In this document: in pieces, positions 1-64,000 of the stretch | How positions within the stretch are numbered: the first letter of the stretch is position 1 | How the letters are laid out: every line of letters begins with the position of its first letter | Origin: an uncultured Bacilli bacterium | Lineage (GTDB): Bacteria > Bacillota_I > Bacilli_A > RF39 > UBA660 | Reading direction: 5' to 3' | Length of the DNA: 64,000 bases | NCBI GenBank assembly: GCA_944372415.1 | Contig: CALVZA010000001.1 | Coordinates: 512 to 64,511, forward strand | Notes under the pieces: model-generated | What the model was told of the DNA's origin: nothing | The model's input: only the letters and a program-made list of their open reading frames with translations | The model's database searches: none | Program-made: the position numbers and the translations under genes

Positions 1-215
1 GAGATTATGTTAAACAGGCTAAACAAATGGCTGAAGAAGGTAAAATATCTTTAAGAAATATAAGACAAGATGCAAATACTCAAATTAAAAATGGAGAATT
101 TACAGAAGACGAAAAAGATAACTTAATGGAAGATGTACAAGAATTAATAAATAAATATAATAAAAAAATAGATGAAATCTTTAATGAAAAAGAAAAAGAA
201 TTAATGGCTATTTAA
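1..215 (+). CDS. frr: ribosome recycling factor, C-terminal fragment (5' end upstream of window; frame starts at nt 3)
   Basis: ORF open to the window edge. Translation DYVKQAKQMAEEGKISLRNIRQDANTQIK...NEKEKELMAI matches the conserved Frr C-terminal region. Confidence 0.85.
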   Translation, partial: DYVKQAKQMAEEGKISLRNIRQDANTQIKNGEFTEDEKDNLMEDVQELINKYNKKIDEIFNEKEKELMAI

Positions 216-230
216 AAAATAAATTTAAAT

Positions 231-260
231 AAACACATATCATTATGATGTGTTTTTTTT
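231..260 (+). terminator. intrinsic terminator after frr
   Basis: Imperfect hairpin (acacatatca / tgatgtgt) followed by a T8 run. Confidence 0.6.
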
Positions 261-343
261 AGAAAAAATATATAATATACTTTATTTATAATTGAGATTA
301 TTTACTATTAATGATAAAATATATGTGTCTAGGAGTGAATTTT

Positions 344-592
344 ATGGATAATACAAATTTATTTAAAATAAGCGATATAGAAAATGCACTAGTTAGTAAA
401 ACTTTAATAGAAGTATATAGAAGTTTAGAAAGTAGAGGATATAATCCTACAAGTCAAATAATAGGTTATTTAATTACAGGAGACCCAGGATATATTACAA
501 GTTTTGAAGGTGCTCGTGATAAAATGACTGACATAGATAGAGAAAAACTATTAGAAATAATATTAAAAGATTATATGAAAAATAACTTATGA
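344..592 (+). CDS. ireB: IreB/YrzL family protein (UPF0297)
   Basis: ATG at 344 lies behind AGGAG at 331. Motif RGYNPTSQIIGYLITGDPGYITS is typical of UPF0297. Conserved position directly upstream of ruvX. Confidence 0.85.
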   Translation: MDNTNLFKISDIENALVSKTLIEVYRSLESRGYNPTSQIIGYLITGDPGYITSFEGARDKMTDIDREKLLEIILKDYMKNNL

Positions 593-1002
593 AATATTTA
601 GGCTTAGATTTAGGAACAAAAACATTAGGATTAGCAATATCTGATAATTTAGGAATACTTGCAAGTCCATATAAAGTACTAAGGTATGACGATACTAACA
701 AACTAATAGAAGAACTACTACATATAATAAAAGTAGAAAAAATAGATGAATTAGTATTGGGCTTACCTAAAAATATGAATAACTCACTAGGTTTTGCTAG
801 TGAAAGAAGTTTAAAATTTAAAAGTCTTTTAGAAACTAAATGTAATTTAAAAATAAATTTAGTAGATGAAAGATTAAGTACAGTAGAAGCAGAAAATATT
901 TTAATAAGTACTAATACATCTAGACAAAAAAGAAAAAAAGTAATAGATGCTTATGCAGCAAGTATTATTTTAGATACATTCTTAAAAAGCAAGAAAGGAT
1001 AA
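589..1002 (+). CDS. ruvX: Holliday junction resolvase-like nuclease RuvX/YqgF (pre-16S rRNA nuclease)
   Basis: N-terminus MKYLGLDLGTKTLGLAISD, length 137 aa, ATGA overlap with ireB, B. subtilis yrzL-yrrK synteny. Confidence 0.9.
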   Translation: MKYLGLDLGTKTLGLAISDNLGILASPYKVLRYDDTNKLIEELLHIIKVEKIDELVLGLPKNMNNSLGFASERSLKFKSLLETKCNLKINLVDERLSTVEAENILISTNTSRQKRKKVIDAYAASIILDTFLKSKKG

Positions 1003-1009
1003 ATTATTA

Positions 1010-1279
1010 ATGGATGAAAACGGGAAAATTATTATAAAAGATATTAATAATAATGAAATAGAGTGTGATGTTTTATTTACATTTGATAGTGAAGATACAA
1101 AAAAAAGTTATATTATCTATACAGATAATACAAAAGATGAACTTGGAAATATAAAAATTTATGCAAATACATTTGATCCCTTTAGTGATACAGGAGATTT
1201 AGGAACTATTGATACAGAAGAAGAATGGAATACAATAGAACAGATTTTTGCTAGTATAAACAATAGGAAAGAAGAATGA
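1010..1279 (+). CDS. yrzB: DUF1292 family protein (YrzB-like)
   Basis: 89 aa acidic protein with an ...IECDVLFTFDSEDTKKSYIIYTDN... pattern. Conserved position between ruvX and mltG. Confidence 0.75.
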   Translation: MDENGKIIIKDINNNEIECDVLFTFDSEDTKKSYIIYTDNTKDELGNIKIYANTFDPFSDTGDLGTIDTEEEWNTIEQIFASINNRKEE

Positions 1280-2352
1280 ATATGAATAGAAGAACTAAAA
1301 GACTAATTTTTGTACCCATTATATTAATATTTATACTGTTAATAAGTTTTATAATAATATTTATTTATAGCCTTTCACCAGTTGACGCAAAAAATGAAAC
1401 TATAGTTACATTTAATGTTGAAAAAGGTTGGGGTAAAAATAAAATTATTAGTGAACTTAAAAAAAATAATTTAATAAGAAGTGAATTCTTTAGTAAAGTA
1501 ATTATTAAATTTAAAAATAAAGAACTATATGCTGGTACATATAAATTAAGTAAAGATTTAAGTACTAATGAAATATTAAATATGATGGCAAATCAAAATA
1601 ATATAGAAAATGAAGTCATAAAAATAACTTTTGTAGAAGGAAAAAGATTAAGTAACTATGTAAAATTAATTAGTGATAACTTTAAATATACAGAAGATGA
1701 AATATATAGTAAATTATCAAATGTAGATTATTTAAATAAATTAAAAGAAAAATATTGGTTTATAACTGACGATATATTTACTGAAGGAATATATTACCCA
1801 TTAGAAGGTTACTTATACCCAGATACTTATGAATTTAAAAAAAATAGTACATTAGAAGAAATAATAGAAAAGCTTTTAGATAATATGGACAGTAAATTAT
1901 CTGATTACAAAGATGATATAGAATTAAGTAGTTATAGTGTTCACGAACTATTAACTCTTGCAAGTATTATAGAATTAGAAGGAGTTAACAGCGCTGATAG
2001 AGGAATGGTTTCAGGAGTATTTTATAATAGACTTAATACAGAAATGTCACTAGGTAGTGACGTTACAACATATTATGCAGTAAAAAAAGATTTCACAAGT
2101 GATTTAACACAAAGTGATTTAAATAGTTGTAACGGATATAACACAAGGGGAAACTGTGTTGCTGGTTTACCAGTTGGCCCAATATGTAATCCCGGTTTAT
2201 CAAGTATATCTGCCTCTATAGAACCAACAGAAAATGAATATTTTTATTTCGTTGCTGATAAAGAAAAAAAGACTTATTTTAGTAAAACAGGTGTTGAACA
2301 TCAACAGACAGTTGCTAAATTAAAAAGTGAAGGTAAGTGGTATACTTACTAG
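1276..2352 (+). CDS. mltG: endolytic murein transglycosylase MltG (YceG family)
   Basis: N-terminal TM anchor. YceG-like core (ASIIELEG, GVFYNRL, LGSDVTTYY, NTRGNCVAGLPVGPICNPG). Confidence 0.9.
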   Translation: MNMNRRTKRLIFVPIILIFILLISFIIIFIYSLSPVDAKNETIVTFNVEKGWGKNKIISELKKNNLIRSEFFSKVIIKFKNKELYAGTYKLSKDLSTNEILNMMANQNNIENEVIKITFVEGKRLSNYVKLISDNFKYTEDEIYSKLSNVDYLNKLKEKYWFITDDIFTEGIYYPLEGYLYPDTYEFKKNSTLEEIIEKLLDNMDSKLSDYKDDIELSSYSVHELLTLASIIELEGVNSADRGMVSGVFYNRLNTEMSLGSDVTTYYAVKKDFTSDLTQSDLNSCNGYNTRGNCVAGLPVGPICNPGLSSISASIEPTENEYFYFVADKEKKTYFSKTGVEHQQTVAKLKSEGKWYTY

Positions 2353-2368
2353 AATGTAGGTGGTAAAA

Positions 2369-2977
2369 ATGAAAGAATTAATTTTAGAAATGGAACATTA
2401 TGCAAGTACTAATAACGTCCCTATAATAGAATTAGATTCTATTAAATTTATAATGAAATATATTAATCTAAATAAAGTTAAAAACATATTGGAAATAGGA
2501 ACAGCTATAGGGTATTCTGCAATACTAATGGCAAATGCAAACAGTTTTTGTGAAATAACAACTATAGAAAAAGATGAAAAAAGATATAAAGAAGCAGTAA
2601 AAAATGTAAATAAAAGCGGACTAGATAAAAGAATTGAAATAGTATATAATGATGCTTTAGAAGTAAATTTATCTGGTTGTAAATATGATCTTATATTTAT
2701 AGATGCTGCTAAAGGACAATATATAAAATATTTTGATAAATTTTGTAACTATTTAAACCCAGGAGGAGTAATAATTACTGATAACTTAAAATTTCATGGC
2801 TTAGTAAAAAATAAAGATTTAATTAAATCTAGAAATGTAAAAGGAATAGTTAATAAAATAGAAAAATATATAGAATATTTAAAATCAAATAAAGAATATA
2901 TTACTAAGTTTTATGATATTGGAGATGGCTTATCAGTAAGCTTTAGAAGAAATGAAAAAAGAAAAGATATTGATTAA
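2369..2977 (+). CDS. trmR: SAM-dependent O-methyltransferase, YrrM/TrmR-like (tRNA ho5U34 methyltransferase)
   Basis: ATG at 2369 after GTAGGTGG. Class I methyltransferase motif ILEIGTAIGYSAILMA and DLIFIDAAK. Synteny with yrrN/yrrO. Confidence 0.75.
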   Translation: MKELILEMEHYASTNNVPIIELDSIKFIMKYINLNKVKNILEIGTAIGYSAILMANANSFCEITTIEKDEKRYKEAVKNVNKSGLDKRIEIVYNDALEVNLSGCKYDLIFIDAAKGQYIKYFDKFCNYLNPGGVIITDNLKFHGLVKNKDLIKSRNVKGIVNKIEKYIEYLKSNKEYITKFYDIGDGLSVSFRRNEKRKDID

Positions 2978-3749
2978 TATAGAAAATTTAAATGATATTG
3001 AAAAATATAAGAAAATTGGTATAAACAATTTTCTTTTTGCAGTAGATAACTTTAGTATAGGTTATAACACGTTTAAAATAACAGACTTAATTAATCTTGA
3101 TATAAAAAAATATTTGCTAATTAATAGAATATTTAATAATGAAGACTGTGAAAACTTTAAAACATTAATACCATTACTTAAAAATTTTGATGGTATAATA
3201 TTCGAAGATATAGCAGTATATAATATGTTAAAGAATTATAATATTACTCTTATATGGAACCAAAATCACTTTGCAACAAATTATTCATCAATAAACTATT
3301 GGTTAGAACTTACTAATAGTGCAGTAATTTCTAACGAATTAACTATTGATGAAGTTAAAGTTATATTAAATAAAACAACAAAACCATTAATACTAAATAT
3401 ATTTGGAAAAAATCCTGTAATGTATTCTAGAAGAACACTATTAACAAATTTTAATACTTATTTTAATTTAAAAACAAATAAAAAAGTAATATTAGAAGAA
3501 CCAATAACAAATAATGAATTTATAGTAAAGGAAACAGATAAAGGAACATTTATTTTAAATAATAAATACTTTAATATAATAGATTATTTAAAAAATATAA
3601 ATGATGAAAAAATATTATTTTATTTAATTTACCCAGATGGACTTAATAGTGATGAAATAAATAAAGTGCTAGAAAATAAATCAAATATAGAAACTAATAG
3701 TGGTTTTATGAATAAAAAAACAATATATAAGTTAGGGGTGAAGAAATGA
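2952..3749 (+). CDS. yrrN: peptidase U32 family protein, YrrN/TrhP1-like
   Basis: 265 aa. Overlaps trmR and is coupled to the downstream U32 gene. Position identical to B. subtilis yrrN. Confidence 0.65.
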   Translation: MKKEKILINIENLNDIEKYKKIGINNFLFAVDNFSIGYNTFKITDLINLDIKKYLLINRIFNNEDCENFKTLIPLLKNFDGIIFEDIAVYNMLKNYNITLIWNQNHFATNYSSINYWLELTNSAVISNELTIDEVKVILNKTTKPLILNIFGKNPVMYSRRTLLTNFNTYFNLKTNKKVILEEPITNNEFIVKETDKGTFILNNKYFNIIDYLKNINDEKILFYLIYPDGLNSDEINKVLENKSNIETNSGFMNKKTIYKLGVKK

Positions 3750-4939
3750 TAGAATTACTTAGCCCAGCAGGAGATTTAGAAAAATTAAAATTTGCGTGTC
3801 TTTATGGTACTGATGCAGTATATATAGGAGGTAGAAATTTTAGTTTAAGAGCAAATGCTAAAAATTTTAGCAATGAAGAAATAAAAACTGCAGTAGATTA
3901 TGCCCACAACTTAAATAAGAAAATATATGTAACAGTAAATATAGTATTTCATAACGAAGAACTAGAAGGTTTAAAAGAATATTTATTATATTTAGATAGA
4001 ATAAATGTTGATGGAATAATAGTAAGTGATATTACTGTAATAAAATTACATAAAGAACTTAACTTAAAACTTGAATTACATATAAGTACACAGGCAAGTA
4101 TAACTAATAGTGAAGCCGCCTTATTTTATAAAGACTTAGGTGCTAAAAGAGTAGTTTTAGCAAGAGAATGTAGTAAAGAAGATATAAAAGAAATAAAACA
4201 AAAAACTAATCTTGATTTAGAAGCATTTATACATGGAGCAATGTGTACTAGTATAAGTGGAAGATGTATACTATCTAATTATTGTACTAACAGAGACTCT
4301 AACCGTGGAGGTTGTGCTCAAATATGCAGGTGGGAGTTTAACTACCTAGATGAGAACAAAAATAAAATAACACAGACACCATTTAGTATGACACCAAAAG
4401 ATTTAAATATGGTTCCATTTATAGAAGAAATGATAGATGTTGGTATAAACTCATTTAAAATAGAAGGAAGAATGCGTAGCGTTTATTATATTGCTACAGT
4501 AATACTTATATATAGGAGATTAATAGAAAAAATTGTAAATAAAACTATAACTCCTGCATATACTAATTATTGTCTAAATATATTGAATAGATGTGCTAAT
4601 AGAGAATCTGTTCCGCAATTTTTTGATAAATTGCCTACACATAATGAACAATATTATTTAGGAAGACAAGAATTATCTAACCAAGACTTCCTAGGCTTAG
4701 TACTAGACTATAAAGACGGAATTGCAATTATAGAACAAAGAAATAATTTTTCAGTTGGAACAATAGTACAATTTTTTGGCCCAAATATAGAAACTTTTAA
4801 TTATGAAATAAAAGAAATATATAACGAATTTGACAAAGTTATAGATGTAGCGAGACATCCCCAAATGATAATAAAATTAAAGGTAGATAAGTACTTAAAT
4901 AAATATGATATGATGCGTTTAAAAGTGTTTGACATTTAG
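3746..4939 (+). CDS. yrrO: peptidase U32 family protein, YrrO/TrhP2-like (tRNA U34 hydroxylation)
   Basis: MIELLSPAGDLEKLKFACLYGTDAVYIGG start. Cys-rich GAMCTSISGRCILSNYCTNRDSNRGGCAQICR and FKIEGRMRS U32 signatures. Confidence 0.85.
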   Translation: MIELLSPAGDLEKLKFACLYGTDAVYIGGRNFSLRANAKNFSNEEIKTAVDYAHNLNKKIYVTVNIVFHNEELEGLKEYLLYLDRINVDGIIVSDITVIKLHKELNLKLELHISTQASITNSEAALFYKDLGAKRVVLARECSKEDIKEIKQKTNLDLEAFIHGAMCTSISGRCILSNYCTNRDSNRGGCAQICRWEFNYLDENKNKITQTPFSMTPKDLNMVPFIEEMIDVGINSFKIEGRMRSVYYIATVILIYRRLIEKIVNKTITPAYTNYCLNILNRCANRESVPQFFDKLPTHNEQYYLGRQELSNQDFLGLVLDYKDGIAIIEQRNNFSVGTIVQFFGPNIETFNYEIKEIYNEFDKVIDVARHPQMIIKLKVDKYLNKYDMMRLKVFDI

Positions 4940-5004
4940 TCTATTTTGTAGTAATCTTATGACTATGTTAAAATTATTAACAAATGATTTGAAAGGTGAT
5001 TTTA

Positions 5005-5475
5005 ATGAGACAAAAAAAAGAATTTTTATTAACAAGTGAAGGTTTTTTAGAATTAGAAACTGAACTAAATAAGTTAAAAAATAATGAAAGACCAAGAATA
5101 ATCGAAGCTATAAAAGAAGCTCGTGCACAAGGGGATTTATCAGAAAATGCTGACTATGATGCTGCTCGTGACGAACAAGCAAAAATTGAGGCTAGAATAC
5201 AAGAGTTAGAATATATGTTAGAACATGCTAAGATAATAGAAAAAAAATCAGGAGACATAGTATCTGTTGGAACAACAGTAACAGTTAAATATGTTGATGA
5301 TGACGAAGAAGAAATATATTCTATAGTTGGTTCTATGGAAGCAGATCCATTCGAAAATAAAATCTCAAATGAATCTCCTATCGGTAAAGCAATAATGAAT
5401 AAAAAAGTAGGAGATTTAATAAGTGTTGAAAGCCCTAATGGTAGCTACGAAATTAAAATAGTTAAAATTGCATAA
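5005..5475 (+). CDS. greA: transcription elongation factor GreA
   Basis: ATG at 5005 after AAAGGTGA. AQGDLSENADYDAARDEQ coiled-coil motif and a C-terminal FKBP-like domain. Confidence 0.95.
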   Translation: MRQKKEFLLTSEGFLELETELNKLKNNERPRIIEAIKEARAQGDLSENADYDAARDEQAKIEARIQELEYMLEHAKIIEKKSGDIVSVGTTVTVKYVDDDEEEIYSIVGSMEADPFENKISNESPIGKAIMNKKVGDLISVESPNGSYEIKIVKIA

Positions 5476-5523
5476 AAAATTAAAAAAAATTAAAAAAATT
5501 TTAAAAAAATTTTAAATTAACTA

Positions 5524-5552
5524 TTGCATTGTAAATAATTTTTTGTTACAAT
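5524..5552 (+). promoter_or_regulatory. sigma-A type promoter (TTGCAT-17-TACAAT with TGT extended -10)
   Basis: TTGCAT at 5524-5529, 17-nt spacer, TGTTACAAT ending at 5552. Confidence 0.5.
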
Positions 5553-5558
5553 TTAAAT

Positions 5559-5650
5559 GTAGTAAGAAATTACTACGACTACTTATTATTATGGTAGTTT
5601 TCTATTCATGGGGACTATAAATCAAATTTGCGATTTATAGTCTTTTTTTT
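5559..5650 (+). ncRNA. candidate ~90-nt small RNA or terminator-containing leader upstream of yqfC
   Basis: Bounded by the promoter above and a strong intrinsic terminator. Two small 5' hairpins (gtagta/tactac 5559-5576; actac/gtagt). No family recognised. Confidence 0.3.
5613..5650 (+). terminator. intrinsic terminator (also the only terminator downstream of greA)
   Basis: 11-bp perfect stem gactataaatc/gatttatagtc, 8-nt loop, T8 run. Confidence 0.8.
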
Positions 5651-5675
5651 GCATATAATTAATTGGTGAATACTA

Positions 5676-5915
5676 GTGCTAGAAATATTTAAAAATTACT
5701 TAACAGGAGAAGATTACTATATAATAATATATTCTAATTATGTATATATATATAAATATCAAGAAATTATAAAATTTACAGATAAATTTATATGTTTAAA
5801 ACTTAAAAAATTAAAAATAAATATTATAGGTAATGATTTACTAATAACAAAAATGGAAAAAAACGAATTATTAATAAAAGGTTATATAAGTAAATTGGAG
5901 AAAATATATGAATAA
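5676..5915 (+). CDS. yqfC: sporulation protein YqfC
   Basis: 79 aa, GTG start after GGTGA. Pattern IYKYQEIIKFTD..I.L......I.I.G..L.I......ELLIKG.I like YqfC. Overlaps and precedes yqfD. Confidence 0.6.
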   Translation: MLEIFKNYLTGEDYYIIIYSNYVYIYKYQEIIKFTDKFICLKLKKLKINIIGNDLLITKMEKNELLIKGYISKLEKIYE

Positions 5916-7038
5916 ATTTATTCTAATTGAAGTTAATAATAATATAAAAAAATTTTTAGAAAAATGTAATAAATATAATATAGAATTATTTAATATAAAT
6001 TATATTAATAAAGATAAAATAATAGTAAAAATAAATAAAAACGATTATAAAATTATTAAAAGATATAATTATTACTCTGATATTAATATATATAAAAGTT
6101 TAGGAATAGATAATATAAAAGAAAAAATATTTAAATTAAAATATTTTATATTATTATTTTTAGTATGTATTATATCCATGTATGTAGTTTCTAATATAAT
6201 TTTTAAAATAAACGTGATACACAGTAATAAACACATAAGAGAATTAGTTAAAGAAGAATTAGAAAATTATGGGATAAAAAAATATAGTTTAAAAAAGGAT
6301 TTTAATAAATTAGAAGAAATTAAAAAAAATATACTAGAAAATAATAAAGATAAATTAGAATGGATTAGTATTACTAATATTGGTATGACTTATGTAGTTA
6401 GAGTAGAAGAAAGAATAATTGATAATATTATAAAAGAAGACGAATATTGTAATGTTATTTCTACTAAAGAAGCATTAATAACAAATATATATAGCACTAG
6501 TGGAGATATATTAGTAAATGTAAATGATATAGTAAAACCTAATGATCTATTAATAAGTGGTAATTTAGTTTTAAATGAAGAAGTTAAAGGATATACTTGT
6601 GCTAATGGTGTAGTATTAGGAAAAGTTTGGTATAATACTAATATATCTTTAAAAAGAGAATATTTAAAAAAAGAATATACTGGTAAAACAAGATTTAATT
6701 TTACTATAAATAATAAAGTATTAAGAAGTAATAAATATAATAAATATGATAAAAAATATATAATTAAAACTAAATTTTTTACTTTATATAAAGAAAGAGA
6801 ATATATAGAAAAAAAATATAAATATACTGAATCAGAAAGTATAAAAAAAGCTTTATTAGAAATAGACAATAAATTTAAATTAAAATTAAATGATAATGGT
6901 AAAGTATTATCTAAAAAAATATTAAATAAAGAAATAAATGATAATGAAATAAATATTGAAGTATTTGTTATTACAGAAGAAAATATTGGGAAAAAAATTA
7001 AATTAAATATAGAAGATATAAATAATGAAACTAATTGA
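5908..7038 (+). CDS. yqfD: sporulation protein YqfD (stage IV)
   Basis: 376 aa with a single TM about 85-105 aa in. Domain layout and yqfC-yqfD pairing as in Bacilli/Clostridia. Confidence 0.7.
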   Translation: MNKFILIEVNNNIKKFLEKCNKYNIELFNINYINKDKIIVKINKNDYKIIKRYNYYSDINIYKSLGIDNIKEKIFKLKYFILLFLVCIISMYVVSNIIFKINVIHSNKHIRELVKEELENYGIKKYSLKKDFNKLEEIKKNILENNKDKLEWISITNIGMTYVVRVEERIIDNIIKEDEYCNVISTKEALITNIYSTSGDILVNVNDIVKPNDLLISGNLVLNEEVKGYTCANGVVLGKVWYNTNISLKREYLKKEYTGKTRFNFTINNKVLRSNKYNKYDKKYIIKTKFFTLYKEREYIEKKYKYTESESIKKALLEIDNKFKLKLNDNGKVLSKKILNKEINDNEINIEVFVITEENIGKKIKLNIEDINNETN

Positions 7039-7071
7039 ATATGATATAATTTAAATATAGAGGAGTTATAT

Positions 7072-7326
7072 ATGATTGAAATAAAGTTTGATGAATATAA
7101 TAATAAATCAGTTGCATATGATAATAATATTAAAATAGGAGAATGTGCTTTTATAGAAGATGGCATGTATTGGAATATAGTTCATACAGAAGTTGATAGT
7201 TTGTATCAAGGACATGGTATTGCAAGAAAATTAGTAGAAGAAGTAATAGAAAATGGCAAAAAACATAATAAAAAAATAATAGCAGATTGTTCTTATGCAA
7301 AGAAAATAATAAAATTTATGAATTAA
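7072..7326 (+). CDS. small GNAT-fold N-acetyltransferase (YjdJ-like)
   Basis: 84 aa; ...HTEVDSLYQGHGIARKLVEEVIENGKKHNKKIIADCSYAKK resembles the minimal GNAT (Acetyltransf_CG-like) family. Confidence 0.6.
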   Translation: MIEIKFDEYNNKSVAYDNNIKIGECAFIEDGMYWNIVHTEVDSLYQGHGIARKLVEEVIENGKKHNKKIIADCSYAKKIIKFMN

Positions 7327-7448
7327 AATTAAGTATTATTTTTTATAAATAGTACTTTTATTATAAGTTAGTGTAGAAAAAATATATAAAAAATAGTACA
7401 ATATATATAGTTATTAGCAGTAAATTTTTTAAAGAAAGATGTGTTAAT

Positions 7449-8066
7449 ATGATACCAAATGAAGTTAATATTGTTTTAAAAGATATCTGGCCAATGCTTT
7501 TGTTATTTAGTATAGTATTATTTTTAATAAGAATAACAGATATAATAATTAATAAAAAAAGATTAATATTTTATAAAGATTTATATATTTTTTTATTTAT
7601 TATATATATGTTTTTATTATTTGAATTAGTAACAAGTACTGACTTTGAAAGTTATTCTAATAATTTTATACCGTTTAAAGAAATATCAAGATATAATTAT
7701 ACAAGTTCATTATTTTATAAGAATGTGTTAGGTAATGTATTACTATTCATTCCATTTGGTTATTTTGTTAATACTATATTAAAAAATAAAAAAATAATAA
7801 TATGTATGTTAATTACTACTATAACATCTTTAAGTATAGAACTTATACAAATGAATATAGGTAGAAGTTTTGATATAGACGATATATTATTAAATATATG
7901 TGGTGGAATATTAGGTTATATTATATATAGAATTATAGATTATATAAAAGATAAATTACCATTATATTTAAAAAAAGAATGGATATATAATGTTTTATGG
8001 ATAATTATTTTATTATTTAGTTCATTATTTTTATTAAATTATTATGGTATTTTGGAGGTATTATGA
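7449..8066 (+). CDS. VanZ family membrane protein
   Basis: Multi-TM protein. NFIPFK..., NVLLFIPFGYF, SIELIQ...GRSFDIDDILLNICGGILGY are VanZ-like motifs. Confidence 0.75.
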   Translation: MIPNEVNIVLKDIWPMLLLFSIVLFLIRITDIIINKKRLIFYKDLYIFLFIIYMFLLFELVTSTDFESYSNNFIPFKEISRYNYTSSLFYKNVLGNVLLFIPFGYFVNTILKNKKIIICMLITTITSLSIELIQMNIGRSFDIDDILLNICGGILGYIIYRIIDYIKDKLPLYLKKEWIYNVLWIIILLFSSLFLLNYYGILEVL

Positions 8067-8497
8067 ATACAGAATATGATATTATAGATAACTATGGTTA
8101 TAGTAATTATGAATATTTATATAAAGTTATAGATTATACAATAAAAAAATTAAATATATGTAATAGTGTATTTTGTGTAATATTTATTGATGATGAAGAA
8201 ATGCACAAAATAAATTTAAGTTATAGAGGTATTGATAGAACTACTGATGTATTATCATTTGCGTTAAATGATAATAAACATATTGAAACAGAAGTTAATA
8301 GTTTAGGAGATATTTTTATTTCAATACCAAAAATGATCAGTCAAGCAAAAGACTATAATCATTCTGAAAAAAGAGAATTATCATTTTTAACAGTTCATGG
8401 TTTATTACATTTATTAGGCTATGATCATATGAACAAAAGTGATGAAGAAATAATGTTTAACTTACAAAAAGAAATACTTGATGAACTAGGAATATAA
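8063..8497 (+). CDS. ybeY: rRNA maturation endoribonuclease YbeY
   Basis: HGLLHLLGYDH zinc motif, TDVLSF motif, 144 aa. Confidence 0.95.
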   Translation: MNTEYDIIDNYGYSNYEYLYKVIDYTIKKLNICNSVFCVIFIDDEEMHKINLSYRGIDRTTDVLSFALNDNKHIETEVNSLGDIFISIPKMISQAKDYNHSEKRELSFLTVHGLLHLLGYDHMNKSDEEIMFNLQKEILDELGI

Positions 8498-8508
8498 GAG
8501 GTGGAAAA

Positions 8509-8901
8509 ATGTATAAAAAATTGTGTGATTTAATAAACAACAGCTATTCAAATATTAGTGGATATAAAGTGGCATGTATCGTAAAAATGAAAGACGGAAA
8601 ATATTTTAATGGAGTAAATGTAGAAAATGCTTCGTTTAAAGATGGGCTTTGTGCAGAACAAGTAGCAATTGGAAGTGCTATAACAGAAGGGTATACAAAA
8701 GATAGTTTTGATAAACTTTATCTACTCGGGAGTAGTAAACACCCAATAACACCATGTTTTCTATGTAGACAACTGCTAGTAGAGTTTTTCTCTAAAGATG
8801 CTGAAATAATAACTTACGACCAAACAGGAGAATATACAAAATATAAAATTAAAGACTTGTGTCCATACTCATTTAAAAGTGGTGATTTATATGATAAGTG
8901 A
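8509..8901 (+). CDS. cdd: cytidine deaminase
   Basis: CAEQVAI (Cys/Glu) and PCFLCRQ (PCxxC) zinc/catalytic motifs, 130 aa. Confidence 0.9.
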   Translation: MYKKLCDLINNSYSNISGYKVACIVKMKDGKYFNGVNVENASFKDGLCAEQVAIGSAITEGYTKDSFDKLYLLGSSKHPITPCFLCRQLLVEFFSKDAEIITYDQTGEYTKYKIKDLCPYSFKSGDLYDK

Positions 8902-9259
8902 ATTAAAAGAACTACTAAAAAATTCTTACTCTCCTTATGATGATAAATGTTTTGCTTGTATTGTCTTAATGAAAGATAATAAAAAATTTAAAGGTGTTAC
9001 TGTAAAAAATGCAACATATAGAGACGGAATATATGCAGAACAAATAGCAATAGCACAAGCAGTAACAGAGGGTTATAAATATGGAGACTTTGAAAAATTA
9101 TATTTAATGACCAGTTCAGATGAAATAAGTGATTTAAAATATTTAAACGAAAGAGTAATAACAGAATTCTTTGAACCAATGAAAAGTGTTATTTTATATA
9201 CTCATAACGAAGATAATAGAGTTTTAAAAGTAGGAAATTTATATAATAACATATACTAA
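8891..9259 (+). CDS. cytidine-deaminase-like paralog lacking all three zinc-ligand cysteines
   Basis: Colinear with the upstream Cdd, but CAE becomes YAEQIAI and PCxxC becomes LKYLNERV. ATG at 8891 after AGTGGTGA; 11-nt overlap with cdd. Confidence 0.7.
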   Translation: MISELKELLKNSYSPYDDKCFACIVLMKDNKKFKGVTVKNATYRDGIYAEQIAIAQAVTEGYKYGDFEKLYLMTSSDEISDLKYLNERVITEFFEPMKSVILYTHNEDNRVLKVGNLYNNIY

Positions 9260-9271
9260 AGGAGGAAAAAA

Positions 9272-10153
9272 ATGAAGAGTGGATTTGTAAGTATTATAGG
9301 TAGACCTAATACTGGTAAAAGTACACTACTAAATACTATTATAAACAATAAAGTTGCTATAGTTAGTGATGTAGCAGGAACTACTAGAAATTCAATACAC
9401 GGAGTTTATAATGATAAAGATACACAAATAGTATTTGTTGATACTCCAGGTATACATAAACCAGTAGATAAGTTAGGTAGAGAACTTAATAAAGAAGCCT
9501 ATAGTAATTTAGAAGATATAGATTTAATATTATTTACAGTTGATGCCTCAACTGGTATTGGTAAAGGAGATAAATTTATTATTAATGCATTAAAAAATAA
9601 TACTATACCAGTTATATTAATATTAAATAAAATAGACAAATTAAATAATGAAGGTATCATGAATGCTATTAATAGTTATAAAGACCTGTATGATTTTGCA
9701 GAAATTATTCCCGTATCAGCATTAAAAAACGATAATATAGATAGACTTATAAAAGTTATAAAAAATTATATAAATGATAACGTAAAATATTATGATGACG
9801 GAGTTTTAACAAATGCTAGTAAATACTTCTTAGCAAGTGAATTTGTAAGAGAAAAAATATTAGAATTAACTAATGAAGAAGTTCCCCATGCAGTTACTTG
9901 TGTTACAACAAAATATCAAGAAAAATCTAATATAATTACTATTAACATAGATATAATAGTATCTCGTGCATCATTAAAAAAAATAATAATTGGTAAGGGT
10001 GGAAAAATGTTAAAAGAAATAGGCTCACGTGCAAGAGTTGATTTAGAAAACACATTAGGAAAACCAATATATTTAGAATTATATGTAAAAACTATCGAAA
10101 ATTGGCGAGATAAAGAAAAATACTTAAAAGAATTTGGTATAAAAGATGCATAA
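9272..10153 (+). CDS. era: GTPase Era
   Basis: GRPNTGKST (G1), DTPG (G3), NKID (G4), and a C-terminal KH domain (IIGKGGKMLKEIG). Confidence 0.95.
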   Translation: MKSGFVSIIGRPNTGKSTLLNTIINNKVAIVSDVAGTTRNSIHGVYNDKDTQIVFVDTPGIHKPVDKLGRELNKEAYSNLEDIDLILFTVDASTGIGKGDKFIINALKNNTIPVILILNKIDKLNNEGIMNAINSYKDLYDFAEIIPVSALKNDNIDRLIKVIKNYINDNVKYYDDGVLTNASKYFLASEFVREKILELTNEEVPHAVTCVTTKYQEKSNIITINIDIIVSRASLKKIIIGKGGKMLKEIGSRARVDLENTLGKPIYLELYVKTIENWRDKEKYLKEFGIKDA

Positions 10154-10961
10154 AAAAGAAACTTACTTAAAATTTTACATAGATTCTAAAGGTAATATAG
10201 ATTTAATAAATAAATTTATAAAAAAAGAAAATATTACACTAAATGAATTTAATGATGTAGTAACAGATTACTTAAAAGAATTAGAAAAAGCAAAAAAAAA
10301 TAAAGATAAAGTAAATAAACTTTATTTAGAATATTGTTTAAAGTATGGAAAAAATATAAATAAAGAAAATAAAAAAATTAGCAAAAGAAAAGAAACAGAA
10401 ACTATTATTAACATAATTAATAACTATATAAAAGAAGATAAACATAATATAAAAGAATATGTGTCACTTAGTAACATAACTTATACCGACTTTAAAAAAT
10501 TTATAAATAACTATAAAAATTATTATTTAAATAATATAGAAAAAGATATACTAAAAGAATTTTTTAAAAGAGAAAATAACTTTAATAAAGATAACTTAGA
10601 AAAAGTAACTAAAGTTGTAGATAAAATAAGTGATGACTTAGTAAATGATAAACCATTTGATATATATAATTACTATGTTGAACTGGGTTGGGATTCTAAA
10701 TTGCTTATATATTATTTAAATAATAATAAAGATAAATTTTCTAACTTTGTTATTGATAACGTAAAACTATATCTAAAAAAATATAACTTTAACGATAAAA
10801 AATATAAATTAAATGAATTTATAACTTATATAAAAGATAATGATAAAAATATAACAACTAACCAAATAGAAACTATAATAAACTATATGAACGAAAATAA
10901 AATGCCATATAATTATTACTTATTTAAAAGTATAAAAAAAATATTAAATAATAATGAATAA
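10146..10961 (+). CDS. hypothetical Lys/Asn-rich soluble protein
   Basis: 271 aa ORF overlapping the era stop. No TM segment or motif recognised. No counterpart in the B. subtilis era-yqzL-recO block. Confidence 0.4.
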   Translation: MHKKETYLKFYIDSKGNIDLINKFIKKENITLNEFNDVVTDYLKELEKAKKNKDKVNKLYLEYCLKYGKNINKENKKISKRKETETIINIINNYIKEDKHNIKEYVSLSNITYTDFKKFINNYKNYYLNNIEKDILKEFFKRENNFNKDNLEKVTKVVDKISDDLVNDKPFDIYNYYVELGWDSKLLIYYLNNNKDKFSNFVIDNVKLYLKKYNFNDKKYKLNEFITYIKDNDKNITTNQIETIINYMNENKMPYNYYLFKSIKKILNNNE

Positions 10962-11013
10962 AAGAAATTTTTTAATACCATTATATCTATGAGAATAAGA
11001 AAGGGTGTTAAAA

Positions 11014-11091
11014 ATGACAAAAAAAGAATTATGGGAATTATTTAAAAAAACTGGTAAAATAGAATATTATTTAGAATATAAAAAGAAATGA
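11014..11091 (+). CDS. yqzL: YqzL-like micro-protein (25 aa)
   Basis: Not in the ORF track. MTKKELWELFKKTGKIEYYLEYKKK behind AAGGGTG. Resembles the YqzL family (..W.LF..TG.I..YL..K) and sits at the conserved era/recO position. Confidence 0.6.
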   Translation: MTKKELWELFKKTGKIEYYLEYKKK

Positions 11092-11243
11092 AAAAAATGT
11101 AATTCAAGAATTAATTAGATAAATAGTAATAAAACACATGAAAAATATTATTAATTCAGTAATGTTATGGTAAAAAGCAATTAAAAATATAGTATAATAT
11201 GTATAGATTTTATTTACAAGTATAAAGAAGGGGGGATGAATAG

Positions 11244-12098
11244 ATGAAAGAAAATTCCGATAAATATTCTAGTAAAAATTTTGAAGATATAAAAAATATT
11301 GATGATTATGGAAATGAATATTGGTTTGCAAGAGATTTGCAAAAAGTATTAGAATATAAAGATTGGAGAAATTTTAAAAAAGTTATTGATAAGGCGATTA
11401 TATCTGCAAATAATAGTATTTCTAATAAAGAAGATTGGCTTGTTGAGGTTAACAAGCCAATAAAAACTGGAAAAGGCAAAGAAGAAATTATTAAAGATTA
11501 TAAACTTTCAAGATATATATGCTATTTAATAGTACAAAATGCAGATCCTAGTAAAGAAGTTGTAGCCTTAGGACAAACATATTTTGCTATACAAACAAGA
11601 AAACAAGAGGTAACAGAACAAGAATATGATTCCTTATCAGATGATGAAAAAAGATTTTATCAAAGAAAATTAACTAGATATGGTAATTATACTTTACAAA
11701 AGATTGCTTCTTCTGCTGGTGTTAAAAATATGGCTGAATTTCATAATGCTGGGTATAAAGGATTATATAATGGTGAAACTGCTGATGATATTTTTAAAAG
11801 AAAAGAATTGCGTTATAGAGAAGACATTCTAGATAATATGAATGAAGATGAATTGGTTGCTAATTTATTTAGAATAAATCAAACTAAACAAAAATTAATA
11901 AAAGATAATATAAAAGGTGAAAAAGAAGCAAAAGATGTACATTACGAAGTTGGCAAAAAGGTGAGATGTGCAATTGCAGATATTGGTGGAACGATGCCAG
12001 AAGATATGCCAACTCCAAAGAAAAGTTTAAAAGAACTTGAACGAGACAAAAAACAATTAGAAAATAAAGCAAAAAAACTATTAGAAGAAGTTAAATAA
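11244..12098 (+). CDS. dinD: DNA-damage-inducible protein D
   Basis: Near full-length colinearity with E. coli DinD: YWFARDLQKVLEYKDWRNF, LSRYICYLIVQNADPSKEVVALGQTYFAIQTRKQE, GGTMPEDMPTP. Confidence 0.85.
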   Translation: MKENSDKYSSKNFEDIKNIDDYGNEYWFARDLQKVLEYKDWRNFKKVIDKAIISANNSISNKEDWLVEVNKPIKTGKGKEEIIKDYKLSRYICYLIVQNADPSKEVVALGQTYFAIQTRKQEVTEQEYDSLSDDEKRFYQRKLTRYGNYTLQKIASSAGVKNMAEFHNAGYKGLYNGETADDIFKRKELRYREDILDNMNEDELVANLFRINQTKQKLIKDNIKGEKEAKDVHYEVGKKVRCAIADIGGTMPEDMPTPKKSLKELERDKKQLENKAKKLLEEVK

Positions 12099-12110
12099 TA
12101 ATAAAAAGAA

Positions 12111-12851
12111 GTGATTAAATTGATAGAAGTAGAAGGTTTTATATTAAATGAAATATCATATGGTGATACTTCTAAAATAGTTAATATATTTACTAATAAA
12201 GGTGTCATAGGTTGTATAGCAAAAGGGGCTAAAAGTTTAAAAAGTAATTTAAGGGTTAATACCACAAAATTTACCTATGGTAAATTTTTAATTAATATAA
12301 AAAAAGATAAACTAAGTATATTAACAGAAGTAAGTATAATAAATGAATTAGTTAATATAAAAAAAGATTTATTACTAATTAGTTACTTAAGTTATATAGT
12401 AGAACTTACTAATCAAATAGTAAAACAAACTGATGAATACGAAGAATTATATAATTTATTTATTAATATAATATTAAAATTAAATGATAAATTAAATCCT
12501 AAAGTATTAATTAATATATATGAGATTAAAGTATTAGATTACCTAGGAGTAGGTATTAACTTTAATAGTTGTTCTAAATGTGGAAGTACAAAGAATATAA
12601 TTACTATTAATGGAGATATAGGTGGATATATTTGTTCTAATTGCTATACTAATGAAATAATATATGATTCTAAAACAATTAAAATGTTAAGATTATATTA
12701 TTTAATAGATGTTAGTACAATAAGTGAATTAAAAATAAGTAATAATGTTATAGAAAATATAAATAATTTTATAAACATATATTATGATAGATATACAGGA
12801 TTATATTTAAATAGTAAAAAGTTTTTAAAAGATTTAGATGGAATGTATTGA
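12111..12851 (+). CDS. recO: DNA repair protein RecO
   Basis: OB-fold N-terminus (EGFILNEISYGDTSKIV) and zinc finger CSKCGS...CSNC. Start could instead be TTG at 12120. Confidence 0.85.
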   Translation: MIKLIEVEGFILNEISYGDTSKIVNIFTNKGVIGCIAKGAKSLKSNLRVNTTKFTYGKFLINIKKDKLSILTEVSIINELVNIKKDLLLISYLSYIVELTNQIVKQTDEYEELYNLFINIILKLNDKLNPKVLINIYEIKVLDYLGVGINFNSCSKCGSTKNIITINGDIGGYICSNCYTNEIIYDSKTIKMLRLYYLIDVSTISELKISNNVIENINNFINIYYDRYTGLYLNSKKFLKDLDGMY

Positions 12852-12868
12852 ATTAAATACATTTTTTT
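12842..12868 (+). terminator. intrinsic terminator overlapping the recO stop
   Basis: aatgtatt/aatacatt stem plus a T run. Confidence 0.6.
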
Positions 12869-12876
12869 ATTATAAT
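12848..12876 (+). promoter_or_regulatory. sigma-A type promoter for the large TasA-like gene
   Basis: TTGAAT (12848-12853), 17-nt spacer, TATAAT (12871-12876). Confidence 0.5.
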
Positions 12877-12918
12877 TTTATTAAGGTAGAGAGTAATTAT
12901 TTGATAGGAGTTGAAATA

Positions 12919-15159
12919 ATGAGCAGGAAGCATAGAATAATAATAAGCATAACAGGAATATGTATAATAGCACTTATTCTATTAAGTTTAACATATGGTT
13001 ATTACTTAACAAATATAAAAGGAAATACAAATACAAAAAGTATAACTGCATCTACAGCTGATTTAAAATTAGTATATGGAGATGGTAGTGGAACACTTGC
13101 TCCAACTGGTGTAATTCAACCAGGAACTACAATAGGGACTAAAACATTTACAGTAACTAATGACGGAAATAGAACAGTAAGTGATTATGTAGTTGTATTA
13201 GAAAATGTTTATAATGAATTTTCTAGACCAGAAGATATAGTTTATACATTGACATGTACTTCTACAAGTGGAAACTGTAATGGAGTTAGTGAGGAAACTC
13301 AATTTCCAAGCGGTGGTGGTACAATAGATGATGGTGATGGTTTTGGAATAGTAGTAATCAATACAATAGAACCAGATGTAACTCATAACTATACTATAAC
13401 ATTAAAATACTTAGAACCAAATGTAGATCAAAGTGAAGATATGGGTAAAACTGTAACAGGTAAAATAAATATAAAAGATGCTCAAGACATAAATCCATAT
13501 AAGAATCAAGATGGAACATTAGCAAAGGCAATAATAGATAATGCAATAAATGTAACAAATGAAGAAAAAAATAACGGGCATGCAGTATTTAGAACAACAC
13601 CACTTACTAAACCAGCTGAAGAAACTACAATGTATTATAATGAAGGAACACCAGGAAGTGAAACAACAGCAAATTATCAAACAGTAAGAAATCCAACAAC
13701 AAGTTACTATTTTACGTATGGAGATACATTCACATTGTCAGGGTCTAGTCATACTATAAAAAATAATGATGGAAGTGCATTAAAAGCAGTAAAATATTCA
13801 ACTGGATATGCAACATTAAAAGGGAAATATATTGTAAGTTATAGTGGTAGTTCATCATCAACTCCAGTATCAGGCGCTAATAAAAAAACAATATATTATG
13901 TAGTAAATGCTACCTCAACACAACTTACTTATACAACTGTCTCTTCTGGATTAAAGCAAAATGAAAGATATATAACATATGGAGACAGTTATAAATTTAA
14001 TAAGAAAACAGGGAACTATGACATAATAAATAAAAGTGGTAGTGCATTAAAAACAGTAAAATATAAAGATAATATAAGTAAATTAGTAGGTAAATATATA
14101 GTTAGTACATCAGGTTCAACAAGTTCAACCCCAGTATCAGGAACTAATAGAAGCACAATATATCAAGTAACTTCTAACTCAACTGAATCACAAATTAAAT
14201 ATAAATCTATAACAAAATCTTCATCATCTTATAATAGTGCGGAAAATACATTAAGTATAACAAATGATGATTATGGAGTATCATACTACTATAGAGGAGG
14301 AGTAGAAGATAACTATGTAAACTTTGCAGGAATGTGTTGGAGAATAGTAAGAATAGAAGGAGACGGTTCTACAAAAATAATATTAGAAGACCAAGATAGT
14401 ACTTGTGCTACAAGTAATGGTAATTGGGTTATACCAACTACAACAGGAGGTACTACTAAAAAAGGAAATTTTGGGTTTACACAATATGCAGCAAATACAT
14501 TAACTGCAAGTGATGGTACAAAAAATTCAAGTACAAGATATTTAATGAACTATTTAAATGGTGGAACAAATAACGATAAATCAATGTCAACAGCATTTAA
14601 GAATTTTCAAACAGGGCCTTTATCAAGTTACTTATCTTATTTAAAAGCAGGAGACTGGTGCTTAAATGATAAAGCTTATGCAACCGGAAGAGATAATACA
14701 ACACCATTAAGTAATCAAGAAATGTTAGATAAACAAATTAAGGGTACAACGTTCTATTATGATTCATATGTTCGTTTAGATGGAAAAACACCAAAAGAAC
14801 CAACATTAAAATGTAATGGAACAAATATGAGTAAGTTTGCAGATAATATAGACATGTATGTAGGAACATTAACAGCAGACGAAATAGTATATGCAGGAGG
14901 AAAAGTATCTACTAGCAATTCAAATTTTTATTTAATAAATGATTATCAAAAATCAAATAGTTTATCCTTTTGGTCTTTGTCGCCTTACTACTTCTTCAGC
15001 AGCCACGATTACGCATTCTACGTGGACTTCAATGGGAATTTGAACGACATCAATGTGGGCTACGGCTACAACTCGTTCCGTCCCGCAGTTTTTCTGAAAT
15101 CTAATGTTCAAATAACTGGTGGAGATGGAACAAAGGCAAATGCCTACACAATAGGATAA
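12919..15159 (+). CDS. secreted 746-aa protein: TasA/camelysin-like N-terminal module with SipW-type signal, two ~87-aa tandem repeats, and a C-terminal lectin-like domain with a putative DGR variable region
   Basis: ATG at 12919 after TAGGAG; the ORF-track start at 12838 lies inside recO and its terminator. Signal/anchor ...ALILLSLTYGYY, then STADLKLVYG...IQPGTTIGTKTFTVTNDG. Repeats at 13705-13947 and 13966-14220. C-terminal CWRIVRIEG...FWSLSPYY...FRPAVFL. Confidence 0.65.
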   Translation: MSRKHRIIISITGICIIALILLSLTYGYYLTNIKGNTNTKSITASTADLKLVYGDGSGTLAPTGVIQPGTTIGTKTFTVTNDGNRTVSDYVVVLENVYNEFSRPEDIVYTLTCTSTSGNCNGVSEETQFPSGGGTIDDGDGFGIVVINTIEPDVTHNYTITLKYLEPNVDQSEDMGKTVTGKINIKDAQDINPYKNQDGTLAKAIIDNAINVTNEEKNNGHAVFRTTPLTKPAEETTMYYNEGTPGSETTANYQTVRNPTTSYYFTYGDTFTLSGSSHTIKNNDGSALKAVKYSTGYATLKGKYIVSYSGSSSSTPVSGANKKTIYYVVNATSTQLTYTTVSSGLKQNERYITYGDSYKFNKKTGNYDIINKSGSALKTVKYKDNISKLVGKYIVSTSGSTSSTPVSGTNRSTIYQVTSNSTESQIKYKSITKSSSSYNSAENTLSITNDDYGVSYYYRGGVEDNYVNFAGMCWRIVRIEGDGSTKIILEDQDSTCATSNGNWVIPTTTGGTTKKGNFGFTQYAANTLTASDGTKNSSTRYLMNYLNGGTNNDKSMSTAFKNFQTGPLSSYLSYLKAGDWCLNDKAYATGRDNTTPLSNQEMLDKQIKGTTFYYDSYVRLDGKTPKEPTLKCNGTNMSKFADNIDMYVGTLTADEIVYAGGKVSTSNSNFYLINDYQKSNSLSFWSLSPYYFFSSHDYAFYVDFNGNLNDINVGYGYNSFRPAVFLKSNVQITGGDGTKANAYTIG
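14977..15096 (+). other. adenine-depleted, NNC-codon block inside the CDS (candidate DGR variable region)
   Basis: About 50% GC and 25 A per 120 nt in an AT-rich gene. 22 of 40 codons are NNC and the intervening codons are A-free. Confidence 0.5.
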
Positions 15160-15166
15160 AAATAAA

Positions 15167-15189
15167 GATAAGAATTTTTAATTCTTATC
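15167..15189. other. perfect 10-bp hairpin (possible terminator of the 746-aa gene)
   Basis: gataagaatt/aattcttatc with a 3-nt loop. The A/T-rich flank is upstream rather than downstream on the + strand. Confidence 0.4.
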
Positions 15190-15215
15190 GTCCATGAACT
15201 GAAAACTGATTAGTT

Positions 15216-15241
15216 ATCCAGCGAAAACCCTTTCGCTGGAT
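15216..15241. other. GC-rich perfect 11-bp hairpin with a 4-nt loop
   Basis: atccagcgaaa-ACCC-tttcgctggat. Flanked by ATGAACT direct repeats (15194-15200 and 15240-15246). Confidence 0.4.
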
Positions 15242-15308
15242 GAACTATAAAATACGTTAAAACAGTATTAGCGTAAGCGAGAATATATAAATAATAAAAA
15301 AAAGAAGA

Positions 15309-15332
15309 CAAATGCATCGTTAGATGCATTTG
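15309..15332. other. perfect 10-bp hairpin with a 4-nt loop, preceded by an A run (reads as a minus-strand terminator)
   Basis: caaatgcatc-GTTA-gatgcatttg. An A-rich tract at 15291-15308 gives a T run on the minus strand. Confidence 0.4.
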
Positions 15333-15383
15333 CGGATTTTATGAAAAATTTATGTTATAACTTTAAATTAAATAGGTGATAGT

Positions 15384-16559
15384 ATGAAAAAAATAATATT
15401 GTTTATTTTGTTGTTATTTCCTATTAATGTATTTGCTATAAAAATAGATAGTTTAAGTGCTATAACAGTTAATAGAAATACAGATGAAATATTATATGAA
15501 AAAGATATTAATAAACAATTACCTATTGCTAGTCTTACTAAAATAATGACTACTATAGTATCTTTAGAAAATATAAAAGATTTAAACGAAACTATAACTA
15601 TTACTGATAATGATATTAATAATTTACTTGGTTATCAAACAATAGGACTTAAAGTTAATGATATAATTACTTATGAAGAATTGTTATATAGCACTATGAT
15701 GTATAGTGCTGCTGATAGTGCACAGGCACTATCAAATCACATATTTGATAACAAAGATAAATTTATAGATAAAATGAATGAATTAGCAAATAAAATAGAA
15801 ATGAATAATACCCATTTTTCTAATTCAGTAGGAAAGGATGAAAATAATTATTCAACTAGTTTTGATTTATATAAATTAATTGATTATGCGTTGAATAATA
15901 AAAATTTTTATAAAATATATACTACTAAAAATTATACTATTAAATCTTTAAATAAAACTATAAATAATAACGTTAATAATATTATAAAACAAAATAATTT
16001 AGAAAATAATAATATTAAAATAGATGGATATAAAGGTGGATATACTAATAAAAGTGGTTTATCTTTTAGTGGTATATCTAATATTGATAATAATGAAATT
16101 ATAGTTATTACTCTTAATGCTATTGATAATATAGATACTAATAAACATATAATAGATAGTTTAGAAATATTAAATTATATTAAAGATAATTATTCTAATA
16201 GAGTTATATTAGAGAGTAATAAGTTAGTAGATAATATTGTTTATAAAGATAATAAAAAAGAAAGAAATTATGAAATAAAATCAAATAGTACTATAAAATA
16301 TTTTTTAAAAAATGATATAAATTTAAATTATTTAAAAGTTTTTTATGAAGGTATTACTGTAATAGATAATAGTATTAAAGAAAATGATAAATTAGGAAGT
16401 ATTAAAATATTTTATGAAGACAAATTATTAAGTGAAGTTCCTGTCAAATTTAATAAAAAATATATAGTAAAAGAAACTAAAGATTATACAAATTTAATTA
16501 TATTTTTATGTATTTGTATTGTTGGTTTAATTGTATTTAAACCTAAGAGAAAACGTTAG
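15384..16559 (+). CDS. D-alanyl-D-alanine carboxypeptidase (peptidase S11, low-molecular-weight PBP)
   Basis: Signal peptide, SxxK motif in PIASLTKIMT, C-terminal TM anchor followed by KPKRKR. Confidence 0.8.
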   Translation: MKKIILFILLLFPINVFAIKIDSLSAITVNRNTDEILYEKDINKQLPIASLTKIMTTIVSLENIKDLNETITITDNDINNLLGYQTIGLKVNDIITYEELLYSTMMYSAADSAQALSNHIFDNKDKFIDKMNELANKIEMNNTHFSNSVGKDENNYSTSFDLYKLIDYALNNKNFYKIYTTKNYTIKSLNKTINNNVNNIIKQNNLENNNIKIDGYKGGYTNKSGLSFSGISNIDNNEIIVITLNAIDNIDTNKHIIDSLEILNYIKDNYSNRVILESNKLVDNIVYKDNKKERNYEIKSNSTIKYFLKNDINLNYLKVFYEGITVIDNSIKENDKLGSIKIFYEDKLLSEVPVKFNKKYIVKETKDYTNLIIFLCICIVGLIVFKPKRKR

Positions 16560-16611
16560 TTAATTATTATGTCGATGATGAAATAGTAGTATTTCAATGG
16601 AATAAAATAAA

Positions 16612-16638
16612 AAATTGATAATTAAATTTTATCAATTT
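16612..16638. terminator. bidirectional terminator between the convergent PBP gene and pta
   Basis: aaattgataa/ttatcaattt stem flanked by A and T runs. Confidence 0.6.
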
Positions 16639-17630
16639 TTATTTGCTTGATTACAAGTTATTGCAATTACTCCAACTATATCATCACTGTTACAACCTCT
16701 AGATAAATCATTAATTGGTTTTCTTATTCCTTGAGTAATTGGGCCATAAGCCTTAGCATTAGCCATTCTTTCAGTTATCTTATAAGCAATATTTCCAGCA
16801 TCTAAATCAGGGAATATTAGTATATTAGCATCTCCTTGAATAGCACTTATTGGAAATTTAGATTTAGTTACACTAGGTACTATTGCAGCATCTAATTGTA
16901 ATTCTCCATCTGCAATTATATTAGGATATTCAGTTTTAAATTTACTTACTGCATCTCTTACTTTACTTACGTCATCGCATTTGCTAGAACCATTAGTAGA
17001 GTGAGATAGAAATGCAATTTTAGGTATATCTCCAACTAGGTTTTCAAAAGTTTTACTTGATGAATAAGCGATACACACTAACTCATCACTAGTAGGATTT
17101 TGTATCATACCACAGTCAGAATAAATAAATATTCCGTTACTTCCTAAGTTTTTATTATCAAGTTCCATTAAGAAGAAAGATGAAACAACTTTTGAGTCAG
17201 GTGCAGTTTTTACTGTTTTTAAAGCAGCTCTTAAAACATCACTAGAAGAGTGTGTTGCACCAGCAACTAATCCATCTGCATAATCTAAGTACACTAACAT
17301 ACAACCAAAGTATAAGAAATCATTCAATATTGTATTTTTTGCCTCTTCGTAAGTTAAACCTTTAGATTTTCTTATTTCATAAAACTTATCTATTAATTCA
17401 TTAGTTAACTCACTTGTTTTAGGATTAATTATTTTGATTCCGTCAATATTTATATTATTTTTAAAACATAATTTATTAATATTAACAGGTTCTCCAACTA
17501 AAATAATATTAGCAAAATCTAGTTCTATTACTTTACTAGCAGCCTTTAGTGTTCTTATATCATCTGTTTCAACTAAACAAATAGTCTTTTTATTATTCTT
17601 TGCTTTTTCAATTAATTTATCTATTATCAT
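16632..17630 (-). CDS. pta: phosphate acetyltransferase
   Basis: 332 aa from the ATG preceded by AAGGTGA. Pta core motifs (LVAGATHSSSDVLRAAL, PINDLSRGCN). Confidence 0.9.
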   Translation of the reverse strand: MIIDKLIEKAKNNKKTICLVETDDIRTLKAASKVIELDFANIILVGEPVNINKLCFKNNINIDGIKIINPKTSELTNELIDKFYEIRKSKGLTYEEAKNTILNDFLYFGCMLVYLDYADGLVAGATHSSSDVLRAALKTVKTAPDSKVVSSFFLMELDNKNLGSNGIFIYSDCGMIQNPTSDELVCIAYSSSKTFENLVGDIPKIAFLSHSTNGSSKCDDVSKVRDAVSKFKTEYPNIIADGELQLDAAIVPSVTKSKFPISAIQGDANILIFPDLDAGNIAYKITERMANAKAYGPITQGIRKPINDLSRGCNSDDIVGVIAITCNQANKN

Positions 17631-17663
17631 TTTAATCACCTTTATAATTTTATCATATGTTAT

Positions 17664-18293
17664 TCATTTTGTTATATTTTTTTGTTTAGGAGTTTTTGTT
17701 AATGCTTTATAAAATTCTAAAGTTAAAATTCCTAATTGTGAATCTGATAAAAGAGTTCCTTCTAAAAATAGATTACTATCTACTTTACTAAATTTTAGTT
17801 CGTAATCTGCATCTTGAAAATAGTAATTTTTCGCTTGAACATATTCTCTTATAAATTCTCTTATAGTTCTACCATTTCCTTCTCTAAAGGGATGAATTCT
17901 AATTAATCTGTGATATACGCTAGCTAAAGCTTCTGCATATAAATAATCACTATATGCATTATTTATTACTCTTTCGTCAATATTATTAAGTAATTCGTTT
18001 AAAGATAATTCTATAAGATTAAAGTCAGTAAAAGAAGTTTGTTTTGCTATATTAGTTTTTCTATACTTTCCAGCAAAATCATATATATCTTCAAAAATAA
18101 ATTTATGAATATTGCATAAATGTTTTGCATCAAAATTTCCTTCTATTGGTTTTAAATTTAATATAGTTAATTTTTTCAATGAAACTTCTTTTTCTATTTG
18201 TTTTAGTTGTTCATTATTAGTTATATTTAATTTATTTTTTAATATGTCGGTATTAGGAATAAAATAATTATTCCATTCATCATTATTTATCAT
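17664..18293 (-). CDS. fic: Fic family protein (putative AMPylase), VbhT/FicT-like
   Basis: Canonical Fic motif HPFREGNGRTIREF. N-terminus NYFIPNTDILKNKLNI resembles class I Fic toxins. Confidence 0.85.
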   Translation of the reverse strand: MINNDEWNNYFIPNTDILKNKLNITNNEQLKQIEKEVSLKKLTILNLKPIEGNFDAKHLCNIHKFIFEDIYDFAGKYRKTNIAKQTSFTDFNLIELSLNELLNNIDERVINNAYSDYLYAEALASVYHRLIRIHPFREGNGRTIREFIREYVQAKNYYFQDADYELKFSKVDSNLFLEGTLLSDSQLGILTLEFYKALTKTPKQKNITK

Positions 18294-18477
18294 TTATATT
18301 ACTCTTTTCTTTTTGTGTTAGAGTTATTATTTTTTCATCATTTACAATTTCTTTTTTTAATTTTTTTATATTTGTTTTTTCTAATTTTATATCTTCATCT
18401 ATATTTATAATTGATGCTGCTTCTTTGATTGCTTTTGATAATATTTTTAGTTCTTTTATTTTTTCTTCTTTTTCCAT
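18283..18477 (-). CDS. small coiled-coil protein overlapping fic (possible cognate antitoxin/regulator)
   Basis: 64 aa, 11-nt overlap with the fic start, GGAGG RBS. No canonical (S/T)xxxE(G/N) inhibitory motif seen. Confidence 0.4.
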   Translation of the reverse strand: MEKEEKIKELKILSKAIKEAASIINIDEDIKLEKTNIKKLKKEIVNDEKIITLTQKEKSNINDK

Positions 18478-18543
18478 TTAATCCTCCTATTTATATAATA
18501 ATTTTAACATAATTTATATTATGTTTGTAAAAAAAACAAAAAA

Positions 18544-18571
18544 TTAGCACTCATATATTGACAAGTGCTAA
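18544..18571. promoter_or_regulatory. CIRCE operator 1 (HrcA binding site), atypical 10-nt spacer
   Basis: TTAGCACTC-N10-AAGTGCTAA versus consensus TTAGCACTC-N9-GAGTGCTAA. Overlaps the -35 element. Confidence 0.75.
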
Positions 18572-18586
18572 GCATAATATTATAAT
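18558..18586 (+). promoter_or_regulatory. sigma-A promoter of the hrcA-grpE-dnaK operon
   Basis: TTGACA (18558-18563), 17-nt spacer, TATAAT (18581-18586). Confidence 0.75.
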
Positions 18587-18590
18587 GTAG

Positions 18591-18617
18591 TTAGCACTGG
18601 TGAATAATGTGTGCTAA
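18591..18617. promoter_or_regulatory. CIRCE operator 2
   Basis: TTAGCACTG-N9-GTGTGCTAA (8/9 match in each arm), just downstream of the -10 element. Confidence 0.75.
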
Positions 18618-18629
18618 GGAAGTGATCTT

Positions 18630-19622
18630 GTGGGTGAAAGACAAAAAAAATTGTTAAAGGCCATAGTTGAGTCTTATATAAAAAATGTTAAACCTGTTGG
18701 GTCTAAATCGTTGTGTAAAAAATTTAATTGTTCATCTGCAACAATTAGAAATGATATGATGTATTTAGAAGAGTTAGGTTATTTGGAAAAAACTCATACT
18801 TCAAGTGGTAGAATACCTAGTGAAAAAGGATATCATTATTATGTAGAAAATTTAATGAAATTAAAGGATATTACTGGAGAAGATGTACTAAAGTTACAAA
18901 CAATACTTAATAATAAAGATTTAGTATTAAGTGATGCAATTAATAAATGTATGGAAATAATCAGTGATATTACCAATTATACTAGTATAGTATTAGGAAA
19001 AAATAGTTATAATAATGTGTTAAAACAAATTAGTATAATACCAATTGATGAAAAAAAAGTTGTTTCTGTATTAGTTACAAATACTGGACACGTTGCTAAT
19101 AGACAAGTTATTATTCCTGAAGATATAAGTGTTAAAGAAATAGTAAAAACTTGTGAAATAATAAATAAATCATTAGTTGGAACTCCATTAAATGAAATAT
19201 TAGAAAAATTAGAATTTGTTATTAAACCTGAGATTGCTAAAACAATGCAAAAATACGAAGAATTATGTAGTTTCTTCTATGATGCTTTTTATGAATTCAA
19301 AGACTTAAATAAAGATGATGTATTCTTTGGAGGAAAAACAAATATACTTAAGCAACCAGAATATAATGAACCAGAAAAAATAAAAGAAATTATAGAAAAG
19401 TTAGAAAATGTAGAACTAGTAAAAAATATAGAAACAGATGATAAAGAAATTAAAGTTTATATTGGAGAAGAAAATAATTTTGATCCTGATACAACAGTAA
19501 TAAAAACTAGCTATAATGTTGACGGTGAAGTTGGAACACTTGCTATCATAGGTCCTAAGAGAATGGAATATGATAAAGTTGTAACATTATTAAACTTCTT
19601 AAAAAACTACATAGAAAGGTAA
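18630..19622 (+). CDS. hrcA: heat-inducible transcription repressor HrcA
   Basis: GTG start after GGAAGTGA. N-terminal winged helix (RQKKLLKAIVESYIKNVKPVGSKSL) and synteny. Confidence 0.9.
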   Translation: MGERQKKLLKAIVESYIKNVKPVGSKSLCKKFNCSSATIRNDMMYLEELGYLEKTHTSSGRIPSEKGYHYYVENLMKLKDITGEDVLKLQTILNNKDLVLSDAINKCMEIISDITNYTSIVLGKNSYNNVLKQISIIPIDEKKVVSVLVTNTGHVANRQVIIPEDISVKEIVKTCEIINKSLVGTPLNEILEKLEFVIKPEIAKTMQKYEELCSFFYDAFYEFKDLNKDDVFFGGKTNILKQPEYNEPEKIKEIIEKLENVELVKNIETDDKEIKVYIGEENNFDPDTTVIKTSYNVDGEVGTLAIIGPKRMEYDKVVTLLNFLKNYIER

Positions 19623-19626
19623 TTTT

Positions 19627-22022
<2,396 letters not shown>

Positions 22023-22029
22023 TAAAGAT

Positions 22030-22062
22030 AAGAGATTAGAAGTTATCTAATCTCTTAATTTT
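22030..22062 (+). terminator. hairpin/partial terminator after dnaK
   Basis: aagagattag/ctaatctctt 10-bp stem followed by aatttt. Confidence 0.5.
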
Positions 22063-22078
22063 AAGTTTTGGAGGAAAA

Positions 22079-23860
22079 ATGAAATATAAATCAAGAAATG
22101 AAGTACCAGAAAAATATAAAGTTGATACAAGTGATTTATTTAAATCAATAGAAGATTTTAATAAAGAATTAAAATCATTAGATCAATTATCTAATAAAAT
22201 AACTGAATATCAGAGTATTGTTTATGAAAACTTATTAGAAGTATTAGAATTTGATAATAATATTAGTAAACGTATTGAAAGATTATTTATTTATGCACAC
22301 ATTAATAATGACGTTGATTTAAGTGATAACACATATAATATATTGTATGGACAAGTAATAAAATTAAATAAAAAGTATGAAGAAATGTCTTCTTATATTA
22401 TTCCTGAATTACTAAAATATGAATATAGTGATATAGAAAAATTATATAAAAATAATGAATTATTAAAAGAATATGAAATAACTTTAAAAAATATTTTTAG
22501 AGAAAAACAACATTTTTTATCTAAAGAAGAAGAAACTATATTAAATAAAATTTCTGATACTTTTATGGTCCCAGAAGATGCTTTTTCTAAATTAACTGAT
22601 GTAGATTTAAAATTTGGTAAAATTAAAGATGAGTCTGGTAAATTAGTAGAAATTACAAATAGTAATTACGCTACTTACTTAGAATCAAATAATAGAAATG
22701 TAAGAAAAAATGCTTTTAAAACTTTATATAAAGGATATGAAAGTATCATTAATACAAATACAGAACTATTGTCAGGAAAAGTAAAAATAAATAATTCTAT
22801 TGCAAATATAAGAAAATATTCTTCGGCATTGAATGCATCTTTAAGCAGTAATAATGTTGATAATAATGTTTATAAAACTTTATTAAAATCTATTAATAAT
22901 AATTTAAATATTATTCATAAACAATGGAATGATAGAAAAAAAATAATGGGAGTAAAAGAATTACATTTATATGATACTTATGTACCAATGATAAATGAAT
23001 TTAATAAAAAATATACTTTTGAAGAAGGTAAAAATTTAGTATTAAATTCATTAAGTGTACTAGGAGATGATTATATAAATATTCTTAAAAATGCCTTTAA
23101 TAATAGATGGATAGATGTATATCCTACTAAAAATAAAAGAATGGGTGGATATTGCACAACATGTTATATGACTCATCCTTATGTATTTTTAAATTTTGAT
23201 GAAAGATTTGATGAAGTATCAACTATTGCTCATGAATTGGGGCACGCTATGCACTATTATTATGCAATGAAGAATAACAATTATCAAAATTATGGTTATA
23301 AAATTTTTGTTGCAGAAGTTGCAAGTCAAGTAAATGAATTATTACTATCTTATTATATGTTAGATAATAGTAAAGAGAAAAATGAAAGATTATTTATAAT
23401 TGATGAATTAATTAAAAGATTTAAAGCATCAGTTATAAGACAAACTATGTTTAGTGAATTTGAACTAAAAATACATGAACTAGATCAAAATGGAGAAATT
23501 TTAACAAAAGATTTAATGTGTGATGAATATTTTAAATTAAATAAAAAATATTTTGGTTCACATGTAGTTGTAGACGATGAAATTAAGTATGAATGGTCTA
23601 GAATCCCACACTTTTATTATAATTTTTATGTATATCAATATGCTACAGGATATATTTCTGCTTTGAAAATAGCCAAAGATATTTATAATAAAAAGAGTGG
23701 TGCGTTAGATAGTTATAAAGAATTCTTAAAATTAGGATGTACAAAAGATCCTGTGTCATCATTAAAAGTTGCTGGTGTTGATTTAAATGATGAAAAAGTA
23801 TTTAATGAAGCATTTAATGAATTTGATAAACTTTTAAGTGAGTATAAAAATTTATTATAA
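22079..23860 (+). CDS. pepF: oligoendopeptidase F (peptidase M3B)
   Basis: HELGHAMH zinc motif, 593 aa, PepF-like layout. Confidence 0.85.
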
Positions 23861-23874
23861 AAGGAAGTGTAAAA

Positions 23875-24990
23875 ATGGCTAAAGATTATTATAAAATATT
23901 AGAAGTAGATAAAAATGCTACTGATGAGGAAATCAAACGATCATTTCGTAAATTAGCAAAAAAGTATCATCCTGACGTAAATAAAGAACCAGGTGCTCAA
24001 GAAAAGTTTAAAGAAATAGGAGAAGCATATAGTGTTTTATCTGATCCAAGTAAACGTAAACAATATGATCAATTTGGTTCTGCTGCATTTGATGGAAGTG
24101 CAGGTGGAGGTTTCTCTGGTTTTGGAGGAGGTTTTGCTGGATTTGATGACATTGATTTAGGTGATATTTTTGAAACATTTATGGGTGGTAGTTTTGGAGG
24201 AAGACGTAGTAGAAATACTAAACGACCTACAAAAGGAGAAGATGTTCTAGTACATATAAATTTAACTTTTGAAGAAGCAATATATGGTTGTGAAAAAGAA
24301 TTTAGCATAAACATAAAAGATAAATGTGAATCTTGTAATGGTTTAGGGGGGCATAATTCTAAAACATGTCCAACTTGTAATGGTCGTGGAAGAGTAGTCC
24401 AAGAACAACGTACTATATTAGGAATGTTTCAAACTGAATCAACTTGTCCAAAATGTAATGGAAGTGGTACTGTATTTGAGACAACATGTAACTCTTGTCG
24501 CGGTAAAGGACTTGTTATTAGAAAGAAAAATTTAAAAGTACGTGTTCCTCGTGGAGTTGATAATGAAGACCAATTAAGAATGTCTGGAAAAGCTTCTAGT
24601 GGATTAAATGGTGGACCAAATGGAGATGTATATATTGAATTTACTGTTAAAGATCATCCATTTTATCAAAGAGATAAAAGTGATATTTATATAAAAGTAC
24701 CTTTAACTATTGCTGAAGCAATTATGGGTTGTAAAAAAGAAGTAAATACAATTCAAGGAATAGTTAAAGTAGAAGTAGAACCTGGTACTCAAAATGGAAC
24801 TAAAGTAAAATTAAGAGGAAAAGGTATAGATGATGAAAAACTAGGCAAAAAAGGAGATACTTATATAATTTATAATGTTATCATTCCAACTAAATTAGAC
24901 AGAAAACAAAAGAAAATAATAAAAGATTTAAGTGAAACTCCATTAGATGATGAAGAAGCATTTAAAACTTTTAAAAGATATAATAAATAG
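23875..24990 (+). CDS. dnaJ: molecular chaperone DnaJ
   Basis: J domain with YHPD, G/F region, four CxxCxGxG zinc-finger repeats. Confidence 0.98.
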
Positions 24991-25001
24991 TACTTGATGT
25001 A

Positions 25002-25060
25002 AGTCATAAATATTTTAAAGTTAAAATGTCATAACTTTAGATATTTATGACTATTTTTTT
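25002..25060 (+). terminator. intrinsic terminator after dnaJ
   Basis: 12-bp stem agtcataaatat/atatttatgact followed by a T7 run. Confidence 0.7.
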
Positions 25061-25102
25061 GATACAGTTACATCATCTAATAATAGAAGAAGTGATATAA
25101 GC

Positions 25103-25219
25103 ATGAGAAAAGATATTACATTAGAAAGATTAATGTTTAGAAAAAATATTAATAAATCTACTTTAGCAAGACAGTATAATTGTTGTTGGAAAAATATTGA
25201 TAGAAGATTAAATACTTAA
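25103..25219 (+). pseudogene. 38-aa helix-turn-helix mini-ORF, possible relic of an IS21-like transposase N-terminus
   Basis: MRKDITLERLMFRKNINKSTLARQYNCCWKNIDRRLNT. The ...STLARQYN....NIDRRL pattern resembles IstA-type HTH starts. No remainder of a transposase follows. Confidence 0.25.
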
Positions 25220-25297
25220 AAATATAAAACCAGATTTTATTATTTTTATTAGTAAATAAAGGCTTTTTTTGTTATAATTCTTTTAGGACGTGATATT

Positions 25298-26245
25298 ATG
25301 AAAAATATAGTAGTTTTTGGCGGAGGAACAGGGTTGTCAAATTTATTATCTGGACTAAAACTTTTTCCAGTTAATGTTACTGCTGTTATAAGTGTAGCAG
25401 ACAATGGAAGTTCAACTGGCGCTTTAAAACGTGAATTAAATATACCTGCTGTAGGAGATATAGGTAAAGTAATGTTAACTATGTCAAATGCAGATGATGA
25501 ACTTATTAATTTATTATCATATAGATTTAAAAATCCATCACTTGAAAATCATCCTATAAGAAATATTATGTTAGCAGCACTTATAGATCAAAAAGGGAAT
25601 TTAACAGATGCTATAAATTTTATGTGTAAACTTTTAAAAATAAATGGCACAATATTACCTAATACAGAAGATAAAGTAGAATTAGTTGGAATTATGGAAG
25701 ATGGAACTAAAATAATTGGTGAAGAAAATATAACTAAAAGTTATAAAAAAATAAAAGAATTAAAATATGATAAAGATTTTAAAGTTAATAAAGAAGTAAT
25801 AAAAAGTATAAAAAATGCAGATTTAATAATTTTTTCATCAGGGTCATTATTTACAAGTATTATGCCTCATTTAATAATAGATAAGATAAAAGAAGCAATA
25901 AATAATTCAAACGCAAAAAAAATGTATATATCAAATTTATTTACTCAACCTGGTGAAACAGATGATTTTAAAGTAAGTGATCATATAAAAGTATTAAATA
26001 AATATATAAATAATATAGATGTAGTCATTGCTAATGATAAAAAAATACCATATAAAACTGCTCAAAAATATATGAGAGAAGAAGAAAAAGATCAAGTTAA
26101 AATAGATAAAAGAGAAATAGAAAGATTAAATTCTAAATTAATTAGTGATAAATTATATCATTTTTCTAAAATAGATGGAACTATAAAACATGATCCTTTA
26201 AAAACTTCATATTTAATATTTTCATATTTAATGGATGAGGTATAA
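25298..26245 (+). CDS. yvcK: gluconeogenesis factor YvcK (CofD-like, UPF0052)
   Basis: MKNIVVFGGGTGLSNLLSGLK start, GDIGK, GSLFTSIMPHL motifs. Upstream of whiA as in Bacilli. Confidence 0.9.
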   Translation: MKNIVVFGGGTGLSNLLSGLKLFPVNVTAVISVADNGSSTGALKRELNIPAVGDIGKVMLTMSNADDELINLLSYRFKNPSLENHPIRNIMLAALIDQKGNLTDAINFMCKLLKINGTILPNTEDKVELVGIMEDGTKIIGEENITKSYKKIKELKYDKDFKVNKEVIKSIKNADLIIFSSGSLFTSIMPHLIIDKIKEAINNSNAKKMYISNLFTQPGETDDFKVSDHIKVLNKYINNIDVVIANDKKIPYKTAQKYMREEEKDQVKIDKREIERLNSKLISDKLYHFSKIDGTIKHDPLKTSYLIFSYLMDEV

Positions 26246-26246
26246 A

Positions 26247-27149
26247 ATGACCTTTACTACAAGAATTAAAGAAGAAATAACATCTTTCATACCAAATGTA
26301 ATAGATGCTAGAGTAGAATTATTATCATATTTAAATTTTGCAGCTTCATTTGAAGAAAATAAAATAACTTTATATATAGAAAATGGTGCAGTTGCTAGAT
26401 ATATTTTTAAACTTATAAAGATGACTTATAATATAAATATAAATTTAACAATAAGAACTCAAAAGAAGTTTAAAATTAAAAAAATATTTATATTATCTAT
26501 AAATGAAAAGATAGAAAGTATAAAAAATGAAATAAGAGAACTTACTAATGATATAATAAATTGTAGTAATGAGGAAATGTCTTCGTTTTTAAAAGGTGCA
26601 TTTTTATGTGCTGGTTCAATAAATGACCCTAGTAAAAGTAAATACCATTTAGAATTTTTAGTAAACGATTTAGAAAATGCTGATTTAATAAATAATATAT
26701 TATTGTTACTTAAATTTAATAGTAAAATTATTAGAAGAGATAAAGGATATATGGTATATATAAAAATAAGTGAAGAAATAAGTGATTTTATAAAAATATT
26801 AGGAGCAACTAATTCTTTATTTTATTATGAAGACATAAGAATATATAGAGATCATAAAAATATGGTTAATAGACTAAATAATTGTGAACAAGCAAATATA
26901 GAAAAAAGTATGAAAACGTCAGTTGAACAATTAAAAAACATAAAATATTTAAAAGAACATGATCTAATTGATTTATTAGATGATAAACTAAAATTAGTTA
27001 TAAATTATAAAGAAAAATATCCAGATACAACTATGAATGAATTAGCAACAATAATATCTATGGAAACAGATATAACTTTATCTAAATCATGTATAAATCA
27101 TTATTTTAGAAAGATTAAAGATTTAGTAAATAAAGATAAAAATAGGTGA
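26247..27149 (+). CDS. whiA: DNA-binding protein WhiA
   Basis: MTFTTRIKEEI start after GAGGT, LAGLIDADG-like middle region, C-terminal HTH (ELATIISMETDITLSKSCINHYFRKI). Confidence 0.9.
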   Translation: MTFTTRIKEEITSFIPNVIDARVELLSYLNFAASFEENKITLYIENGAVARYIFKLIKMTYNININLTIRTQKKFKIKKIFILSINEKIESIKNEIRELTNDIINCSNEEMSSFLKGAFLCAGSINDPSKSKYHLEFLVNDLENADLINNILLLLKFNSKIIRRDKGYMVYIKISEEISDFIKILGATNSLFYYEDIRIYRDHKNMVNRLNNCEQANIEKSMKTSVEQLKNIKYLKEHDLIDLLDDKLKLVINYKEKYPDTTMNELATIISMETDITLSKSCINHYFRKIKDLVNKDKNR

Positions 27150-27154
27150 GGTTT

Positions 27155-28612
27155 ATGAAACTTATAAAACTATTAGAAAATATTGATTATAAATTAATTA
27201 AAGGTAATTTAGAATTTGAAATTGAAGATATTACATACGATTCTAGAACTGCCAACAAAACAAATTGTTTTGTTGCATTAGTTGGAATAGATAGAGATGG
27301 TCATGATTATATTGAATCTGTTATAAAACAAGGATGTAAATGTATAATAGTTTCAAAGAGTATTGATATTAATTATGACATTAATATTATTAAAGTTAAT
27401 AATACTAGAAAAATTTTACCAATAATAAGTGCAAATTTATTTGATAATCCTGGTGATAAATTAATAAAAATAGGTATAACAGGTACTAAAGGGAAAACTA
27501 GTGTATCTTATATTTTAAAACAATTGCTTGAATTTAGTGGAAAAAAAGTTGGAGTAATAGGAACTAATGGAACTATTATAGGTAATAAAAAAATAGAACA
27601 CAAGAATACTACTCCAGAATCTTACTTAGTACAAAAATATATGAGATATATGGTAGATCAAAATGTTAAATATTTAATAATGGAAGTATCTAGTCAAGCA
27701 TTAAAAGTTGGACGTGTATCTAATATAATTTTTGATTATGCAATATTTACTAATCTTTCTTTAGATCATGTAGGAAAAAAAGAACATGAAAGTTATGAAG
27801 ATTATGTATATTCAAAATCTCTTTTATTTAAACAATCAAAAATAGGAATAATAAATAAAGATGAAAAAGAATATAATAAAATAATAAAAAATGCTACGTC
27901 AAAAATAATTACTTATGGAAAAAGTAATGCTGATTATATAATAAGTGATATAAATAAGATTATAAAAAAAGATTTATTAGGAATGAATTTTAAAATTAAT
28001 AATGAAGAATTTTATATAGGTATGCTTGGAGAGTTTTCTGTTTATAATGCTACAAGCGTTATTGCTATAGCTAAGATACTAAACATTTCGAATGATATTA
28101 TCAATAAAGCTTTAAAAAATATATCTATAGAAGGAAGAATGGAAGTAATAAATGTAGATAATAAATATAAAGTTATAATTGATTATGCCCATAATAATTT
28201 AAGTATAGAAACTATTATAAAAACTGCAAGAGATTTTGGTAACTATATAGTAACTATAATTGGTTGTGGTGGAGGAAGAGCAAAAGAACTAAGAATAGGT
28301 ATAGGAGAAACTGTAGGTAAACTATCAGACTTTACTATAATTACTAGTGATAATCCAAGATATGATGATTTAAATGAAATAAATAACGATATTAAATTAG
28401 GTGTAGAAAAGTCAAACGGAAAATATATAATAATAAATGATAGAGAAGAAGCAATTAAATATGCAATAAATAAAATACCAAATAAAGATATAATATTAAT
28501 ACTTGGAAAAGGACATGAAAAATTTCAAGAAATCAATGGAAAAATATATGATTTTGATGAAAGAAAAATTGTAGAAAAATGTATTAGAGGTAAGAGTGAA
28601 AATATTAGATAA
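27155..28612 (+). CDS. murE: UDP-N-acetylmuramoyl-L-alanyl-D-glutamate ligase MurE, paralog 1 (DNPR motif, DAP-type)
   Basis: ITYDSRTANKTNCFVALVGIDRDGHDY, GITGTKGKTS, TSDNPRYDD. Confidence 0.85.
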   Translation: MKLIKLLENIDYKLIKGNLEFEIEDITYDSRTANKTNCFVALVGIDRDGHDYIESVIKQGCKCIIVSKSIDINYDINIIKVNNTRKILPIISANLFDNPGDKLIKIGITGTKGKTSVSYILKQLLEFSGKKVGVIGTNGTIIGNKKIEHKNTTPESYLVQKYMRYMVDQNVKYLIMEVSSQALKVGRVSNIIFDYAIFTNLSLDHVGKKEHESYEDYVYSKSLLFKQSKIGIINKDEKEYNKIIKNATSKIITYGKSNADYIISDINKIIKKDLLGMNFKINNEEFYIGMLGEFSVYNATSVIAIAKILNISNDIINKALKNISIEGRMEVINVDNKYKVIIDYAHNNLSIETIIKTARDFGNYIVTIIGCGGGRAKELRIGIGETVGKLSDFTIITSDNPRYDDLNEINNDIKLGVEKSNGKYIIINDREEAIKYAINKIPNKDIILILGKGHEKFQEINGKIYDFDERKIVEKCIRGKSENIR

Positions 28613-30095
28613 TGTAAAATATGATAAATTATATTATTCAAAATATAGAAAAAAATTAAAAGGATTATTAAATAGTGAAGAATTAAAAAAGTTAGGTATT
28701 AAATATAATTTAATAGGTTTTACTAAATATAATTATCCATTTGAAACAATATCTATAGGTTTTGGTGAAAAAGAAATATTTATAGTAGGTGGAACTCACG
28801 GTAGTGAAGTAATAGGTGTTGATTTTGTTTTGCAACTAATAGAAAATATTAAAAACTTTGAAGAATTTAATCCTAATTTATATAAAATAATTTTTATTCC
28901 TATGCAAAATCCTGAAGGTTTTGATATAAGTTCAAGCACATTTAAATCTATTAACGATTTTGAATATAAAGAAAAAGCATATGAATATTATAAAAAATAT
29001 AGAATTGATTCGTTAATAAGTATCGCATTTGAATCATTAAATAAACTAATAAATAATTTTTTAAATTCTAATAAAATACTAGAAGCTCAAGATTTATTAG
29101 AACAATTAAAATTATTTCTTAATAATGATAAAAATTGGATACGTTTAAGCGAGCCTAGAGCTATACCAGAAGTTAAAATATTAATTAATAGTATAAATAA
29201 TATAGAAAAAGTTAAAAATTTTGATGAATTAAAAAATTATTTAATAATAATATCAAATTCAATGGAAAATAATGTACTTGATAGTGACTATTTAAAAGTT
29301 TTTATAAAAGAATTTAAAAGAGGTTTTGAAAATAATTTTATATGGAATGAAATTGATAAAATAAATAAAGAAAAATTACATCAATTAATGTTTAAAGATG
29401 ATAATTTTAAAAATTTAGAAAATCCTCAATTAAAAAATCAAATAATCAAATTATATGAAGATAATAATTTTCCTAAAGGTAGTCAAATAACTTATGATGC
29501 TAATGGAAGTGGAATTAATTTGAATGCTAATAATAAATTGAATCCTGGGATAAATGAGCTAAAAATTAATCAAGTATCTTATGGCAATTATTCTAAAGAC
29601 AATATAGTTAGATATTTTAAAGGACCTATAGGAGCTCCAACTAATGATATAAATAATTTTAAATATGAATTAGAAAATAAATATTTGTATGATTTATTAA
29701 ATACTTCTTTTAAATCTGGTAAATATTTAAGTACATTTTTATATCATGGAACTGGTGGAATGATATTTTATAAGCCTAATAAAAGTATGATTGATGAAAG
29801 AAAATATGAAGATTATTTAATTTATAATAAAACTTTAGCAAGTATATATAGTAATGATACTGATTATAAACTTTTAGATATTAGTGATACTACAGGATAT
29901 GGGGATTTATTAAGAAGAACATTTCCTGGTGTATTATTGATTGAATTATCTAAAATGGGTGGTAATCCGATAGGACCTTATGGAGATGAGGATAATATAT
30001 ATAAAACAATAAATGATAATTTTAATGCAATAAGAAGTATATTAAATTTTTATAATAAACGATTAATAAAAGAAAATAAAAATCATATTTTATAA
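28596..30095 (+). CDS. M14-family zinc carboxypeptidase-like protein (gamma-D-glutamyl-diamino-acid peptidase-like) with a large insertion
   Basis: GTG start overlapping the murE end, after AGAGG. GGTHGSEVIG (HxxE), PMQNPEGFD (NPxG), later YHGTGG. Confidence 0.55.
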   Translation: MKILDNVKYDKLYYSKYRKKLKGLLNSEELKKLGIKYNLIGFTKYNYPFETISIGFGEKEIFIVGGTHGSEVIGVDFVLQLIENIKNFEEFNPNLYKIIFIPMQNPEGFDISSSTFKSINDFEYKEKAYEYYKKYRIDSLISIAFESLNKLINNFLNSNKILEAQDLLEQLKLFLNNDKNWIRLSEPRAIPEVKILINSINNIEKVKNFDELKNYLIIISNSMENNVLDSDYLKVFIKEFKRGFENNFIWNEIDKINKEKLHQLMFKDDNFKNLENPQLKNQIIKLYEDNNFPKGSQITYDANGSGINLNANNKLNPGINELKINQVSYGNYSKDNIVRYFKGPIGAPTNDINNFKYELENKYLYDLLNTSFKSGKYLSTFLYHGTGGMIFYKPNKSMIDERKYEDYLIYNKTLASIYSNDTDYKLLDISDTTGYGDLLRRTFPGVLLIELSKMGGNPIGPYGDEDNIYKTINDNFNAIRSILNFYNKRLIKENKNHIL

Positions 30096-30137
30096 AAAAT
30101 AATGAAATATTTATAAAATATGATAGAATATTAAAAG

Positions 30138-30563
30138 GTGATAAAAGTGATACATATTGTTATATGCGATAATAAAACTAATGAATTAAATAAAATAATA
30201 AATAATGAAAGAACAATACTTTTAAGAGGTAGTGCTTCAAGACGTATACCTAATTCTAGAATATTTGTAAATGATGAATTATATTTTTTAGAAAAAGGTA
30301 AAAATAAATCTTTCTATCATGCAACAGTAACAAATGCAGATAGTTACTCAAGATTAACAGAAATAGAAATAGATAAAATATTTGAAAAATATAAAGATAA
30401 ACTAAATTTAACAGATTATGAAGAAAAAAAATGGAAAAAAAAGTGTTTATGTGTAATTGAATTTAATAATTTAGAAAAAATAGAAGGCTTAGATATTCCG
30501 CATTATACAGCATTAGAAGACTGGATAATGATAAATGATTTAGAAGAATTAAAAAATAGATAA
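30138..30563 (+). CDS. hypothetical protein (possibly ASCH/PUA-like fold)
   Basis: 141 aa ORF with an RBS; no diagnostic motif. Confidence 0.35.
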   Translation: MIKVIHIVICDNKTNELNKIINNERTILLRGSASRRIPNSRIFVNDELYFLEKGKNKSFYHATVTNADSYSRLTEIEIDKIFEKYKDKLNLTDYEEKKWKKKCLCVIEFNNLEKIEGLDIPHYTALEDWIMINDLEELKNR

Positions 30564-30584
30564 TAGAATAAAGGATGTGTTAAA

Positions 30585-31667
30585 ATGAATAAAAATAAAA
30601 AAAGTAATAATAAAAAAACAAAAAATAATAAAAATATTAAGAAAAATACATCCATTAAACAAAAAAGTAATAAAACTACAGCAATTAAAATAACTAAATC
30701 TAATAAAACTAATAATCTTTTAAAAAATAAAACTTATAAAGAAGCAGAAACATTATATAAAGAAAAAAAATATAATGAAGCATGTAAAGAATATTTAAGT
30801 TTATCTGAAAAATTCCCAAAAAATAAAAAAGTTTATAAAAGATTATTAGAATGCTTAACACATGATTTTACTTATAAAGAAAAAAATAAAGAATTTAAGA
30901 CTTTATTTGATGATTATATAACTACTTATAAAATTCTTGCTACAAAAAAAGAAATAAGTTACTTAGAAAAAAAATTAGAAAACTATAAAAATATAAAAGT
31001 AAAAGGAAGTAAAAGTAAATTTTTACTTATTGCATTCTTAGGTTTTTTCGGAGTACATAAATTTATAGAAAAAAAATATATTATTGGAATAGCTTATTTA
31101 TTAACATTAGGGTTCTTTGGTATAGGGGTAATAGTTGATTTAATATATGATTATGCTGAATATGAAGATGACTTACAATTAGATATATTTAGATATATAA
31201 TTTCTTTAATTATTATTATATTCGCATTACTTAAATATGATACTATTAATTATTATTACTTAATTATAATTGCTATAATACTAATGCCTATAGTATATGA
31301 TAAATTACTTAAGTTAATTCCAAATATAATTAAAATAATTATAATAATAATATTATGTTATTTTGGATTTAAAACAGAAATAGTAATAGATTATGTTCCT
31401 AATAGTGTACTAGGTACATGGAAAACTACAAATGAATCTACAAATTATAAAGAAGTAATAATAAAAAAAGATAAAACAACAATAAAATTTAATGATAGAA
31501 AAGATCAAATAGGCAATAATGAGTATGATAAAGAAAATGAAGTATTAAAAGTATATATTAATGCAACTACTTATTATAGATTTAAAATTGATTTAGAAGA
31601 ATCTATAGTATGTTCATATAATGAATCAAATAAATGTATTGTATCATTTGAAAAAGAAAAAAAATAG
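30585..31667 (+). CDS. TM2 domain-containing membrane protein with a basic N-terminus and a C-terminal extracytoplasmic domain
   Basis: FLGFFGVHKFIEKKYIIGIAYLLTLGFFGIGVIVDLI matches the TM2 domain pattern; additional TM helices. Confidence 0.6.
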   Translation: MNKNKKSNNKKTKNNKNIKKNTSIKQKSNKTTAIKITKSNKTNNLLKNKTYKEAETLYKEKKYNEACKEYLSLSEKFPKNKKVYKRLLECLTHDFTYKEKNKEFKTLFDDYITTYKILATKKEISYLEKKLENYKNIKVKGSKSKFLLIAFLGFFGVHKFIEKKYIIGIAYLLTLGFFGIGVIVDLIYDYAEYEDDLQLDIFRYIISLIIIIFALLKYDTINYYYLIIIAIILMPIVYDKLLKLIPNIIKIIIIIILCYFGFKTEIVIDYVPNSVLGTWKTTNESTNYKEVIIKKDKTTIKFNDRKDQIGNNEYDKENEVLKVYINATTYYRFKIDLEESIVCSYNESNKCIVSFEKEKK

Positions 31668-31752
31668 ATTTAGATAAATAAATCAATTTTTTTAATATAT
31701 TTTATTTTACAACAATCTATATTATAATAATTATATGTAGTTAGGAGACATT

Positions 31753-32646
31753 ATGAAAACTATTAAAAATATAATAATGGGTTTTATTATTGGTGATTCA
31801 TATGGTTTAAGTATACTAAATAATGAAACTGATTTTAGCACAATAAAATTAGTAAATAATAAAGTATTAAATATTGAAAAAGGATCTTTTTCATATTTGA
31901 CTACAAATATGTTATTAACTATGGATTCTATTAGTAAAAAAAAATATGTTGATCCTAAAGATATTATTAATAAAATGTGTACTAGTTTGATAGTTGGTAA
32001 ATATACAAATAATGGTAAATTCTATAAATTAGATAAAGAAACATTAAATATATTAGAACATTATAGTAAAAAAAATAATTTAAATTATAAATATAATGAA
32101 TACGATTTAAGTGCTTATTCAATTAGTAGAGTAGTTCCTATAGTAATATATAATTATTATAATATAGATACATTAGACACATTAATACCAGTTATTTCTT
32201 TAACTAATAATAATCAAGTTGTATTATTAGGTGTATATATTTATTATAAATATTTATTAAATTTAATGAATGGTTATGATAAATATAAATCATTAAAAAT
32301 TGATATTCCTAAATATTTCGATAAAAATAGTAAAAAGATTTTTAAAAATATATTAAAAGGGAATATATATTATAATGAAATAATATTTGATGATAATATA
32401 ATTAATGTTTTAAAGATAGTTTTTTATGTTATATTAAATAGTAATAATATTAATGATATGTTTATGATGATTAGTAATTTAAGTGGTTGTACTAATATAT
32501 ATTCATCATTAATAATTACAGTTGGATGTTTAATATATAATATAGATGATATACCAAAGAATATAGTAGATGCCATAAAAAATAAAAAAAATATAAATAA
32601 ATATATTAAAGATTTTGAAGGAGTTTTTTATGAAAAAATATGTTAA
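31753..32646 (+). CDS. ADP-ribosylglycohydrolase-like protein, apparently degenerate
   Basis: N-terminal IMGFIIGDSYGLS and C-terminal ...GCLIYNIDDIPKNIVDAI fit the ARH fold outline, but the metal-binding D-D-T region is not evident. Confidence 0.35.
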   Translation: MKTIKNIIMGFIIGDSYGLSILNNETDFSTIKLVNNKVLNIEKGSFSYLTTNMLLTMDSISKKKYVDPKDIINKMCTSLIVGKYTNNGKFYKLDKETLNILEHYSKKNNLNYKYNEYDLSAYSISRVVPIVIYNYYNIDTLDTLIPVISLTNNNQVVLLGVYIYYKYLLNLMNGYDKYKSLKIDIPKYFDKNSKKIFKNILKGNIYYNEIIFDDNIINVLKIVFYVILNSNNINDMFMMISNLSGCTNIYSSLIITVGCLIYNIDDIPKNIVDAIKNKKNINKYIKDFEGVFYEKIC

Positions 32647-33220
32647 ATATATAATTTTATTAGGGATAATAATATTTATAGTTGTTGGACTTCTTTGGCC
32701 AACAGATAGTGAATATTTAAATGGAAAAATAAATGTAGAAATAAGTATTAAAAAATATGGAAGAATGACTCTAGAGTTAGATGCAGATAATACACCAATA
32801 ACTGTCACTAATTTTGTAAATTTAACTAATGAAGGTTTTTATAATGGACTTACATTCCATAGAATAATAGATGGGTTTATGATACAAGGTGGAGATCCAT
32901 TAGGTGATGGAACTGGAGGAAGTGATGAAACTATTAAAGGTGAATTTATAAGTAATGGAATAAAAAATAATATAAAACATAAAAGAGGAGTTATATCCAT
33001 GGCAAGAAGTAGTGATATGGATAGTGCAAGTAGTCAATTTTTCATAATGCAAGAAGATAATGAGTCATTAGATGGCAAATATGCTGCATTTGGACATGTA
33101 ACAAGCGGTATAGAAATAGTTGATAAAATAGTTGAAAATGTTAGTGAATTTGGTGATGAGAATGGAACAATACCAAAAGAAAATCAACCAGTTATAGAAT
33201 ATATAAAAGTTGTAGAATAA
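32630..33220 (+). CDS. ppiB: membrane-anchored cyclophilin-type peptidyl-prolyl isomerase
   Basis: ATG at 32630 after GAAGGAG. TM anchor, then FHRIIDGFMIQGGDPLGDGTGG and SQFFIM motifs. Confidence 0.9.
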   Translation: MKKYVKYIILLGIIIFIVVGLLWPTDSEYLNGKINVEISIKKYGRMTLELDADNTPITVTNFVNLTNEGFYNGLTFHRIIDGFMIQGGDPLGDGTGGSDETIKGEFISNGIKNNIKHKRGVISMARSSDMDSASSQFFIMQEDNESLDGKYAAFGHVTSGIEIVDKIVENVSEFGDENGTIPKENQPVIEYIKVVE

Positions 33221-33223
33221 ATT

Positions 33224-33246
33224 ATTGAGTAAAAACTCAATTTTTT
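33224..33246 (+). terminator. intrinsic terminator after ppiB
   Basis: attgagt/actcaat stem plus a T run. Confidence 0.6.
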
Positions 33247-33350
33247 AGTTTGTTAAATTAATATTGTAATTTTTAATTGGCTACTCCCATAATTTTATAG
33301 CATTTTCTAAACTTTTTTGATAAAATAAAAATAGTTTGTGAGGTTTTTTT

Positions 33351-34004
33351 ATGATAGTAGCGATAGATGGTCCAGCTGGAAGCGGAAAAGGTACAATTGC
33401 CAAATTAGTTGCAAATAAATGTAATTTAGTTTATATTGATACAGGCGCAACTTATAGATGTGTTGCTTTAGCAACAATTGAAAATAATATTGATATAAAT
33501 GATAAAGATAAAATAATAGAGCTTACAAAAAGTTTAAAAATAGATTTTGATGAATTAGGTAGAACTTTTTTAAATGATATTGATATTAGTAAAAGAATTA
33601 GAGATAAAGATGTAACACTTATTGTTTCTCAAATATCAAGTATTGTTGAAGTTAGAAAAATATTAGTAGATTTACAAAGAAATATGGCTAATAATAAAAA
33701 TGTAGTTATGGAAGGTAGAGATATAACAACTGTGGTATTTCCAAATGCTGATTTTAAGTTTTACTTAGATGCCTCTGTCGAAGAACGAGCTAAAAGAAGA
33801 TTTATACAAAATAAAGAAAAAGGTATAAATATGTCTTATGAAGAAATTTTAGAAAATATAAAAAAAAGAGATTATAATGATACTCATAAAGAAGTAGGTT
33901 CCCTATTGCGTACTGATGAACAAATTTATATTGATTCAACAAATTACACTATAGATGAAGTTGTAGATAAAATAATAAAAATAATAGGAGTGAAGAATAA
34001 ATGA
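33351..34004 (+). CDS. cmk: cytidylate kinase
   Basis: IAIDGPAGSGKGT P-loop, DTGATYR, GRDITTVVFP. Confidence 0.95.
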   Translation: MIVAIDGPAGSGKGTIAKLVANKCNLVYIDTGATYRCVALATIENNIDINDKDKIIELTKSLKIDFDELGRTFLNDIDISKRIRDKDVTLIVSQISSIVEVRKILVDLQRNMANNKNVVMEGRDITTVVFPNADFKFYLDASVEERAKRRFIQNKEKGINMSYEEILENIKKRDYNDTHKEVGSLLRTDEQIYIDSTNYTIDEVVDKIIKIIGVKNK

Positions 34005-35749
34005 ATTTAAAAGATTTATATATAGATTTTTTTGTAAAAAAAGGGCATAAACAAATTCCAAGTGCTCCAGTAGTACCTGAAAATGATCCGAGTGTATTAT
34101 TTAATACAGCTGGAATGCAACCTTTAATACCATATTTAATGGGAGAGACTCATCCTTATGGGACTAGATTAGTAGACTATCAAAAGTGTATTAGAACAAA
34201 TGATTTAGATAATATTGGAGATACATATCATCATACTTTTTTTGAAATGTTAGGAAATTGGAGTTTAGGAGATTATTTTAAAGAAGAATCGATAAGTTGG
34301 AGTTTTGAATTTTTAACAACTGTTTTAAATATTCCGTCTGATAGATTAGCAGTTACAGTATTTAAAGGTAATGATATTATTCCAAAAGATACTGAATCAA
34401 TTGAAATATGGAAAAAATTAGGTATAAAAGAAGAAAGAATTATAGAAACTAGTGATGATAATTTTTGGATTGCAGGAGATATTGGTCCATGTGGTCCAGA
34501 TACAGAAATATTTTATTTTAGAAGTAATGATCCTATACCTAAATCATTTGATCCAGATGACGAACGTTGGGTAGAAATTTGGAATAACGTTTTTATGCAA
34601 TACAAGAAAAATGAAGATGGCAGTGTAGTAGAACTTCCTAAAAAAAATGTTGATACAGGAATGGGACTAGAAAGAGTAACTGCAATATTAGAAGGTGTAA
34701 ATGACAATTATTTATCAAGTATATGGAAAGATATAATAAGTTTAATAGAAAATATTTCAAATAAAAAATATATTGGTAATGAAAAAAGTATGAGAATTAT
34801 AGCAGATCATATAAGAACTTCAGTATTTATTGCTGGAGATAATGCTAGTATAAAACCATCTAATACTGATCAAGGATATATTTTAAGAAGATTAATAAGA
34901 CGTGCTATTAGACATGCTAAAAAATTAAATATAAATATAAATTCAGATTGGGATATTTTAATTGCAAATCTCATTATTGATAAATATAAAAAATATTATA
35001 AAGAGCTTGAAGAAAATAAAAGCACTATATTAGAAGTTTTAACAAATGAAAAAATTAAATTTAATAAAACATTAGAAAAAGGACTAAGAGAATTTGAAAA
35101 AATAACAAATAATATCAGTAATAATGTTATTAATAAAGATTTAGCTTTTAAATTATATGATACATATGGATTCCCAATTGAATTAACTTGTGAACTTGCT
35201 AAAGAAAGAAATCTTGAAGTAGACATAGATGGGTTTAAAGAAAAATTTAAAGCTCATCAAGAGTTATCAAGAGCTGGTTCTAAAGAAAAATTTAAAGGTG
35301 GATTAGCAAGTACAGGCGAGACGGAAACAAAATATCATACTGCAACTCATTTATTAAATGCAGCACTAAAAATAGTGATTGATTCATCTGTTCATCAAAA
35401 GGGTAGCAATATTACTAATGAAAGAATGCGTTTTGATTTCTCGTGTGATCATAAACTAACTGATGAAGAAAAAAGTAGGGTTGAAAATATTATAAACGAA
35501 TGGATAAAAGAAGATTTACCTGTAGTTGTGGAAAAGATGAGTAAAGAAGATGCTATAAAAAGTGGTGCTGAATGTATGTTTGTAGAAAAATATCCAGATA
35601 TTGTTACAGTTTATAAAATTGGAGATGTATCAAGTGAATTATGTGGTGGACCACATGTTAAATCTACTGGATGCCTTGGTACATTTAAAATAAAAAAAGA
35701 GGAAGCATCTTCATCTGGTGTTAGAAGAATTAAAGCAATTTTAGAATAA
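34001..35749 (+). CDS. alaS: alanine--tRNA ligase, short form (582 aa; no C-Ala domain)
   Basis: AlaRS catalytic core (SVLFNTAGMQP, KCIRTNDLDNIGDTYHHTFFEMLGNWS, GPCGPDTEIF) and editing-core motifs HTATHLLN and CGGPHV. Ends about 300 aa short of canonical AlaRS. ATGA-coupled to cmk. Confidence 0.85.
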   Translation: MNLKDLYIDFFVKKGHKQIPSAPVVPENDPSVLFNTAGMQPLIPYLMGETHPYGTRLVDYQKCIRTNDLDNIGDTYHHTFFEMLGNWSLGDYFKEESISWSFEFLTTVLNIPSDRLAVTVFKGNDIIPKDTESIEIWKKLGIKEERIIETSDDNFWIAGDIGPCGPDTEIFYFRSNDPIPKSFDPDDERWVEIWNNVFMQYKKNEDGSVVELPKKNVDTGMGLERVTAILEGVNDNYLSSIWKDIISLIENISNKKYIGNEKSMRIIADHIRTSVFIAGDNASIKPSNTDQGYILRRLIRRAIRHAKKLNININSDWDILIANLIIDKYKKYYKELEENKSTILEVLTNEKIKFNKTLEKGLREFEKITNNISNNVINKDLAFKLYDTYGFPIELTCELAKERNLEVDIDGFKEKFKAHQELSRAGSKEKFKGGLASTGETETKYHTATHLLNAALKIVIDSSVHQKGSNITNERMRFDFSCDHKLTDEEKSRVENIINEWIKEDLPVVVEKMSKEDAIKSGAECMFVEKYPDIVTVYKIGDVSSELCGGPHVKSTGCLGTFKIKKEEASSSGVRRIKAILE

Positions 35750-35764
35750 ATTAAATTAATAAAA

Positions 35765-35800
35765 AACTATGAAATTAAAATAATAATTCATAGTTTTTTT
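35765..35800 (+). terminator. intrinsic terminator after alaS
   Basis: aactatgaa/ttcatagtt stem plus a T7 run. Confidence 0.7.
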
Positions 35801-35809
35801 ATTATGATT

Positions 35810-35839
35810 ATAGTTATTTTATAACTATTGTGGTAGAAT
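35810..35839 (+). promoter_or_regulatory. 19-bp palindrome abutting an extended -10 element upstream of sufC (candidate operator plus promoter)
   Basis: ATAGTTAT-ttt-ATAACTAT (35810-35828), followed by TGGTAGAAT (the -10 at 35834-35839). Confidence 0.45.
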
Positions 35840-35859
35840 ATGAAATAGGTGAGAATTAT

Positions 35860-36615
35860 ATGCTAGAAATAAAAAATTTAACAGTAAGTGTTTTAAATAA
35901 AATAATATTAAAAGATTTTAATTTAATAATAAATGAAAATGAAATACATGCTTTAATGGGGTTAAATGGTAGTGGTAAAAGTACAATATGTAAAGTTTTA
36001 ATGGGGGATCCTAATTATAAAGTGGAAAGTGGTTATATATATTATAAGGGAAAAAATTTATTAGAGTTGGATACCACTTATAGAGCTAGAATGGGATTAT
36101 ATTTAGTTAATCAAACTCCATTAGAAATAGAAGGAGTAAAAAACTCAGAAATGTTAAGATTAGCTTTAGAAGCTCAAACTGGTAAAAGTGTTAATATATT
36201 TGAATTTTCTAAATTAATGAATAATATTTGTGAAAAAATAAAAGTAGATAAAAGTTTTATTCATAGAGGAATAAATGAAAATATGTCTGGTGGAGAAAGA
36301 AAGAAAAATGAATTAATGCATTTATGGGTTTTAGAACCAGATTTAATACTTTTAGATGAAATAGATAGTGGAGTAGATATTGATAATTTAAATACTATTA
36401 GCGAATCTTTAAAAGAATATTTTGATACACATTCTTGTTCATTTTTAATAATTACTCATCATACTAATATTTTAAAAAAATTAAATCCTAATTATGTTCA
36501 TATTATAGATAATGGAAAAATTATTGAAACAGGAGATTATTCTTTAGCAGAAACAATAGAAAATAATGGATTTAATAGGGCAAATAAAGTAAGAAAGAAT
36601 TTAAATCATGAATAA
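35860..36615 (+). CDS. sufC: Fe-S cluster assembly ATPase SufC
   Basis: ATG at 35860 after AGGTGAG. GLNGSGKST Walker A, NMSGGERKK signature, LLDEIDSG Walker B. Confidence 0.9.
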   Translation: MLEIKNLTVSVLNKIILKDFNLIINENEIHALMGLNGSGKSTICKVLMGDPNYKVESGYIYYKGKNLLELDTTYRARMGLYLVNQTPLEIEGVKNSEMLRLALEAQTGKSVNIFEFSKLMNNICEKIKVDKSFIHRGINENMSGGERKKNELMHLWVLEPDLILLDEIDSGVDIDNLNTISESLKEYFDTHSCSFLIITHHTNILKKLNPNYVHIIDNGKIIETGDYSLAETIENNGFNRANKVRKNLNHE

Positions 36616-37204
36616 TATAATATTAGATAAAGAAAGTATTGTTAATTTAAATATTAGTGAAGATAGTATATGTAATATAGATTCAAGTTATAATATTAAC
36701 AAATTAAATATTAATATTAAAAATAATGCTAAATTAGTTATAAATCATTATAGTATAATAAATGAACATAAATTAGATATTGATATTAATCAATTAGAAA
36801 ATACGAGTTTTATATATAATCATAGTTTTAAAAATAGTGATAAATATAATTTAAATATAAATATTTTATTAAAATCAAATAATACAAAGAATAATATAAA
36901 TATTCATGGAGTAACTGACGGTGGTATTAGCAACATAAATATTAATGGTAAAGTATATGATAAAACCATTAATAATGAATTAAATGAAAATATTAAATTA
37001 TTAAATATAAACAATGGTAAAAGTAATGCTTATCCTAATATGTTTATAGATACAAAGAATGTTTCTGCTAATCATTCAGTTAGTATAACAAATATAAATA
37101 AAGATTATTTATTTTATTTAAATAGTAAAGGTCTAGATAAAGATAATTCTACTAATTTAATAGTAAATGGATTTTTAAATGGAATAATTGAAAATAAGAA
37201 TTAA
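36608..37204 (+). CDS. truncated SufB/SufD-family protein (198 aa)
   Basis: The C-terminal part NAYPNMFIDTKNVSANHSVSITNINKDYLFYLNSKGLDKDNSTNLIVNGFL aligns with the SufB/D core pattern (P.L.I..dV.csHg...g.ld...LFYL.sRG....A..l...GF). Less than half the usual length. Confidence 0.6.
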   Translation: MNNIILDKESIVNLNISEDSICNIDSSYNINKLNINIKNNAKLVINHYSIINEHKLDIDINQLENTSFIYNHSFKNSDKYNLNINILLKSNNTKNNINIHGVTDGGISNININGKVYDKTINNELNENIKLLNINNGKSNAYPNMFIDTKNVSANHSVSITNINKDYLFYLNSKGLDKDNSTNLIVNGFLNGIIENKN

Positions 37205-37223
37205 AAAATATAGGAGGTGAACT

Positions 37224-38423
37224 GTGAAAGAGTATAGATATGACTTTCCAATGTTTAATAATAATATAATTTATTTAGATAATGGTGCAACTACTTTTAA
37301 ACCAAACTCTGTAATTGACGCAGTAAATGACTATTATAAAAATTATTCAGCAAATGCACATAGGGGAGATTATACTATTAGTTATAAAGTTGATGTGAAT
37401 TATGAAAATGCTAGAAAAAAAGTGGCTGATTTTATTAATGCAGAATTTGAAGAAGTTGTATTTACAAGTGGTACAACTGAATCTTTAAATATGATTGTAA
37501 ATGGTTTTTTTAAGAAGCTACTAGAACCTGGAGATGAAGTTTTAATAACTAAAAGTGAACACGCATCAAATGTACTGCCTTGGTTTAAATTAGCAAAAGA
37601 AACTAATATTAAAATAAGTTATATAGAATTAGATGAAAATTTACACGTTACAATCGAAAATTTAATAAATTCTGTAAATGAAAGAACTAAAGTAATAAGT
37701 ATTGCTGGAATTACAAATGTAGTTGGTGATGAAAGACCTATTGATGAAATATGTAAATTTGCTCATGCTAATAATATATTTGTAGTTATTGATGGTGCTC
37801 AATTAGTACCTCATAAAAAAGTTGATGTTAAAAAAAGTGATATAGACTTTTTAGCGTTTTCAGGACATAAAATGTGTGGACCAACTGGAATAGGTGTTCT
37901 TTATGGAAAAAAAGAATTTTTAGATAAATTAGAACCTATTAATATGGGTGGAGGAATGAATGAATCATTTGATTCTGAAAATGAAGTATATTTAAAAGAA
38001 TTACCAAATAGATTAGAAGCAGGTACTCCAAATATTGCTGGAGCAATAGGATTAGGAGCGGCAGTCGATTATTTATCTAAAATAGGAATGAATAATATAT
38101 TTAATTATGAAAAAAAATTAAAGAGTTATTTAGTAGATAAATTAATTAAACTTTCATATATTGATATAATAAATTTAGAAAGCGATTCTGGAATAGTCTC
38201 ATTTAATATTGATGGAATATTTAGTCAAGATGTAGCGTTTTATTTAAATAAATATAATATTTGTGTACGAGCTGGTAATCATTGTGCTAAAATATTAAAA
38301 AAAGAAACTGGAATAAAAAACTCTATTAGAGTAAGTTTATATTTTTATAATACATATGAAGAAATAGATAAATTAGTAGAATTATTAAGTGATAAAGAAA
38401 AAATAATGAAAGAAATGATTTAA
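37224..38423 (+). CDS. sufS: cysteine desulfurase SufS
   Basis: GTG start after AGGAGGTGA. PLP lysine in FSGHKMCGPTGIG, catalytic RAGNHCA. Confidence 0.92.
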   Translation: MKEYRYDFPMFNNNIIYLDNGATTFKPNSVIDAVNDYYKNYSANAHRGDYTISYKVDVNYENARKKVADFINAEFEEVVFTSGTTESLNMIVNGFFKKLLEPGDEVLITKSEHASNVLPWFKLAKETNIKISYIELDENLHVTIENLINSVNERTKVISIAGITNVVGDERPIDEICKFAHANNIFVVIDGAQLVPHKKVDVKKSDIDFLAFSGHKMCGPTGIGVLYGKKEFLDKLEPINMGGGMNESFDSENEVYLKELPNRLEAGTPNIAGAIGLGAAVDYLSKIGMNNIFNYEKKLKSYLVDKLIKLSYIDIINLESDSGIVSFNIDGIFSQDVAFYLNKYNICVRAGNHCAKILKKETGIKNSIRVSLYFYNTYEEIDKLVELLSDKEKIMKEMI

Positions 38424-38852
38424 ATGGATAATGAATTTAAAAGAGAAATAATATTAGAAAACTTCCAACACCCTTTTAATAAAGATGGAAATGATGAATT
38501 AAATTATGAAAAAGTAAATTCTAACAATGAATCTTGTATAGATAATATTGATATATATGTAAATATAAAAAATAATACTATAGAAGACATTAGATTTAAT
38601 GGAGAAGCATGTGCTATATCAACTGCAAGTACATCTATTATGTTGAAAAATATTATAAATAAATCTGTTAAAGATTCTATAAAATATATAGAAAATTTTA
38701 TGAATATGGTTAATGAATTAGAATATGATGAAAATTTATTAAATGAAGCAGTTGCTTTTACTGAAATATATAAACAACAAAATAGAAAAACTTGTGTAAC
38801 ATTACCTTATATAGGAATACTAAAAATATTAAAAAAATATGATAAACAATAA
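38424..38852 (+). CDS. sufU: Fe-S scaffold/sulfur acceptor SufU
   Basis: IILENFQHP, ...NGEACAISTASTS... and a late Cys (RKTCVTLP). Confidence 0.85.
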   Translation: MDNEFKREIILENFQHPFNKDGNDELNYEKVNSNNESCIDNIDIYVNIKNNTIEDIRFNGEACAISTASTSIMLKNIINKSVKDSIKYIENFMNMVNELEYDENLLNEAVAFTEIYKQQNRKTCVTLPYIGILKILKKYDKQ

Positions 38853-38878
38853 AATCCACGATATCCTTGTGGATTTTT
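38852..38878 (+). terminator. intrinsic terminator after sufU
   Basis: aaatccac/gtggattt stem followed by a short T tract. Confidence 0.6.
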
Positions 38879-38932
38879 ACTTATTGTTACTATTATTATT
38901 ATTTGATAATATATTAGTAGTAGGTGATAATT

Positions 38933-40291
38933 GTGTTAAATATTAAAAATAATTCTAATATGGTTAATAAAGGAGATACATTCGTTGCAATAAAAGGACA
39001 TACAGTAGACGGACATGATTATATTAATGATGCTATTAAAAATGGTGCTACTAAAATAATATGTGAACACGGTGATTATTCAGTAGAAACAATAAAGGTT
39101 GAAAATACAGAAGAATATTTAAAAAAATATTTAAATGAAAATTATAGTAAATGTTTTGAAAATATTAAGTTTATTGGAATAACTGGAACTAATGGTAAAA
39201 CAACTACTGCTTATTTAACAAGTCAAATATTAACAAAACTAAATATAAATAATGCATATATTGGTACAATAGGCTTTTATATTAATAGCAAATTTATTAA
39301 AGAACTTCCTAATACAACTCCAGATATATTATTATTATATAATTTAATATTAGAAGCAAAAGAAAATAATGTTAATGTAATAGTAATGGAAGTTAGTAGT
39401 CATGCATTATCTTTAGAAAGAATTACAGGAATTAAATTTGATGTATGTGCATTTACTAATTTGACAGAAGATCATTTAGATTATCATATTACAATGGAAA
39501 ATTATTTAAAAAGTAAAAAACTTATTTTAAATTATTTAAAAAAAGAAGGAATTATGATAAGCAATATAGATGATGAATACGGTAAATGCTTTAAATATAA
39601 AAATTTTAAAACATTAGGTTTTAATAAAAGTGATTATATGATATTAAATTATAGTTATAAAGATATAACAACAAATATAAGTTTTAAATACTTAGATAAA
39701 ATATATAATGTTGAAACTAACTTACTAAATAAATTTAATATATATAACTATATAACTGCATTAGCATTAGTAAATAGTTTAGGCATTGATATTGATGATA
39801 TTATAAATATTACAAAAAATATATATGCTCCAAATGGTAGAAACGAAATAATAAGTTTAAATAATAATAAAGCAATAATAGATTATGCTCATACACCTGA
39901 TGCAGTAGAAAAAATAATAACTTCTACATTAGAAAAAAAAGAAGGCAAAATAATTACTATAATAGGTTGTGGAGGAGATAGAGATCCTAAAAAAAGACCT
40001 ATAATGGGTAATATAGCAACTGAATTATCAGATTATGTAATATTTACAAATGATAATCCTCGTACAGAAGATGAAAAAAAAATTATGAAAGATATAATTT
40101 CTGGTGTAAGAAAAAACAATTATGAAATAATATATGATAGAAAAAGTGCTATAAAAAAAGGAATTGATTTGTTAAATAATAAAGATACTTTATTGATACT
40201 AGGTAAAGGACACGAAGATTATCAAATAATAGGTCATACAAAATATCATTTAAGTGATAAAGAAGAAGTTTTAAAATATAAGAATTTATAA
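38933..40291 (+). CDS. Mur ligase, MurE paralog 2 (short N-terminal domain, DNPR motif)
   Basis: GTG at 38933, 5 nt after AGGTGA (the ORF-track start at 38924 lies inside the SD). GITGTNGKTT, VMEVSSHAL, TNDNPRTEDE. The DSR motif is replaced by NSN. Confidence 0.8.
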   Translation: MLNIKNNSNMVNKGDTFVAIKGHTVDGHDYINDAIKNGATKIICEHGDYSVETIKVENTEEYLKKYLNENYSKCFENIKFIGITGTNGKTTTAYLTSQILTKLNINNAYIGTIGFYINSKFIKELPNTTPDILLLYNLILEAKENNVNVIVMEVSSHALSLERITGIKFDVCAFTNLTEDHLDYHITMENYLKSKKLILNYLKKEGIMISNIDDEYGKCFKYKNFKTLGFNKSDYMILNYSYKDITTNISFKYLDKIYNVETNLLNKFNIYNYITALALVNSLGIDIDDIINITKNIYAPNGRNEIISLNNNKAIIDYAHTPDAVEKIITSTLEKKEGKIITIIGCGGDRDPKKRPIMGNIATELSDYVIFTNDNPRTEDEKKIMKDIISGVRKNNYEIIYDRKSAIKKGIDLLNNKDTLLILGKGHEDYQIIGHTKYHLSDKEEVLKYKNL

Positions 40292-40330
40292 TATTATTTA
40301 CATTTTTTTGTAAATAATATTTTTTTTTTA
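40291..40330 (+). terminator. intrinsic terminator after MurE paralog 2
   Basis: 12-bp stem atattatttaca/tgtaaataatat plus a T10 run. Confidence 0.75.
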
Positions 40331-40390
40331 TTGATTTTTTAAAATATTTATTGTATTTTATAGCAACTTGATGTATTATTTAAATAGACA

Positions 40391-40414
40391 GTGGTACATT
40401 GTGGAAGAAAGTGG
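40391..40414 (+). promoter_or_regulatory. three 10-bp-phased GTGG direct repeats (candidate MraZ operator)
   Basis: GTGG at 40391, 40401 and 40411. The third lies in AAAGTGG context and merges with the mraZ SD. Confidence 0.5.
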
Positions 40415-40422
40415 GGGATTTT

Positions 40423-40851
40423 ATGTTAATGGGTGAGTATCATCATACAATTGATGAAAAAAACAGAATTATTATTCCTAGCAAGTTTAGAAACGAAATA
40501 GGAAGTAATTTTGTTATTACTCGCGGACTTGAAAAATGTTTATTTGTATATTCCTTGGTCGAATGGGAAAGCATAGTAAACAAATTAAGAACGTTACCAT
40601 TTACAAAAAAGGACTCACGTGATTTCACCAGATTCTTTATGTCTGGTGCTACTGAATGCACGCTTGATAAATCAGGAAGAGCGTGTATTACCTCCCCATT
40701 GGTTAATTACGCCGGTTTAACACGTGACTGTGTCATAATCGGCGCAAATGACCGACTTGAAATTTGGGACAAAAATGCTTGGGATAATTTCTTTGATACA
40801 AACGAAGAAAACTTTGCAAGCATTGCAGAAAATTTGTTTGGGGGAGAATAA
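40423..40851 (+). CDS. mraZ: transcriptional regulator MraZ
   Basis: ATG at 40423 after GTGGGGGA. MLMGEYHHTIDEKNRIIIPSKFR and a second SpoVT/AbrB-like repeat (DKSGRACITSPL). Confidence 0.95.
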   Translation: MLMGEYHHTIDEKNRIIIPSKFRNEIGSNFVITRGLEKCLFVYSLVEWESIVNKLRTLPFTKKDSRDFTRFFMSGATECTLDKSGRACITSPLVNYAGLTRDCVIIGANDRLEIWDKNAWDNFFDTNEENFASIAENLFGGE

Positions 40852-40852
40852 A

Positions 40853-41773
40853 ATGCACTATAGTGTTTTAAAACAAGAATGTATTAATAATTTAAATATT
40901 AAGGAAAATGGAATTTATGTAGATGGTACTATCGGACTATCAGGACATAGTAGCGAAATCTTAAAAAAAATACCTAAAGGACATTTATTTGGCTTTGATC
41001 AAGACGAATTTGCCATTCTTAAATCAAATGAAATATTAAGTAAAATTAATAATAATTATACTTTAATAAGAGATAATTTTGTTAATATGAAAAAAAGACT
41101 TAAAGAATATGGTATAGAAAAAGTAGACGGAATACTTTTAGATTTAGGAGTATCAAGTCCACAAATAGATAATGCAAGTAGAGGTTTTTCTTTTATGAAA
41201 GACGCAACACTTGATATGAGAATGGACCAAAGAAATGAACTAACTGCTAAAAAAATAGTAAATGAATACAGTTTAGAAGAGTTAACAAATATATTTTATA
41301 CATTTGGCGAAGAAAAATTTTCTAAACCAATTGCAAAAAATATAGTTGAATATAGAAAAAATAAAGAAATTACTAGTACTCTAGAATTAGTTAAAATTAT
41401 AGAAAGTAGTGTACCTAAAAAATATTTTATAATGAGTCACCCAGAACGACAAATATTTCAAGCATTAAGAATAGAAGTTAATGGTGAACTAGATGTACTA
41501 ATGCAAATCTTACCTGATGCAATTGACCTATTAAAAAAAGGTGGAAGACTTTGCGTAATAACATTTCATTCACTAGAAGATAGAATAGTAAAAAAAACAT
41601 TTAAAAAATTCAGTAAAATAGATGATATAGTAAAAGGATTACCTAATATACCAAAAGAATATAAACCAATAATAAAACTTATAAATAATAAACCAATATT
41701 AGCAAATGATGAAGAATTAAAAGAAAATAGTAGAAGTAAAAGTGCTAAATTAAGAATAATAGAAAGGTTATAA
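40853..41773 (+). CDS. rsmH: 16S rRNA (cytosine1402-N4)-methyltransferase RsmH
   Basis: MHYSVLKQE start at 40853; the ORF-track extension from 40748 runs inside mraZ. DGTIGLSGHS, LDLGVSSPQID, FHSLEDR. Confidence 0.95.
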   Translation: MHYSVLKQECINNLNIKENGIYVDGTIGLSGHSSEILKKIPKGHLFGFDQDEFAILKSNEILSKINNNYTLIRDNFVNMKKRLKEYGIEKVDGILLDLGVSSPQIDNASRGFSFMKDATLDMRMDQRNELTAKKIVNEYSLEELTNIFYTFGEEKFSKPIAKNIVEYRKNKEITSTLELVKIIESSVPKKYFIMSHPERQIFQALRIEVNGELDVLMQILPDAIDLLKKGGRLCVITFHSLEDRIVKKTFKKFSKIDDIVKGLPNIPKEYKPIIKLINNKPILANDEELKENSRSKSAKLRIIERL

Positions 41774-41777
41774 TTAT

Positions 41778-42071
41778 ATGAAAAAAACAAAAAGTAAAAG
41801 AATTAGATTTTTAAAAGGAGAAAAAATTTTCTTATTTCTTATTATATTGTTTGGAACAATAGCACCAATACTAACTGTTTCTAGTAAATCAATATTATCA
41901 AAAAGTAATATTGATTTAGAAAGATTAAAGAAAAAAGTGGAACGACAAGAAAATATAAATGATAGTTTAGAAATGCAAGTTAATGAACTTGCAAGTTTAT
42001 CAAGTATACAAGATATTGCAAAAGAATACGGACTATCATATAATAATGAAAATATTATTGTTATAAAATAG
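41778..42071 (+). CDS. ftsL: cell division protein FtsL-like
   Basis: 97 aa, single TM plus coiled coil, canonical position between rsmH and the PBP gene. Confidence 0.7.
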   Translation: MKKTKSKRIRFLKGEKIFLFLIILFGTIAPILTVSSKSILSKSNIDLERLKKKVERQENINDSLEMQVNELASLSSIQDIAKEYGLSYNNENIIVIK

Positions 42072-42087
42072 ATAAGGGAGGGTAATC

Positions 42088-44181
42088 ATGAACAATGCTA
42101 TAAAAATAAATAAGTTTTTTGTTATTGGCATTGTTCTTTTATTTGGTTTAATAATAGGAAAAATGATATATGTTTCCGCTAGTACAAATATAGACGGAAT
42201 AAATATTAAAGAATTTGCTCTATCTCGTACAACAGGTAATAAAATTTTATATGCTTCTCGTGGTAGTATATATGATTGTTCTGGAGAAGTATTAGCAGAA
42301 AACGTAAACTCTTATACAGTAATAGCATACTTAGATCCGTCACGTACAAAATCTGATAAAAACCCTCAGCATGTAGTTGATATAGAGAATACAGCGGACG
42401 CTATAGCGCCTATTATAGAAATGGATAGAACTAGATTAGTAAATCTTTTAAGTAGAGATAGTTACCAAGTTGAACTAGGTCCAGAAGGTAGGGGAATAAG
42501 CGAATTAACAAAAGAAAAAATAGAAAAGCTAAACTTATCAGGCATAGACTTTATAAAAGAAAGTAAAAGATATTACCCATATGGTTCATTCGCATCATAT
42601 ATTATTGGTTACGCGAAGAAAAATGATGATGGAAAAATAGTAGGAGAAATGGGCCTAGAGTCTTACTATGATGAACAGTTAAGCGGAGAAAATGGTTATT
42701 ATAAATATCAAAAAGATCCATACGGATATAAAATTGCAAATACACCAGTTCAAGAAAAAAAAGCCAAAAATGGATATAATATTGAACTTACATTAGATTC
42801 TAATATACAAATGTATTTAGAAAATGCTGTAAATGAACTAACTAGTAATTATAGCACAGACTGGGTAACAGTTACTGTAGCAGATGCCAAAACTGGAGCA
42901 ATAATAGGTAGTGCATCAAACCCAACATTTGACCCAAATAAACTAAATATAACAAATTATAATAATCCATTAGTTGCATATACTTATGAACCTGGTAGTA
43001 CAATGAAAATATTTAGTTTTGCATCAAGTATAGAAGAAGAACTTTATAATGGTAGTGAAACATATGACTCAGGGAAAATTACAGTTGATGATTATGAGAT
43101 AAAAGACTGGAACAATACAGGTTGGGGAAGAATAACATATGATGTCGGCTTTACTTATTCTTCAAATGTAGCGGCAACATTACTTGCACAAAAATTAAAA
43201 AAAGAAAAATTACTAGATTATTATACGAAATTAGGTTTTGGACAAAAAACAGGTGTGGAACTATTTGGTGAAATGAAAGGTAAAGTAAACTTTATGTACG
43301 CATCAGAACTTGCTGCTGCCTCTTATGGGCAAGGTATAACTATAACACCTATACAAATGATACAAGCACTAACAACCTTAACAAATGAGGGAATAACTAT
43401 AAAACCATATATAGTAAAAAAAATAACAGACCAAAACAATAAAACTATTTATGAAGGGAAAAAACAAGAATTAAATAAAGTGTATAGTAAATCTACTATA
43501 GAAAAAATTATAGACTTAATGGATTTAACAGTGAATGGTGACGATAACTTAGCAACTGGTAAAGTATATGAAACAGATAAAGTAAGATTAATAGGAAAAA
43601 CAGGGACAGCACAATATACTTCGGAAACAGGGGAATATACCAAAAATGGAATAAGAAATATAAGGTCATTTGCTGGAATATTTCCAAAAGATGATCCAGA
43701 ATACATAATATATGTTGCTGTAAAAGACTTAGATGGAACAAGTAGTGCAATAGGTAATATGACTAAAAGCATTGTAGAATCTATTGCAAAATATAAAAAC
43801 TTAAGTGAAAGAGAAAGCAACAAAGACGAAACTAAATATGTTACATTATCTTCTTACTTAAATAAAAAAGTAAATGATGTAACAACAAAACTTAAAGATG
43901 TAAATCTAACTCCAATAGTTATAGGAAACGGAGATACAGTTATAGAACAATATCCTTTAAAAGATAAAAATATTATAATAAACTCAAAAGTTTATTTAAA
44001 AACAAATAGTAATAAAAAATGTATGATAGATATAACTGGCTGGACTAAATCAGAAGTTATTACATTAATGAATTTTATTGGTGTAGATTATGAAATTAAT
44101 GGTTCGGGCAAAGTAGTTAATACTAATATAGAACCAAATCAAGAAATAACTGAAAAAGTTATAATAAATATGGAAGGTTAG
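42088..44181 (+). CDS. class B penicillin-binding protein (PBP2B/FtsI-like) with C-terminal PASTA domains
   Basis: TM anchor; STMK (PGSTMKIFS), SSN (YSSNVA), KTGT (GKTGTA); two PASTA-like repeats at the C-terminus. Confidence 0.92.
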   Translation: MNNAIKINKFFVIGIVLLFGLIIGKMIYVSASTNIDGINIKEFALSRTTGNKILYASRGSIYDCSGEVLAENVNSYTVIAYLDPSRTKSDKNPQHVVDIENTADAIAPIIEMDRTRLVNLLSRDSYQVELGPEGRGISELTKEKIEKLNLSGIDFIKESKRYYPYGSFASYIIGYAKKNDDGKIVGEMGLESYYDEQLSGENGYYKYQKDPYGYKIANTPVQEKKAKNGYNIELTLDSNIQMYLENAVNELTSNYSTDWVTVTVADAKTGAIIGSASNPTFDPNKLNITNYNNPLVAYTYEPGSTMKIFSFASSIEEELYNGSETYDSGKITVDDYEIKDWNNTGWGRITYDVGFTYSSNVAATLLAQKLKKEKLLDYYTKLGFGQKTGVELFGEMKGKVNFMYASELAAASYGQGITITPIQMIQALTTLTNEGITIKPYIVKKITDQNNKTIYEGKKQELNKVYSKSTIEKIIDLMDLTVNGDDNLATGKVYETDKVRLIGKTGTAQYTSETGEYTKNGIRNIRSFAGIFPKDDPEYIIYVAVKDLDGTSSAIGNMTKSIVESIAKYKNLSERESNKDETKYVTLSSYLNKKVNDVTTKLKDVNLTPIVIGNGDTVIEQYPLKDKNIIINSKVYLKTNSNKKCMIDITGWTKSEVITLMNFIGVDYEINGSGKVVNTNIEPNQEITEKVIINMEG

Positions 44182-44188
44182 GTGAAAT

Positions 44189-44740
44189 ATGAAAGATAAA
44201 AAGAAAAAAAAGAATTTAAAAAATAATATTAAAAACGCATTAAAATCATATAAAACAATTATATATATATCATTTCTAATAAATATAATATTATTAATTT
44301 TTACATATTATACTATTACTAGTAACAAAATATATACATTTAGTGGTAGTGATGACTATATAGAAGTAAAAGACGGTCTAATTGCTTTAAATACAGATAT
44401 AAATTTAATAAATGGAAATAATATAAAATATATAAACTCTAAAGATTATAACATAAAAAGTTATAAAATAGGTTATTATGTAATGGACAATACTAAATTA
44501 GTAGAAATAATATCTAATTCTATAGAATTAGAAGAAGAAGACATTAAATTAAGTGAACTTATTAATAATTTTACATCTTTTAATATAGTAGAAAAAAATA
44601 ATATAAAAAAATACTTTACACCTTATAAAAAAAGTTTAATTGATAAAGGTTTATACCTAGTATTAGAGGCAAAAACAGATACTAATGAAACAATTTTAAG
44701 TAAAGTAAAATTAAATATGACAAAAATTTCAAAATATTGA
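44189..44740 (+). CDS. hypothetical membrane-anchored protein
   Basis: Basic N-terminus (KDKKKKKN), one TM segment, 183 aa; no recognised domain. Confidence 0.4.
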   Translation: MKDKKKKKNLKNNIKNALKSYKTIIYISFLINIILLIFTYYTITSNKIYTFSGSDDYIEVKDGLIALNTDINLINGNNIKYINSKDYNIKSYKIGYYVMDNTKLVEIISNSIELEEEDIKLSELINNFTSFNIVEKNNIKKYFTPYKKSLIDKGLYLVLEAKTDTNETILSKVKLNMTKISKY

Positions 44741-44750
44741 ATTTTTTTCC

Positions 44751-44780
44751 TTGACTTCGTGTCATTACGTATAATATAAT
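44751..44780 (+). promoter_or_regulatory. sigma-A promoter of TasA-like gene 2
   Basis: TTGACT (44751-44756), 18-nt spacer, TATAAT (44775-44780). Confidence 0.65.
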
Positions 44781-44804
44781 TTTATTGTAGGAGGATAAAG
44801 AAAG

Positions 44805-45512
44805 ATGAGTACAAAACAAAAATTAACTTTAGGAATTGCAGCTATATTTATGGTTACATTAACAATAGTAGGAGTTACATATGCGTACTTTGTAACAAGA
44901 GTAACAGGAGAAACAACAGAATCAATTAATATTAGTACAGCAAATGTTGGTTCAGTTGAATACCAACCAGGAAATGGAAGTAGTGATGTAGTGACACTTG
45001 CTGATGTGTTACCAGGAACAACTTTATATAAAAGTTTTAAAGTTCATAACACTTCAGAAGATACAGCATCAAACTTTAGTATTTTTATGACATCAACACC
45101 TACTGCAAGTACACCTCAATTTGTTCATGCTAAAGATGACTCTGGTTGTTATGTAAGTACTGTAAAGCCTTCAAACGATGGAGAGGCAACAGCAACATGT
45201 TTTGATGGCACAGCTTACAATAATGTTTATGTAACATTATATGAAGTTGATGATACTGAATTTGCTACTGTTCAAAATGATGGTACAATAACAAGTCCTG
45301 ATGTTTTAACAGATGTTATTACTGCTGAAACACGTGTTGCAGCAATTGCTGGCACAGGAACAACTCAAGCTACTCAGGATTTAAAAACTGACATTAGTAT
45401 TGATGGTAATGCTACTAAGTATTATGTTTTAAAAGTTGAGTATAAAAATACTGGTTCTAACCAAAATATTGAAAATGATGCTGCTTTGTCTTTAAAAGCA
45501 AGTATTAAATAA
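44805..45512 (+). CDS. TasA/camelysin-like secreted protein with SipW-type signal peptide (235 aa)
   Basis: ...TLTIVGVTYAYF signal; then ISTANVGSVEY, LADVLPGTTLYKSFKVHNTSEDTA, FVTLYEVDD, YYVLKVEYKNTGSNQN...LSLKASIK. Perfect AGGAGGA SD. Layout parallels B. subtilis TasA. Confidence 0.6.
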   Translation: MSTKQKLTLGIAAIFMVTLTIVGVTYAYFVTRVTGETTESINISTANVGSVEYQPGNGSSDVVTLADVLPGTTLYKSFKVHNTSEDTASNFSIFMTSTPTASTPQFVHAKDDSGCYVSTVKPSNDGEATATCFDGTAYNNVYVTLYEVDDTEFATVQNDGTITSPDVLTDVITAETRVAAIAGTGTTQATQDLKTDISIDGNATKYYVLKVEYKNTGSNQNIENDAALSLKASIK

Positions 45513-45541
45513 AAATCAAATGAAAATTTGATTTTTTTTTG
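45513..45541 (+). terminator. intrinsic terminator
   Basis: aaatcaaa/tttgattt stem merging into a T run. Confidence 0.7.
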
Positions 45542-45607
45542 ATATATTATTTGATTATATATTAAAAATTATATATAATTTAATTAGAAAATATTTGGAG
45601 GTATGAT

Positions 45608-46372
45608 ATGAAAAAACAAAATCTTTATGCTATTATTGTAACAACTATAGCAATTATTTTATTAACTATAGTAAGTATTTTATTTTTTAACAGAAACAGA
45701 AATACAGTTATTACTGAAGAAGAAGCATTAAATATTGCATTTAAAAAAGCAAATGTTTCAAGTGATGATGTAAAAGTTTTGTCATCTAATAAAATAAATA
45801 ATAAATATGAAATAGAATTTAAAGATAATCAATATGAATATGATTTAGAAATTAATTTAAATACAGGAGAAATATTAGAATTTGATAAAGATGTAATAGA
45901 TAAAAATATAATAAAAAATGAAGAGTCAAATAAAAATATCACTGAAAAAGAAGCAAAAAAAATAGCCTTAGATTATTTAAAATTAAAAGAAAGTGATGCA
46001 ACTTTTACAAAAAGTAAATTAGATTTAGAAAATGGAATTATGGTTTATGAATTGGAACTGTTCACAAATGATACAGAATATGAAATTAATATAAATTCTA
46101 ATACTAAGGAAATTGTAAAAGTATCTAAAGATATTATAAAAAATAGCAATAGTGTAAATAATTCTAATTATATTGGAGTAGAAAAAGCTAAAGAAATAGT
46201 ATTAAATCATAACAATATTAATGACTCTGTTATATGGAAAAATGCAGAATTTGATTTTGAAAGAAATATAGCTATATATGAAATAGAATTTTACTATAAT
46301 AATATTGAATATAGTTATGAAATTAATGCAATTACTGGAGATATTATACAATTTGAAATTGATAAGAATTAA
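45608..46372 (+). CDS. membrane-anchored protein with three PepSY-like repeats
   Basis: TM anchor, then three repeats of the ITE(E/K)EA..IA......(D/S)........YE(I/L)E......YE..IN..TGEI pattern. Confidence 0.7.
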   Translation: MKKQNLYAIIVTTIAIILLTIVSILFFNRNRNTVITEEEALNIAFKKANVSSDDVKVLSSNKINNKYEIEFKDNQYEYDLEINLNTGEILEFDKDVIDKNIIKNEESNKNITEKEAKKIALDYLKLKESDATFTKSKLDLENGIMVYELELFTNDTEYEININSNTKEIVKVSKDIIKNSNSVNNSNYIGVEKAKEIVLNHNNINDSVIWKNAEFDFERNIAIYEIEFYYNNIEYSYEINAITGDIIQFEIDKN

Positions 46373-46373
46373 T

Positions 46374-46401
46374 TCTCTTTAAATAAAAGAGATTTTTTTT
46401 T
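46374..46401 (+). terminator. intrinsic terminator
   Basis: tctcttt/aaagaga stem plus a T9 run. Confidence 0.65.
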
Positions 46402-46466
46402 ATTTTGTTATTTACAAAAAAAATATTAAATATTATAATAAAAGACATTGGTGAGGAGGCAAGAAT

Positions 46467-48734
46467 ATGAAAGAAAATTTACCAATTTTACTTTTAAAAA
46501 AATTAATATTATTGCCTAATCAAGAAATACGTTTAGAAATAAATAATGATGTATCAAAATCTGGTATAGATGATTCTATAAAAAATTATAACTCTAATAT
46601 TTTAGTAATAAGTCCAATTAACTTATTAGAAGAAAAACTAAGTATTAGTGACTTACCTAAAGTTGGTGTTATTGGTAAAATTAAAACAAAAATAAAATTA
46701 CCAAACAATAACTATAGAATAATAATTAAAGGATTAAATAGAGTACAAGTATTAGAATACTTTCAAAATAATAATGGAATACTAAAAAGTATAGTAAAAA
46801 GATTATATATAAATTCTTCTGATAATATAAAAGAAACAGCTTTAGTTAGGAAATTAAAAGAATTAATTAATGAATATATGTTAATTAATAGTGAAGCAAG
46901 TAACTTAATTACGTCAACCATAGAAAGTGTTACTGACTTAGATCTTTTAACAGATATAATTGTTTCATACTTACCAATGGATCAACAAAAAAAATTAGTA
47001 TATATGAACGAATTTGATTATGTAAAAAGAGCCGAACAATTAATTAGTGATATAAATATAGAATTAGAAGTTTTAAATTTAGACTCAAAAATAGATAGTG
47101 AAATTAGAGAAAAATTTGAAAAAGAACAAAGAGATTTTATATTAAAAGAAAAAATAAATAAATTAAATAATGAACTAGGTATATTAACTGATAAACAATT
47201 AGAAATTAATAATTATAAAGAAATGCTAGATGATTTAGTAATACCTGATAAAACAAAGAATAAGTTTTATAATGAAATCAAAAGATATGAATATACTAAT
47301 GATAATAACCCAGATGCTAGCGTAATTAGAAATTACTTAGAATGGGTACTTAATTTACCTTGGAATAAATATTCAAAAGAAGAAAATAATATTAAAAATG
47401 TAAAAAAATATTTGGATAATACACACTATGGATTAGAAAATGTAAAAAGACGTATATTAGAATTTGTTAGTATAAAAAAAATAAATAAAGATATATCTAG
47501 CCCTATACTATGTTTAGTAGGCCCACCTGGAGTAGGAAAAACAACGCTAGGGATAAGTATAAGTAAAGCATTAAAAAGAGAATTTTATAAAATAAGTGTA
47601 GGTGGCTTAAATGATACCAGTGAATTAATAGGTCATAGAAAAACGTTCTTAGGTGCTAATCCAGGAAAAATAATTCAAGGTATTAGTAAATGTAATGTTA
47701 TGAATCCAGTTATACTAATAGATGAAATAGATAAAATGTCTAATAACTATAAAGTTGATCCGTCAAGTACTTTATTAGATATACTAGATGAGGCTCAAAA
47801 TAATATGTTTATAGATAACTATATAGAAGAACCATTTGACTTATCTAAAGTTATGTTTATACTTACTGCTAACAATATAGATGATATACCTACTGCATTA
47901 AAAGATAGACTAGAAATAATAGAGATTAATTCATATACAGAATATGAAAAAATAGATATAGCAAAAAGATATATAATTCCAGAAACAACTTTAAAATATG
48001 GTATAAAACAAATAAACTTTAAAGATGATACAATATTATATATAATTAATAATTATACAAAAGAAGCTGGTGTACGTGAATTAGATAGAATATTAAAAAG
48101 ATTAATAAGAAACCATTGTTTAGATAAAGTAAAATCAAAAGAAATAAGTATAGATTTTGTTAAACAAATATTAGGTGAACCAAAATACATAAAAGAAGAA
48201 ATAACTAATCATAAAGGAGTTGTTAATAGTTTGGCATGGACACCATATGGTGGAAATATACAGAAAATAGAATGTATTAGTTTCGAAGGTACTGGTAATA
48301 TAGAAATAACTGGTAATGTAGAAAATATATTAAAAGAAAGTATATTAGTAGCCATATCTCTTATAAAACATAAAAAATATGTGATTAAAAATTTTAATTC
48401 TATTGATTTACATATTAACGCACTAAATGCTGGAGTAAAAAAAGATGGTTCTAGTGGTGGAGTAGCAATAACTACTGCAATACTTAGTATCTTAAAAAAT
48501 AAAGTTATAAAAAGTGATATAGCAATGACAGGAGAAATTACTTTAAACGGCGATGTACTTGCTGTTGGAGGTATAAAAGAAAAAATTATTGGAGCATATA
48601 ATAATATTAAAACCATTTATATACCATATAATAATGAAGTAGATTTACTAACTATACCAGATAATATAAAAGAAAAAGTAACTATAAAACTAGTTAAAAA
48701 TTATGATGAAATATATAAAGAATTATTTAAATAG
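46467..48734 (+). CDS. lon: ATP-dependent Lon protease (LonA type)
   Basis: Lon N-domain, GPPGVGKTTLG Walker A, IDEIDK Walker B, catalytic KKDGSSGG and GGIKEK. Confidence 0.92.
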   Translation: MKENLPILLLKKLILLPNQEIRLEINNDVSKSGIDDSIKNYNSNILVISPINLLEEKLSISDLPKVGVIGKIKTKIKLPNNNYRIIIKGLNRVQVLEYFQNNNGILKSIVKRLYINSSDNIKETALVRKLKELINEYMLINSEASNLITSTIESVTDLDLLTDIIVSYLPMDQQKKLVYMNEFDYVKRAEQLISDINIELEVLNLDSKIDSEIREKFEKEQRDFILKEKINKLNNELGILTDKQLEINNYKEMLDDLVIPDKTKNKFYNEIKRYEYTNDNNPDASVIRNYLEWVLNLPWNKYSKEENNIKNVKKYLDNTHYGLENVKRRILEFVSIKKINKDISSPILCLVGPPGVGKTTLGISISKALKREFYKISVGGLNDTSELIGHRKTFLGANPGKIIQGISKCNVMNPVILIDEIDKMSNNYKVDPSSTLLDILDEAQNNMFIDNYIEEPFDLSKVMFILTANNIDDIPTALKDRLEIIEINSYTEYEKIDIAKRYIIPETTLKYGIKQINFKDDTILYIINNYTKEAGVRELDRILKRLIRNHCLDKVKSKEISIDFVKQILGEPKYIKEEITNHKGVVNSLAWTPYGGNIQKIECISFEGTGNIEITGNVENILKESILVAISLIKHKKYVIKNFNSIDLHINALNAGVKKDGSSGGVAITTAILSILKNKVIKSDIAMTGEITLNGDVLAVGGIKEKIIGAYNNIKTIYIPYNNEVDLLTIPDNIKEKVTIKLVKNYDEIYKELFK

Positions 48735-48807
48735 ATTTAAATTTACTTTACAAACATTATTTACAATAACAAAATAAACTATTATACTTTAAATAGGGTG
48801 TTTATAA

Positions 48808-49854
48808 ATGAAAATGAAACTAAATAAAAGAAAAATAATATATATTATAGTAGCGTTAATTTTATTAATTGCATTAATTGTTTTATTAATAACACACTAT
48901 AACAATAAATACTTAGTTAGTGGAAAAAATAAAGAAATAAAACAACAAGAAAAAGTACCAGAAAATGTAGTTGCTACTAATGAAGAAGAAAAAATAAAAC
49001 CAAAAACTAAATATAAAAAAAAGTTAATAACAAATAAAGATAATTTAGATAATATAGAAATAGAAGTTTTAAAAAATAATGAAATAATAAAAGATAATAC
49101 TATTAAAGTAACAAAAGAAGATATAATTGATATTAAAGTTAAAAATATTAATACTAAATATAAAGTTTATTATGCGTTAAAAAATGAAATAACTACTACT
49201 GACTTTATTTTATTAAAAGACGGTAAGATATTCAAAGATTATACACCATATACTAAATTAAAATTATTAATAAAAATAGTTACTAAAAATAATGAAAAAA
49301 TATATGAAAAAAATGAATTTAAATTATATGATATAGTATATAAATATGATAAAAATGAAGAGTTAAATGAAGATATTATAGTTGGTGAATTAGATGATAA
49401 AGATTATAAATATGATGATAAAGAAAAAAATAAAGATATAGTCATAGAAGATGTAACTAATTTAGAAAATAATGATAATAAAGTAAATATAGATGAAAAA
49501 AAAGATGCAGTAGTAAATATAAAAGGAAATATTTATTTAGTTGATAAAACTGATATTAGCGAACTCGAATTAACAGGGTATTTATATATTGATACTGATA
49601 GTGAAATAACATTTAATAAGTATGCTGAAAAAATAGATTTGAAAAATATATATACAATAAGTATATTAAGTAAAGAATTTAATTTAAATGGTAAAAAATA
49701 TATTTATGAAATAATTAAAGATAATGTATGTATAAAAAAAATATTGGATGATAAAAACTATGAAGATAGTGATTTAGAAGATAACTTTAATGAAAATATA
49801 GAAATATCTAAAGATGAAAATGATAATTTAATAATTTCTAAAAAAGACAATTAA
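48808..49854 (+). CDS. hypothetical membrane-anchored Lys/Asp/Asn-rich protein
   Basis: N-terminal TM segment, 348 aa, no recognised domain. Confidence 0.4.
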   Translation: MKMKLNKRKIIYIIVALILLIALIVLLITHYNNKYLVSGKNKEIKQQEKVPENVVATNEEEKIKPKTKYKKKLITNKDNLDNIEIEVLKNNEIIKDNTIKVTKEDIIDIKVKNINTKYKVYYALKNEITTTDFILLKDGKIFKDYTPYTKLKLLIKIVTKNNEKIYEKNEFKLYDIVYKYDKNEELNEDIIVGELDDKDYKYDDKEKNKDIVIEDVTNLENNDNKVNIDEKKDAVVNIKGNIYLVDKTDISELELTGYLYIDTDSEITFNKYAEKIDLKNIYTISILSKEFNLNGKKYIYEIIKDNVCIKKILDDKNYEDSDLEDNFNENIEISKDENDNLIISKKDN

Positions 49855-49877
49855 AAAAGATGAGTTTCTCATCTTTT
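49855..49877. terminator. bidirectional terminator between convergent genes
   Basis: aaaagatgag/ctcatctttt 10-bp stem, 3-nt loop, A and T runs built into the stem. Confidence 0.65.
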
Positions 49878-50061
49878 AATTTGAGTTGTTATTCCAAGAC
49901 CAGCCAGCTCCGATTATGATTACTAATAAAATAAATAAAACTATCCATAATGCTGCACCCCAACCATATCCGTTAGTTGTTCCTGCATAATATCCGCCTT
50001 GGCAACAAGGATTGTAGTTATAACCTGCATTATAACCACCATTATATCCGTAATAGTACAT
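49876..50061 (-). CDS. YjcZ-family-like small Gly/Tyr/Asn-rich membrane peptide (sporulation-associated family)
   Basis: MYYYGYNGGYNAGYNYNPCCQGGYY...GYGWGAALWIVLFILLVIIIGAGW resembles YjcZ-type peptides (GYG-rich head plus a FALIVVLFILLIIVG-type tail). GGAGG RBS. Confidence 0.6.
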   Translation of the reverse strand: MYYYGYNGGYNAGYNYNPCCQGGYYAGTTNGYGWGAALWIVLFILLVIIIGAGWSWNNNSN

Positions 50062-50195
50062 ATTATTACCTCCTAATCTATCTAATATAGTTTATTAAAG
50101 ATAATAAAAAATTGTTATTATAAATTAATTAAATATTAAAATATTTATTGATATACAAACGAATGTATGTTAAAATTGAATAAGGATGTGATAAG

Positions 50196-50747
50196 ATGTA
50201 CAGTTATATAATAGGACTAATAACAGGATATGATAAAAATTGTATAATTTTAGAAAATAATAATATAGGGTATTTAATAAATGTTTCAAACCCATATAAT
50301 TTTAAGATAAATGAAACGGTTAAAGTATACTTATATAATCATATTAAAGAAGATGAAAATAGTTTATATGGTTTTAAAACATTAGAAGAAAAAGATTTAT
50401 TTTTAAAACTTATTAATGTAAAGGGAATAGGACCTAAAATGGCTTTGCCATTATTTTCTGGCAATAATATTAAAGGAATTTATGATGCAATTAATACAGA
50501 TAATATTACTTATTTAACTAGATTTCCTAAAATAGGAGAAAAAGTTGCTAAACAAATAATATTAGATTTAAAAGGTAAACTTACTAGTCAAACTGATTTA
50601 TTCCAGTATGATTCTAAGGAATTAATAGAAGTATTAGAAAGTTTAGGTTATAAATCTAATGATATAAAGAAAATATTACCAAAAGTAGATACAGATATTG
50701 ATATAGAATTACAAATAAAAGAAGCTTTGAAATTGTTAGGAAAGTGA
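50196..50747 (+). CDS. ruvA: Holliday junction DNA helicase RuvA
   Basis: OB-fold N-terminus, HhH motifs ([25 protein letters not shown]), domain III. Confidence 0.92.
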
Positions 50748-50751
50748 TATA

Positions 50752-51762
50752 ATGGATGATAGAATAATATCTAAAGAATTAATAAGTGGAGATACATTAG
50801 AGAATACATTAAGACCTCAATATATAAAAGATTATATTGGACAAAATGAAGTTAAAGAAAATATAAAAATATTTATAGATGCTGCAAAAATGAGAAATGA
50901 GTCATTAGACCACGTATTATTGTATGGACCTCCAGGTTTAGGAAAAACTACGCTTGCACATATTATTGCAAATGAATTAGGTACTAATATAAAAACAACT
51001 ACTGGCCCAAGTATAGAAAAAAGTGGAGATTTAGCAGCTATATTATCAGGGTTAGAACCAGGAGATGTATTATTTATTGATGAAATACATAGAATACCAA
51101 AATTTATAGAAGAAATATTGTATTCTGCTATGGAAGATTTTGAATTAGATATAGTTGTTGGTACAGAGGGAAATACTAGGAATATAAAAATAGATTTGCC
51201 ACCATTTACATTAGTAGGAGCAACTACTAAAGCAGGTGACTTGTCTAGTCCACTAAGAGATAGATTTGGAATTGTTTCTAAATTAAACTATTATAGCGAA
51301 AGTGAATTAAAACAAATAATTGAAAGAACAAGTAGAGTATTAAATATGGAAATAACTCCTGATGCTGCAGAAGAATTAGCAAAAAGAAGCAGGAAAACGC
51401 CGAGAATTGCTAATAGACTATTTAAAAGAGTGAGAGACTTTGCAAGTGTTATAGGAGATGGCATTATCGACAAAGATATAACTAATAGTGCATTAAAAAG
51501 ATTAAAAGTAGATAAATATGGTTTAGACCAAATAGACTTAGAATATCTAGTAAGTCTAATAACTAAATTTAATGGAGGCCCTGTTGGAGTTGAAACAATT
51601 GCAGCAAGTATAGGAGAAGAAGTTTCAACTATTGAAGATGTTGTAGAACCATATCTTTTGCAAGAAGGATTTATTAAAAGAACTCCTAGAGGAAGAATGA
51701 CTACAGAAAAAGCAAAAGAACATTTAAAAGAAACACATTTAATATTTGACAATAACTCCTAA
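50752..51762 (+). CDS. ruvB: Holliday junction DNA helicase RuvB
   Basis: [46 protein letters not shown]. Confidence 0.97.
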
Positions 51763-51799
51763 TTATTTTATACTTTATATATAAAGTAGGTGGTACTTG

Positions 51800-51994
51800 A
51801 TGAACAACAAGGGACAGGCTTTAGTGGAATATGTTTTAATTATTGCTTTAATAAGTGTTATTACTATTAGTTTAGTAAACTATTTTGGTGGTTATTTAAA
51901 AGATTCTATAACTAAATCTAGTTGTTCTTTAGTAGGACAAGTTTATGAAAAGGGTGCTAAACCTGGAGAAGGAAAATGCATTGATCCTGAGTAA
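51800..51994 (+). CDS. Flp-type / class III signal peptide pilin-like protein (64 aa)
   Basis: MNNKG-QALVEY-VLIIALISVITI fits the Flp prepilin G/xxxxEY motif followed by a hydrophobic helix. Two Cys in the C-terminal part. AGGTGG RBS. Confidence 0.55.
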   Translation: MNNKGQALVEYVLIIALISVITISLVNYFGGYLKDSITKSSCSLVGQVYEKGAKPGEGKCIDPE

Positions 51995-52019
51995 AATCCT
52001 CCTGTAATGAGGATTTTTT
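51994..52019 (+). terminator. intrinsic terminator after the pilin-like gene
   Basis: aaatcctc/gaggattt stem merging into a T run. Confidence 0.65.
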
Positions 52020-52054
52020 AGCACCAATTGTAATGAGGATTTTTTAGCACCAAT
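52003..52054 (+). repeat. perfect tandem duplication of a 26-bp unit
   Basis: tgtaatgaggattttttagcaccaat at 52003-52028 and again at 52029-52054. This duplicates the 3' arm and T tract of the terminator. Confidence 0.95.
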
Positions 52055-52083
52055 TTGACATTTATATTAAAAAGTGCTATAAT
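52055..52083 (+). promoter_or_regulatory. sigma-A promoter for the 139-aa gene
   Basis: TTGACA (52055-52060), 17-nt spacer, TATAAT (52078-52083). Confidence 0.65.
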
Positions 52084-52114
52084 TTATACACATGTGAAAT
52101 AAGGGGGTTATTTT

Positions 52115-52534
52115 ATGAAAGGGTTTGTTTTAGATTATATTAATGAGAATGAGTTTAAAAAATTAGAAAGAGCATTAAAAAAATATAATATGCTTGCTTA
52201 TAAAAAATTAAACTTTGAATATTATCCAGAATTAAGAAAAGGTAATTTTATAGGTGAATTAATTAGTAAAAATAAAAGTGAAAAAACTGAAACTTATGAA
52301 TTGAAATTACCAAGCGACAGTATGTTTAAACAAGTTCATGGGGATGTAACATTAAAATATATTGTATATAAAGAACAAAATATAGTCATGTTAGATACAT
52401 TAACACCTACTGAAATTTTATTAGAAGGTCATATGGCAGAATTAACAACATATAAGGGTGTTATGATAAGCAAAGCAAATGCATCAAAAGATATGTTTAA
52501 AATTGATTTATTAAATATGTTACAAAATAAATAA
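52115..52534 (+). CDS. hypothetical protein (139 aa)
   Basis: Strong AAGGGGG RBS and consensus promoter. No signal peptide. The segment VTLKYIVYKEQNIVMLDTLTP vaguely recalls RelE/ParE-type strands, but no firm assignment is possible. Confidence 0.4.
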   Translation: MKGFVLDYINENEFKKLERALKKYNMLAYKKLNFEYYPELRKGNFIGELISKNKSEKTETYELKLPSDSMFKQVHGDVTLKYIVYKEQNIVMLDTLTPTEILLEGHMAELTTYKGVMISKANASKDMFKIDLLNMLQNK

Positions 52535-52604
52535 TAGGCAAAATACCTATTATTTTTTTTACTTTACATCTTACAAAAAAAACAAAAAATTTATCAATTT
52601 TAAA

Positions 52605-52633
52605 TTGACAACATATTTATCATTTGATATGAT
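52605..52633 (+). promoter_or_regulatory. sigma-A promoter of TasA-like gene 3
   Basis: TTGACA (52605-52610), 17-nt spacer, TATGAT (52628-52633). Confidence 0.65.
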
Positions 52634-52657
52634 TTTATTGTAGGAGGATAAAGAAAG

Positions 52658-53467
52658 ATGAAATCAGAAAATAATGGAAAGATTGCAATAGCTGTAGTAG
52701 CAATGTTTGTTGTTGCATTATCAATAGTAGGATTTACTTATGCATACTTTACTGCACAAGTACAAGGTAATACTGCTGATAAGAGTGTTGAGGTTACAGC
52801 AGGAAGGTTAGAAATAGTTTATGCTAATGGTAATGAAATATTAGCACAAAATATTGTGCCTGGATGGGTTAGTAACGGAGATTATTATTTTGATACTGTA
52901 TGTTCAAGTACTGATGAAAACGAAGATGGTATTTATGAAATCAAAGCTGTTTCAAAATCTGCTATAGCAGAAGCTAAAAATAAATGTTCAGAAACAGATC
53001 AAAGAACACCAGCAACTCTTAGTCCAACAACAGCAGATGGACTTACTGATAAAGTAACATTTTCTGTAAGTAATTCAGCAGAAAATACTGCTGATAACAG
53101 TTATATTATTAGATTAACAAATATTACTAATGGACTAGCTGAAGCAGATAGAAAAAATTTCTTTGTTACATTATATGATGGAGAAGATGCTGTAGTTTGG
53201 AGTGGTAATTTAGCTGCTTCTGGAACTCAAGTTATTGTACCAGCTGCTAGAACTATTGCAGATGATGATGAAACACAAAATTATTCTATTTCTTTAACTT
53301 ATAAAAACATTGAGGGTGCACAATCTAGTAAAGGTGTTGGAGTTAAAGCTACAGTAGAAGTAATTGGTGTTGTTGAAAATGACGATTCTGAGTGGGTTGA
53401 TGCAGATGGAAGAACTATAACTTTTGCAAGTCCTAATACTAACGAACCTACTAATGGTTTAAGTTAA
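52658..53467 (+). CDS. TasA/camelysin-like secreted protein with SipW-type signal peptide (269 aa)
   Basis: ...ALSIVGFTYAYF signal; VEVTAGRLEIVY, NIVPGW, FVTLYDGED, YSISLTYKNIEGAQSS...VKATVEVIG. Leader and RBS identical to the gene at 44805. Confidence 0.6.
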   Translation: MKSENNGKIAIAVVAMFVVALSIVGFTYAYFTAQVQGNTADKSVEVTAGRLEIVYANGNEILAQNIVPGWVSNGDYYFDTVCSSTDENEDGIYEIKAVSKSAIAEAKNKCSETDQRTPATLSPTTADGLTDKVTFSVSNSAENTADNSYIIRLTNITNGLAEADRKNFFVTLYDGEDAVVWSGNLAASGTQVIVPAARTIADDDETQNYSISLTYKNIEGAQSSKGVGVKATVEVIGVVENDDSEWVDADGRTITFASPNTNEPTNGLS

Positions 53468-53478
53468 TTATTTTAAGA

Positions 53479-53506
53479 AAAGAACTATTTTAAAGTTCTT
53501 TTTTTT
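53479..53506 (+). terminator. intrinsic terminator
   Basis: aaagaact/agttcttt stem merging into a T run. Confidence 0.7.
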
Positions 53507-53587
53507 GTCAATTTATGACAAAAAATTTATTTTTATTTAATTATAAATATTTTTATGTTATACTTTATATAGTAAGGTGGAGTAGAA

Positions 53588-54295
53588 ATGGAATTTATTG
53601 AAATAAAAAACTGTTACAAAATATATAAAAATGGTGTTACTGCTCTTGCGGATGGGAATTTAACTATTAGTAAAGGAGAGTTTGTCTTCTTAATTGGACC
53701 AACTGCAAGTGGTAAATCAACTTTATTAAAATTATTATATAGAGAAGAAAAGCCAAATAAAGGAGAAGTACACGTTGGTAATATAGATATTTCTAAATTG
53801 AGAAATAGCAAAGTTTATAAATTAAGAAGGAAAATAGGAATTGTATTCCAAGACTTTAAATTATTGCCCAAACTTACTGTATATGAAAATGTTGCTTACC
53901 CTTTAGAAAGTTATGGAATGAGAAGTAAAGAAATTAAAGACTTCGTTTTAAAAGCATTAGAAAGAGTTGGACTAAAAGATAAATATAGAAGTTACCCTCA
54001 TGAACTTTCTGGAGGAGAACAACAACGTGTATGTATTGCAAGAGCAATAGTCAATGAACCAAAATTAATTATATGTGATGAACCAACTGGAAATTTAGAC
54101 CCTGATACATCAAAAGAAATAATGGATGTATTAGTAAAAATTAATGAAGAATTAGGAACTACAATAGTTATGGCAACTCACGATAAAGAAATAGTGAATA
54201 GATTAAAAAAACGTGTAATTACTATTAAAAATGGTGTAATTGTAAGTGATAAAAAGAAAGGAAAATACGATAATGAAGCTGATAAGAATATTTAA
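53588..54295 (+). CDS. ftsE: cell division ATP-binding protein FtsE
   Basis: GPTASGKST Walker A, LSGGEQQR signature, ICDEPTGNLD Walker B. Confidence 0.92.
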   Translation: MEFIEIKNCYKIYKNGVTALADGNLTISKGEFVFLIGPTASGKSTLLKLLYREEKPNKGEVHVGNIDISKLRNSKVYKLRRKIGIVFQDFKLLPKLTVYENVAYPLESYGMRSKEIKDFVLKALERVGLKDKYRSYPHELSGGEQQRVCIARAIVNEPKLIICDEPTGNLDPDTSKEIMDVLVKINEELGTTIVMATHDKEIVNRLKKRVITIKNGVIVSDKKKGKYDNEADKNI

Positions 54296-55172
54296 TAGAA
54301 GCATACGAGATTCATTTAAAAGTATATTTCGTAATTTCAGTTTATCTGTTGCCAGTATTTCTTGTACTGTAATTACATTGATTTTAGTATCTCTTGCAAT
54401 ATTAGCAACAGAAAATGTAACAAATATGACAGAAAAAATAGAACATGATTTAACTATGGTAGTGTTTGTAGATAGTAAAGCATCTACAGAAGAATTAAAA
54501 AATATAGAAAATGAACTAAAAGCAATTAATAATATAGATACAATAACTTTTAGAAGTAAAGATGAAATAAAAAATAATATGAGTAGTGAAAATGAAGCTT
54601 TTAAAAATATAATGGACAGTTGGAATGAAGATGAAAATCCTCTACAAAGTACATATATATTAAAAGTTAAAAATATAAAAGAAATTAAAGAAACAGCAGC
54701 TACAATAAAAAATATAGATAAAGTAACCTTAGTTAAATATGGTGAAACTATGGTTGATAAAATGATAAATACTTTTGATATTATAAAAAAATGTTGCTGG
54801 GTAATAGTATTGGCATTAGTATTAGTCACTATATTCTTAATAACTAACACTATAAAAATTACTATATTTAGTAGAAGGAATGAAATTGGTATAATGAGAT
54901 TAGTAGGAACTAGTAATAGTGTTATAAAATTACCATATTTATTTGAGGGTTTATTATTAGGAGCATTTGGTAGTTTAATTCCAATTTTAATAACCATATT
55001 TGGTTATACATATTTTTATGAGGCTATGGGTGGTGTAATTTTTTCAAACCTAGTAGAATTAACTAAACCATCTAGTATAATATTTACAACTTCACTTGCT
55101 TTATTTATTATTGGAGCGGTAGTAGGTATGTTTGCAAGTTTAAGAGCTGTTAGAAAGTATTTGAAAATATGA
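54273..55172 (+). CDS. ftsX: cell division permease FtsX
   Basis: ATG at 54273. One TM segment, an extracellular loop domain, then three C-terminal TM segments. Coupled to ftsE. Confidence 0.88.
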   Translation: MKLIRIFNRSIRDSFKSIFRNFSLSVASISCTVITLILVSLAILATENVTNMTEKIEHDLTMVVFVDSKASTEELKNIENELKAINNIDTITFRSKDEIKNNMSSENEAFKNIMDSWNEDENPLQSTYILKVKNIKEIKETAATIKNIDKVTLVKYGETMVDKMINTFDIIKKCCWVIVLALVLVTIFLITNTIKITIFSRRNEIGIMRLVGTSNSVIKLPYLFEGLLLGAFGSLIPILITIFGYTYFYEAMGGVIFSNLVELTKPSSIIFTTSLALFIIGAVVGMFASLRAVRKYLKI

Positions 55173-56374
55173 AGAAAATAAATAAACTATTAATAATAAC
55201 ATTTATATTATTTATATCATCATATACAGTGATAGTAACTAACGCATCTACTAATGCAAAAACTTTAAGAGAATTAAAAAATGAATTATCTAGTCTAAAA
55301 TCTAAAAAAGCACAAAAAGATAATGAAAAAACACAAACTCAAGGACAAATAGCCGCTTCTAATCAGTCAATTGCAAATGCAAAAAACGAAATTAATATAA
55401 ATCAAAATAAAGTTGAAAAAGCAAAAGAAGATATTGTAGAATTAAATAAAAGTATAAAAGAAACAAATGAAAGTATTAAAAAAACTATAACTGCATATCA
55501 AGTAACTGACGGTCAAAACGTTTACTTAGAATATGTATTTGATGCAACAAGTTATGAAGATTTAGTTTATAGATATGCTATAGTTGAACAAATATTAGAC
55601 TATAACAATGAACAAATATATAAATATAATGATTTGATCAAAAAAAATGAACAATTACAAATAGATTTGGCAAATAGAGAAAAAGAATTAAATAACCAAA
55701 TAAATTCATTAAGTGATAAAATAGAATCTCTAGGAGATAAATTAGAACAAATATCTGAAGATACAATGGACGTACAAGATGAAATAAATTCTACACAAGA
55801 ATTAGTAAATTATTATACTAATTTAGGTTGTGGGTTAGACCAAGATTTAAATGACTGTGTTTCTATAAAAGGAGATACTTCATTTAGAAAACCATTATCT
55901 AAAGGAACTATAACTAGTTACTTTGGCTATAGGATAAATCCTTTAACTGGTGCTGGTACAAAATTCCATAGTGGCGTTGATATTGGAGGAAATAAAGAGG
56001 GTACAAACGTATATGCAACAGCAAATGGTATGGTAGGAAAAATAATAAGAAGAGCATCTTGTGGTGGAAATCAAGTTTACGTATTCCATACAATTAATGG
56101 TAGACAATATACTTCAATGTATATGCATCTTCTTACAATAAATGTATCAATAGGAGATCAAGTTACAAGTAATACTGTAGTAGGTACCGTTGGTGGTGGC
56201 GCTGGAACAAGAAGTTATGATAGCTGTTCTACGGGAGCCCACTTACATTTCACACTTGCAAATGGTTGGTATGGAAAGACATATTTAACGTATAGCAAAT
56301 TCTTAGCAAATACATTTGACCCTAAAAAAACATTAGGTTTACCTAGTAAAGGAAGATACTGGTATAGTAGGTAA
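55169..56374 (+). CDS. coiled-coil M23 family peptidase (EnvC/PcsB-type partner of FtsEX)
   Basis: Signal peptide, about 200 aa of coiled coil, and an M23 domain with FHSGVDIGG and GAHLHF. ATGA overlap with ftsX. Confidence 0.85.
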   Translation: MKKINKLLIITFILFISSYTVIVTNASTNAKTLRELKNELSSLKSKKAQKDNEKTQTQGQIAASNQSIANAKNEININQNKVEKAKEDIVELNKSIKETNESIKKTITAYQVTDGQNVYLEYVFDATSYEDLVYRYAIVEQILDYNNEQIYKYNDLIKKNEQLQIDLANREKELNNQINSLSDKIESLGDKLEQISEDTMDVQDEINSTQELVNYYTNLGCGLDQDLNDCVSIKGDTSFRKPLSKGTITSYFGYRINPLTGAGTKFHSGVDIGGNKEGTNVYATANGMVGKIIRRASCGGNQVYVFHTINGRQYTSMYMHLLTINVSIGDQVTSNTVVGTVGGGAGTRSYDSCSTGAHLHFTLANGWYGKTYLTYSKFLANTFDPKKTLGLPSKGRYWYSR

Positions 56375-56429
56375 TTAATAAAAAGACCACGTTTTAAGAC
56401 TAAACGTGGTTTTAAAAATATAATTTATT

Positions 56430-56981
56430 TTATATTTCTCTCATAAAATCCTTATTTTTAAAAGGATTTTTTTTATCTATTCTATCTACAAATAATATTC
56501 CATCTAGATGATCTAGTTCATGTTGAAATGCAACCGCAATATCTTCACGAACTCTTATTGTAAATTTATTTCCATCTATATCATACGCTTCAACAGTAAT
56601 TCTAGCATTTCTAGGAACTATTCCTGTAACAGGTCTGTTTACACTTAAACATCCTTCCCCCTCACCAACATAAATTAATTCCTCACTTCTAGAAATTACT
56701 TTAGGGTTAATTAATACATATCTTTTAAATTCAGAATTTTCTAATTCTTCAGATATTACAAATATTCTTTTCAAAATACCAATTTGAACAAACGAAAGAC
56801 CCATTCCTGCTCTTAAATCATATTTTTCTATATATTCATCTATTTGACTCATTTCCAAATAAGTTAAAGAATCATCAATTAATTTTTTAGTTTCATCATC
56901 TAATGGAAAAGTAACATCTTTACTTTTTTTTCTTAAAATTTTATTAGACTCATCTAATATTTTTATATTTGGTAACTCCAT
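56430..56981 (-). CDS. def: peptide deformylase
   Basis: GMGLSFVQIG, EGCLS, HELDHL. Start at the ATG preceded by GAGGTGGA (M16 of the ORF-track translation). Confidence 0.92.
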   Translation of the reverse strand: MELPNIKILDESNKILRKKSKDVTFPLDDETKKLIDDSLTYLEMSQIDEYIEKYDLRAGMGLSFVQIGILKRIFVISEELENSEFKRYVLINPKVISRSEELIYVGEGEGCLSVNRPVTGIVPRNARITVEAYDIDGNKFTIRVREDIAVAFQHELDHLDGILFVDRIDKKNPFKNKDFMREI

Positions 56982-57427
56982 ATTGCTCCACCTCTTACGT
57001 GAGTATTTTAGCAAAAAAATATTCAATTTGCAAATTAAAATAACTGATAAACATTATCTTAGAAAAAGATAAAAATAAATATTGAATAAATAAAAGAAAA
57101 TCATTTTAATTTGCCAAATAAATTTAAATTAAAAAAAGGGTAAATTAGTTTTTATATGCAATAATTTATAATAAAAAAGGAAAAAATATGATTTAATAGT
57201 TCATTTAATCATATTTTTAAAATTATTGTTTTTTAAGTTAATAACACTGGGAGCATCCTAGATTTATGAGTTATAATCCTCATTCAGCAATATCAAAAAT
57301 TGTGTAGAAAAACATTAAATTTTTGAAAAAATAATAAATTTTTGTACCATAAAAAGTGTTAAATTTTAATATTTAGCATATTTTTTTTATTTTTTGTGAT
57401 AAAATTAATTAAAGAAAGAGTGATAGT

Positions 57428-57952
57428 ATGTTTGATAAATTTGTACCTGATATATATGCTAAAAGTATTTATACAATTGATTATAAGAGTTTAAAAAAAA
57501 GTAAAGTTAAATGTTTAATATTTGATTTGAATAATACTATTGCACCTTTGACATTAAAAAAACCAAATAAGAAGTTAATAGATTTATTTGAAGAATTAAA
57601 AGATATGAAATTTAAAATATATATAGTTAGTAATAGTACTAAGAAGAGAGTAGAACCTTTTAAAGATATTTTATGTGTTGATTCATCTTATTTATCTATG
57701 AAACCTAGTTTAAGAAAATATAAAAAAATATTTGAAATAAATAAGTTTAAAGATAATGAAATAGCATGTATTGGAGATGAATTAATGACTGATATATGGG
57801 CTGCTAATAGAATGAATTTTGTTAGTATTTTAGTAAATCCTATAGGGACTAAAGAATATGTTTCTACTAAATTTGGTCGTTTATTTGAAAATTTTATAAT
57901 AAATAAATTAACTAATAAGAAACTTTTTAGAAGAGGTAAGTATTATGAATAA
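57428..57952 (+). CDS. yqeG: YqeG family HAD-IIIA phosphatase
   Basis: KCLIFDLNNTI (DxDxT-like), VSNS, GDELMTDI. yqeG-yqeH synteny. Confidence 0.85.
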   Translation: MFDKFVPDIYAKSIYTIDYKSLKKSKVKCLIFDLNNTIAPLTLKKPNKKLIDLFEELKDMKFKIYIVSNSTKKRVEPFKDILCVDSSYLSMKPSLRKYKKIFEINKFKDNEIACIGDELMTDIWAANRMNFVSILVNPIGTKEYVSTKFGRLFENFIINKLTNKKLFRRGKYYE

Positions 57953-58907
57953 AATATGCTTTGGTTGTGGTAGTACTTTACAAAGTATTAATGAATTAGA
58001 ACAAGGTTATGTTAGTACTGATAAAATAAATGATGCTAAATATTGTAAAAGATGTTATAGACTTACACATTATGGAGAACTTATAAATAATGATAATGAA
58101 AAGAGTATTAAAACTATAATAGATACTGTTAATAAAGACAATACTTTTAAAATATACATAGTAGATTTTTTAAATATTAATAATAATACTATAGATATTT
58201 ATAATAAGATAAAAGGTAATAAATTATTTCTAATTAGTAAAATAGATTTAATTAGTAATTCTATTAATATAAATAGAATAATAGAAAATATTAAGAAAGT
58301 TTATAATATATATAGTGTTAAATGTATTAGTACATTAAAAAAATATGGAATAAATAATTTAATTAATTATTTAGATATTAATAATATAAAAAAATGTACT
58401 ATACTAGGTCCTACTAATAGTGGTAAAAGTAGTTTTATAAATAAATTAATTGAATTATATAATCCTAAATTAAATAAATTAACTATTTCTAATAGAAGAA
58501 ATACTACATTAGAATTTATAAATATTAAGTTAAATAATAATTTAACTATTATAGATAGTCCTGGTTTTTTAATTAAAGATTATGGTCTAAAAAGTAAATA
58601 TAAAAACATTATTAAACCAATTACTTTTAATATGAAAACTAATGAAGTATTATGTATAGATAAATTTTATATTAAGTTTAGTAATAATACTAGTATTACT
58701 ATATATAGTTATGAAAATATTTATGTTAAAAAATATTATAAAGAAATAAATTTTGATTATAATATAGATATTGATAAAAATACAGATTTATGTATTAATG
58801 GATTTGGTATTTTAAGTATTAAAGAAAAGAATAATATTAGTATATTTAATTTAGATAAAGAATTATTTAGTATTAGAAAAAGTATATTTGGTGGTAATAA
58901 TGAATAA
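57945..58907 (+). CDS. yqeH: ribosome biogenesis GTPase YqeH (circularly permuted)
   Basis: N-terminal zinc ribbon CFGCGS...CKRCYRL; G4 precedes G1 (GPTNSGKSS) and DSPG. Confidence 0.85.
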   Translation: MNKICFGCGSTLQSINELEQGYVSTDKINDAKYCKRCYRLTHYGELINNDNEKSIKTIIDTVNKDNTFKIYIVDFLNINNNTIDIYNKIKGNKLFLISKIDLISNSININRIIENIKKVYNIYSVKCISTLKKYGINNLINYLDINNIKKCTILGPTNSGKSSFINKLIELYNPKLNKLTISNRRNTTLEFINIKLNNNLTIIDSPGFLIKDYGLKSKYKNIIKPITFNMKTNEVLCIDKFYIKFSNNTSITIYSYENIYVKKYYKEINFDYNIDIDKNTDLCINGFGILSIKEKNNISIFNLDKELFSIRKSIFGGNNE

Positions 58908-60672
58908 TAAGATACATATAATGAGCGAAAATCTTGCCAATAAAATTGCAGCAGGTGAAGTAATTGAAAGAGTAAGTAGTGTTGTTAAAGAATTAGTAGA
59001 AAATAGTATTGATGCTAAATCTAATAGTATTAGAATAGAACTTATAGATAGTGGTATTAAAAGTTTGACGGTTATTGATGATGGAATAGGAATGAATAAA
59101 AGTGATGCTCTTCTTGCTTTTTCTAGACATGCAACTAGCAAATTATTAAAAGATGATGATTTATTTTTTATTAATACATTAGGATTTAGAGGAGAAGCGC
59201 TGCCTAGTATAGCGAGTGTTTCTAAAGTGAAACTAAAGACTAGTACAGGTAGTGTTGGTACAGAAATTATTATTCATGGAGGCAAATTAATTAGTCAAAT
59301 AGATAGTGATGCTAGAATTGGTACTAGCTTTGAAGTAACTGATCTATTTTATAATACGCCTGCGAGATTAAAATATTTAAAAAGTGATACAACTGAATTA
59401 TCTAATATTGTTATGTATGTTGAAAAACTTGCTCTAACACATCCTGAAATTAAATTTAAACTTATAAATAATAATAAAGAAATAATTAGTACTAGTGGTA
59501 GTAATAATTTGCTTAAAACTATTTATGAAATATATGGTTATTTAGTTAGTAGCAATATGATTAAAATAAGTGCTAGTAATGAAGATTATGATATAGATGG
59601 TTATATTTGTAAACCTAGTATTTTAAAATCTAATAGAAATCATATGACTACTATTGTTAATGGAAGAATAGTTAGAAATGTGGAGTTAAATAAAGCTATT
59701 AATGATGGTTATTATACATATAAACCTGATATTAAATACCCTATAGTAGTATTAAATATTAGTACAGATCCCACTATAATAGATGTAAATATACATCCTA
59801 CTAAACAAGATATAAAGTTTTCTAAACAAATAGAATTAAATGAGTTAGTTACTAAGGCAATAAAAGATGCTTTATATAAGTCTATGTTAATCCCTAAAAT
59901 AGAAGTAAAAGAAACTAGTAGTAATAATGAAATAAATATTTTGAAAGAAGATGTTAAAGAATATGTTGTAAATAAAGAAATAAATGTATTAAATGATGAA
60001 CAGGTTAAGTTTGATTTTAAAAAAGTTACTAATGAAGTTGACGATAATACAGATACTAATACTCTTCTTAAAAAAAACGAAAGTATTAAAAAGTTAGAAT
60101 TATATGTATGCGGTTTAGTTATGGGAACTTATATTATATGTGAAAATGAAACTAATATGTATTTAATTGACCAACACGCTGCTCAAGAAAGAATAAATTA
60201 TGAAAGGTATTTAGAACACTTAACAAATACTAAAGTTAATACTACATCGCTTTTGATACCAATTACTATAGAACTTAGTCCGAGTGATTATATAAAGTTT
60301 ATAGAGAGAAAAGAAATATTAGATAACATGGGATTTGTTATAGAAGAATTTGGAATAAATACCATATTAATAAAAGAGCATCCTACTTGGTTATTAAGAG
60401 GTTTTGAACAAGAAAGTATAGAAAAACTTGTAGATTTAGTAATTAATGATTATAATGTTGATAGGATAAAGTTTAACGATTCTATTGCAAAAACTTTAGC
60501 ATGTAAAATGAGTGTTAAAGGTAATACAAGAATTACTAATGATGATATGCAAAGTATAATAAATGAACTTGTATTATGTGATAATCCTTATAATTGTCCT
60601 CATGGAAGACCAACAATAATAACATTTACAAAATATGAGTTAGAGAAAATGTTTAAAAGAGTAATGAATTAG
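58900..60672 (+). CDS. mutL: DNA mismatch repair protein MutL
   Basis: ANKIAAGEVIERVSSVVKELVENSIDA, DDGIGM, GFRGEAL; C-terminal dimerisation domain with DQHAAQERI. Confidence 0.95.
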   Translation: MNNKIHIMSENLANKIAAGEVIERVSSVVKELVENSIDAKSNSIRIELIDSGIKSLTVIDDGIGMNKSDALLAFSRHATSKLLKDDDLFFINTLGFRGEALPSIASVSKVKLKTSTGSVGTEIIIHGGKLISQIDSDARIGTSFEVTDLFYNTPARLKYLKSDTTELSNIVMYVEKLALTHPEIKFKLINNNKEIISTSGSNNLLKTIYEIYGYLVSSNMIKISASNEDYDIDGYICKPSILKSNRNHMTTIVNGRIVRNVELNKAINDGYYTYKPDIKYPIVVLNISTDPTIIDVNIHPTKQDIKFSKQIELNELVTKAIKDALYKSMLIPKIEVKETSSNNEINILKEDVKEYVVNKEINVLNDEQVKFDFKKVTNEVDDNTDTNTLLKKNESIKKLELYVCGLVMGTYIICENETNMYLIDQHAAQERINYERYLEHLTNTKVNTTSLLIPITIELSPSDYIKFIERKEILDNMGFVIEEFGINTILIKEHPTWLLRGFEQESIEKLVDLVINDYNVDRIKFNDSIAKTLACKMSVKGNTRITNDDMQSIINELVLCDNPYNCPHGRPTIITFTKYELEKMFKRVMN

Positions 60673-60684
60673 AAAGGGTATGTT

Positions 60685-60795
60685 ATGAAAGATATATTAG
60701 AAGATGATAAATCATTTTATTTTATAGTAGGTTTAGCTTTAATAATTCCTATTATAATAGGCTTAGTTTATGTTTTTTCAGTTGTTTATTTATAA
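60685..60795 (+). CDS. possible 36-aa single-TM micro-protein
   Basis: Not in the ORF track. MKDILEDDKSFYFIVGLALIIPIIIGLVYVFSVVYL behind GAAAGGG. Confidence 0.3.
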   Translation: MKDILEDDKSFYFIVGLALIIPIIIGLVYVFSVVYL

Positions 60796-60884
60796 AATAA
60801 TCATATTTATATATGTAAATATATTTATTTTATCTTTTTTTTTAAAATAAAGTATAGTAAAATGATTATAGTAAGGTGATACTA

Positions 60885-62132
60885 ATGTATGAAATTATAA
60901 AAAAACAGAAATTATTTTTTATTTCTTTAATTGGCATAGTCGTTATAAGTATGATTCTATTAACAACTTATGCGTATCAAACATTAGAAGTGGATTATAA
61001 AGGTAATGAAGAATTGAATGTTAATGCAGGAGTATTAGATGTTGCATTTACTTCTACTAGAAGAATAAATTTACAAAATATGCCTTTATTAAATGATTAT
61101 AATACATCTGATTATACTGAATTTATAATTGATAATTCTAAAAGTACAGGTGATGTTTCATATAAGATAAGATTAGTAAATCTAGAATATAGTAATGAAT
61201 TGATTTCTAATGATTTTAAATATACTATAGTTAAAGTTGATAAAAATAATAATTTAAATGTAATTGGAGAAGGGGACTTTTCAGATTTAGTTTCTAATGA
61301 ATATGATTTTAAATTTAACGATGGAAATTATATAGAAATAAAACAAGGTAATAAAGATAAAATAAGATTATATTTATGGTTAAAAGAGAGTGAAAATGAT
61401 CAAAATTATTTAGAAAATACTAATTTTAAAGGAGTAATTGAAATTAATAGTGTGTTTTCTAAAGATTTAGATGAAGAAGTATTTACTAAATTTAATATAT
61501 ATGGAAATACTGTTATTAATTACAAAAATAATACAAGCGAACAGTCAGTTTTAAATCCAGCAGAAATAAAGTCTTTAGGTACTTTAGTAGAAGATCAAAA
61601 TAGTATTTATTATGGCAAATATAAAATAAATATTATTAATATTGACGGCAAAGTAAATTCTATTTATTTAAATGAACCATTAAGATGTATTAATGAAGTA
61701 TGTGATTATATTGATGCTATTAAGAAAAAAGTAGTTAGAAAAATTGGTGTTAAAAAATTAAATGAGTTTGAATGGAATTTAGAAAATGATAATAATTTAA
61801 AAGTATATGCTAATATACCAACTGATTTAAATATTAAAAATGATGTAATGTATACAGAAATAACTAAATATAACCCTAATACTAGTGATTATATTAATGG
61901 AGTTGGTAATAATACTGTTTATTTAGATAATAGTATAGGATTATCTATAACTGATTTTAAATCTTTAGAAGAATTTAATAATTATATTAGTAGCAATAAT
62001 GTAAGTTTATATTATCAGTTAGCAAATCAAGATGAAACAGAAAATATTATAGCTGATTTATATTCAATTATTAATAGAAATATAAAAGTTAATGATGGAA
62101 TTATAGATTCGTCTAATATTGAAATTAAATAG
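60885..62132 (+). CDS. TasA/camelysin-like N-terminal module with SipW-type signal, fused to a ~200-aa C-terminal extension (415 aa)
   Basis: ATG at 60885 after AAGGTGA. ...MILLTTYAYQ signal; LNVNAGVLDVAF, YKIRLVNLEY, IRLYLWLKESENDQNYLENTNFKGVIEINSV. Confidence 0.5.
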   Translation: MYEIIKKQKLFFISLIGIVVISMILLTTYAYQTLEVDYKGNEELNVNAGVLDVAFTSTRRINLQNMPLLNDYNTSDYTEFIIDNSKSTGDVSYKIRLVNLEYSNELISNDFKYTIVKVDKNNNLNVIGEGDFSDLVSNEYDFKFNDGNYIEIKQGNKDKIRLYLWLKESENDQNYLENTNFKGVIEINSVFSKDLDEEVFTKFNIYGNTVINYKNNTSEQSVLNPAEIKSLGTLVEDQNSIYYGKYKINIINIDGKVNSIYLNEPLRCINEVCDYIDAIKKKVVRKIGVKKLNEFEWNLENDNNLKVYANIPTDLNIKNDVMYTEITKYNPNTSDYINGVGNNTVYLDNSIGLSITDFKSLEEFNNYISSNNVSLYYQLANQDETENIIADLYSIINRNIKVNDGIIDSSNIEIK

Positions 62133-62134
62133 TA

Positions 62135-62168
62135 AATGATAGATTGATTTAAAACTATCATTTTTTTT
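62135..62168 (+). terminator. intrinsic terminator
   Basis: aatgatag/ctatcatt stem merging into a T run. Confidence 0.7.
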
Positions 62169-62201
62169 ATTTGTATTGTATAATTTAATAGGTGATTAAA
62201 A

Positions 62202-62729
62202 TTGAAAAATATTGATATAAAAAAAGAAAAACATACTTATAAAGATTCATTAAGAGAACTAATACCATATGCTGTTATAATAATAGTTGTTGTTTTAATA
62301 AGAACATTTTTAGTAACTCCTATAAAAGTAAATGGTACAAGTATGACTAATACTTTACAACATGGAGATACTATGATTTTAAATAAAATTGGTATGAAAA
62401 TAAGTGATATTAAAAGATTTCAAATAGTTGTTATCAAAACAGATGAATCATATTTAATAAAGAGAGTTATAGGTTTACCTGGAGAAACTATAAAATATAG
62501 TGACGGAAAGTTATATATAAATAATAAAGTAATTAATGATCCATATTATAAAGATAATACAGAAGATTTTGATGAAGTAAAAATTCCTGAAGATAATTAT
62601 TTTGTAATGGGAGATAATAGAAATAATTCTAAAGATAGTAGAATTATTGGTACTATAAAAAAAGAAGATATTTTAGGAACTACTAAGTTAATTATATTTC
62701 CAATAAGTGATATAGGTATAGCTAAGTAA
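62202..62729 (+). CDS. lepB: signal peptidase I (bacterial P-type, Ser-Lys dyad)
   Basis: TTG start after AGGTGA. VNGTSMTNTL (Ser), LIKRVIGLPGE (Lys), GDNRNNSKDSR. Confidence 0.9.
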   Translation: MKNIDIKKEKHTYKDSLRELIPYAVIIIVVVLIRTFLVTPIKVNGTSMTNTLQHGDTMILNKIGMKISDIKRFQIVVIKTDESYLIKRVIGLPGETIKYSDGKLYINNKVINDPYYKDNTEDFDEVKIPEDNYFVMGDNRNNSKDSRIIGTIKKEDILGTTKLIIFPISDIGIAK

Positions 62730-62736
62730 AGTATAA

Positions 62737-63249
62737 ATGGTAGTATATATGTTTTATTTAGGTCAATTATTAGGTTTTATAGCCTTATTATTTTTAATAT
62801 TAAGTTTACAAAAAAATAATAAAGATAAATTATTAAAATATCAAATTTTTGCTAATATATTTTTTATTTTTCAATATTTATGTTTGAATGCAATAACTGG
62901 TTCTTTTATATACTTAGTAGTTTTAATTAGAAATCTTATATTTAAAAAGTTAAAAAACAATATTCCGATTTCATATTTACTTATTATTTTGTTTTTAATT
63001 ATTATATTATCTTATTTTTCTTATAAAGATATATTTAGTTTATTGCCAACAGTTGCTTCTATTATGTATAGTTTTGCTTTATGGCAAAAAAAATTATCAA
63101 TAACAAGACTTATAGAAATTTTTTCGTGTGTATTATTTATTATATATAATATTCATGTATTGGCAATAGGAGCCTTAATATCTACATTATTAGAAATGAT
63201 ATCTGGATTTATTGCAATATACAGATATGATATAAAAAATGAAAAGTAG
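62737..63249 (+). CDS. YgjV-like inner membrane protein
   Basis: Five or six TM helices. N-terminus LGQLLGFIALLFLILSLQ...LLKYQIFANIFFIFQY resembles the YgjV family. Confidence 0.5.
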   Translation: MVVYMFYLGQLLGFIALLFLILSLQKNNKDKLLKYQIFANIFFIFQYLCLNAITGSFIYLVVLIRNLIFKKLKNNIPISYLLIILFLIIILSYFSYKDIFSLLPTVASIMYSFALWQKKLSITRLIEIFSCVLFIIYNIHVLAIGALISTLLEMISGFIAIYRYDIKNEK

Positions 63250-63257
63250 GTGAAGTT

Positions 63258-64000
63258 ATGAATTTTAACGATTTAAGTTTTAAAGAAAAATTAGGACAAA
63301 TGTTTTTAATTGGACTTGGTATAGATGAAGTTAATGATGAAATAATTGAATTAATTAAAGAATATAAAATAGGTGGTATTGTTTTATATAGAAAAAACTA
63401 TAATTCTGTTTCTAATATGATAGATGTAATTAATAAATTAAAAAAAATAAATAAAGCTAATAATATACCTTTATTTATTGCGATAGATCAAGAAAATGGT
63501 AGAGTAAATAGATTTCCTAAAGAATTACATCGTATTAAAAGTCCATTAAACCAGGCAAAAACTAGAGATATGAATATTATTAATGAAGTAAATGAAATAA
63601 CAGTTAATATATTAAAAAGTGTTGGTATAAATATGAATTTTGCCCCATGTTTAGATATTATTAGGGATGAATATAGTAAATCAATTGGAAATAGAAGTTA
63701 TGGAAAAAATAAAGAAGATGTTATTAAATATGGTATTCCGTTTATGAAAATGTTGCAAGATAATAATATTATTTCTGTTATAAAACATTTTCCAGGGCAT
63801 GGAGCTACTAATATTGATAGTCATTATTTTATTCCTAAAATAAAAGATTTAGATAATTTATTAAAAAATGATATTAAAGTATTTGAGAATGCTATTAATA
63901 ATAATGCTGATGCAATTATGATTGGACATTTAAAGTTAAAAGGATTTGGTTTAAAACCTGCTACAATAAATAAAAAGATAATAAAGAAATATTTATTGAA
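63258..64000 (+). CDS. nagZ: beta-N-acetylhexosaminidase NagZ (GH3), N-terminal part; continues past the window
   Basis: Not in the ORF track because it is open-ended. LGQMFLIG, IDQENGRVNRF, KHFPGHGAT. Confidence 0.85.
   Translation, partial: MNFNDLSFKEKLGQMFLIGLGIDEVNDEIIELIKEYKIGGIVLYRKNYNSVSNMIDVINKLKKINKANNIPLFIAIDQENGRVNRFPKELHRIKSPLNQAKTRDMNIINEVNEITVNILKSVGINMNFAPCLDIIRDEYSKSIGNRSYGKNKEDVIKYGIPFMKMLQDNNIISVIKHFPGHGATNIDSHYFIPKIKDLDNLLKNDIKVFENAINNNADAIMIGHLKLKGFGLKPATINKKIIKKYLL

What the first reader, a model, noticed from the sequence alone, without database searches (positions are those of the whole stretch)
14977..15096. Adenine-depleted NNC-codon island at the C-terminus of the 746-aa TasA-like protein: signature of a DGR variable region, with no RT or template repeat in the window
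Seen: codons 14977-15096 (LSPYYFFSSHDYAFYVDFNGNLNDINVGYGYNSFRPAVFL) break sharply from the rest of the gene. GC is about 50% (55/111 by hand count over 14980-15090) and there are only 25 A in 120 nt, against a roughly one-quarter-GC, A-rich background. 22 of 40 codons are NNC (TAC x6, TTC x5, AGC x2, GAC x2, AAC x2, GGC x2, CAC, ATC, CCC), where this genome normally uses TAT/TTT/AGT/GAT/AAT/GGT. The interspersed codons are adenine-free (TTG TCG CCT GTG GGG TTG GTG TCG CGT CCC GTT TTT CTG), where TTA/TCA/CCA/GTA/GGA/AGA are the norm. Usage returns to normal at 15097. Established: diversity-generating retroelements rewrite a variable region (VR) from a template repeat (TR) by adenine-specific mutagenesis. 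TRs concentrate A in AAC codons, giving NNC codons in the VR, and keep scaffold codons A-free. VRs sit at the C-terminal end of C-type-lectin/FGE-like folds that commonly end in an xFR(P/C/L)(V/A) motif; here it is NSFRPAV. Inference: this is a DGR target VR displayed on a secreted TasA-like protein, a combination I do not know to be described. It would be a remote or orphaned target, because no RT, Avd or matching TR occurs in these 64 kb.
Basis: partly seen in the sequence, partly recalled or inferred. Interest (0 to 1): 0.85.

Follow-up and report, generated by a model that had tools for sequence, protein, structure and literature searches.

The report
Orphaned DGR variable region
The odd GC-rich, adenine-poor stretch at the end of this surface-protein gene was written by a diversity-generating retroelement, a known bacterial system that rewrites a protein's binding tip, but the rewriting machinery that sits next to this gene in related bacteria has been lost at this locus.

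Summary
Window 14977-15096 is the most GC-rich 120 nt of the 64 kb (48% against 23%). It holds 25 A, and 22 of 40 codons are NNC, against 5.5% in the rest of the gene.

In relatives (L018/L022, L021, L012, L013) the same gene is followed by a MutS-domain-I protein (Msl), a template repeat (TR), Avd and a reverse transcriptase.

The window's variable region (VR) differs from those foreign TRs at 18-20 of 43-44 TR adenines. It differs at only 3-4 of about 70 other bases.

Across homologs, variability is confined to the TR Asn codons.

The carrier domain is DUF6273/C-lectin-like, a known DGR target fold. The N-terminus is weakly TasA-like.

The window holds no RT, Avd, Msl or TR. Homology to cassette-bearing loci stops at the Msl start codon. 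The syntenic locus of a related genome holds a decayed cassette.

So this is a VR orphaned at its locus.

It is a new member of a known kind, of moderate interest.

The parts
12916..15159 (+). DGR target gene, 746 aa (= P0001); the ATG at 12838 is an upstream alternative start that overlaps recO
   Evidence: more than 1000 homologs
12925..13017 (+). N-terminal signal/TM helix (residues 4-34); its DNA resembles the N-termini of two paralogs in the window (44840, 52699)
   Evidence: AF2 helix 4-34; repeat family D1
13069..13479 (+). Beta-sandwich domain, tentatively TasA/camelysin-like
   Evidence: AF2 pLDDT 74; top PDB hit is the TasA fibre 8aur, E 4e-3, TM 0.34. No Pfam hit on this protein. 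The paralog at 44805-45512 hits Peptidase_M73 at the threshold
13762..14236 (+). Internal tandem duplication of two ~75-aa units in the stalk region, absent from most homologs
   Evidence: seen in the translation; no DNA homology to L018/L022/L024 in this stretch
14230..15156 (+). C-terminal DUF6273-like (C-lectin-like) domain that carries the VR
   Evidence: AF2 pLDDT 90.1, pTM 0.89. Foldseek hits: 9qa6 DUF6273 N-terminal domain, E 4e-4; phage DUF6273 proteins. The Pfam DUF6273 hit on the L018 homolog is sub-threshold
14969..15095 (+). Variable region (VR): the stretch homologous to relatives' template repeats; the reported island 14977-15096 lies inside it
   Evidence: model residues 250-289 form beta-strands with pLDDT above 90
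15160..15349 (+). Conserved intergenic leader, 86-89% identical to cassette-bearing loci and more conserved than synonymous sites (73-79%); strongly structured
   Evidence: RNA fold z = -7.5; no Rfam family
15167..15189 (+). AT-rich 10-bp hairpin directly after the stop codon
   Evidence: conserved in L022, L021, L012 and L009
15216..15241 (.). 11-bp stem with 4-nt loop: ATCCAGCGAAA-ACCC-TTTCGCTGGAT. Candidate cis element of the DGR target; not terminator-like
   Evidence: Identical in window, L022, L021 and L012; L024 has one stem change, C-G to T-G, still paired. L013 has a different stem at the same distance after the stop, with 7 of 11 pairs changed on both sides and all still paired
15309..15332 (.). 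10-bp stem with 4-nt loop, terminator-like on both strands, just before the place where Msl starts in relatives
15349..15355 (.). Breakpoint: homology to cassette-bearing loci ends at the position of the Msl start codon. 35 nt further on, an unrelated D-Ala-D-Ala carboxypeptidase gene begins (15384)

Best explanation
Shown: the island is the variable region (VR) of a diversity-generating retroelement (DGR) target. Its composition is the imprint of copying from a template repeat (TR). In the TR, adenines are concentrated in AAC/AAT codons, which gives NNC codons after adenine-specific mutagenesis by the RT. The scaffold codons are kept adenine-free, which gives TTG, TCG, CCT, CGT, CCC and similar codons in a 23% GC genome.

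Shown: the VR sits on a beta-hairpin region at the C-terminal end of a DUF6273/C-lectin-like domain of a secreted protein. That protein's N-terminus is possibly TasA-like.

Shown: in relatives the gene is the first gene of a compact unit. The order is target, 190-nt structured leader, Msl (MutS domain I), TR, Avd, RT, large serine recombinase. This unit is about 7.4 kb and is 94% identical in unrelated genomic flanks, so it is mobile.

Shown: at this locus everything from the Msl start codon onward is absent.

Inferred: the cassette was lost here. The positional ortholog in a related genome still carries an Msl pseudogene and a decayed TR.

Inferred, about 60:40: the VR is now a frozen relic, or is rewritten only rarely, rather than a currently diversifying remote target.
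For: Composition.

Cassettes next to homologs: L012, L018, L022/L023 and L021, L013, L025.

A-specific TR/VR mismatches, including window VR against foreign TRs: (p=2e-7 and 4e-6).

Reversed codon-position conservation. In the VR, third positions are 89-92% identical and first/second positions 57-78%. In the flanks the values are 73-79% and 86-89% (a slightly wider VR window gives the same reversal).

Family variability. Column entropy is 3.13 bits at the 19 TR-Asn columns, against 1.13 at other VR columns and 1.20 in the flanks. 96.6% of residues at those columns are reachable from AAC. Pairs 90-95% identical outside the VR are only 43% identical inside it.

Fold: with the literature.

Cassette loss: homology ends at the Msl ATG. 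The syntenic era-recO locus L024 holds an Msl pseudogene and a TR remnant. L009 has a larger deletion. L021 and L025 have a 789-nt deletion inside the RT gene.

Stasis: within ten 90%-identity clusters, 7 of 273 variable columns fall in the VR once one recombinant cluster is set aside. L012's VR is one codon longer than its adjacent TR. The window's VR is one codon longer than all three TRs it was compared with (L022, L021, L012).
Against: No TR or RT was found for this genome, so the DGR origin rests on homology, not on a cognate pair.

Against the 'frozen' part:
- The rest of the genome could not be searched. The window's VR was not returned by the genome-contig scan although the pattern matches it.
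- VR third positions and the leader are more conserved between the two cassette-less loci (92% and 86%) than flanking synonymous sites (73%). This argues for recent or continuing TR copying.
- The covarying hairpin is intact.
- The mobile unit's TRs fit orphan VRs in other genomes as well as they fit their own VRs.
- RT-bearing contigs are nearly all short. Actively varying copies may therefore be under-represented among the long contigs that show stasis.
Confidence: 0.6

Rival explanations
1. The origin is the same, but the VR is still an active remote target. A DGR unit elsewhere in the genome, for example a mobile Msl-TR-Avd-RT-recombinase unit of the L022 type, supplies cDNA in trans. That cDNA homes into this VR using the retained 3' homology and the downstream hairpin.
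For: Remote targets more than 100 kb away are documented for non-phage DGRs. The unit is mobile and 94% identical between unrelated flanks. Its TRs match orphan VRs of the window, L024 and L001 with only 1-5 non-A mismatches in about 70 sites. VR third positions and the leader are conserved beyond the neutral expectation. The hairpin is retained and covaries. Several paralogs occur per genome.
Against: The window VR is 3 nt longer than every TR it was compared with (L022, L021, L012) and has 3-4 non-A mismatches to the two closest. Paralogs within one genome differ in VR length and scaffold, so one TR cannot serve them all. VRs are static within 90% clusters. Cassettes are repeatedly found decayed.
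Confidence: 0.33
2. No DGR was ever at this locus in this lineage. The C-terminal half plus leader (14242-15349) was acquired by homologous recombination or gene conversion from a DGR unit's target gene or from a paralog. It brought in a VR that had been written elsewhere.
For: The gene is a mosaic. Only 12928-13561 in patches and 14242-15349 are homologous to relatives; the middle is unrelated. A VR swap between paralog clusters is seen in P0197.
Against: The positional ortholog L024, with era-recO synteny, carries cassette remnants directly after the same leader. This points to a cassette at this locus in the common ancestor. In either case the VR is still DGR-written.
Confidence: 0.05
3. 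The island is not DGR-related. It is a tract from a GC-richer donor, or codon bias or chance in a Tyr/Asn/Asp/Phe-rich loop.
For: None, beyond the absence of a TR and RT in the window.
Against: Mismatches to relatives' TRs are adenine-specific. The codon-position pattern is reversed only inside the VR. The scaffold codons are identical to those of TR-linked VRs. It is the single strongest compositional outlier in 64 kb.
Confidence: 0.02

Closest known systems
[quoted passage not shown]
   Same: Both are cellular gut-bacterial DGRs with a C-terminal VR on a ligand-binding domain of a surface-organelle-type protein. Both have Avd plus Msl accessory proteins. Both units are horizontally mobile, and some elements are tightly controlled.
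   Different: The host is an uncultured low-GC Bacilli lineage. The carrier is a possibly TasA-like N-terminal domain plus a DUF6273-like tip, not a Type V pilin. Mobility is apparently through a single large serine recombinase in a ~7.4-kb unit rather than an ICE. At the window locus the cassette is absent.
DGR 'Architecture D' (MSL-containing DGRs; Wu et al. 2018, PMC5758913)
   Same: A small MutS-domain-I protein (123 aa; Pfam MutS_I E 5e-11) occurs together with Avd and without HRDC. That paper also describes non-adjacent and remote targets, defined by A-to-N-only differences.
   Different: The gene order here is target-Msl-TR-Avd-RT-recombinase. It was not checked whether the reference set of 16 MSL DGRs includes this family. 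The window itself has none of the cassette genes.
DUF6273 DGR targets of gut phages (tentaclins and Mtd-like proteins, PMC10743442; Toutatisvirus hotspot, bioRxiv 10.1101/2024.10.15.618418)
   Same: The fold is DUF6273/C-lectin-like, with the VR forming a surface beta-hairpin. The second paper notes phages in which the DGR is absent but the target genes remain.
   Different: The context here is chromosomal (era-recO-target-dacA), not a phage tail module. No relative of the cassette was found in IMG/VR beyond 28-31% RT identity. The Pfam DUF6273 model does not reach its threshold.
BPP-1 Mtd target-site hairpin/cruciform (Guo et al. 2011, PMC3240598)
   Same: A stem-loop with a 4-nt loop lies downstream of the VR. 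Its stem varies in sequence but keeps pairing: 7 of 11 compensatory pairs between window-type and L013-type.
   Different: The loop is ACCC/ACCT, not GRNA. The stem is 11 bp. It lies about 120-127 nt from the VR end (57 nt after the stop codon in the window, about 60 nt in L013), against 4-34 bp in BPP-1-type elements. Its function here is untested.

Membership tests
Diversity-generating retroelement (as a complete system at this locus) | Reverse transcriptase of DGR type (RVT_1 with I/LGxxxSQ and YxDD) | tested here: not met
   No RT anywhere in the 64 kb; the best tblastn E-value was 1.8. It is present next to homologs: L018 RT, RVT_1 E 6e-18, with IGNMTSQ and YMDD in the translation. That the SQ motif is the DGR hallmark is my own knowledge, not tested here.
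Diversity-generating retroelement (as a complete system at this locus) | Template repeat matching the VR, with differences only at TR adenines | tested here: not met
   No copy in the window.
DGR variable region (target side only) | Differences from a family TR concentrated at TR adenines | tested here: met
   Window VR against TR of L021: 20/44 A sites and 3/69 non-A sites mismatched, p=1.7e-7. Against TR of L022: 18/43 and 4/70, p=4e-6. There is one 3-nt length difference. These are foreign TRs, so this is a proxy test.
DGR variable region (target side only) | Hypervariability among homologs confined to TR-adenine codons | tested here: met
   3.13 bits at TR-Asn columns, against 1.13 and 1.20 elsewhere; 96.6% NNC-reachable residues. 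VR identity is 43% in pairs 90-95% identical outside it. Variability was NOT seen within 90% clusters.
DGR variable region (target side only) | VR at the C-terminal end of a C-type-lectin-type fold | tested here: inconclusive
DGR variable region (target side only) | Accessory protein Avd nearby | tested here: not met
   Absent from the window. Present in relatives: bAvd E 2e-9, NCBIfam Avd E 5e-7, both below their curated cut-offs.
Pfam DUF6273 (PF19789) | HMM match at the gathering score | tested here: not met
   No hit on the window protein at E<=0.01. The L018 homolog scores 21.2 bits against a cut-off of 23.5.
Pfam DUF6273 (PF19789) | Fold similarity to DUF6273 domains | tested here: met
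   9qa6 (DUF6273 N-terminal domain of the T. ramosa IgA peptidase) E 4e-4, prob 1.0. Phage DUF6273 proteins E 7e-4 and weaker. TM-scores are only 0.36-0.42.
TasA/camelysin (Peptidase_M73, PF12389) | HMM match | tested here: not met
   No Pfam or NCBIfam hit for the target. The paralog at 44805-45512 scores 22.6 bits against a cut-off of 22.5, over its N-terminal 85 residues only.
TasA/camelysin (Peptidase_M73, PF12389) | TasA-like beta-sandwich fold | tested here: inconclusive
   The model has pLDDT 74. The top PDB hit is the TasA fibre 8aur, E 4e-3, prob 1.0, TM 0.34.
TasA/camelysin (Peptidase_M73, PF12389) | SipW-type signal peptidase in the neighbourhood | tested here: inconclusive
   None was recognised among the ORFs scanned. 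Most of the window's ORFs were not scanned.
BPP-1-type DGR target hairpin/cruciform | GC-rich 7-10 bp stem, 4-nt loop, stem structure conserved rather than stem sequence | tested here: met
   11-bp stem (6 G-C pairs), 4-nt loop, 7 of 11 compensatory pairs against L013.
BPP-1-type DGR target hairpin/cruciform | Loop consensus GRNA and 4-34 bp distance from the VR | tested here: not met
   The loop is ACCC/ACCT. The hairpin lies about 120-127 nt from the VR end.

The most novel reading that the evidence does not exclude
A large family (more than 1000 clusters) of possibly TasA-like surface or fibre proteins in uncultured gut Bacilli has lectin-like tips written by a small serine-recombinase-borne DGR unit. 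The unit moves between genomes, diversifies its own target and perhaps resident orphan VRs in trans, and then decays. It leaves several frozen, mutually different paralogs per genome ('hit-and-run' diversification). A covarying 11-bp hairpin about 60 nt past the stop codon would be its target-recognition element, a variant of the BPP-1 cruciform with a different loop and spacing.
Probability: 0.3. Interest if true: 0.6.

Novelty: new member of a known kind. Interest (0 to 1): 0.42.

Why it matters
It shows that a DGR variable region can be recognised from raw composition alone, even when the retroelement is gone. That matters because DGR finders start from the RT and miss such targets.

The family also offers a tractable case of how DGR targets outlive their diversifier. 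Decay stages are visible side by side: intact unit, RT deletion, Msl pseudogene with TR remnant, clean loss.

It suggests a Gram-positive counterpart to the pilus-tip diversification recently shown in Bacteroides.

None of this changes the known DGR mechanism.

Tried and rejected
- Exact look-ups of the window protein in the contig index failed three times, and for P0085 as well. The source genome could therefore not be explored.
- The cluster look-up gave no accession numbers, so RT hits could not be linked to the same genome.
- A viral scan with the 3' anchor TCGNTCCGTCCCGCAGT returned only chance hits in high-GC contigs. A TR-specific viral pattern found nothing. RT relatives in IMG/VR are only 28-31% identical. 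There is therefore no evidence that the unit is phage-borne.
- The single genome-contig scan found one relative (L018) but not the window's own VR. The genome is therefore not in that collection.
- Rfam found nothing in the leader or in the whole window, and there are no tRNAs.
- A profile search of PDB sequences found nothing.
- An AAC-rich stretch at 13581 turned out to be ACA Thr codons read out of frame.
- The other GC peaks (40615, 56162, 45096, 24076) do not match it: each is lower in GC, and the three whose sequence was read (40615, 56162, 45096) show none of its pattern of repeated TAC/TTC/AAC/GAC codons. They were not tested further.
- MAFFT put the L013 hairpin out of structural register, so pairs were counted by script instead.
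Full report
OBSERVATION

It has 25 A, 33 C, 25 G and 37 T, which is 48.3% GC. The window as a whole is 23.3% GC and 44% A. 22 of 40 codons are NNC, against 39 of 713 (5.5%) in the rest of the gene.

The 120-nt stretch starting at 14966 is the most GC-rich in all 64 kb. Its z-scores are +3.9 for GC and -3.5 for A. The other GC peaks (40615, 56162, 45096, 24076) are each lower in GC, and the three whose sequence I read (40615, 56162, 45096) show none of its pattern of repeated TAC/TTC/AAC/GAC codons. I did not test them further.

The gene runs 12916-15159 and encodes 746 aa, identical to database protein P0001. Its neighbours are housekeeping genes. Era, a DinD-like protein and RecO lie upstream. 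A D-Ala-D-Ala carboxypeptidase, Pta and a Fic protein lie downstream.

NO TR OR RT IN THE WINDOW

Four searches found no second copy of the island:
- a repeat search;
- a scan of both strands that tolerates mismatches only where the candidate has A;
- a pattern search allowing 3 mismatches;
- an AAC-codon density scan.

tblastn with the cassette proteins of a relative (Msl, Avd, RT, serine recombinase) gave nothing better than E = 0.44.

WHAT RELATIVES SHOW

The protein has more than 1000 homologs in gut-type metagenomes and MAGs. Their C-terminal tails are nearly invariant on both sides of a stretch of about 36-38 residues that differs in almost every sequence.

A short metagenome contig (L012) first showed a second copy of that stretch. 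It lies 730 nt downstream of the gene and is AAC-rich. It differs from the gene copy at 19 of its 43 adenines and at none of 75 other bases.

One pattern scan of GTDB species representatives returned a single MAG of an uncultured Bacilli bacterium (L018). Contig look-ups gave the same unit in other samples (L022, L023) and in a second context (L021, L025). The order of the unit is:
- target gene;
- a 190-nt leader;
- a 123-aa MutS-domain-I protein (Pfam MutS_I, E 5e-11);
- the TR;
- Avd (bAvd E 2e-9; NCBIfam DGR Avd E 5e-7, both below their curated cut-offs);
- a 370-aa RT (RVT_1 E 6e-18, containing IGNMTSQ and YMDD);
- a 511-aa large serine recombinase.

L013 has a TR, Avd and the start of an RT, without Msl.

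L021 and L022 are 94% identical over about 7.4 kb, inside unrelated flanking genes. The whole unit is therefore mobile.

THE WINDOW'S ISLAND IS THE SAME VR

Window 14242-15349 is 84% identical to L018/L022 and 82.5% identical to L021. The table gives mismatch counts against TRs.

| VR | TR | TR-A sites mismatched | Other sites mismatched | Note |
|---|---|---|---|---|
| window 14974-15089 | L021 | 20 of 44 | 3 of 69 | Fisher p = 1.7e-7; one extra codon |
| window 14974-15089 | L022 | 18 of 43 | 4 of 70 | Fisher p = 4e-6; one extra codon |
| L022 (own adjacent VR) | L022 | 18 of 43 | 2 of 70 | |
| L021 (own adjacent VR) | L021 | 25 of 44 | 3 of 69 | |

The window's VR fits these foreign TRs as well as their own adjacent VRs do.

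Codon-position conservation is reversed inside the VR. Between the window and L024, L022 or L021, third positions are 89-92% identical and first and second positions 57-78%. In the flanking coding sequence, third positions are 73-79% identical and first and second positions 86-89%. A slightly wider VR window gives the same reversal. This is what AAC-templated mutagenesis predicts, and it is the opposite of ordinary purifying selection.

Across 46 distinct homolog VRs of TR length, column entropy is as follows:
- 3.13 bits at the 19 columns where the L018 TR encodes Asn;
- 1.13 bits at the other 17 VR columns;
- 1.20 bits in the flanks.

96.6% of residues at the Asn columns are reachable from AAC by changing A only. 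Protein pairs that are 90-95% identical outside the VR are on average 43% identical inside it.

The 'GC-richer donor tract' and 'chance' readings are therefore rejected.

THE CARRIER PROTEIN

An AlphaFold2 model of the last 309 residues is confident (pLDDT 90.1, pTM 0.89). The VR corresponds to model residues 250-289, which form beta-strands with pLDDT above 90.

The only PDB match with E below 0.001 is the N-terminal DUF6273 domain of the Thomasclavelia ramosa IgA peptidase. In the viral structure library the matches are DUF6273 proteins of gut phages, with some DUF1566 proteins. TM-scores are modest (0.36-0.42). The Pfam DUF6273 model stays below its threshold. I therefore call the domain DUF6273-like rather than a member.

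Published work describes DUF6273 as C-lectin-like and as a DGR target in gut phages.

The N-terminal 235 residues model less well (pLDDT 74). They form a long signal/TM helix followed by a beta-sandwich. The top PDB hit is the TasA fibre 8aur (E 4e-3, TM 0.34). A paralog in the window (44805-45512) reaches the camelysin/TasA Pfam model just at threshold. 'TasA-like' is thus plausible but weak.

No paper in the searchable library mentions DGRs together with TasA or camelysin.

WHY THE CASSETTE IS MISSING

Homology between the window and the cassette-bearing loci runs through the whole 190-nt leader. It stops within a few bases of the Msl start codon (15349-15355). 35 nt later the unrelated carboxypeptidase gene begins.

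Locus L024 is the positional ortholog. Its ybeY-cdd-era-...-recO region matches window 7448-12829 at 77-81%. After the same leader it carries:
- the first ~116 nt of Msl, with an in-frame stop;
- then a decayed TR fused to a sequence that looks like the tail of a target gene.

L009 has a larger deletion, which also removes part of the leader. L021 and L025 have a 789-nt deletion inside the RT gene.

Cassette decay is therefore recurrent in this family. The window represents the clean-loss end of the series. Import of the C-terminal half by recombination remains a minor alternative. The gene is a mosaic, and one VR swap between paralogs was seen.

FROZEN OR STILL SERVED IN TRANS?

This could not be settled. 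The window's genome is not in the searchable genome collection, and the exact-protein index does not hold it.

For 'frozen':
- In ten 90%-identity clusters with 3-10 full-length members of the same length each, the VR is invariant in seven clusters, although 6-45 other columns vary. Setting aside one recombinant cluster, 7 of 273 variable columns fall in the VR, which makes up about 6% of the length.
- The window's VR is one codon longer than each of the three TRs it was compared with (L022, L021, L012). L012's VR is one codon longer than its own adjacent TR.
- Paralogs that share a contig differ in VR length and scaffold.

For 'still served':
- VR third positions (92%) and the leader (86%) are more conserved between the two cassette-less loci than flanking synonymous sites (73%; Fisher p = 0.007).
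- The mobile unit's TRs fit orphan VRs in the window, L024 and L001 with 1-5 non-A mismatches.
- RT homologs lie almost exclusively on short contigs. Actively varying copies may therefore be missing from the long contigs that show stasis.

I put it at about 60:40 for frozen or rarely rewritten.

A CONSERVED HAIRPIN

The leader folds far better than shuffles (z = -7.5). It contains ATCCAGCGAAA-ACCC-TTTCGCTGGAT at 15216-15241. This sequence is identical in the window, L022, L021 and L012, and L024 differs by one stem change that still pairs, although the L012 protein is only 48% identical to the window's.

The distant L013 has, about 60 nt after its stop codon against 57 nt in the window, TGTCACGTGAA-ACCT-TTCACGTGACA. 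7 of 11 pairs are changed on both sides and all remain paired. No T-run follows it, and the terminator scan did not flag it.

It resembles the BPP-1 target hairpin in form: a 4-nt loop, with stem structure conserved rather than stem sequence. It does not meet the GRNA loop consensus or the 4-34 bp distance from the VR. Its role is inferred, not shown.

COMPARISON WITH WHAT IS KNOWN

- Msl plus Avd DGRs are 'Architecture D' of Wu et al. 2018. That paper also documents remote targets.
- Bacteroides DGRs with Avd and Msl diversify pilus tip adhesins and move horizontally.
- DUF6273 targets are described in gut phages, including targets that persist where the DGR is absent.

The mechanism and most components are therefore known. 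Three things are new here:
- the host lineage;
- the possibly TasA-like carrier;
- the compact recombinase-borne unit with visible decay stages.

VERDICT

It is a new member of a known kind, of moderate interest (0.42).

Noticed in passing
L024:12141-12460: At the locus syntenic with the window (era-recO-target), the DGR cassette survives as an Msl pseudogene (~116 nt, in-frame stop) followed by a decayed TR. The TR is fused to a sequence encoding a target-gene tail (SFRPAVFLKSGAQITS...*). This would fit a TR x VR recombination that deleted Avd and the RT.
   Followed up: partly
L021:13562-14171 and L025:9562-10171: The RT gene of the otherwise 94%-identical unit carries a 789-nt internal deletion, leaving a 127-aa stub. 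The adjacent VR is invariant in all 8 same-length cluster members from different samples.
   Followed up: partly
L022:9167-16589 vs L021:9174-15969: A ~7.4-kb unit (upstream region with a small ORF, target, Msl, TR, Avd, RT, large serine recombinase) is 94% identical between two contigs with unrelated flanking genes. This looks like a small integrative element carrying a DGR. Its ends and att sites were not mapped.
   Followed up: partly
window 15216-15241; L013:2849-2874: An 11-bp stem with a 4-nt loop lies 57 nt after the target's stop codon in the window and about 60 nt after it in L013. The two stem sequences are entirely different but fully compensatory (7 of 11 pairs). There is no T-run and no Rfam family.
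   Followed up: partly
window 44805-45512 and 52658-53467: Two shorter paralogs share the target's N-terminal signal/TM region (repeat family D1). One reaches the camelysin/TasA Pfam model at threshold. Neither has a DUF6273-like end or a VR-like island. No SipW-type peptidase was recognised nearby.
   Followed up: partly
proteins P0197 vs P0067 cluster (no window coordinates): One member of a 90% cluster carries the complete VR of a different paralog cluster. This indicates VR exchange between paralogs by recombination or gene conversion.
   Followed up: no
homolog table: Several paralogs share the same longest-contig length (241727, 406766, 473480, 527276). Single genomes therefore carry 2-4 family members, and these differ in VR length (33-62 residues) and scaffold.
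   Followed up: no
RT homolog table: RT homologs sit almost only on contigs of 1-15 kb, while target homologs sit on contigs of up to 500 kb. Some RTs are fused to a MutS_I domain (~510 aa). The short contigs may reflect assembly breaks at TR/VR repeats or at variable VRs.
   Followed up: no
window 13762-14236: The target gene contains an internal tandem duplication of a ~75-aa unit (YxTYGD...SGSALKxVKY...GKYIVSxSGSxSSTPVSG...TIY). This duplication is absent from most homologs, which makes the protein about 100 aa longer than its relatives.
   Followed up: no
window 11244-12098: A DinD-like (DNA-damage-inducible protein D, Bro-N domain) gene lies between the era operon and recO. It is absent from the syntenic L024 locus, which instead has three other genes, one with a DUF2357 domain, between recO and the target.
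   Followed up: no
L012:632-752 vs L012:1458-1575: The adjacent TR and VR differ in length by one codon within the (AAC)n run, with no non-A mismatch. Either the RT slipped on the AAC repeat or an indel has arisen since the last homing event.
   Followed up: no

Follow-up and report, generated by a model that had tools for sequence, protein, structure and literature searches.

What lies at this locus? The window analysed here, a 64,000-nucleotide stretch of DNA whose host is an uncultured, very AT-rich gut bacterium, carries four plus-strand genes, M1 to M4, and ORF calling finds open reading frames at 12919..15159, 44805..45512, 52658..53467 and 60885..62132, just where the first-pass annotation had put them. 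Two are long forms: M1 (746 aa) comprises a signal peptide, a TasA-like N-terminal module, a tandem repeat and a conserved C-terminal domain, and M4 (415 aa) a divergent N-terminal module (residues 1 to ~185) followed by a C-terminal part with Cys268 and Cys273. The short forms are M2 (235 aa) and M3 (269 aa), the latter of which has a Cys82/Cys110 insertion and ends in an acidic tail. The frame of M1 is open from 12838, upstream of the ATG at 12919, and that of M4 from a GTG at 60876; the ATG of M1 is supported by homologues that start MNRKQKII... and by an AGGAG upstream, and the ATG of M4 at 60885 by the starts of its homologues. When all six frames were scanned for a hydrophobic helix followed by T[YWF][AG][YFWA][FYQLW], these four genes were returned, in agreement with the common protein start described earlier (one further match, on the minus strand, is irrelevant), and a combined N-module HMM picks exactly four ORFs in the window.

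The genes lie, as annotated, between RecO and an S11 carboxypeptidase (M1), PBP2B and Lon (M2), RuvB and FtsE (M3), and MutL and LepB (M4). To call them inserted between housekeeping blocks is misleading, however: eight or more related species keep the synteny around M2 and M3, which marks these positions as ancestral rather than recently acquired. In most related loci, 7.8–9 kb separate M2 from the M3 orthologue downstream of it; the distance is shorter in two (L014 and L009). Relatives carry 2–4 family members per 20–66 kb, and at E ≤ 1e-3 the family amounts to 1554 clusters (50% identity). A lineage-wide family of secreted proteins is the best explanation for the four genes.

How far does their likeness extend? 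The N-terminal module common to M1–M4 measures about 190–235 aa. Profile–profile comparison with hhalign aligned the M1 and M2 families over M1 1–189 and M2 1–235 (probability 99.6%, E 2.5e-24) and the M4 and M2 families over M4 6–179 and M2 3–225 (probability 95.6%, E 1.3e-8), while M3 matched the M2-family HMM end to end, over residues 8–222 (E 3e-18). In pairwise blastp, M1, M2 and M3 find each other at E 1e-9 to 1e-11 over 64–97 aa; M4 does so weakly (E 0.002–0.02). This weakness, and the centring of the window proteins' Pfam matches on residues 3–85, would suit four proteins that share a type of signal peptide and have unrelated mature parts. Likeness of the signal peptide only had been set beforehand as the refutation test; it is refuted by the M1/M2 and M4/M2 alignments, which span the whole module including its last strand, and by the match of M3 to the M2 HMM, and we give it a vanishingly small probability. 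The four are thus true paralogues, and at the level of sequence profiles homology holds across the whole beta-rich domain, beyond the signal peptide. Among the landmarks said to be shared, the closing strand stands, since the M4/M2 alignment takes it in (RLYLWLKESENDQNYLEN / YYVLKVEYKNTGSNQNIEN); the PG landmark is missing from M4.

To which superfamily does the module belong? Of the window's four proteins, only M2 attains the cutoff of PF12389 (22.6 bits against 22.5, a margin of 0.1 bit), and none of the four mature parts, searched alone, matches that profile; for the window's own sequences the link is statistically marginal. Among relatives, PF12389 is matched by 32 of 43 M2 orthologues (E ≤ 0.01, best E 9e-8), two of them over profile positions 2–174 of 196, and by 19 of 73 diverse representatives (E ≤ 0.001). 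Relatives deprived of their signal peptide still match (E 8e-5 to 1.5e-3), signal-stripped P0358 scoring 23.0 bits and P0049 reaching E 3e-4. Direct hhalign comparison with TasA gave a probability of only 11–14%, and a PDB sequence search yielded no match. For the AF2 model of M1 (pLDDT 83), the top Foldseek match in the PDB is the TasA fibre (8aur_A, probability 0.99), followed by FimA in a donor-strand complex (rank 2) and, at ranks 4 and 21, by the cannula subunit CanA, every Foldseek E-value being 1e-3 or weaker. TasA, FimA and CanA are all donor-strand filaments. The M2 model (pLDDT 86), like that of M1 a confident beta sandwich, has the sandwich at residues 51–235 and lists TasA at rank 26 among generic jelly rolls (TM about 0.32). 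The kinship with TasA and camelysin that the first reading had proposed is borne out by the PF12389 matches of M2, its orthologues and signal-stripped relatives and by the M1 fold match, and these profile and model comparisons show the module as a divergent, distant branch of the TasA/camelysin (PF12389) beta-sandwich superfamily. That the proteins might be metalloproteases of the camelysin type is suggested by the Pfam family name, Peptidase_M73, only; HExxH and HxxEH are absent from all four, M3 and M4 lack any histidine, and the peptidase assignment of CalY is itself considered a likely misidentification (PMC11580942), which makes such an activity highly improbable.

Each protein has one N-terminal hydrophobic helix of about 18–19 residues, no second transmembrane segment and paired cysteines in its mature part. 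The designation of this helix as a SipW-dependent-type signal did not survive: against TIGR04088 (cutoff 19), M3 scores 11.8 bits and M1, M2 and M4 give no match, with TasA itself at 41.9 bits. Across 0.63 Mb of related DNA, moreover, none of ~70 genes of the family has an S26 peptidase gene beside it. For these two reasons the module is not a canonical TasA/camelysin member. Neither sipW nor tapA adjoins any family gene examined, and the window contains, as first reported, no tapA-sipW-tasA operon and a single signal peptidase, of LepB (P) type, at 62202..62729 on the plus strand (sigpep_I_bact match; TIGR02227, 160.9 bits). This is the sole S26 gene seen, with no ER-type peptidase found, and its product might process the family proteins. 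Its place next to M4 is not conserved: in L021, the M4 orthologue lacks a neighbouring S26 gene.

What these proteins share with TasA of B. subtilis and CalY of B. cereus is a signal helix ending G-T-aromatic-A-x-F, a conserved N-terminal strand and then ..TAxL..V.Y.., ..PG..K.F.V.N.., a jelly-roll sandwich and a closing strand with QN; M2 and M3 are also of similar size (235–269 aa). In contrast to the TasA and CalY genes, those of the present family are monocistronic units scattered among housekeeping genes of conserved synteny, without sipW or tapA alongside; their products fail the SipW-cognate model and barely resemble TasA itself in sequence, and many bear long C-terminal passenger domains.

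Expression signals set the two short forms apart. M2 is preceded by a promoter-like site (TTGACT-18-TATAAT, 11/12 matches) and the leader TTTATTGTAGGAGGATAAAGAAAG (44751..44804), which is conserved in 13 species, and M3 by TTGACA-17-(TG)TATGAT and the same leader (52605..52657), a unit conserved in 8 species; within the window, the exact 16-mer of the leader occurs upstream of M2 and M3 only. The statement that each gene has its own promoter and terminator therefore applies in part: by simple scans, only M2 and M3 have near-consensus promoters and only M1 has a GC-type terminator. AT-rich, terminator-like hairpins with a U-run do follow M2 (45511..45542, U9, missed by a GC-demanding scan) and M3 (53478..53507), and a weaker one follows M4 (62134..62168, U8), not significant on energy given its z-score of −0.65; a −10/RBS-like motif of M4 is kept in L017 and L021. 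It is fair to describe the set as two short proteins, whose genes carry strong expression signals, and two long, decorated ones.

Together, this suggests a model in which the four proteins are the probable building blocks of adhesive surface fibres, their genes having no dedicated signal-peptidase gene alongside. Each would be exported by Sec via its long, Gram-positive-type signal peptide and cut after T-Y-A/G, probably by an ordinary LepB-type or an unlinked peptidase; we infer sites after TYG27 (M1), TYA27 (M2), TYA29 (M3) and TYA30 (M4). The T-Y-A motif satisfies the −3/−1 rule and aligns with the cleavage site of TasA, TWA|AF, after which mature TasA starts at A28. The exposed, conserved N-terminal strand (YFVTRV... 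in M2, YFLTRIxGNTNxKS in M1-type proteins) would then enter the following subunit's beta sandwich, and such donor-strand exchange would generate the fibres. M2 and M3, probably abundant, are the likely major subunits, in view of their conserved near-consensus promoters and identical strong ribosome-binding leader; in M1 and M4 the same module could serve as a polymerisation handle that bears passenger domains, making them adhesin, tip or nucleator subunits akin to TapA or FimH. We put the probability of this reading, subunit roles included, at about 0.6.

The donor-strand reading draws on the segment after the presumed cut. Among M2 orthologues, identity is ~96% over the signal peptide and the six residues that would open the mature protein, but 37% over the domain; residues 1–33 are nearly invariant, with synonymous variation beneath them, and residues 25–33 (97% identity) are the best conserved outside the signal peptide. 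The corresponding segment of M1 is likewise conserved (YYLTNIKGNTNTKS). In the monomer models it is left unplaced, with residues 21–46 of M2 disordered and residues 26–49 of M1 similarly below pLDDT 50. The donor strand of TasA, residues 28–38, also directly follows the cleavage site (PMC9674648).

Alternatively, the proteins may not polymerise at all, the helix being an uncleaved signal anchor, or cleaved to release free monomers. The sandwich would then be a stalk or spacer that shows passengers on a cell with little sortase anchoring, and M2 and M3 abundant monomeric envelope proteins. An uncleaved membrane anchor would also fit the long and unusually conserved helix: its 18–19 residues are strongly hydrophobic, its ~96% identity among M2 orthologues is unusually high for a signal peptide that is discarded, and in the M1 model the helix continues through TYGYY (H3-30). 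The negative TIGR04088 result and the missing linked peptidase gene point the same way, and oligomers of C. perfringens BsaA act as membrane-anchored (PMC11580942). What this alternative leaves unexplained are the 6–20 post-helix residues, which are so conserved although the monomer models do not place them, and the closest folds, which are those of donor-strand filaments; the fit of T-Y-A to a −3/−1 site aligned with TasA's verified cleavage site also speaks for processing. We hold it possible though unlikely. A two-dimensional surface layer or sheath of M2 and M3, decorated by embedded M1 and M4, would accord with the conserved and very strong expression signals of the M2/M3 pair, with variable mature domains behind invariant N-termini, as for exposed lattice proteins, and with archaeal TasA-like proteins described as making lattices and tubes (AbpX, cannulae). 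However, no S-layer-type domain and no evidence of lateral contacts was found, and the closest characterised bacterial relatives are linear fibres (PMC9674648), so that a lattice seems improbable.

Polymers built by donor-strand exchange are described or proposed in several other organisms. Archaeal AbpA bundling pili, CanA cannulae and AbpX are donor-strand beta-sandwich polymers that likewise have no linked sipW, although their hosts are archaea, they show no detectable sequence similarity to the present proteins and they carry no passengers. C. perfringens encodes BsaA, BsaB and two further TasA-family paralogues, CPE2262 and CPE0554, and donor-strand exchange was proposed for them too (PMC11580942). 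Several remote TasA-like paralogues per genome are thus common to both systems, as is a sortase gene nearby despite proteins without LPXTG, here in L017; unlike the window genes, bsaA resides in a sipW-bsaA-bsaB-bsaC operon. With respect to the BsaA isopeptide triad N35-E56-K74, M1-type proteins conserve N36, D55 and K75, a lead by numbering only, while M2 has no Asn and M3 no Lys. TapA provides the first donor strand of the TasA fibre (PMC9674648, PMC10151520). M1 and M4 might work like TapA and two-domain adhesins such as FimH, which join a polymer by the fibre's own strand or module and bear another functional domain, yet they keep a whole TasA-like module with the passenger C-terminal and, compared with the chaperone-usher system of FimH, do without chaperone, usher and outer membrane.

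What are the passengers? In M1, the N-module (12919..13488, residues 1–190, with a Cys113/Cys120 pair) is followed by a tandem repeat (13750..14211; residues 278–341 and 367–431, 55% identity between copies, E 5e-14) and a C-terminal domain with four Cys (14239..15159, residues 441–746). At least 746 proteins match M1 at E ≤ 0.001 (8000 candidates scored); most of the 120 matches listed are ~620 aa long and have the C-terminal part in common, the best BLASTP segment spanning 41–53% of M1 for most of these ~620-aa homologues. Mean pairwise identity of the C-terminal domain among homologues is 64%. At rank 3, Foldseek matched the M1 model to the IgAse of Thomasclavelia ramosa (9qa6; 342 columns, probability 0.91, E 0.022), whose DUF6273/CTLD domain sits at the N-terminus (PMC12402451, PMC12237041) and is dispensable for cleavage (PMC12237041). 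PF19789 matches few M1 homologues (2/34 and 2/73), whereas the window's own domain gave no match in a Pfam search. From this fold match and these homologues, the C-terminal domain of M1 probably belongs to the enlarged C-type-lectin-like domains of DUF6273 type and is a candidate ligand-binding passenger. Single relatives of M4 bear LRR_5, dockerin or DUF6273 domains, and P0356 and P0358 join an M1-like module to an M4-like C-terminal part; such domain combinations show the long forms, as judged from their sequences, to be the module fused to swappable passenger domains.

What kind of proteins do the four dispersed genes encode? ORF calls confirm them on the + strand where the first-pass annotation had put them: M1 at 12919-15159 (746 aa), M2 at 44805-45512 (235 aa), M3 at 52658-53467 (269 aa) and M4 at 60885-62132 (415 aa). 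Homologues have N-termini that match the proposed start codons, and the flanking genes are as had been described: RecO upstream of M1 and an S11 D-Ala-D-Ala carboxypeptidase downstream; PBP2B and a 183-aa ORF upstream of M2, with a PepSY protein and then Lon downstream; RuvB and a 139-aa ORF upstream of M3 and FtsE downstream; MutL upstream of M4 and LepB, a bacterial signal peptidase I, downstream. Each protein starts with a short, basic N-terminus followed by a hydrophobic helix of 18-19 residues, which ends in LTYGYY, VTYAYF, FTYAYF and TTYAYQ in M1 to M4, respectively. A six-frame search of the window (23.3% G+C) for this motif returned M1-M4 plus one irrelevant minus-strand match, and the family HMM matched exactly four of the window's ORFs.

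Several familiar protein classes could be rejected. M1-M4 contain no HExxH or equivalent, and M3 and M4 lack histidine altogether, which argues against a zinc metalloprotease, that is, a camelysin in the literal sense. Sortase-assembled pilins are rejected since none of the four has a C-terminal sorting motif (LPXTG) or a second hydrophobic segment, and type IV pilins or pseudopilins because, as read from the M1-M4 sequences, the conserved motif follows the helix instead of preceding it, and a G↓F...E is lacking. Every mature part contains paired cysteines, and no second TM segment was found in M1-M4. Judged from sequence, this combination of paired cysteines with the lack of a second TM segment, LPXTG and HExxH would fit extracellular, non-enzymatic, non-sortase subunits.

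The paralogy holds beyond the signal peptide, with profile alignments spanning the module. Pairwise blastp among M1, M2 and M3 gave E-values of 1e-9 to 1e-11 over 64-97 residues, and comparisons involving M4 were weak. At the profile level, hhalign joined the M1 family to the M2 family with 99.6% probability (E 2.5e-24; M1 1-189, M2 1-235) and the M4 family to the M2 family with 95.6% (E 1.3e-8; M4 6-179, M2 3-225), while the M2-family HMM matches M3 across residues 8-222. The landmarks listed in the first-pass annotation are indeed paired in these alignments, as is the QN-containing last strand; the PG landmark, however, is absent from M4. A lack of homology outside the signal peptide had been named there as a ground for refutation, and the family withstands this check.

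The shared module is probably a distant branch of the TasA/camelysin family. M2 scores 22.6 bits against Pfam Peptidase_M73 (PF12389; residues 3-85), 0.1 bit above the gathering cutoff of 22.5 bits, and M1, M3 and M4 do not match this profile. Among homologues, PF12389 matches 32 of 43 M2 orthologues (E ≤ 0.01; best E 9e-8), 19 of 73 diverse representatives (E ≤ 0.001), 4/34 proteins in the M1 set and 3/43 in the M4 set; the top-scoring M3 orthologue reaches 19.8 bits. In two M2 orthologues, P0049 and P0071, the full-length protein covers profile positions 2-174 of 196. When signal peptides were removed, P0049 still matched with E 3e-4 (profile 48-174), P0071 with E 1.5e-3 and the M4 relative P0358 with 23.0 bits; signal-stripped M1-M4 gave no match to PF12389.

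AF2 models predict a beta sandwich for both M2 (pLDDT 86) and M1 (pLDDT 83). In a Foldseek comparison of the M1 model with 350,542 PDB chains, the TasA fibre 8aur_A came out on top (probability 0.99, E 6e-3, 209 columns, TMt 0.35), followed by FimA in a donor-strand complex, with the cannula protein CanA fourth. The M2 model retrieved generic jelly rolls, TasA appearing at rank 26 (E 6e-3, TM 0.32). Every Foldseek E-value was 1e-3 or weaker, and the predicted TasA-like jelly-roll beta-sandwich represents agreement at the level of fold only, with weak scores. Aligning the M1 and M2 profiles with mature TasA (a sequence checked to be identical to 8aur_A) gave hhalign probabilities of 11-14% and paired only the PG..K.F.V.N motif. 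Neither the M2 nor the M1 family profile retrieved TasA in sequence searches of the PDB, NCBIfam searches of the whole M1-M4 proteins returned nothing relevant, and a Foldseek comparison of the M1 model with viral structures yielded nothing usable. In three metagenome loci (L047-L049), the signal of the family members ends in GGLTFAYFTS, much closer to the CalY motif GGGTFAYF. These members may form a bridge between the branch in the window and canonical camelysins.

Is the signal of the SipW-dependent type, as originally proposed? Against TIGR04088 (NCBIfam cognate_SipW; cutoff 19 bits), for which TasA as a control scored 41.9 bits, M3 reached 11.8 bits (E 0.21) and M1, M2 and M4 gave no match, so that none of the four qualifies. 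The first-pass annotation is thus partly supported: membership in the TasA superfamily is probable, as a divergent branch, and the canonical signal class is not supported. Its statement that there is no tapA-sipW-tasA operon stands, as no gene for an ER-type peptidase was found beside the family genes. In tapA-sipW-tasA and sipW-bsa operons, such a gene adjoins the fibre gene, whereas the M1-M4 family genes have no such neighbour. Across the window and 50 related genomic or metagenomic loci (396 kb + 233 kb, 0.63 Mb), screened with a SipW query, no S26-like ORF was detected near the ~70 family genes other than LepB in the window, and the Pfam neighbour lists of the related loci contain no S26 gene either. 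LepB itself (62202-62729), the window's sole S26 gene, is P-type, as had been stated, with a match to sigpep_I_bact, the model for bacterial signal peptidase I; the adjacency of LepB to M4 is not kept in related loci. A SipW unlinked to the family may be encoded elsewhere in the genome. M1-M4 are probably a divergent, sipW-unlinked and modular variant of the TasA superfamily, and are not a canonical TasA system.

How might such proteins be assembled? We put the probability that the family forms fibres at roughly 60%. The subunits would be exported via Sec and cleaved after T-Y-A/G, a site that is consistent with the -3/-1 rule and corresponds in the alignment to TWA↓AF of TasA, whose mature form begins at A28. 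The segment following the cleavage site would then undergo donor-strand exchange. The shared module would bring M1 and M4 into the polymer, where they would display their passenger domains in the manner of TapA or FimH. In TasA, the donor strand comprises residues 28-38, straight after the cleavage site, and its deletion abolishes fibres (PMC9674648). The post-signal segment of M2 and M1 is highly conserved, yet the monomer models leave it unplaced (pLDDT <50 for residues 21-46 of M2 and 26-49 of M1), as would be expected if this strand bound to a different subunit; that M1-M4 are instead surface proteins, anchored or secreted, that do not polymerise seems unlikely to us, and their forming a lattice, akin to the surface layer also mentioned in the first-pass annotation, decidedly more so.

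If the proteins do form fibres, some subunits could be covalently locked. In Clostridium perfringens BsaA, the donor strand is secured by an N35-E56-K74 isopeptide triad (PMC11580942). Within the M1 family, N36 is found in 34/34 sequences, D55 in 31/34 (with Glu in 2 more) and K75 in 33/34, a strikingly similar numbering, the likeness being one of residue numbers. The M2 family has K75 in 43/43 sequences and D, E or T at position 36, never Asn; the M3 family has N36 in 9/9 and V or A at position 75, never Lys. A far-reaching scheme, which we hold to be doubtful as a whole, is as follows: an uncultured gut Bacilli lineage would build TasA-type donor-strand pili without a dedicated SipW, with the module as a portable polymerisation handle to which exchangeable adhesin domains (C-type-lectin-like/DUF6273, LRR, dockerin) would be joined. 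Such pili would be the equivalent, in a Gram-positive and without chaperones, of two-domain chaperone-usher adhesins. Assembly at the membrane would involve the near-invariant signal helix, an Asn36-Lys75 isopeptide bond would lock M1-type subunits, and the Asn-only pattern of M3 and Lys-only pattern of M2 would dictate subunit order.

The signal helix deserves separate mention. As a rule, mature domains evolve more slowly than signal peptides. Among M2 orthologues, by contrast, residues 7-24 (the hydrophobic signal region) and TYAYFVTRV (25-33) are 96-97% identical, compared to only 37% for the beta sandwich. Part of this conservation is ascertainment, because searches seeded by words or patterns are biased towards conserved N-termini, but the pattern also appears in the cluster representatives that the exhaustive search returned. 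Codons 1-33 of M2 (44805-44903) encode the signal peptide and the first six mature residues, a stretch about 96% identical among orthologues, and beneath the invariant amino acids synonymous codons vary freely; therefore, the constraint acts on the protein. This pattern suggests that processing or assembly relies on the particular sequence of the helix and first mature residues, an unusual clue to how assembly is linked to the membrane.

The long forms, M1 and M4, point to modular architecture. A search with M1 returned at least 746 proteins at E ≤ 0.001; most of the 120 matches listed are ~620 aa long, with the C-terminal ~300 aa of M1 in common at 60-80% identity. M1 further contains a tandem repeat (residues 278-341 and 367-431; copies 55% identical). 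Two M4 relatives, P0356 and P0358, combine an M1-like N-terminal module (GITYAYF..GN..DKSV, with a Cys pair) and an M4-like C-terminal part (YGNT..NYGM.KI..YLKEPLRC.N..CDYID) in one protein, and in these chimeras module and passengers have been shuffled. Single M4 relatives bear an LRR_5, dockerin or DUF6273 domain. Pfam gave no match to the M1 repeat, the M1 C-terminal domain or the C-terminal part of M4. Tentatively, since the domain in the window itself has no Pfam match, the M1 C-terminal domain (residues 441-746) resembles DUF6273 (PF19789), the enlarged C-type-lectin-like N-terminal domain of the Thomasclavelia ramosa IgA peptidase (PMC12402451, PMC12237041): this peptidase ranked third in the Foldseek search with the whole M1 model (342 columns, probability 0.91, E 0.022), and a few M1 homologues have Pfam matches to DUF6273.

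The short forms stand out by their expression signals. M2 is preceded by the promoter-like site TTGACT-18-TATAAT and M3 by TTGACA-17-TATGAT with an upstream TG. Between -10 box and ATG, both share an identical 24-nt leader (44781-44804 and 52634-52657), TTTATTGTAGGAGGATAAAGAAAG-ATG, whose first 16 nt, TTTATTGTAGGAGGAT, occur exactly in the window only at M2 and M3. Promoter-like sites and leader are conserved across species, and M2 and M3 are therefore likely to be the abundant subunits. Besides acting as a strong ribosome-binding site, the leader may have a further role, for instance as a shared regulatory site. Downstream, M2, M3 and M4 are followed by an AT-rich hairpin with a U-run and M1 by a GC-type hairpin; an Rfam search of the window returned no RNA family, and hence no riboswitch upstream of M1-M4.

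Most of what is known about TasA-type fibres concerns biofilms of Bacillus and Clostridium and a few archaea, where they come with a dedicated SipW peptidase. In the gut lineage studied here, a divergent TasA-like module is spread over hundreds of sequence clusters, and each genome has several paralogues. Two of these have conserved, very strong expression signals, and many family members are fused to binding-type domains. Should they polymerise, the family would constitute a major, so far undescribed adhesion organelle of common, uncultured gut bacteria, a natural test of whether SipW is needed for TasA-type assembly, and a chaperone-free example of tip adhesins with a modular build.

All that is known of the host lineage comes from gut metagenomes; relatives are labelled uncultured Bacilli or 'Tenericutes' MAGs. 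Exhaustive HMMER searching with the M2 profile yielded 1554 clusters at E ≤ 1e-3, and 448 at the stricter E ≤ 1e-10; many measure 500-770 aa, and relatives encode two to four family members per 20-66 kb. The first-pass annotation had described the genes as inserted between housekeeping blocks. The order pbp2B-183aa-M2-lon ... ruvAB-140aa-M3-ftsEX is, however, kept in at least eight species, and the GC3 of M1-M4 equals that of neighbouring genes; the dispersal is therefore ancestral, and recent horizontal insertion is ruled out.

Some of the neighbours merit a note. The 183-aa single-pass membrane protein (44189-44740, +), directly between pbp2B and M2, has no Pfam match, and its position is kept in 13/13 related species examined, across which its sequence is highly conserved (phmmer E 1e-64 to 1e-80). 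The protein could belong to the divisome or act as a partner of M2; a hidden family member (hhalign probability 0.2%) and, given the lack of any histidine, a peptidase were both rejected. Between M2 and lon lies a membrane protein with three PepSY repeats (45608-46372, +), also present in L001-L003 and absent from this position in L019, and it is therefore probably not part of the system. The 139-aa ORF just upstream of M3 (52115-52534, +) has no Pfam match; L019 has a 140-aa ORF there, likewise without one.

Further observations come from related loci. In L017 (4691-5332 and 7702-11290), which belongs to another lineage, family genes of 738 and 429 aa are adjacent, a third (301 aa) follows 6 kb downstream, and a sortase gene lies ~2.4 kb upstream. 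In C. perfringens, srtB likewise sits beside the bsa operon, though BsaA and BsaB lack LPXTG (PMC11580942). T2SSE and T2SSF genes (type II secretion/type IV pilus ATPase and platform; L021 1-1898) occur ~6 kb upstream of an M4 orthologue, and an N_methyl pilin-like gene (L022 15823-16485) 6 kb downstream of an M1-like gene. This proximity may be coincidence; in C. perfringens, type IV pilus genes are reportedly required for secretion of BsaA and BsaC. Members of the lineage probably form spores and have a wall: these 'Tenericutes/Bacilli' MAGs contain a SpoIVB-type peptidase (S55; L019 3922-4890), a CotZ-like spore-coat gene (L022 10047-10496) and a Germane-domain gene (L017 5359-6282). TasA was originally described as a protein associated with spores.
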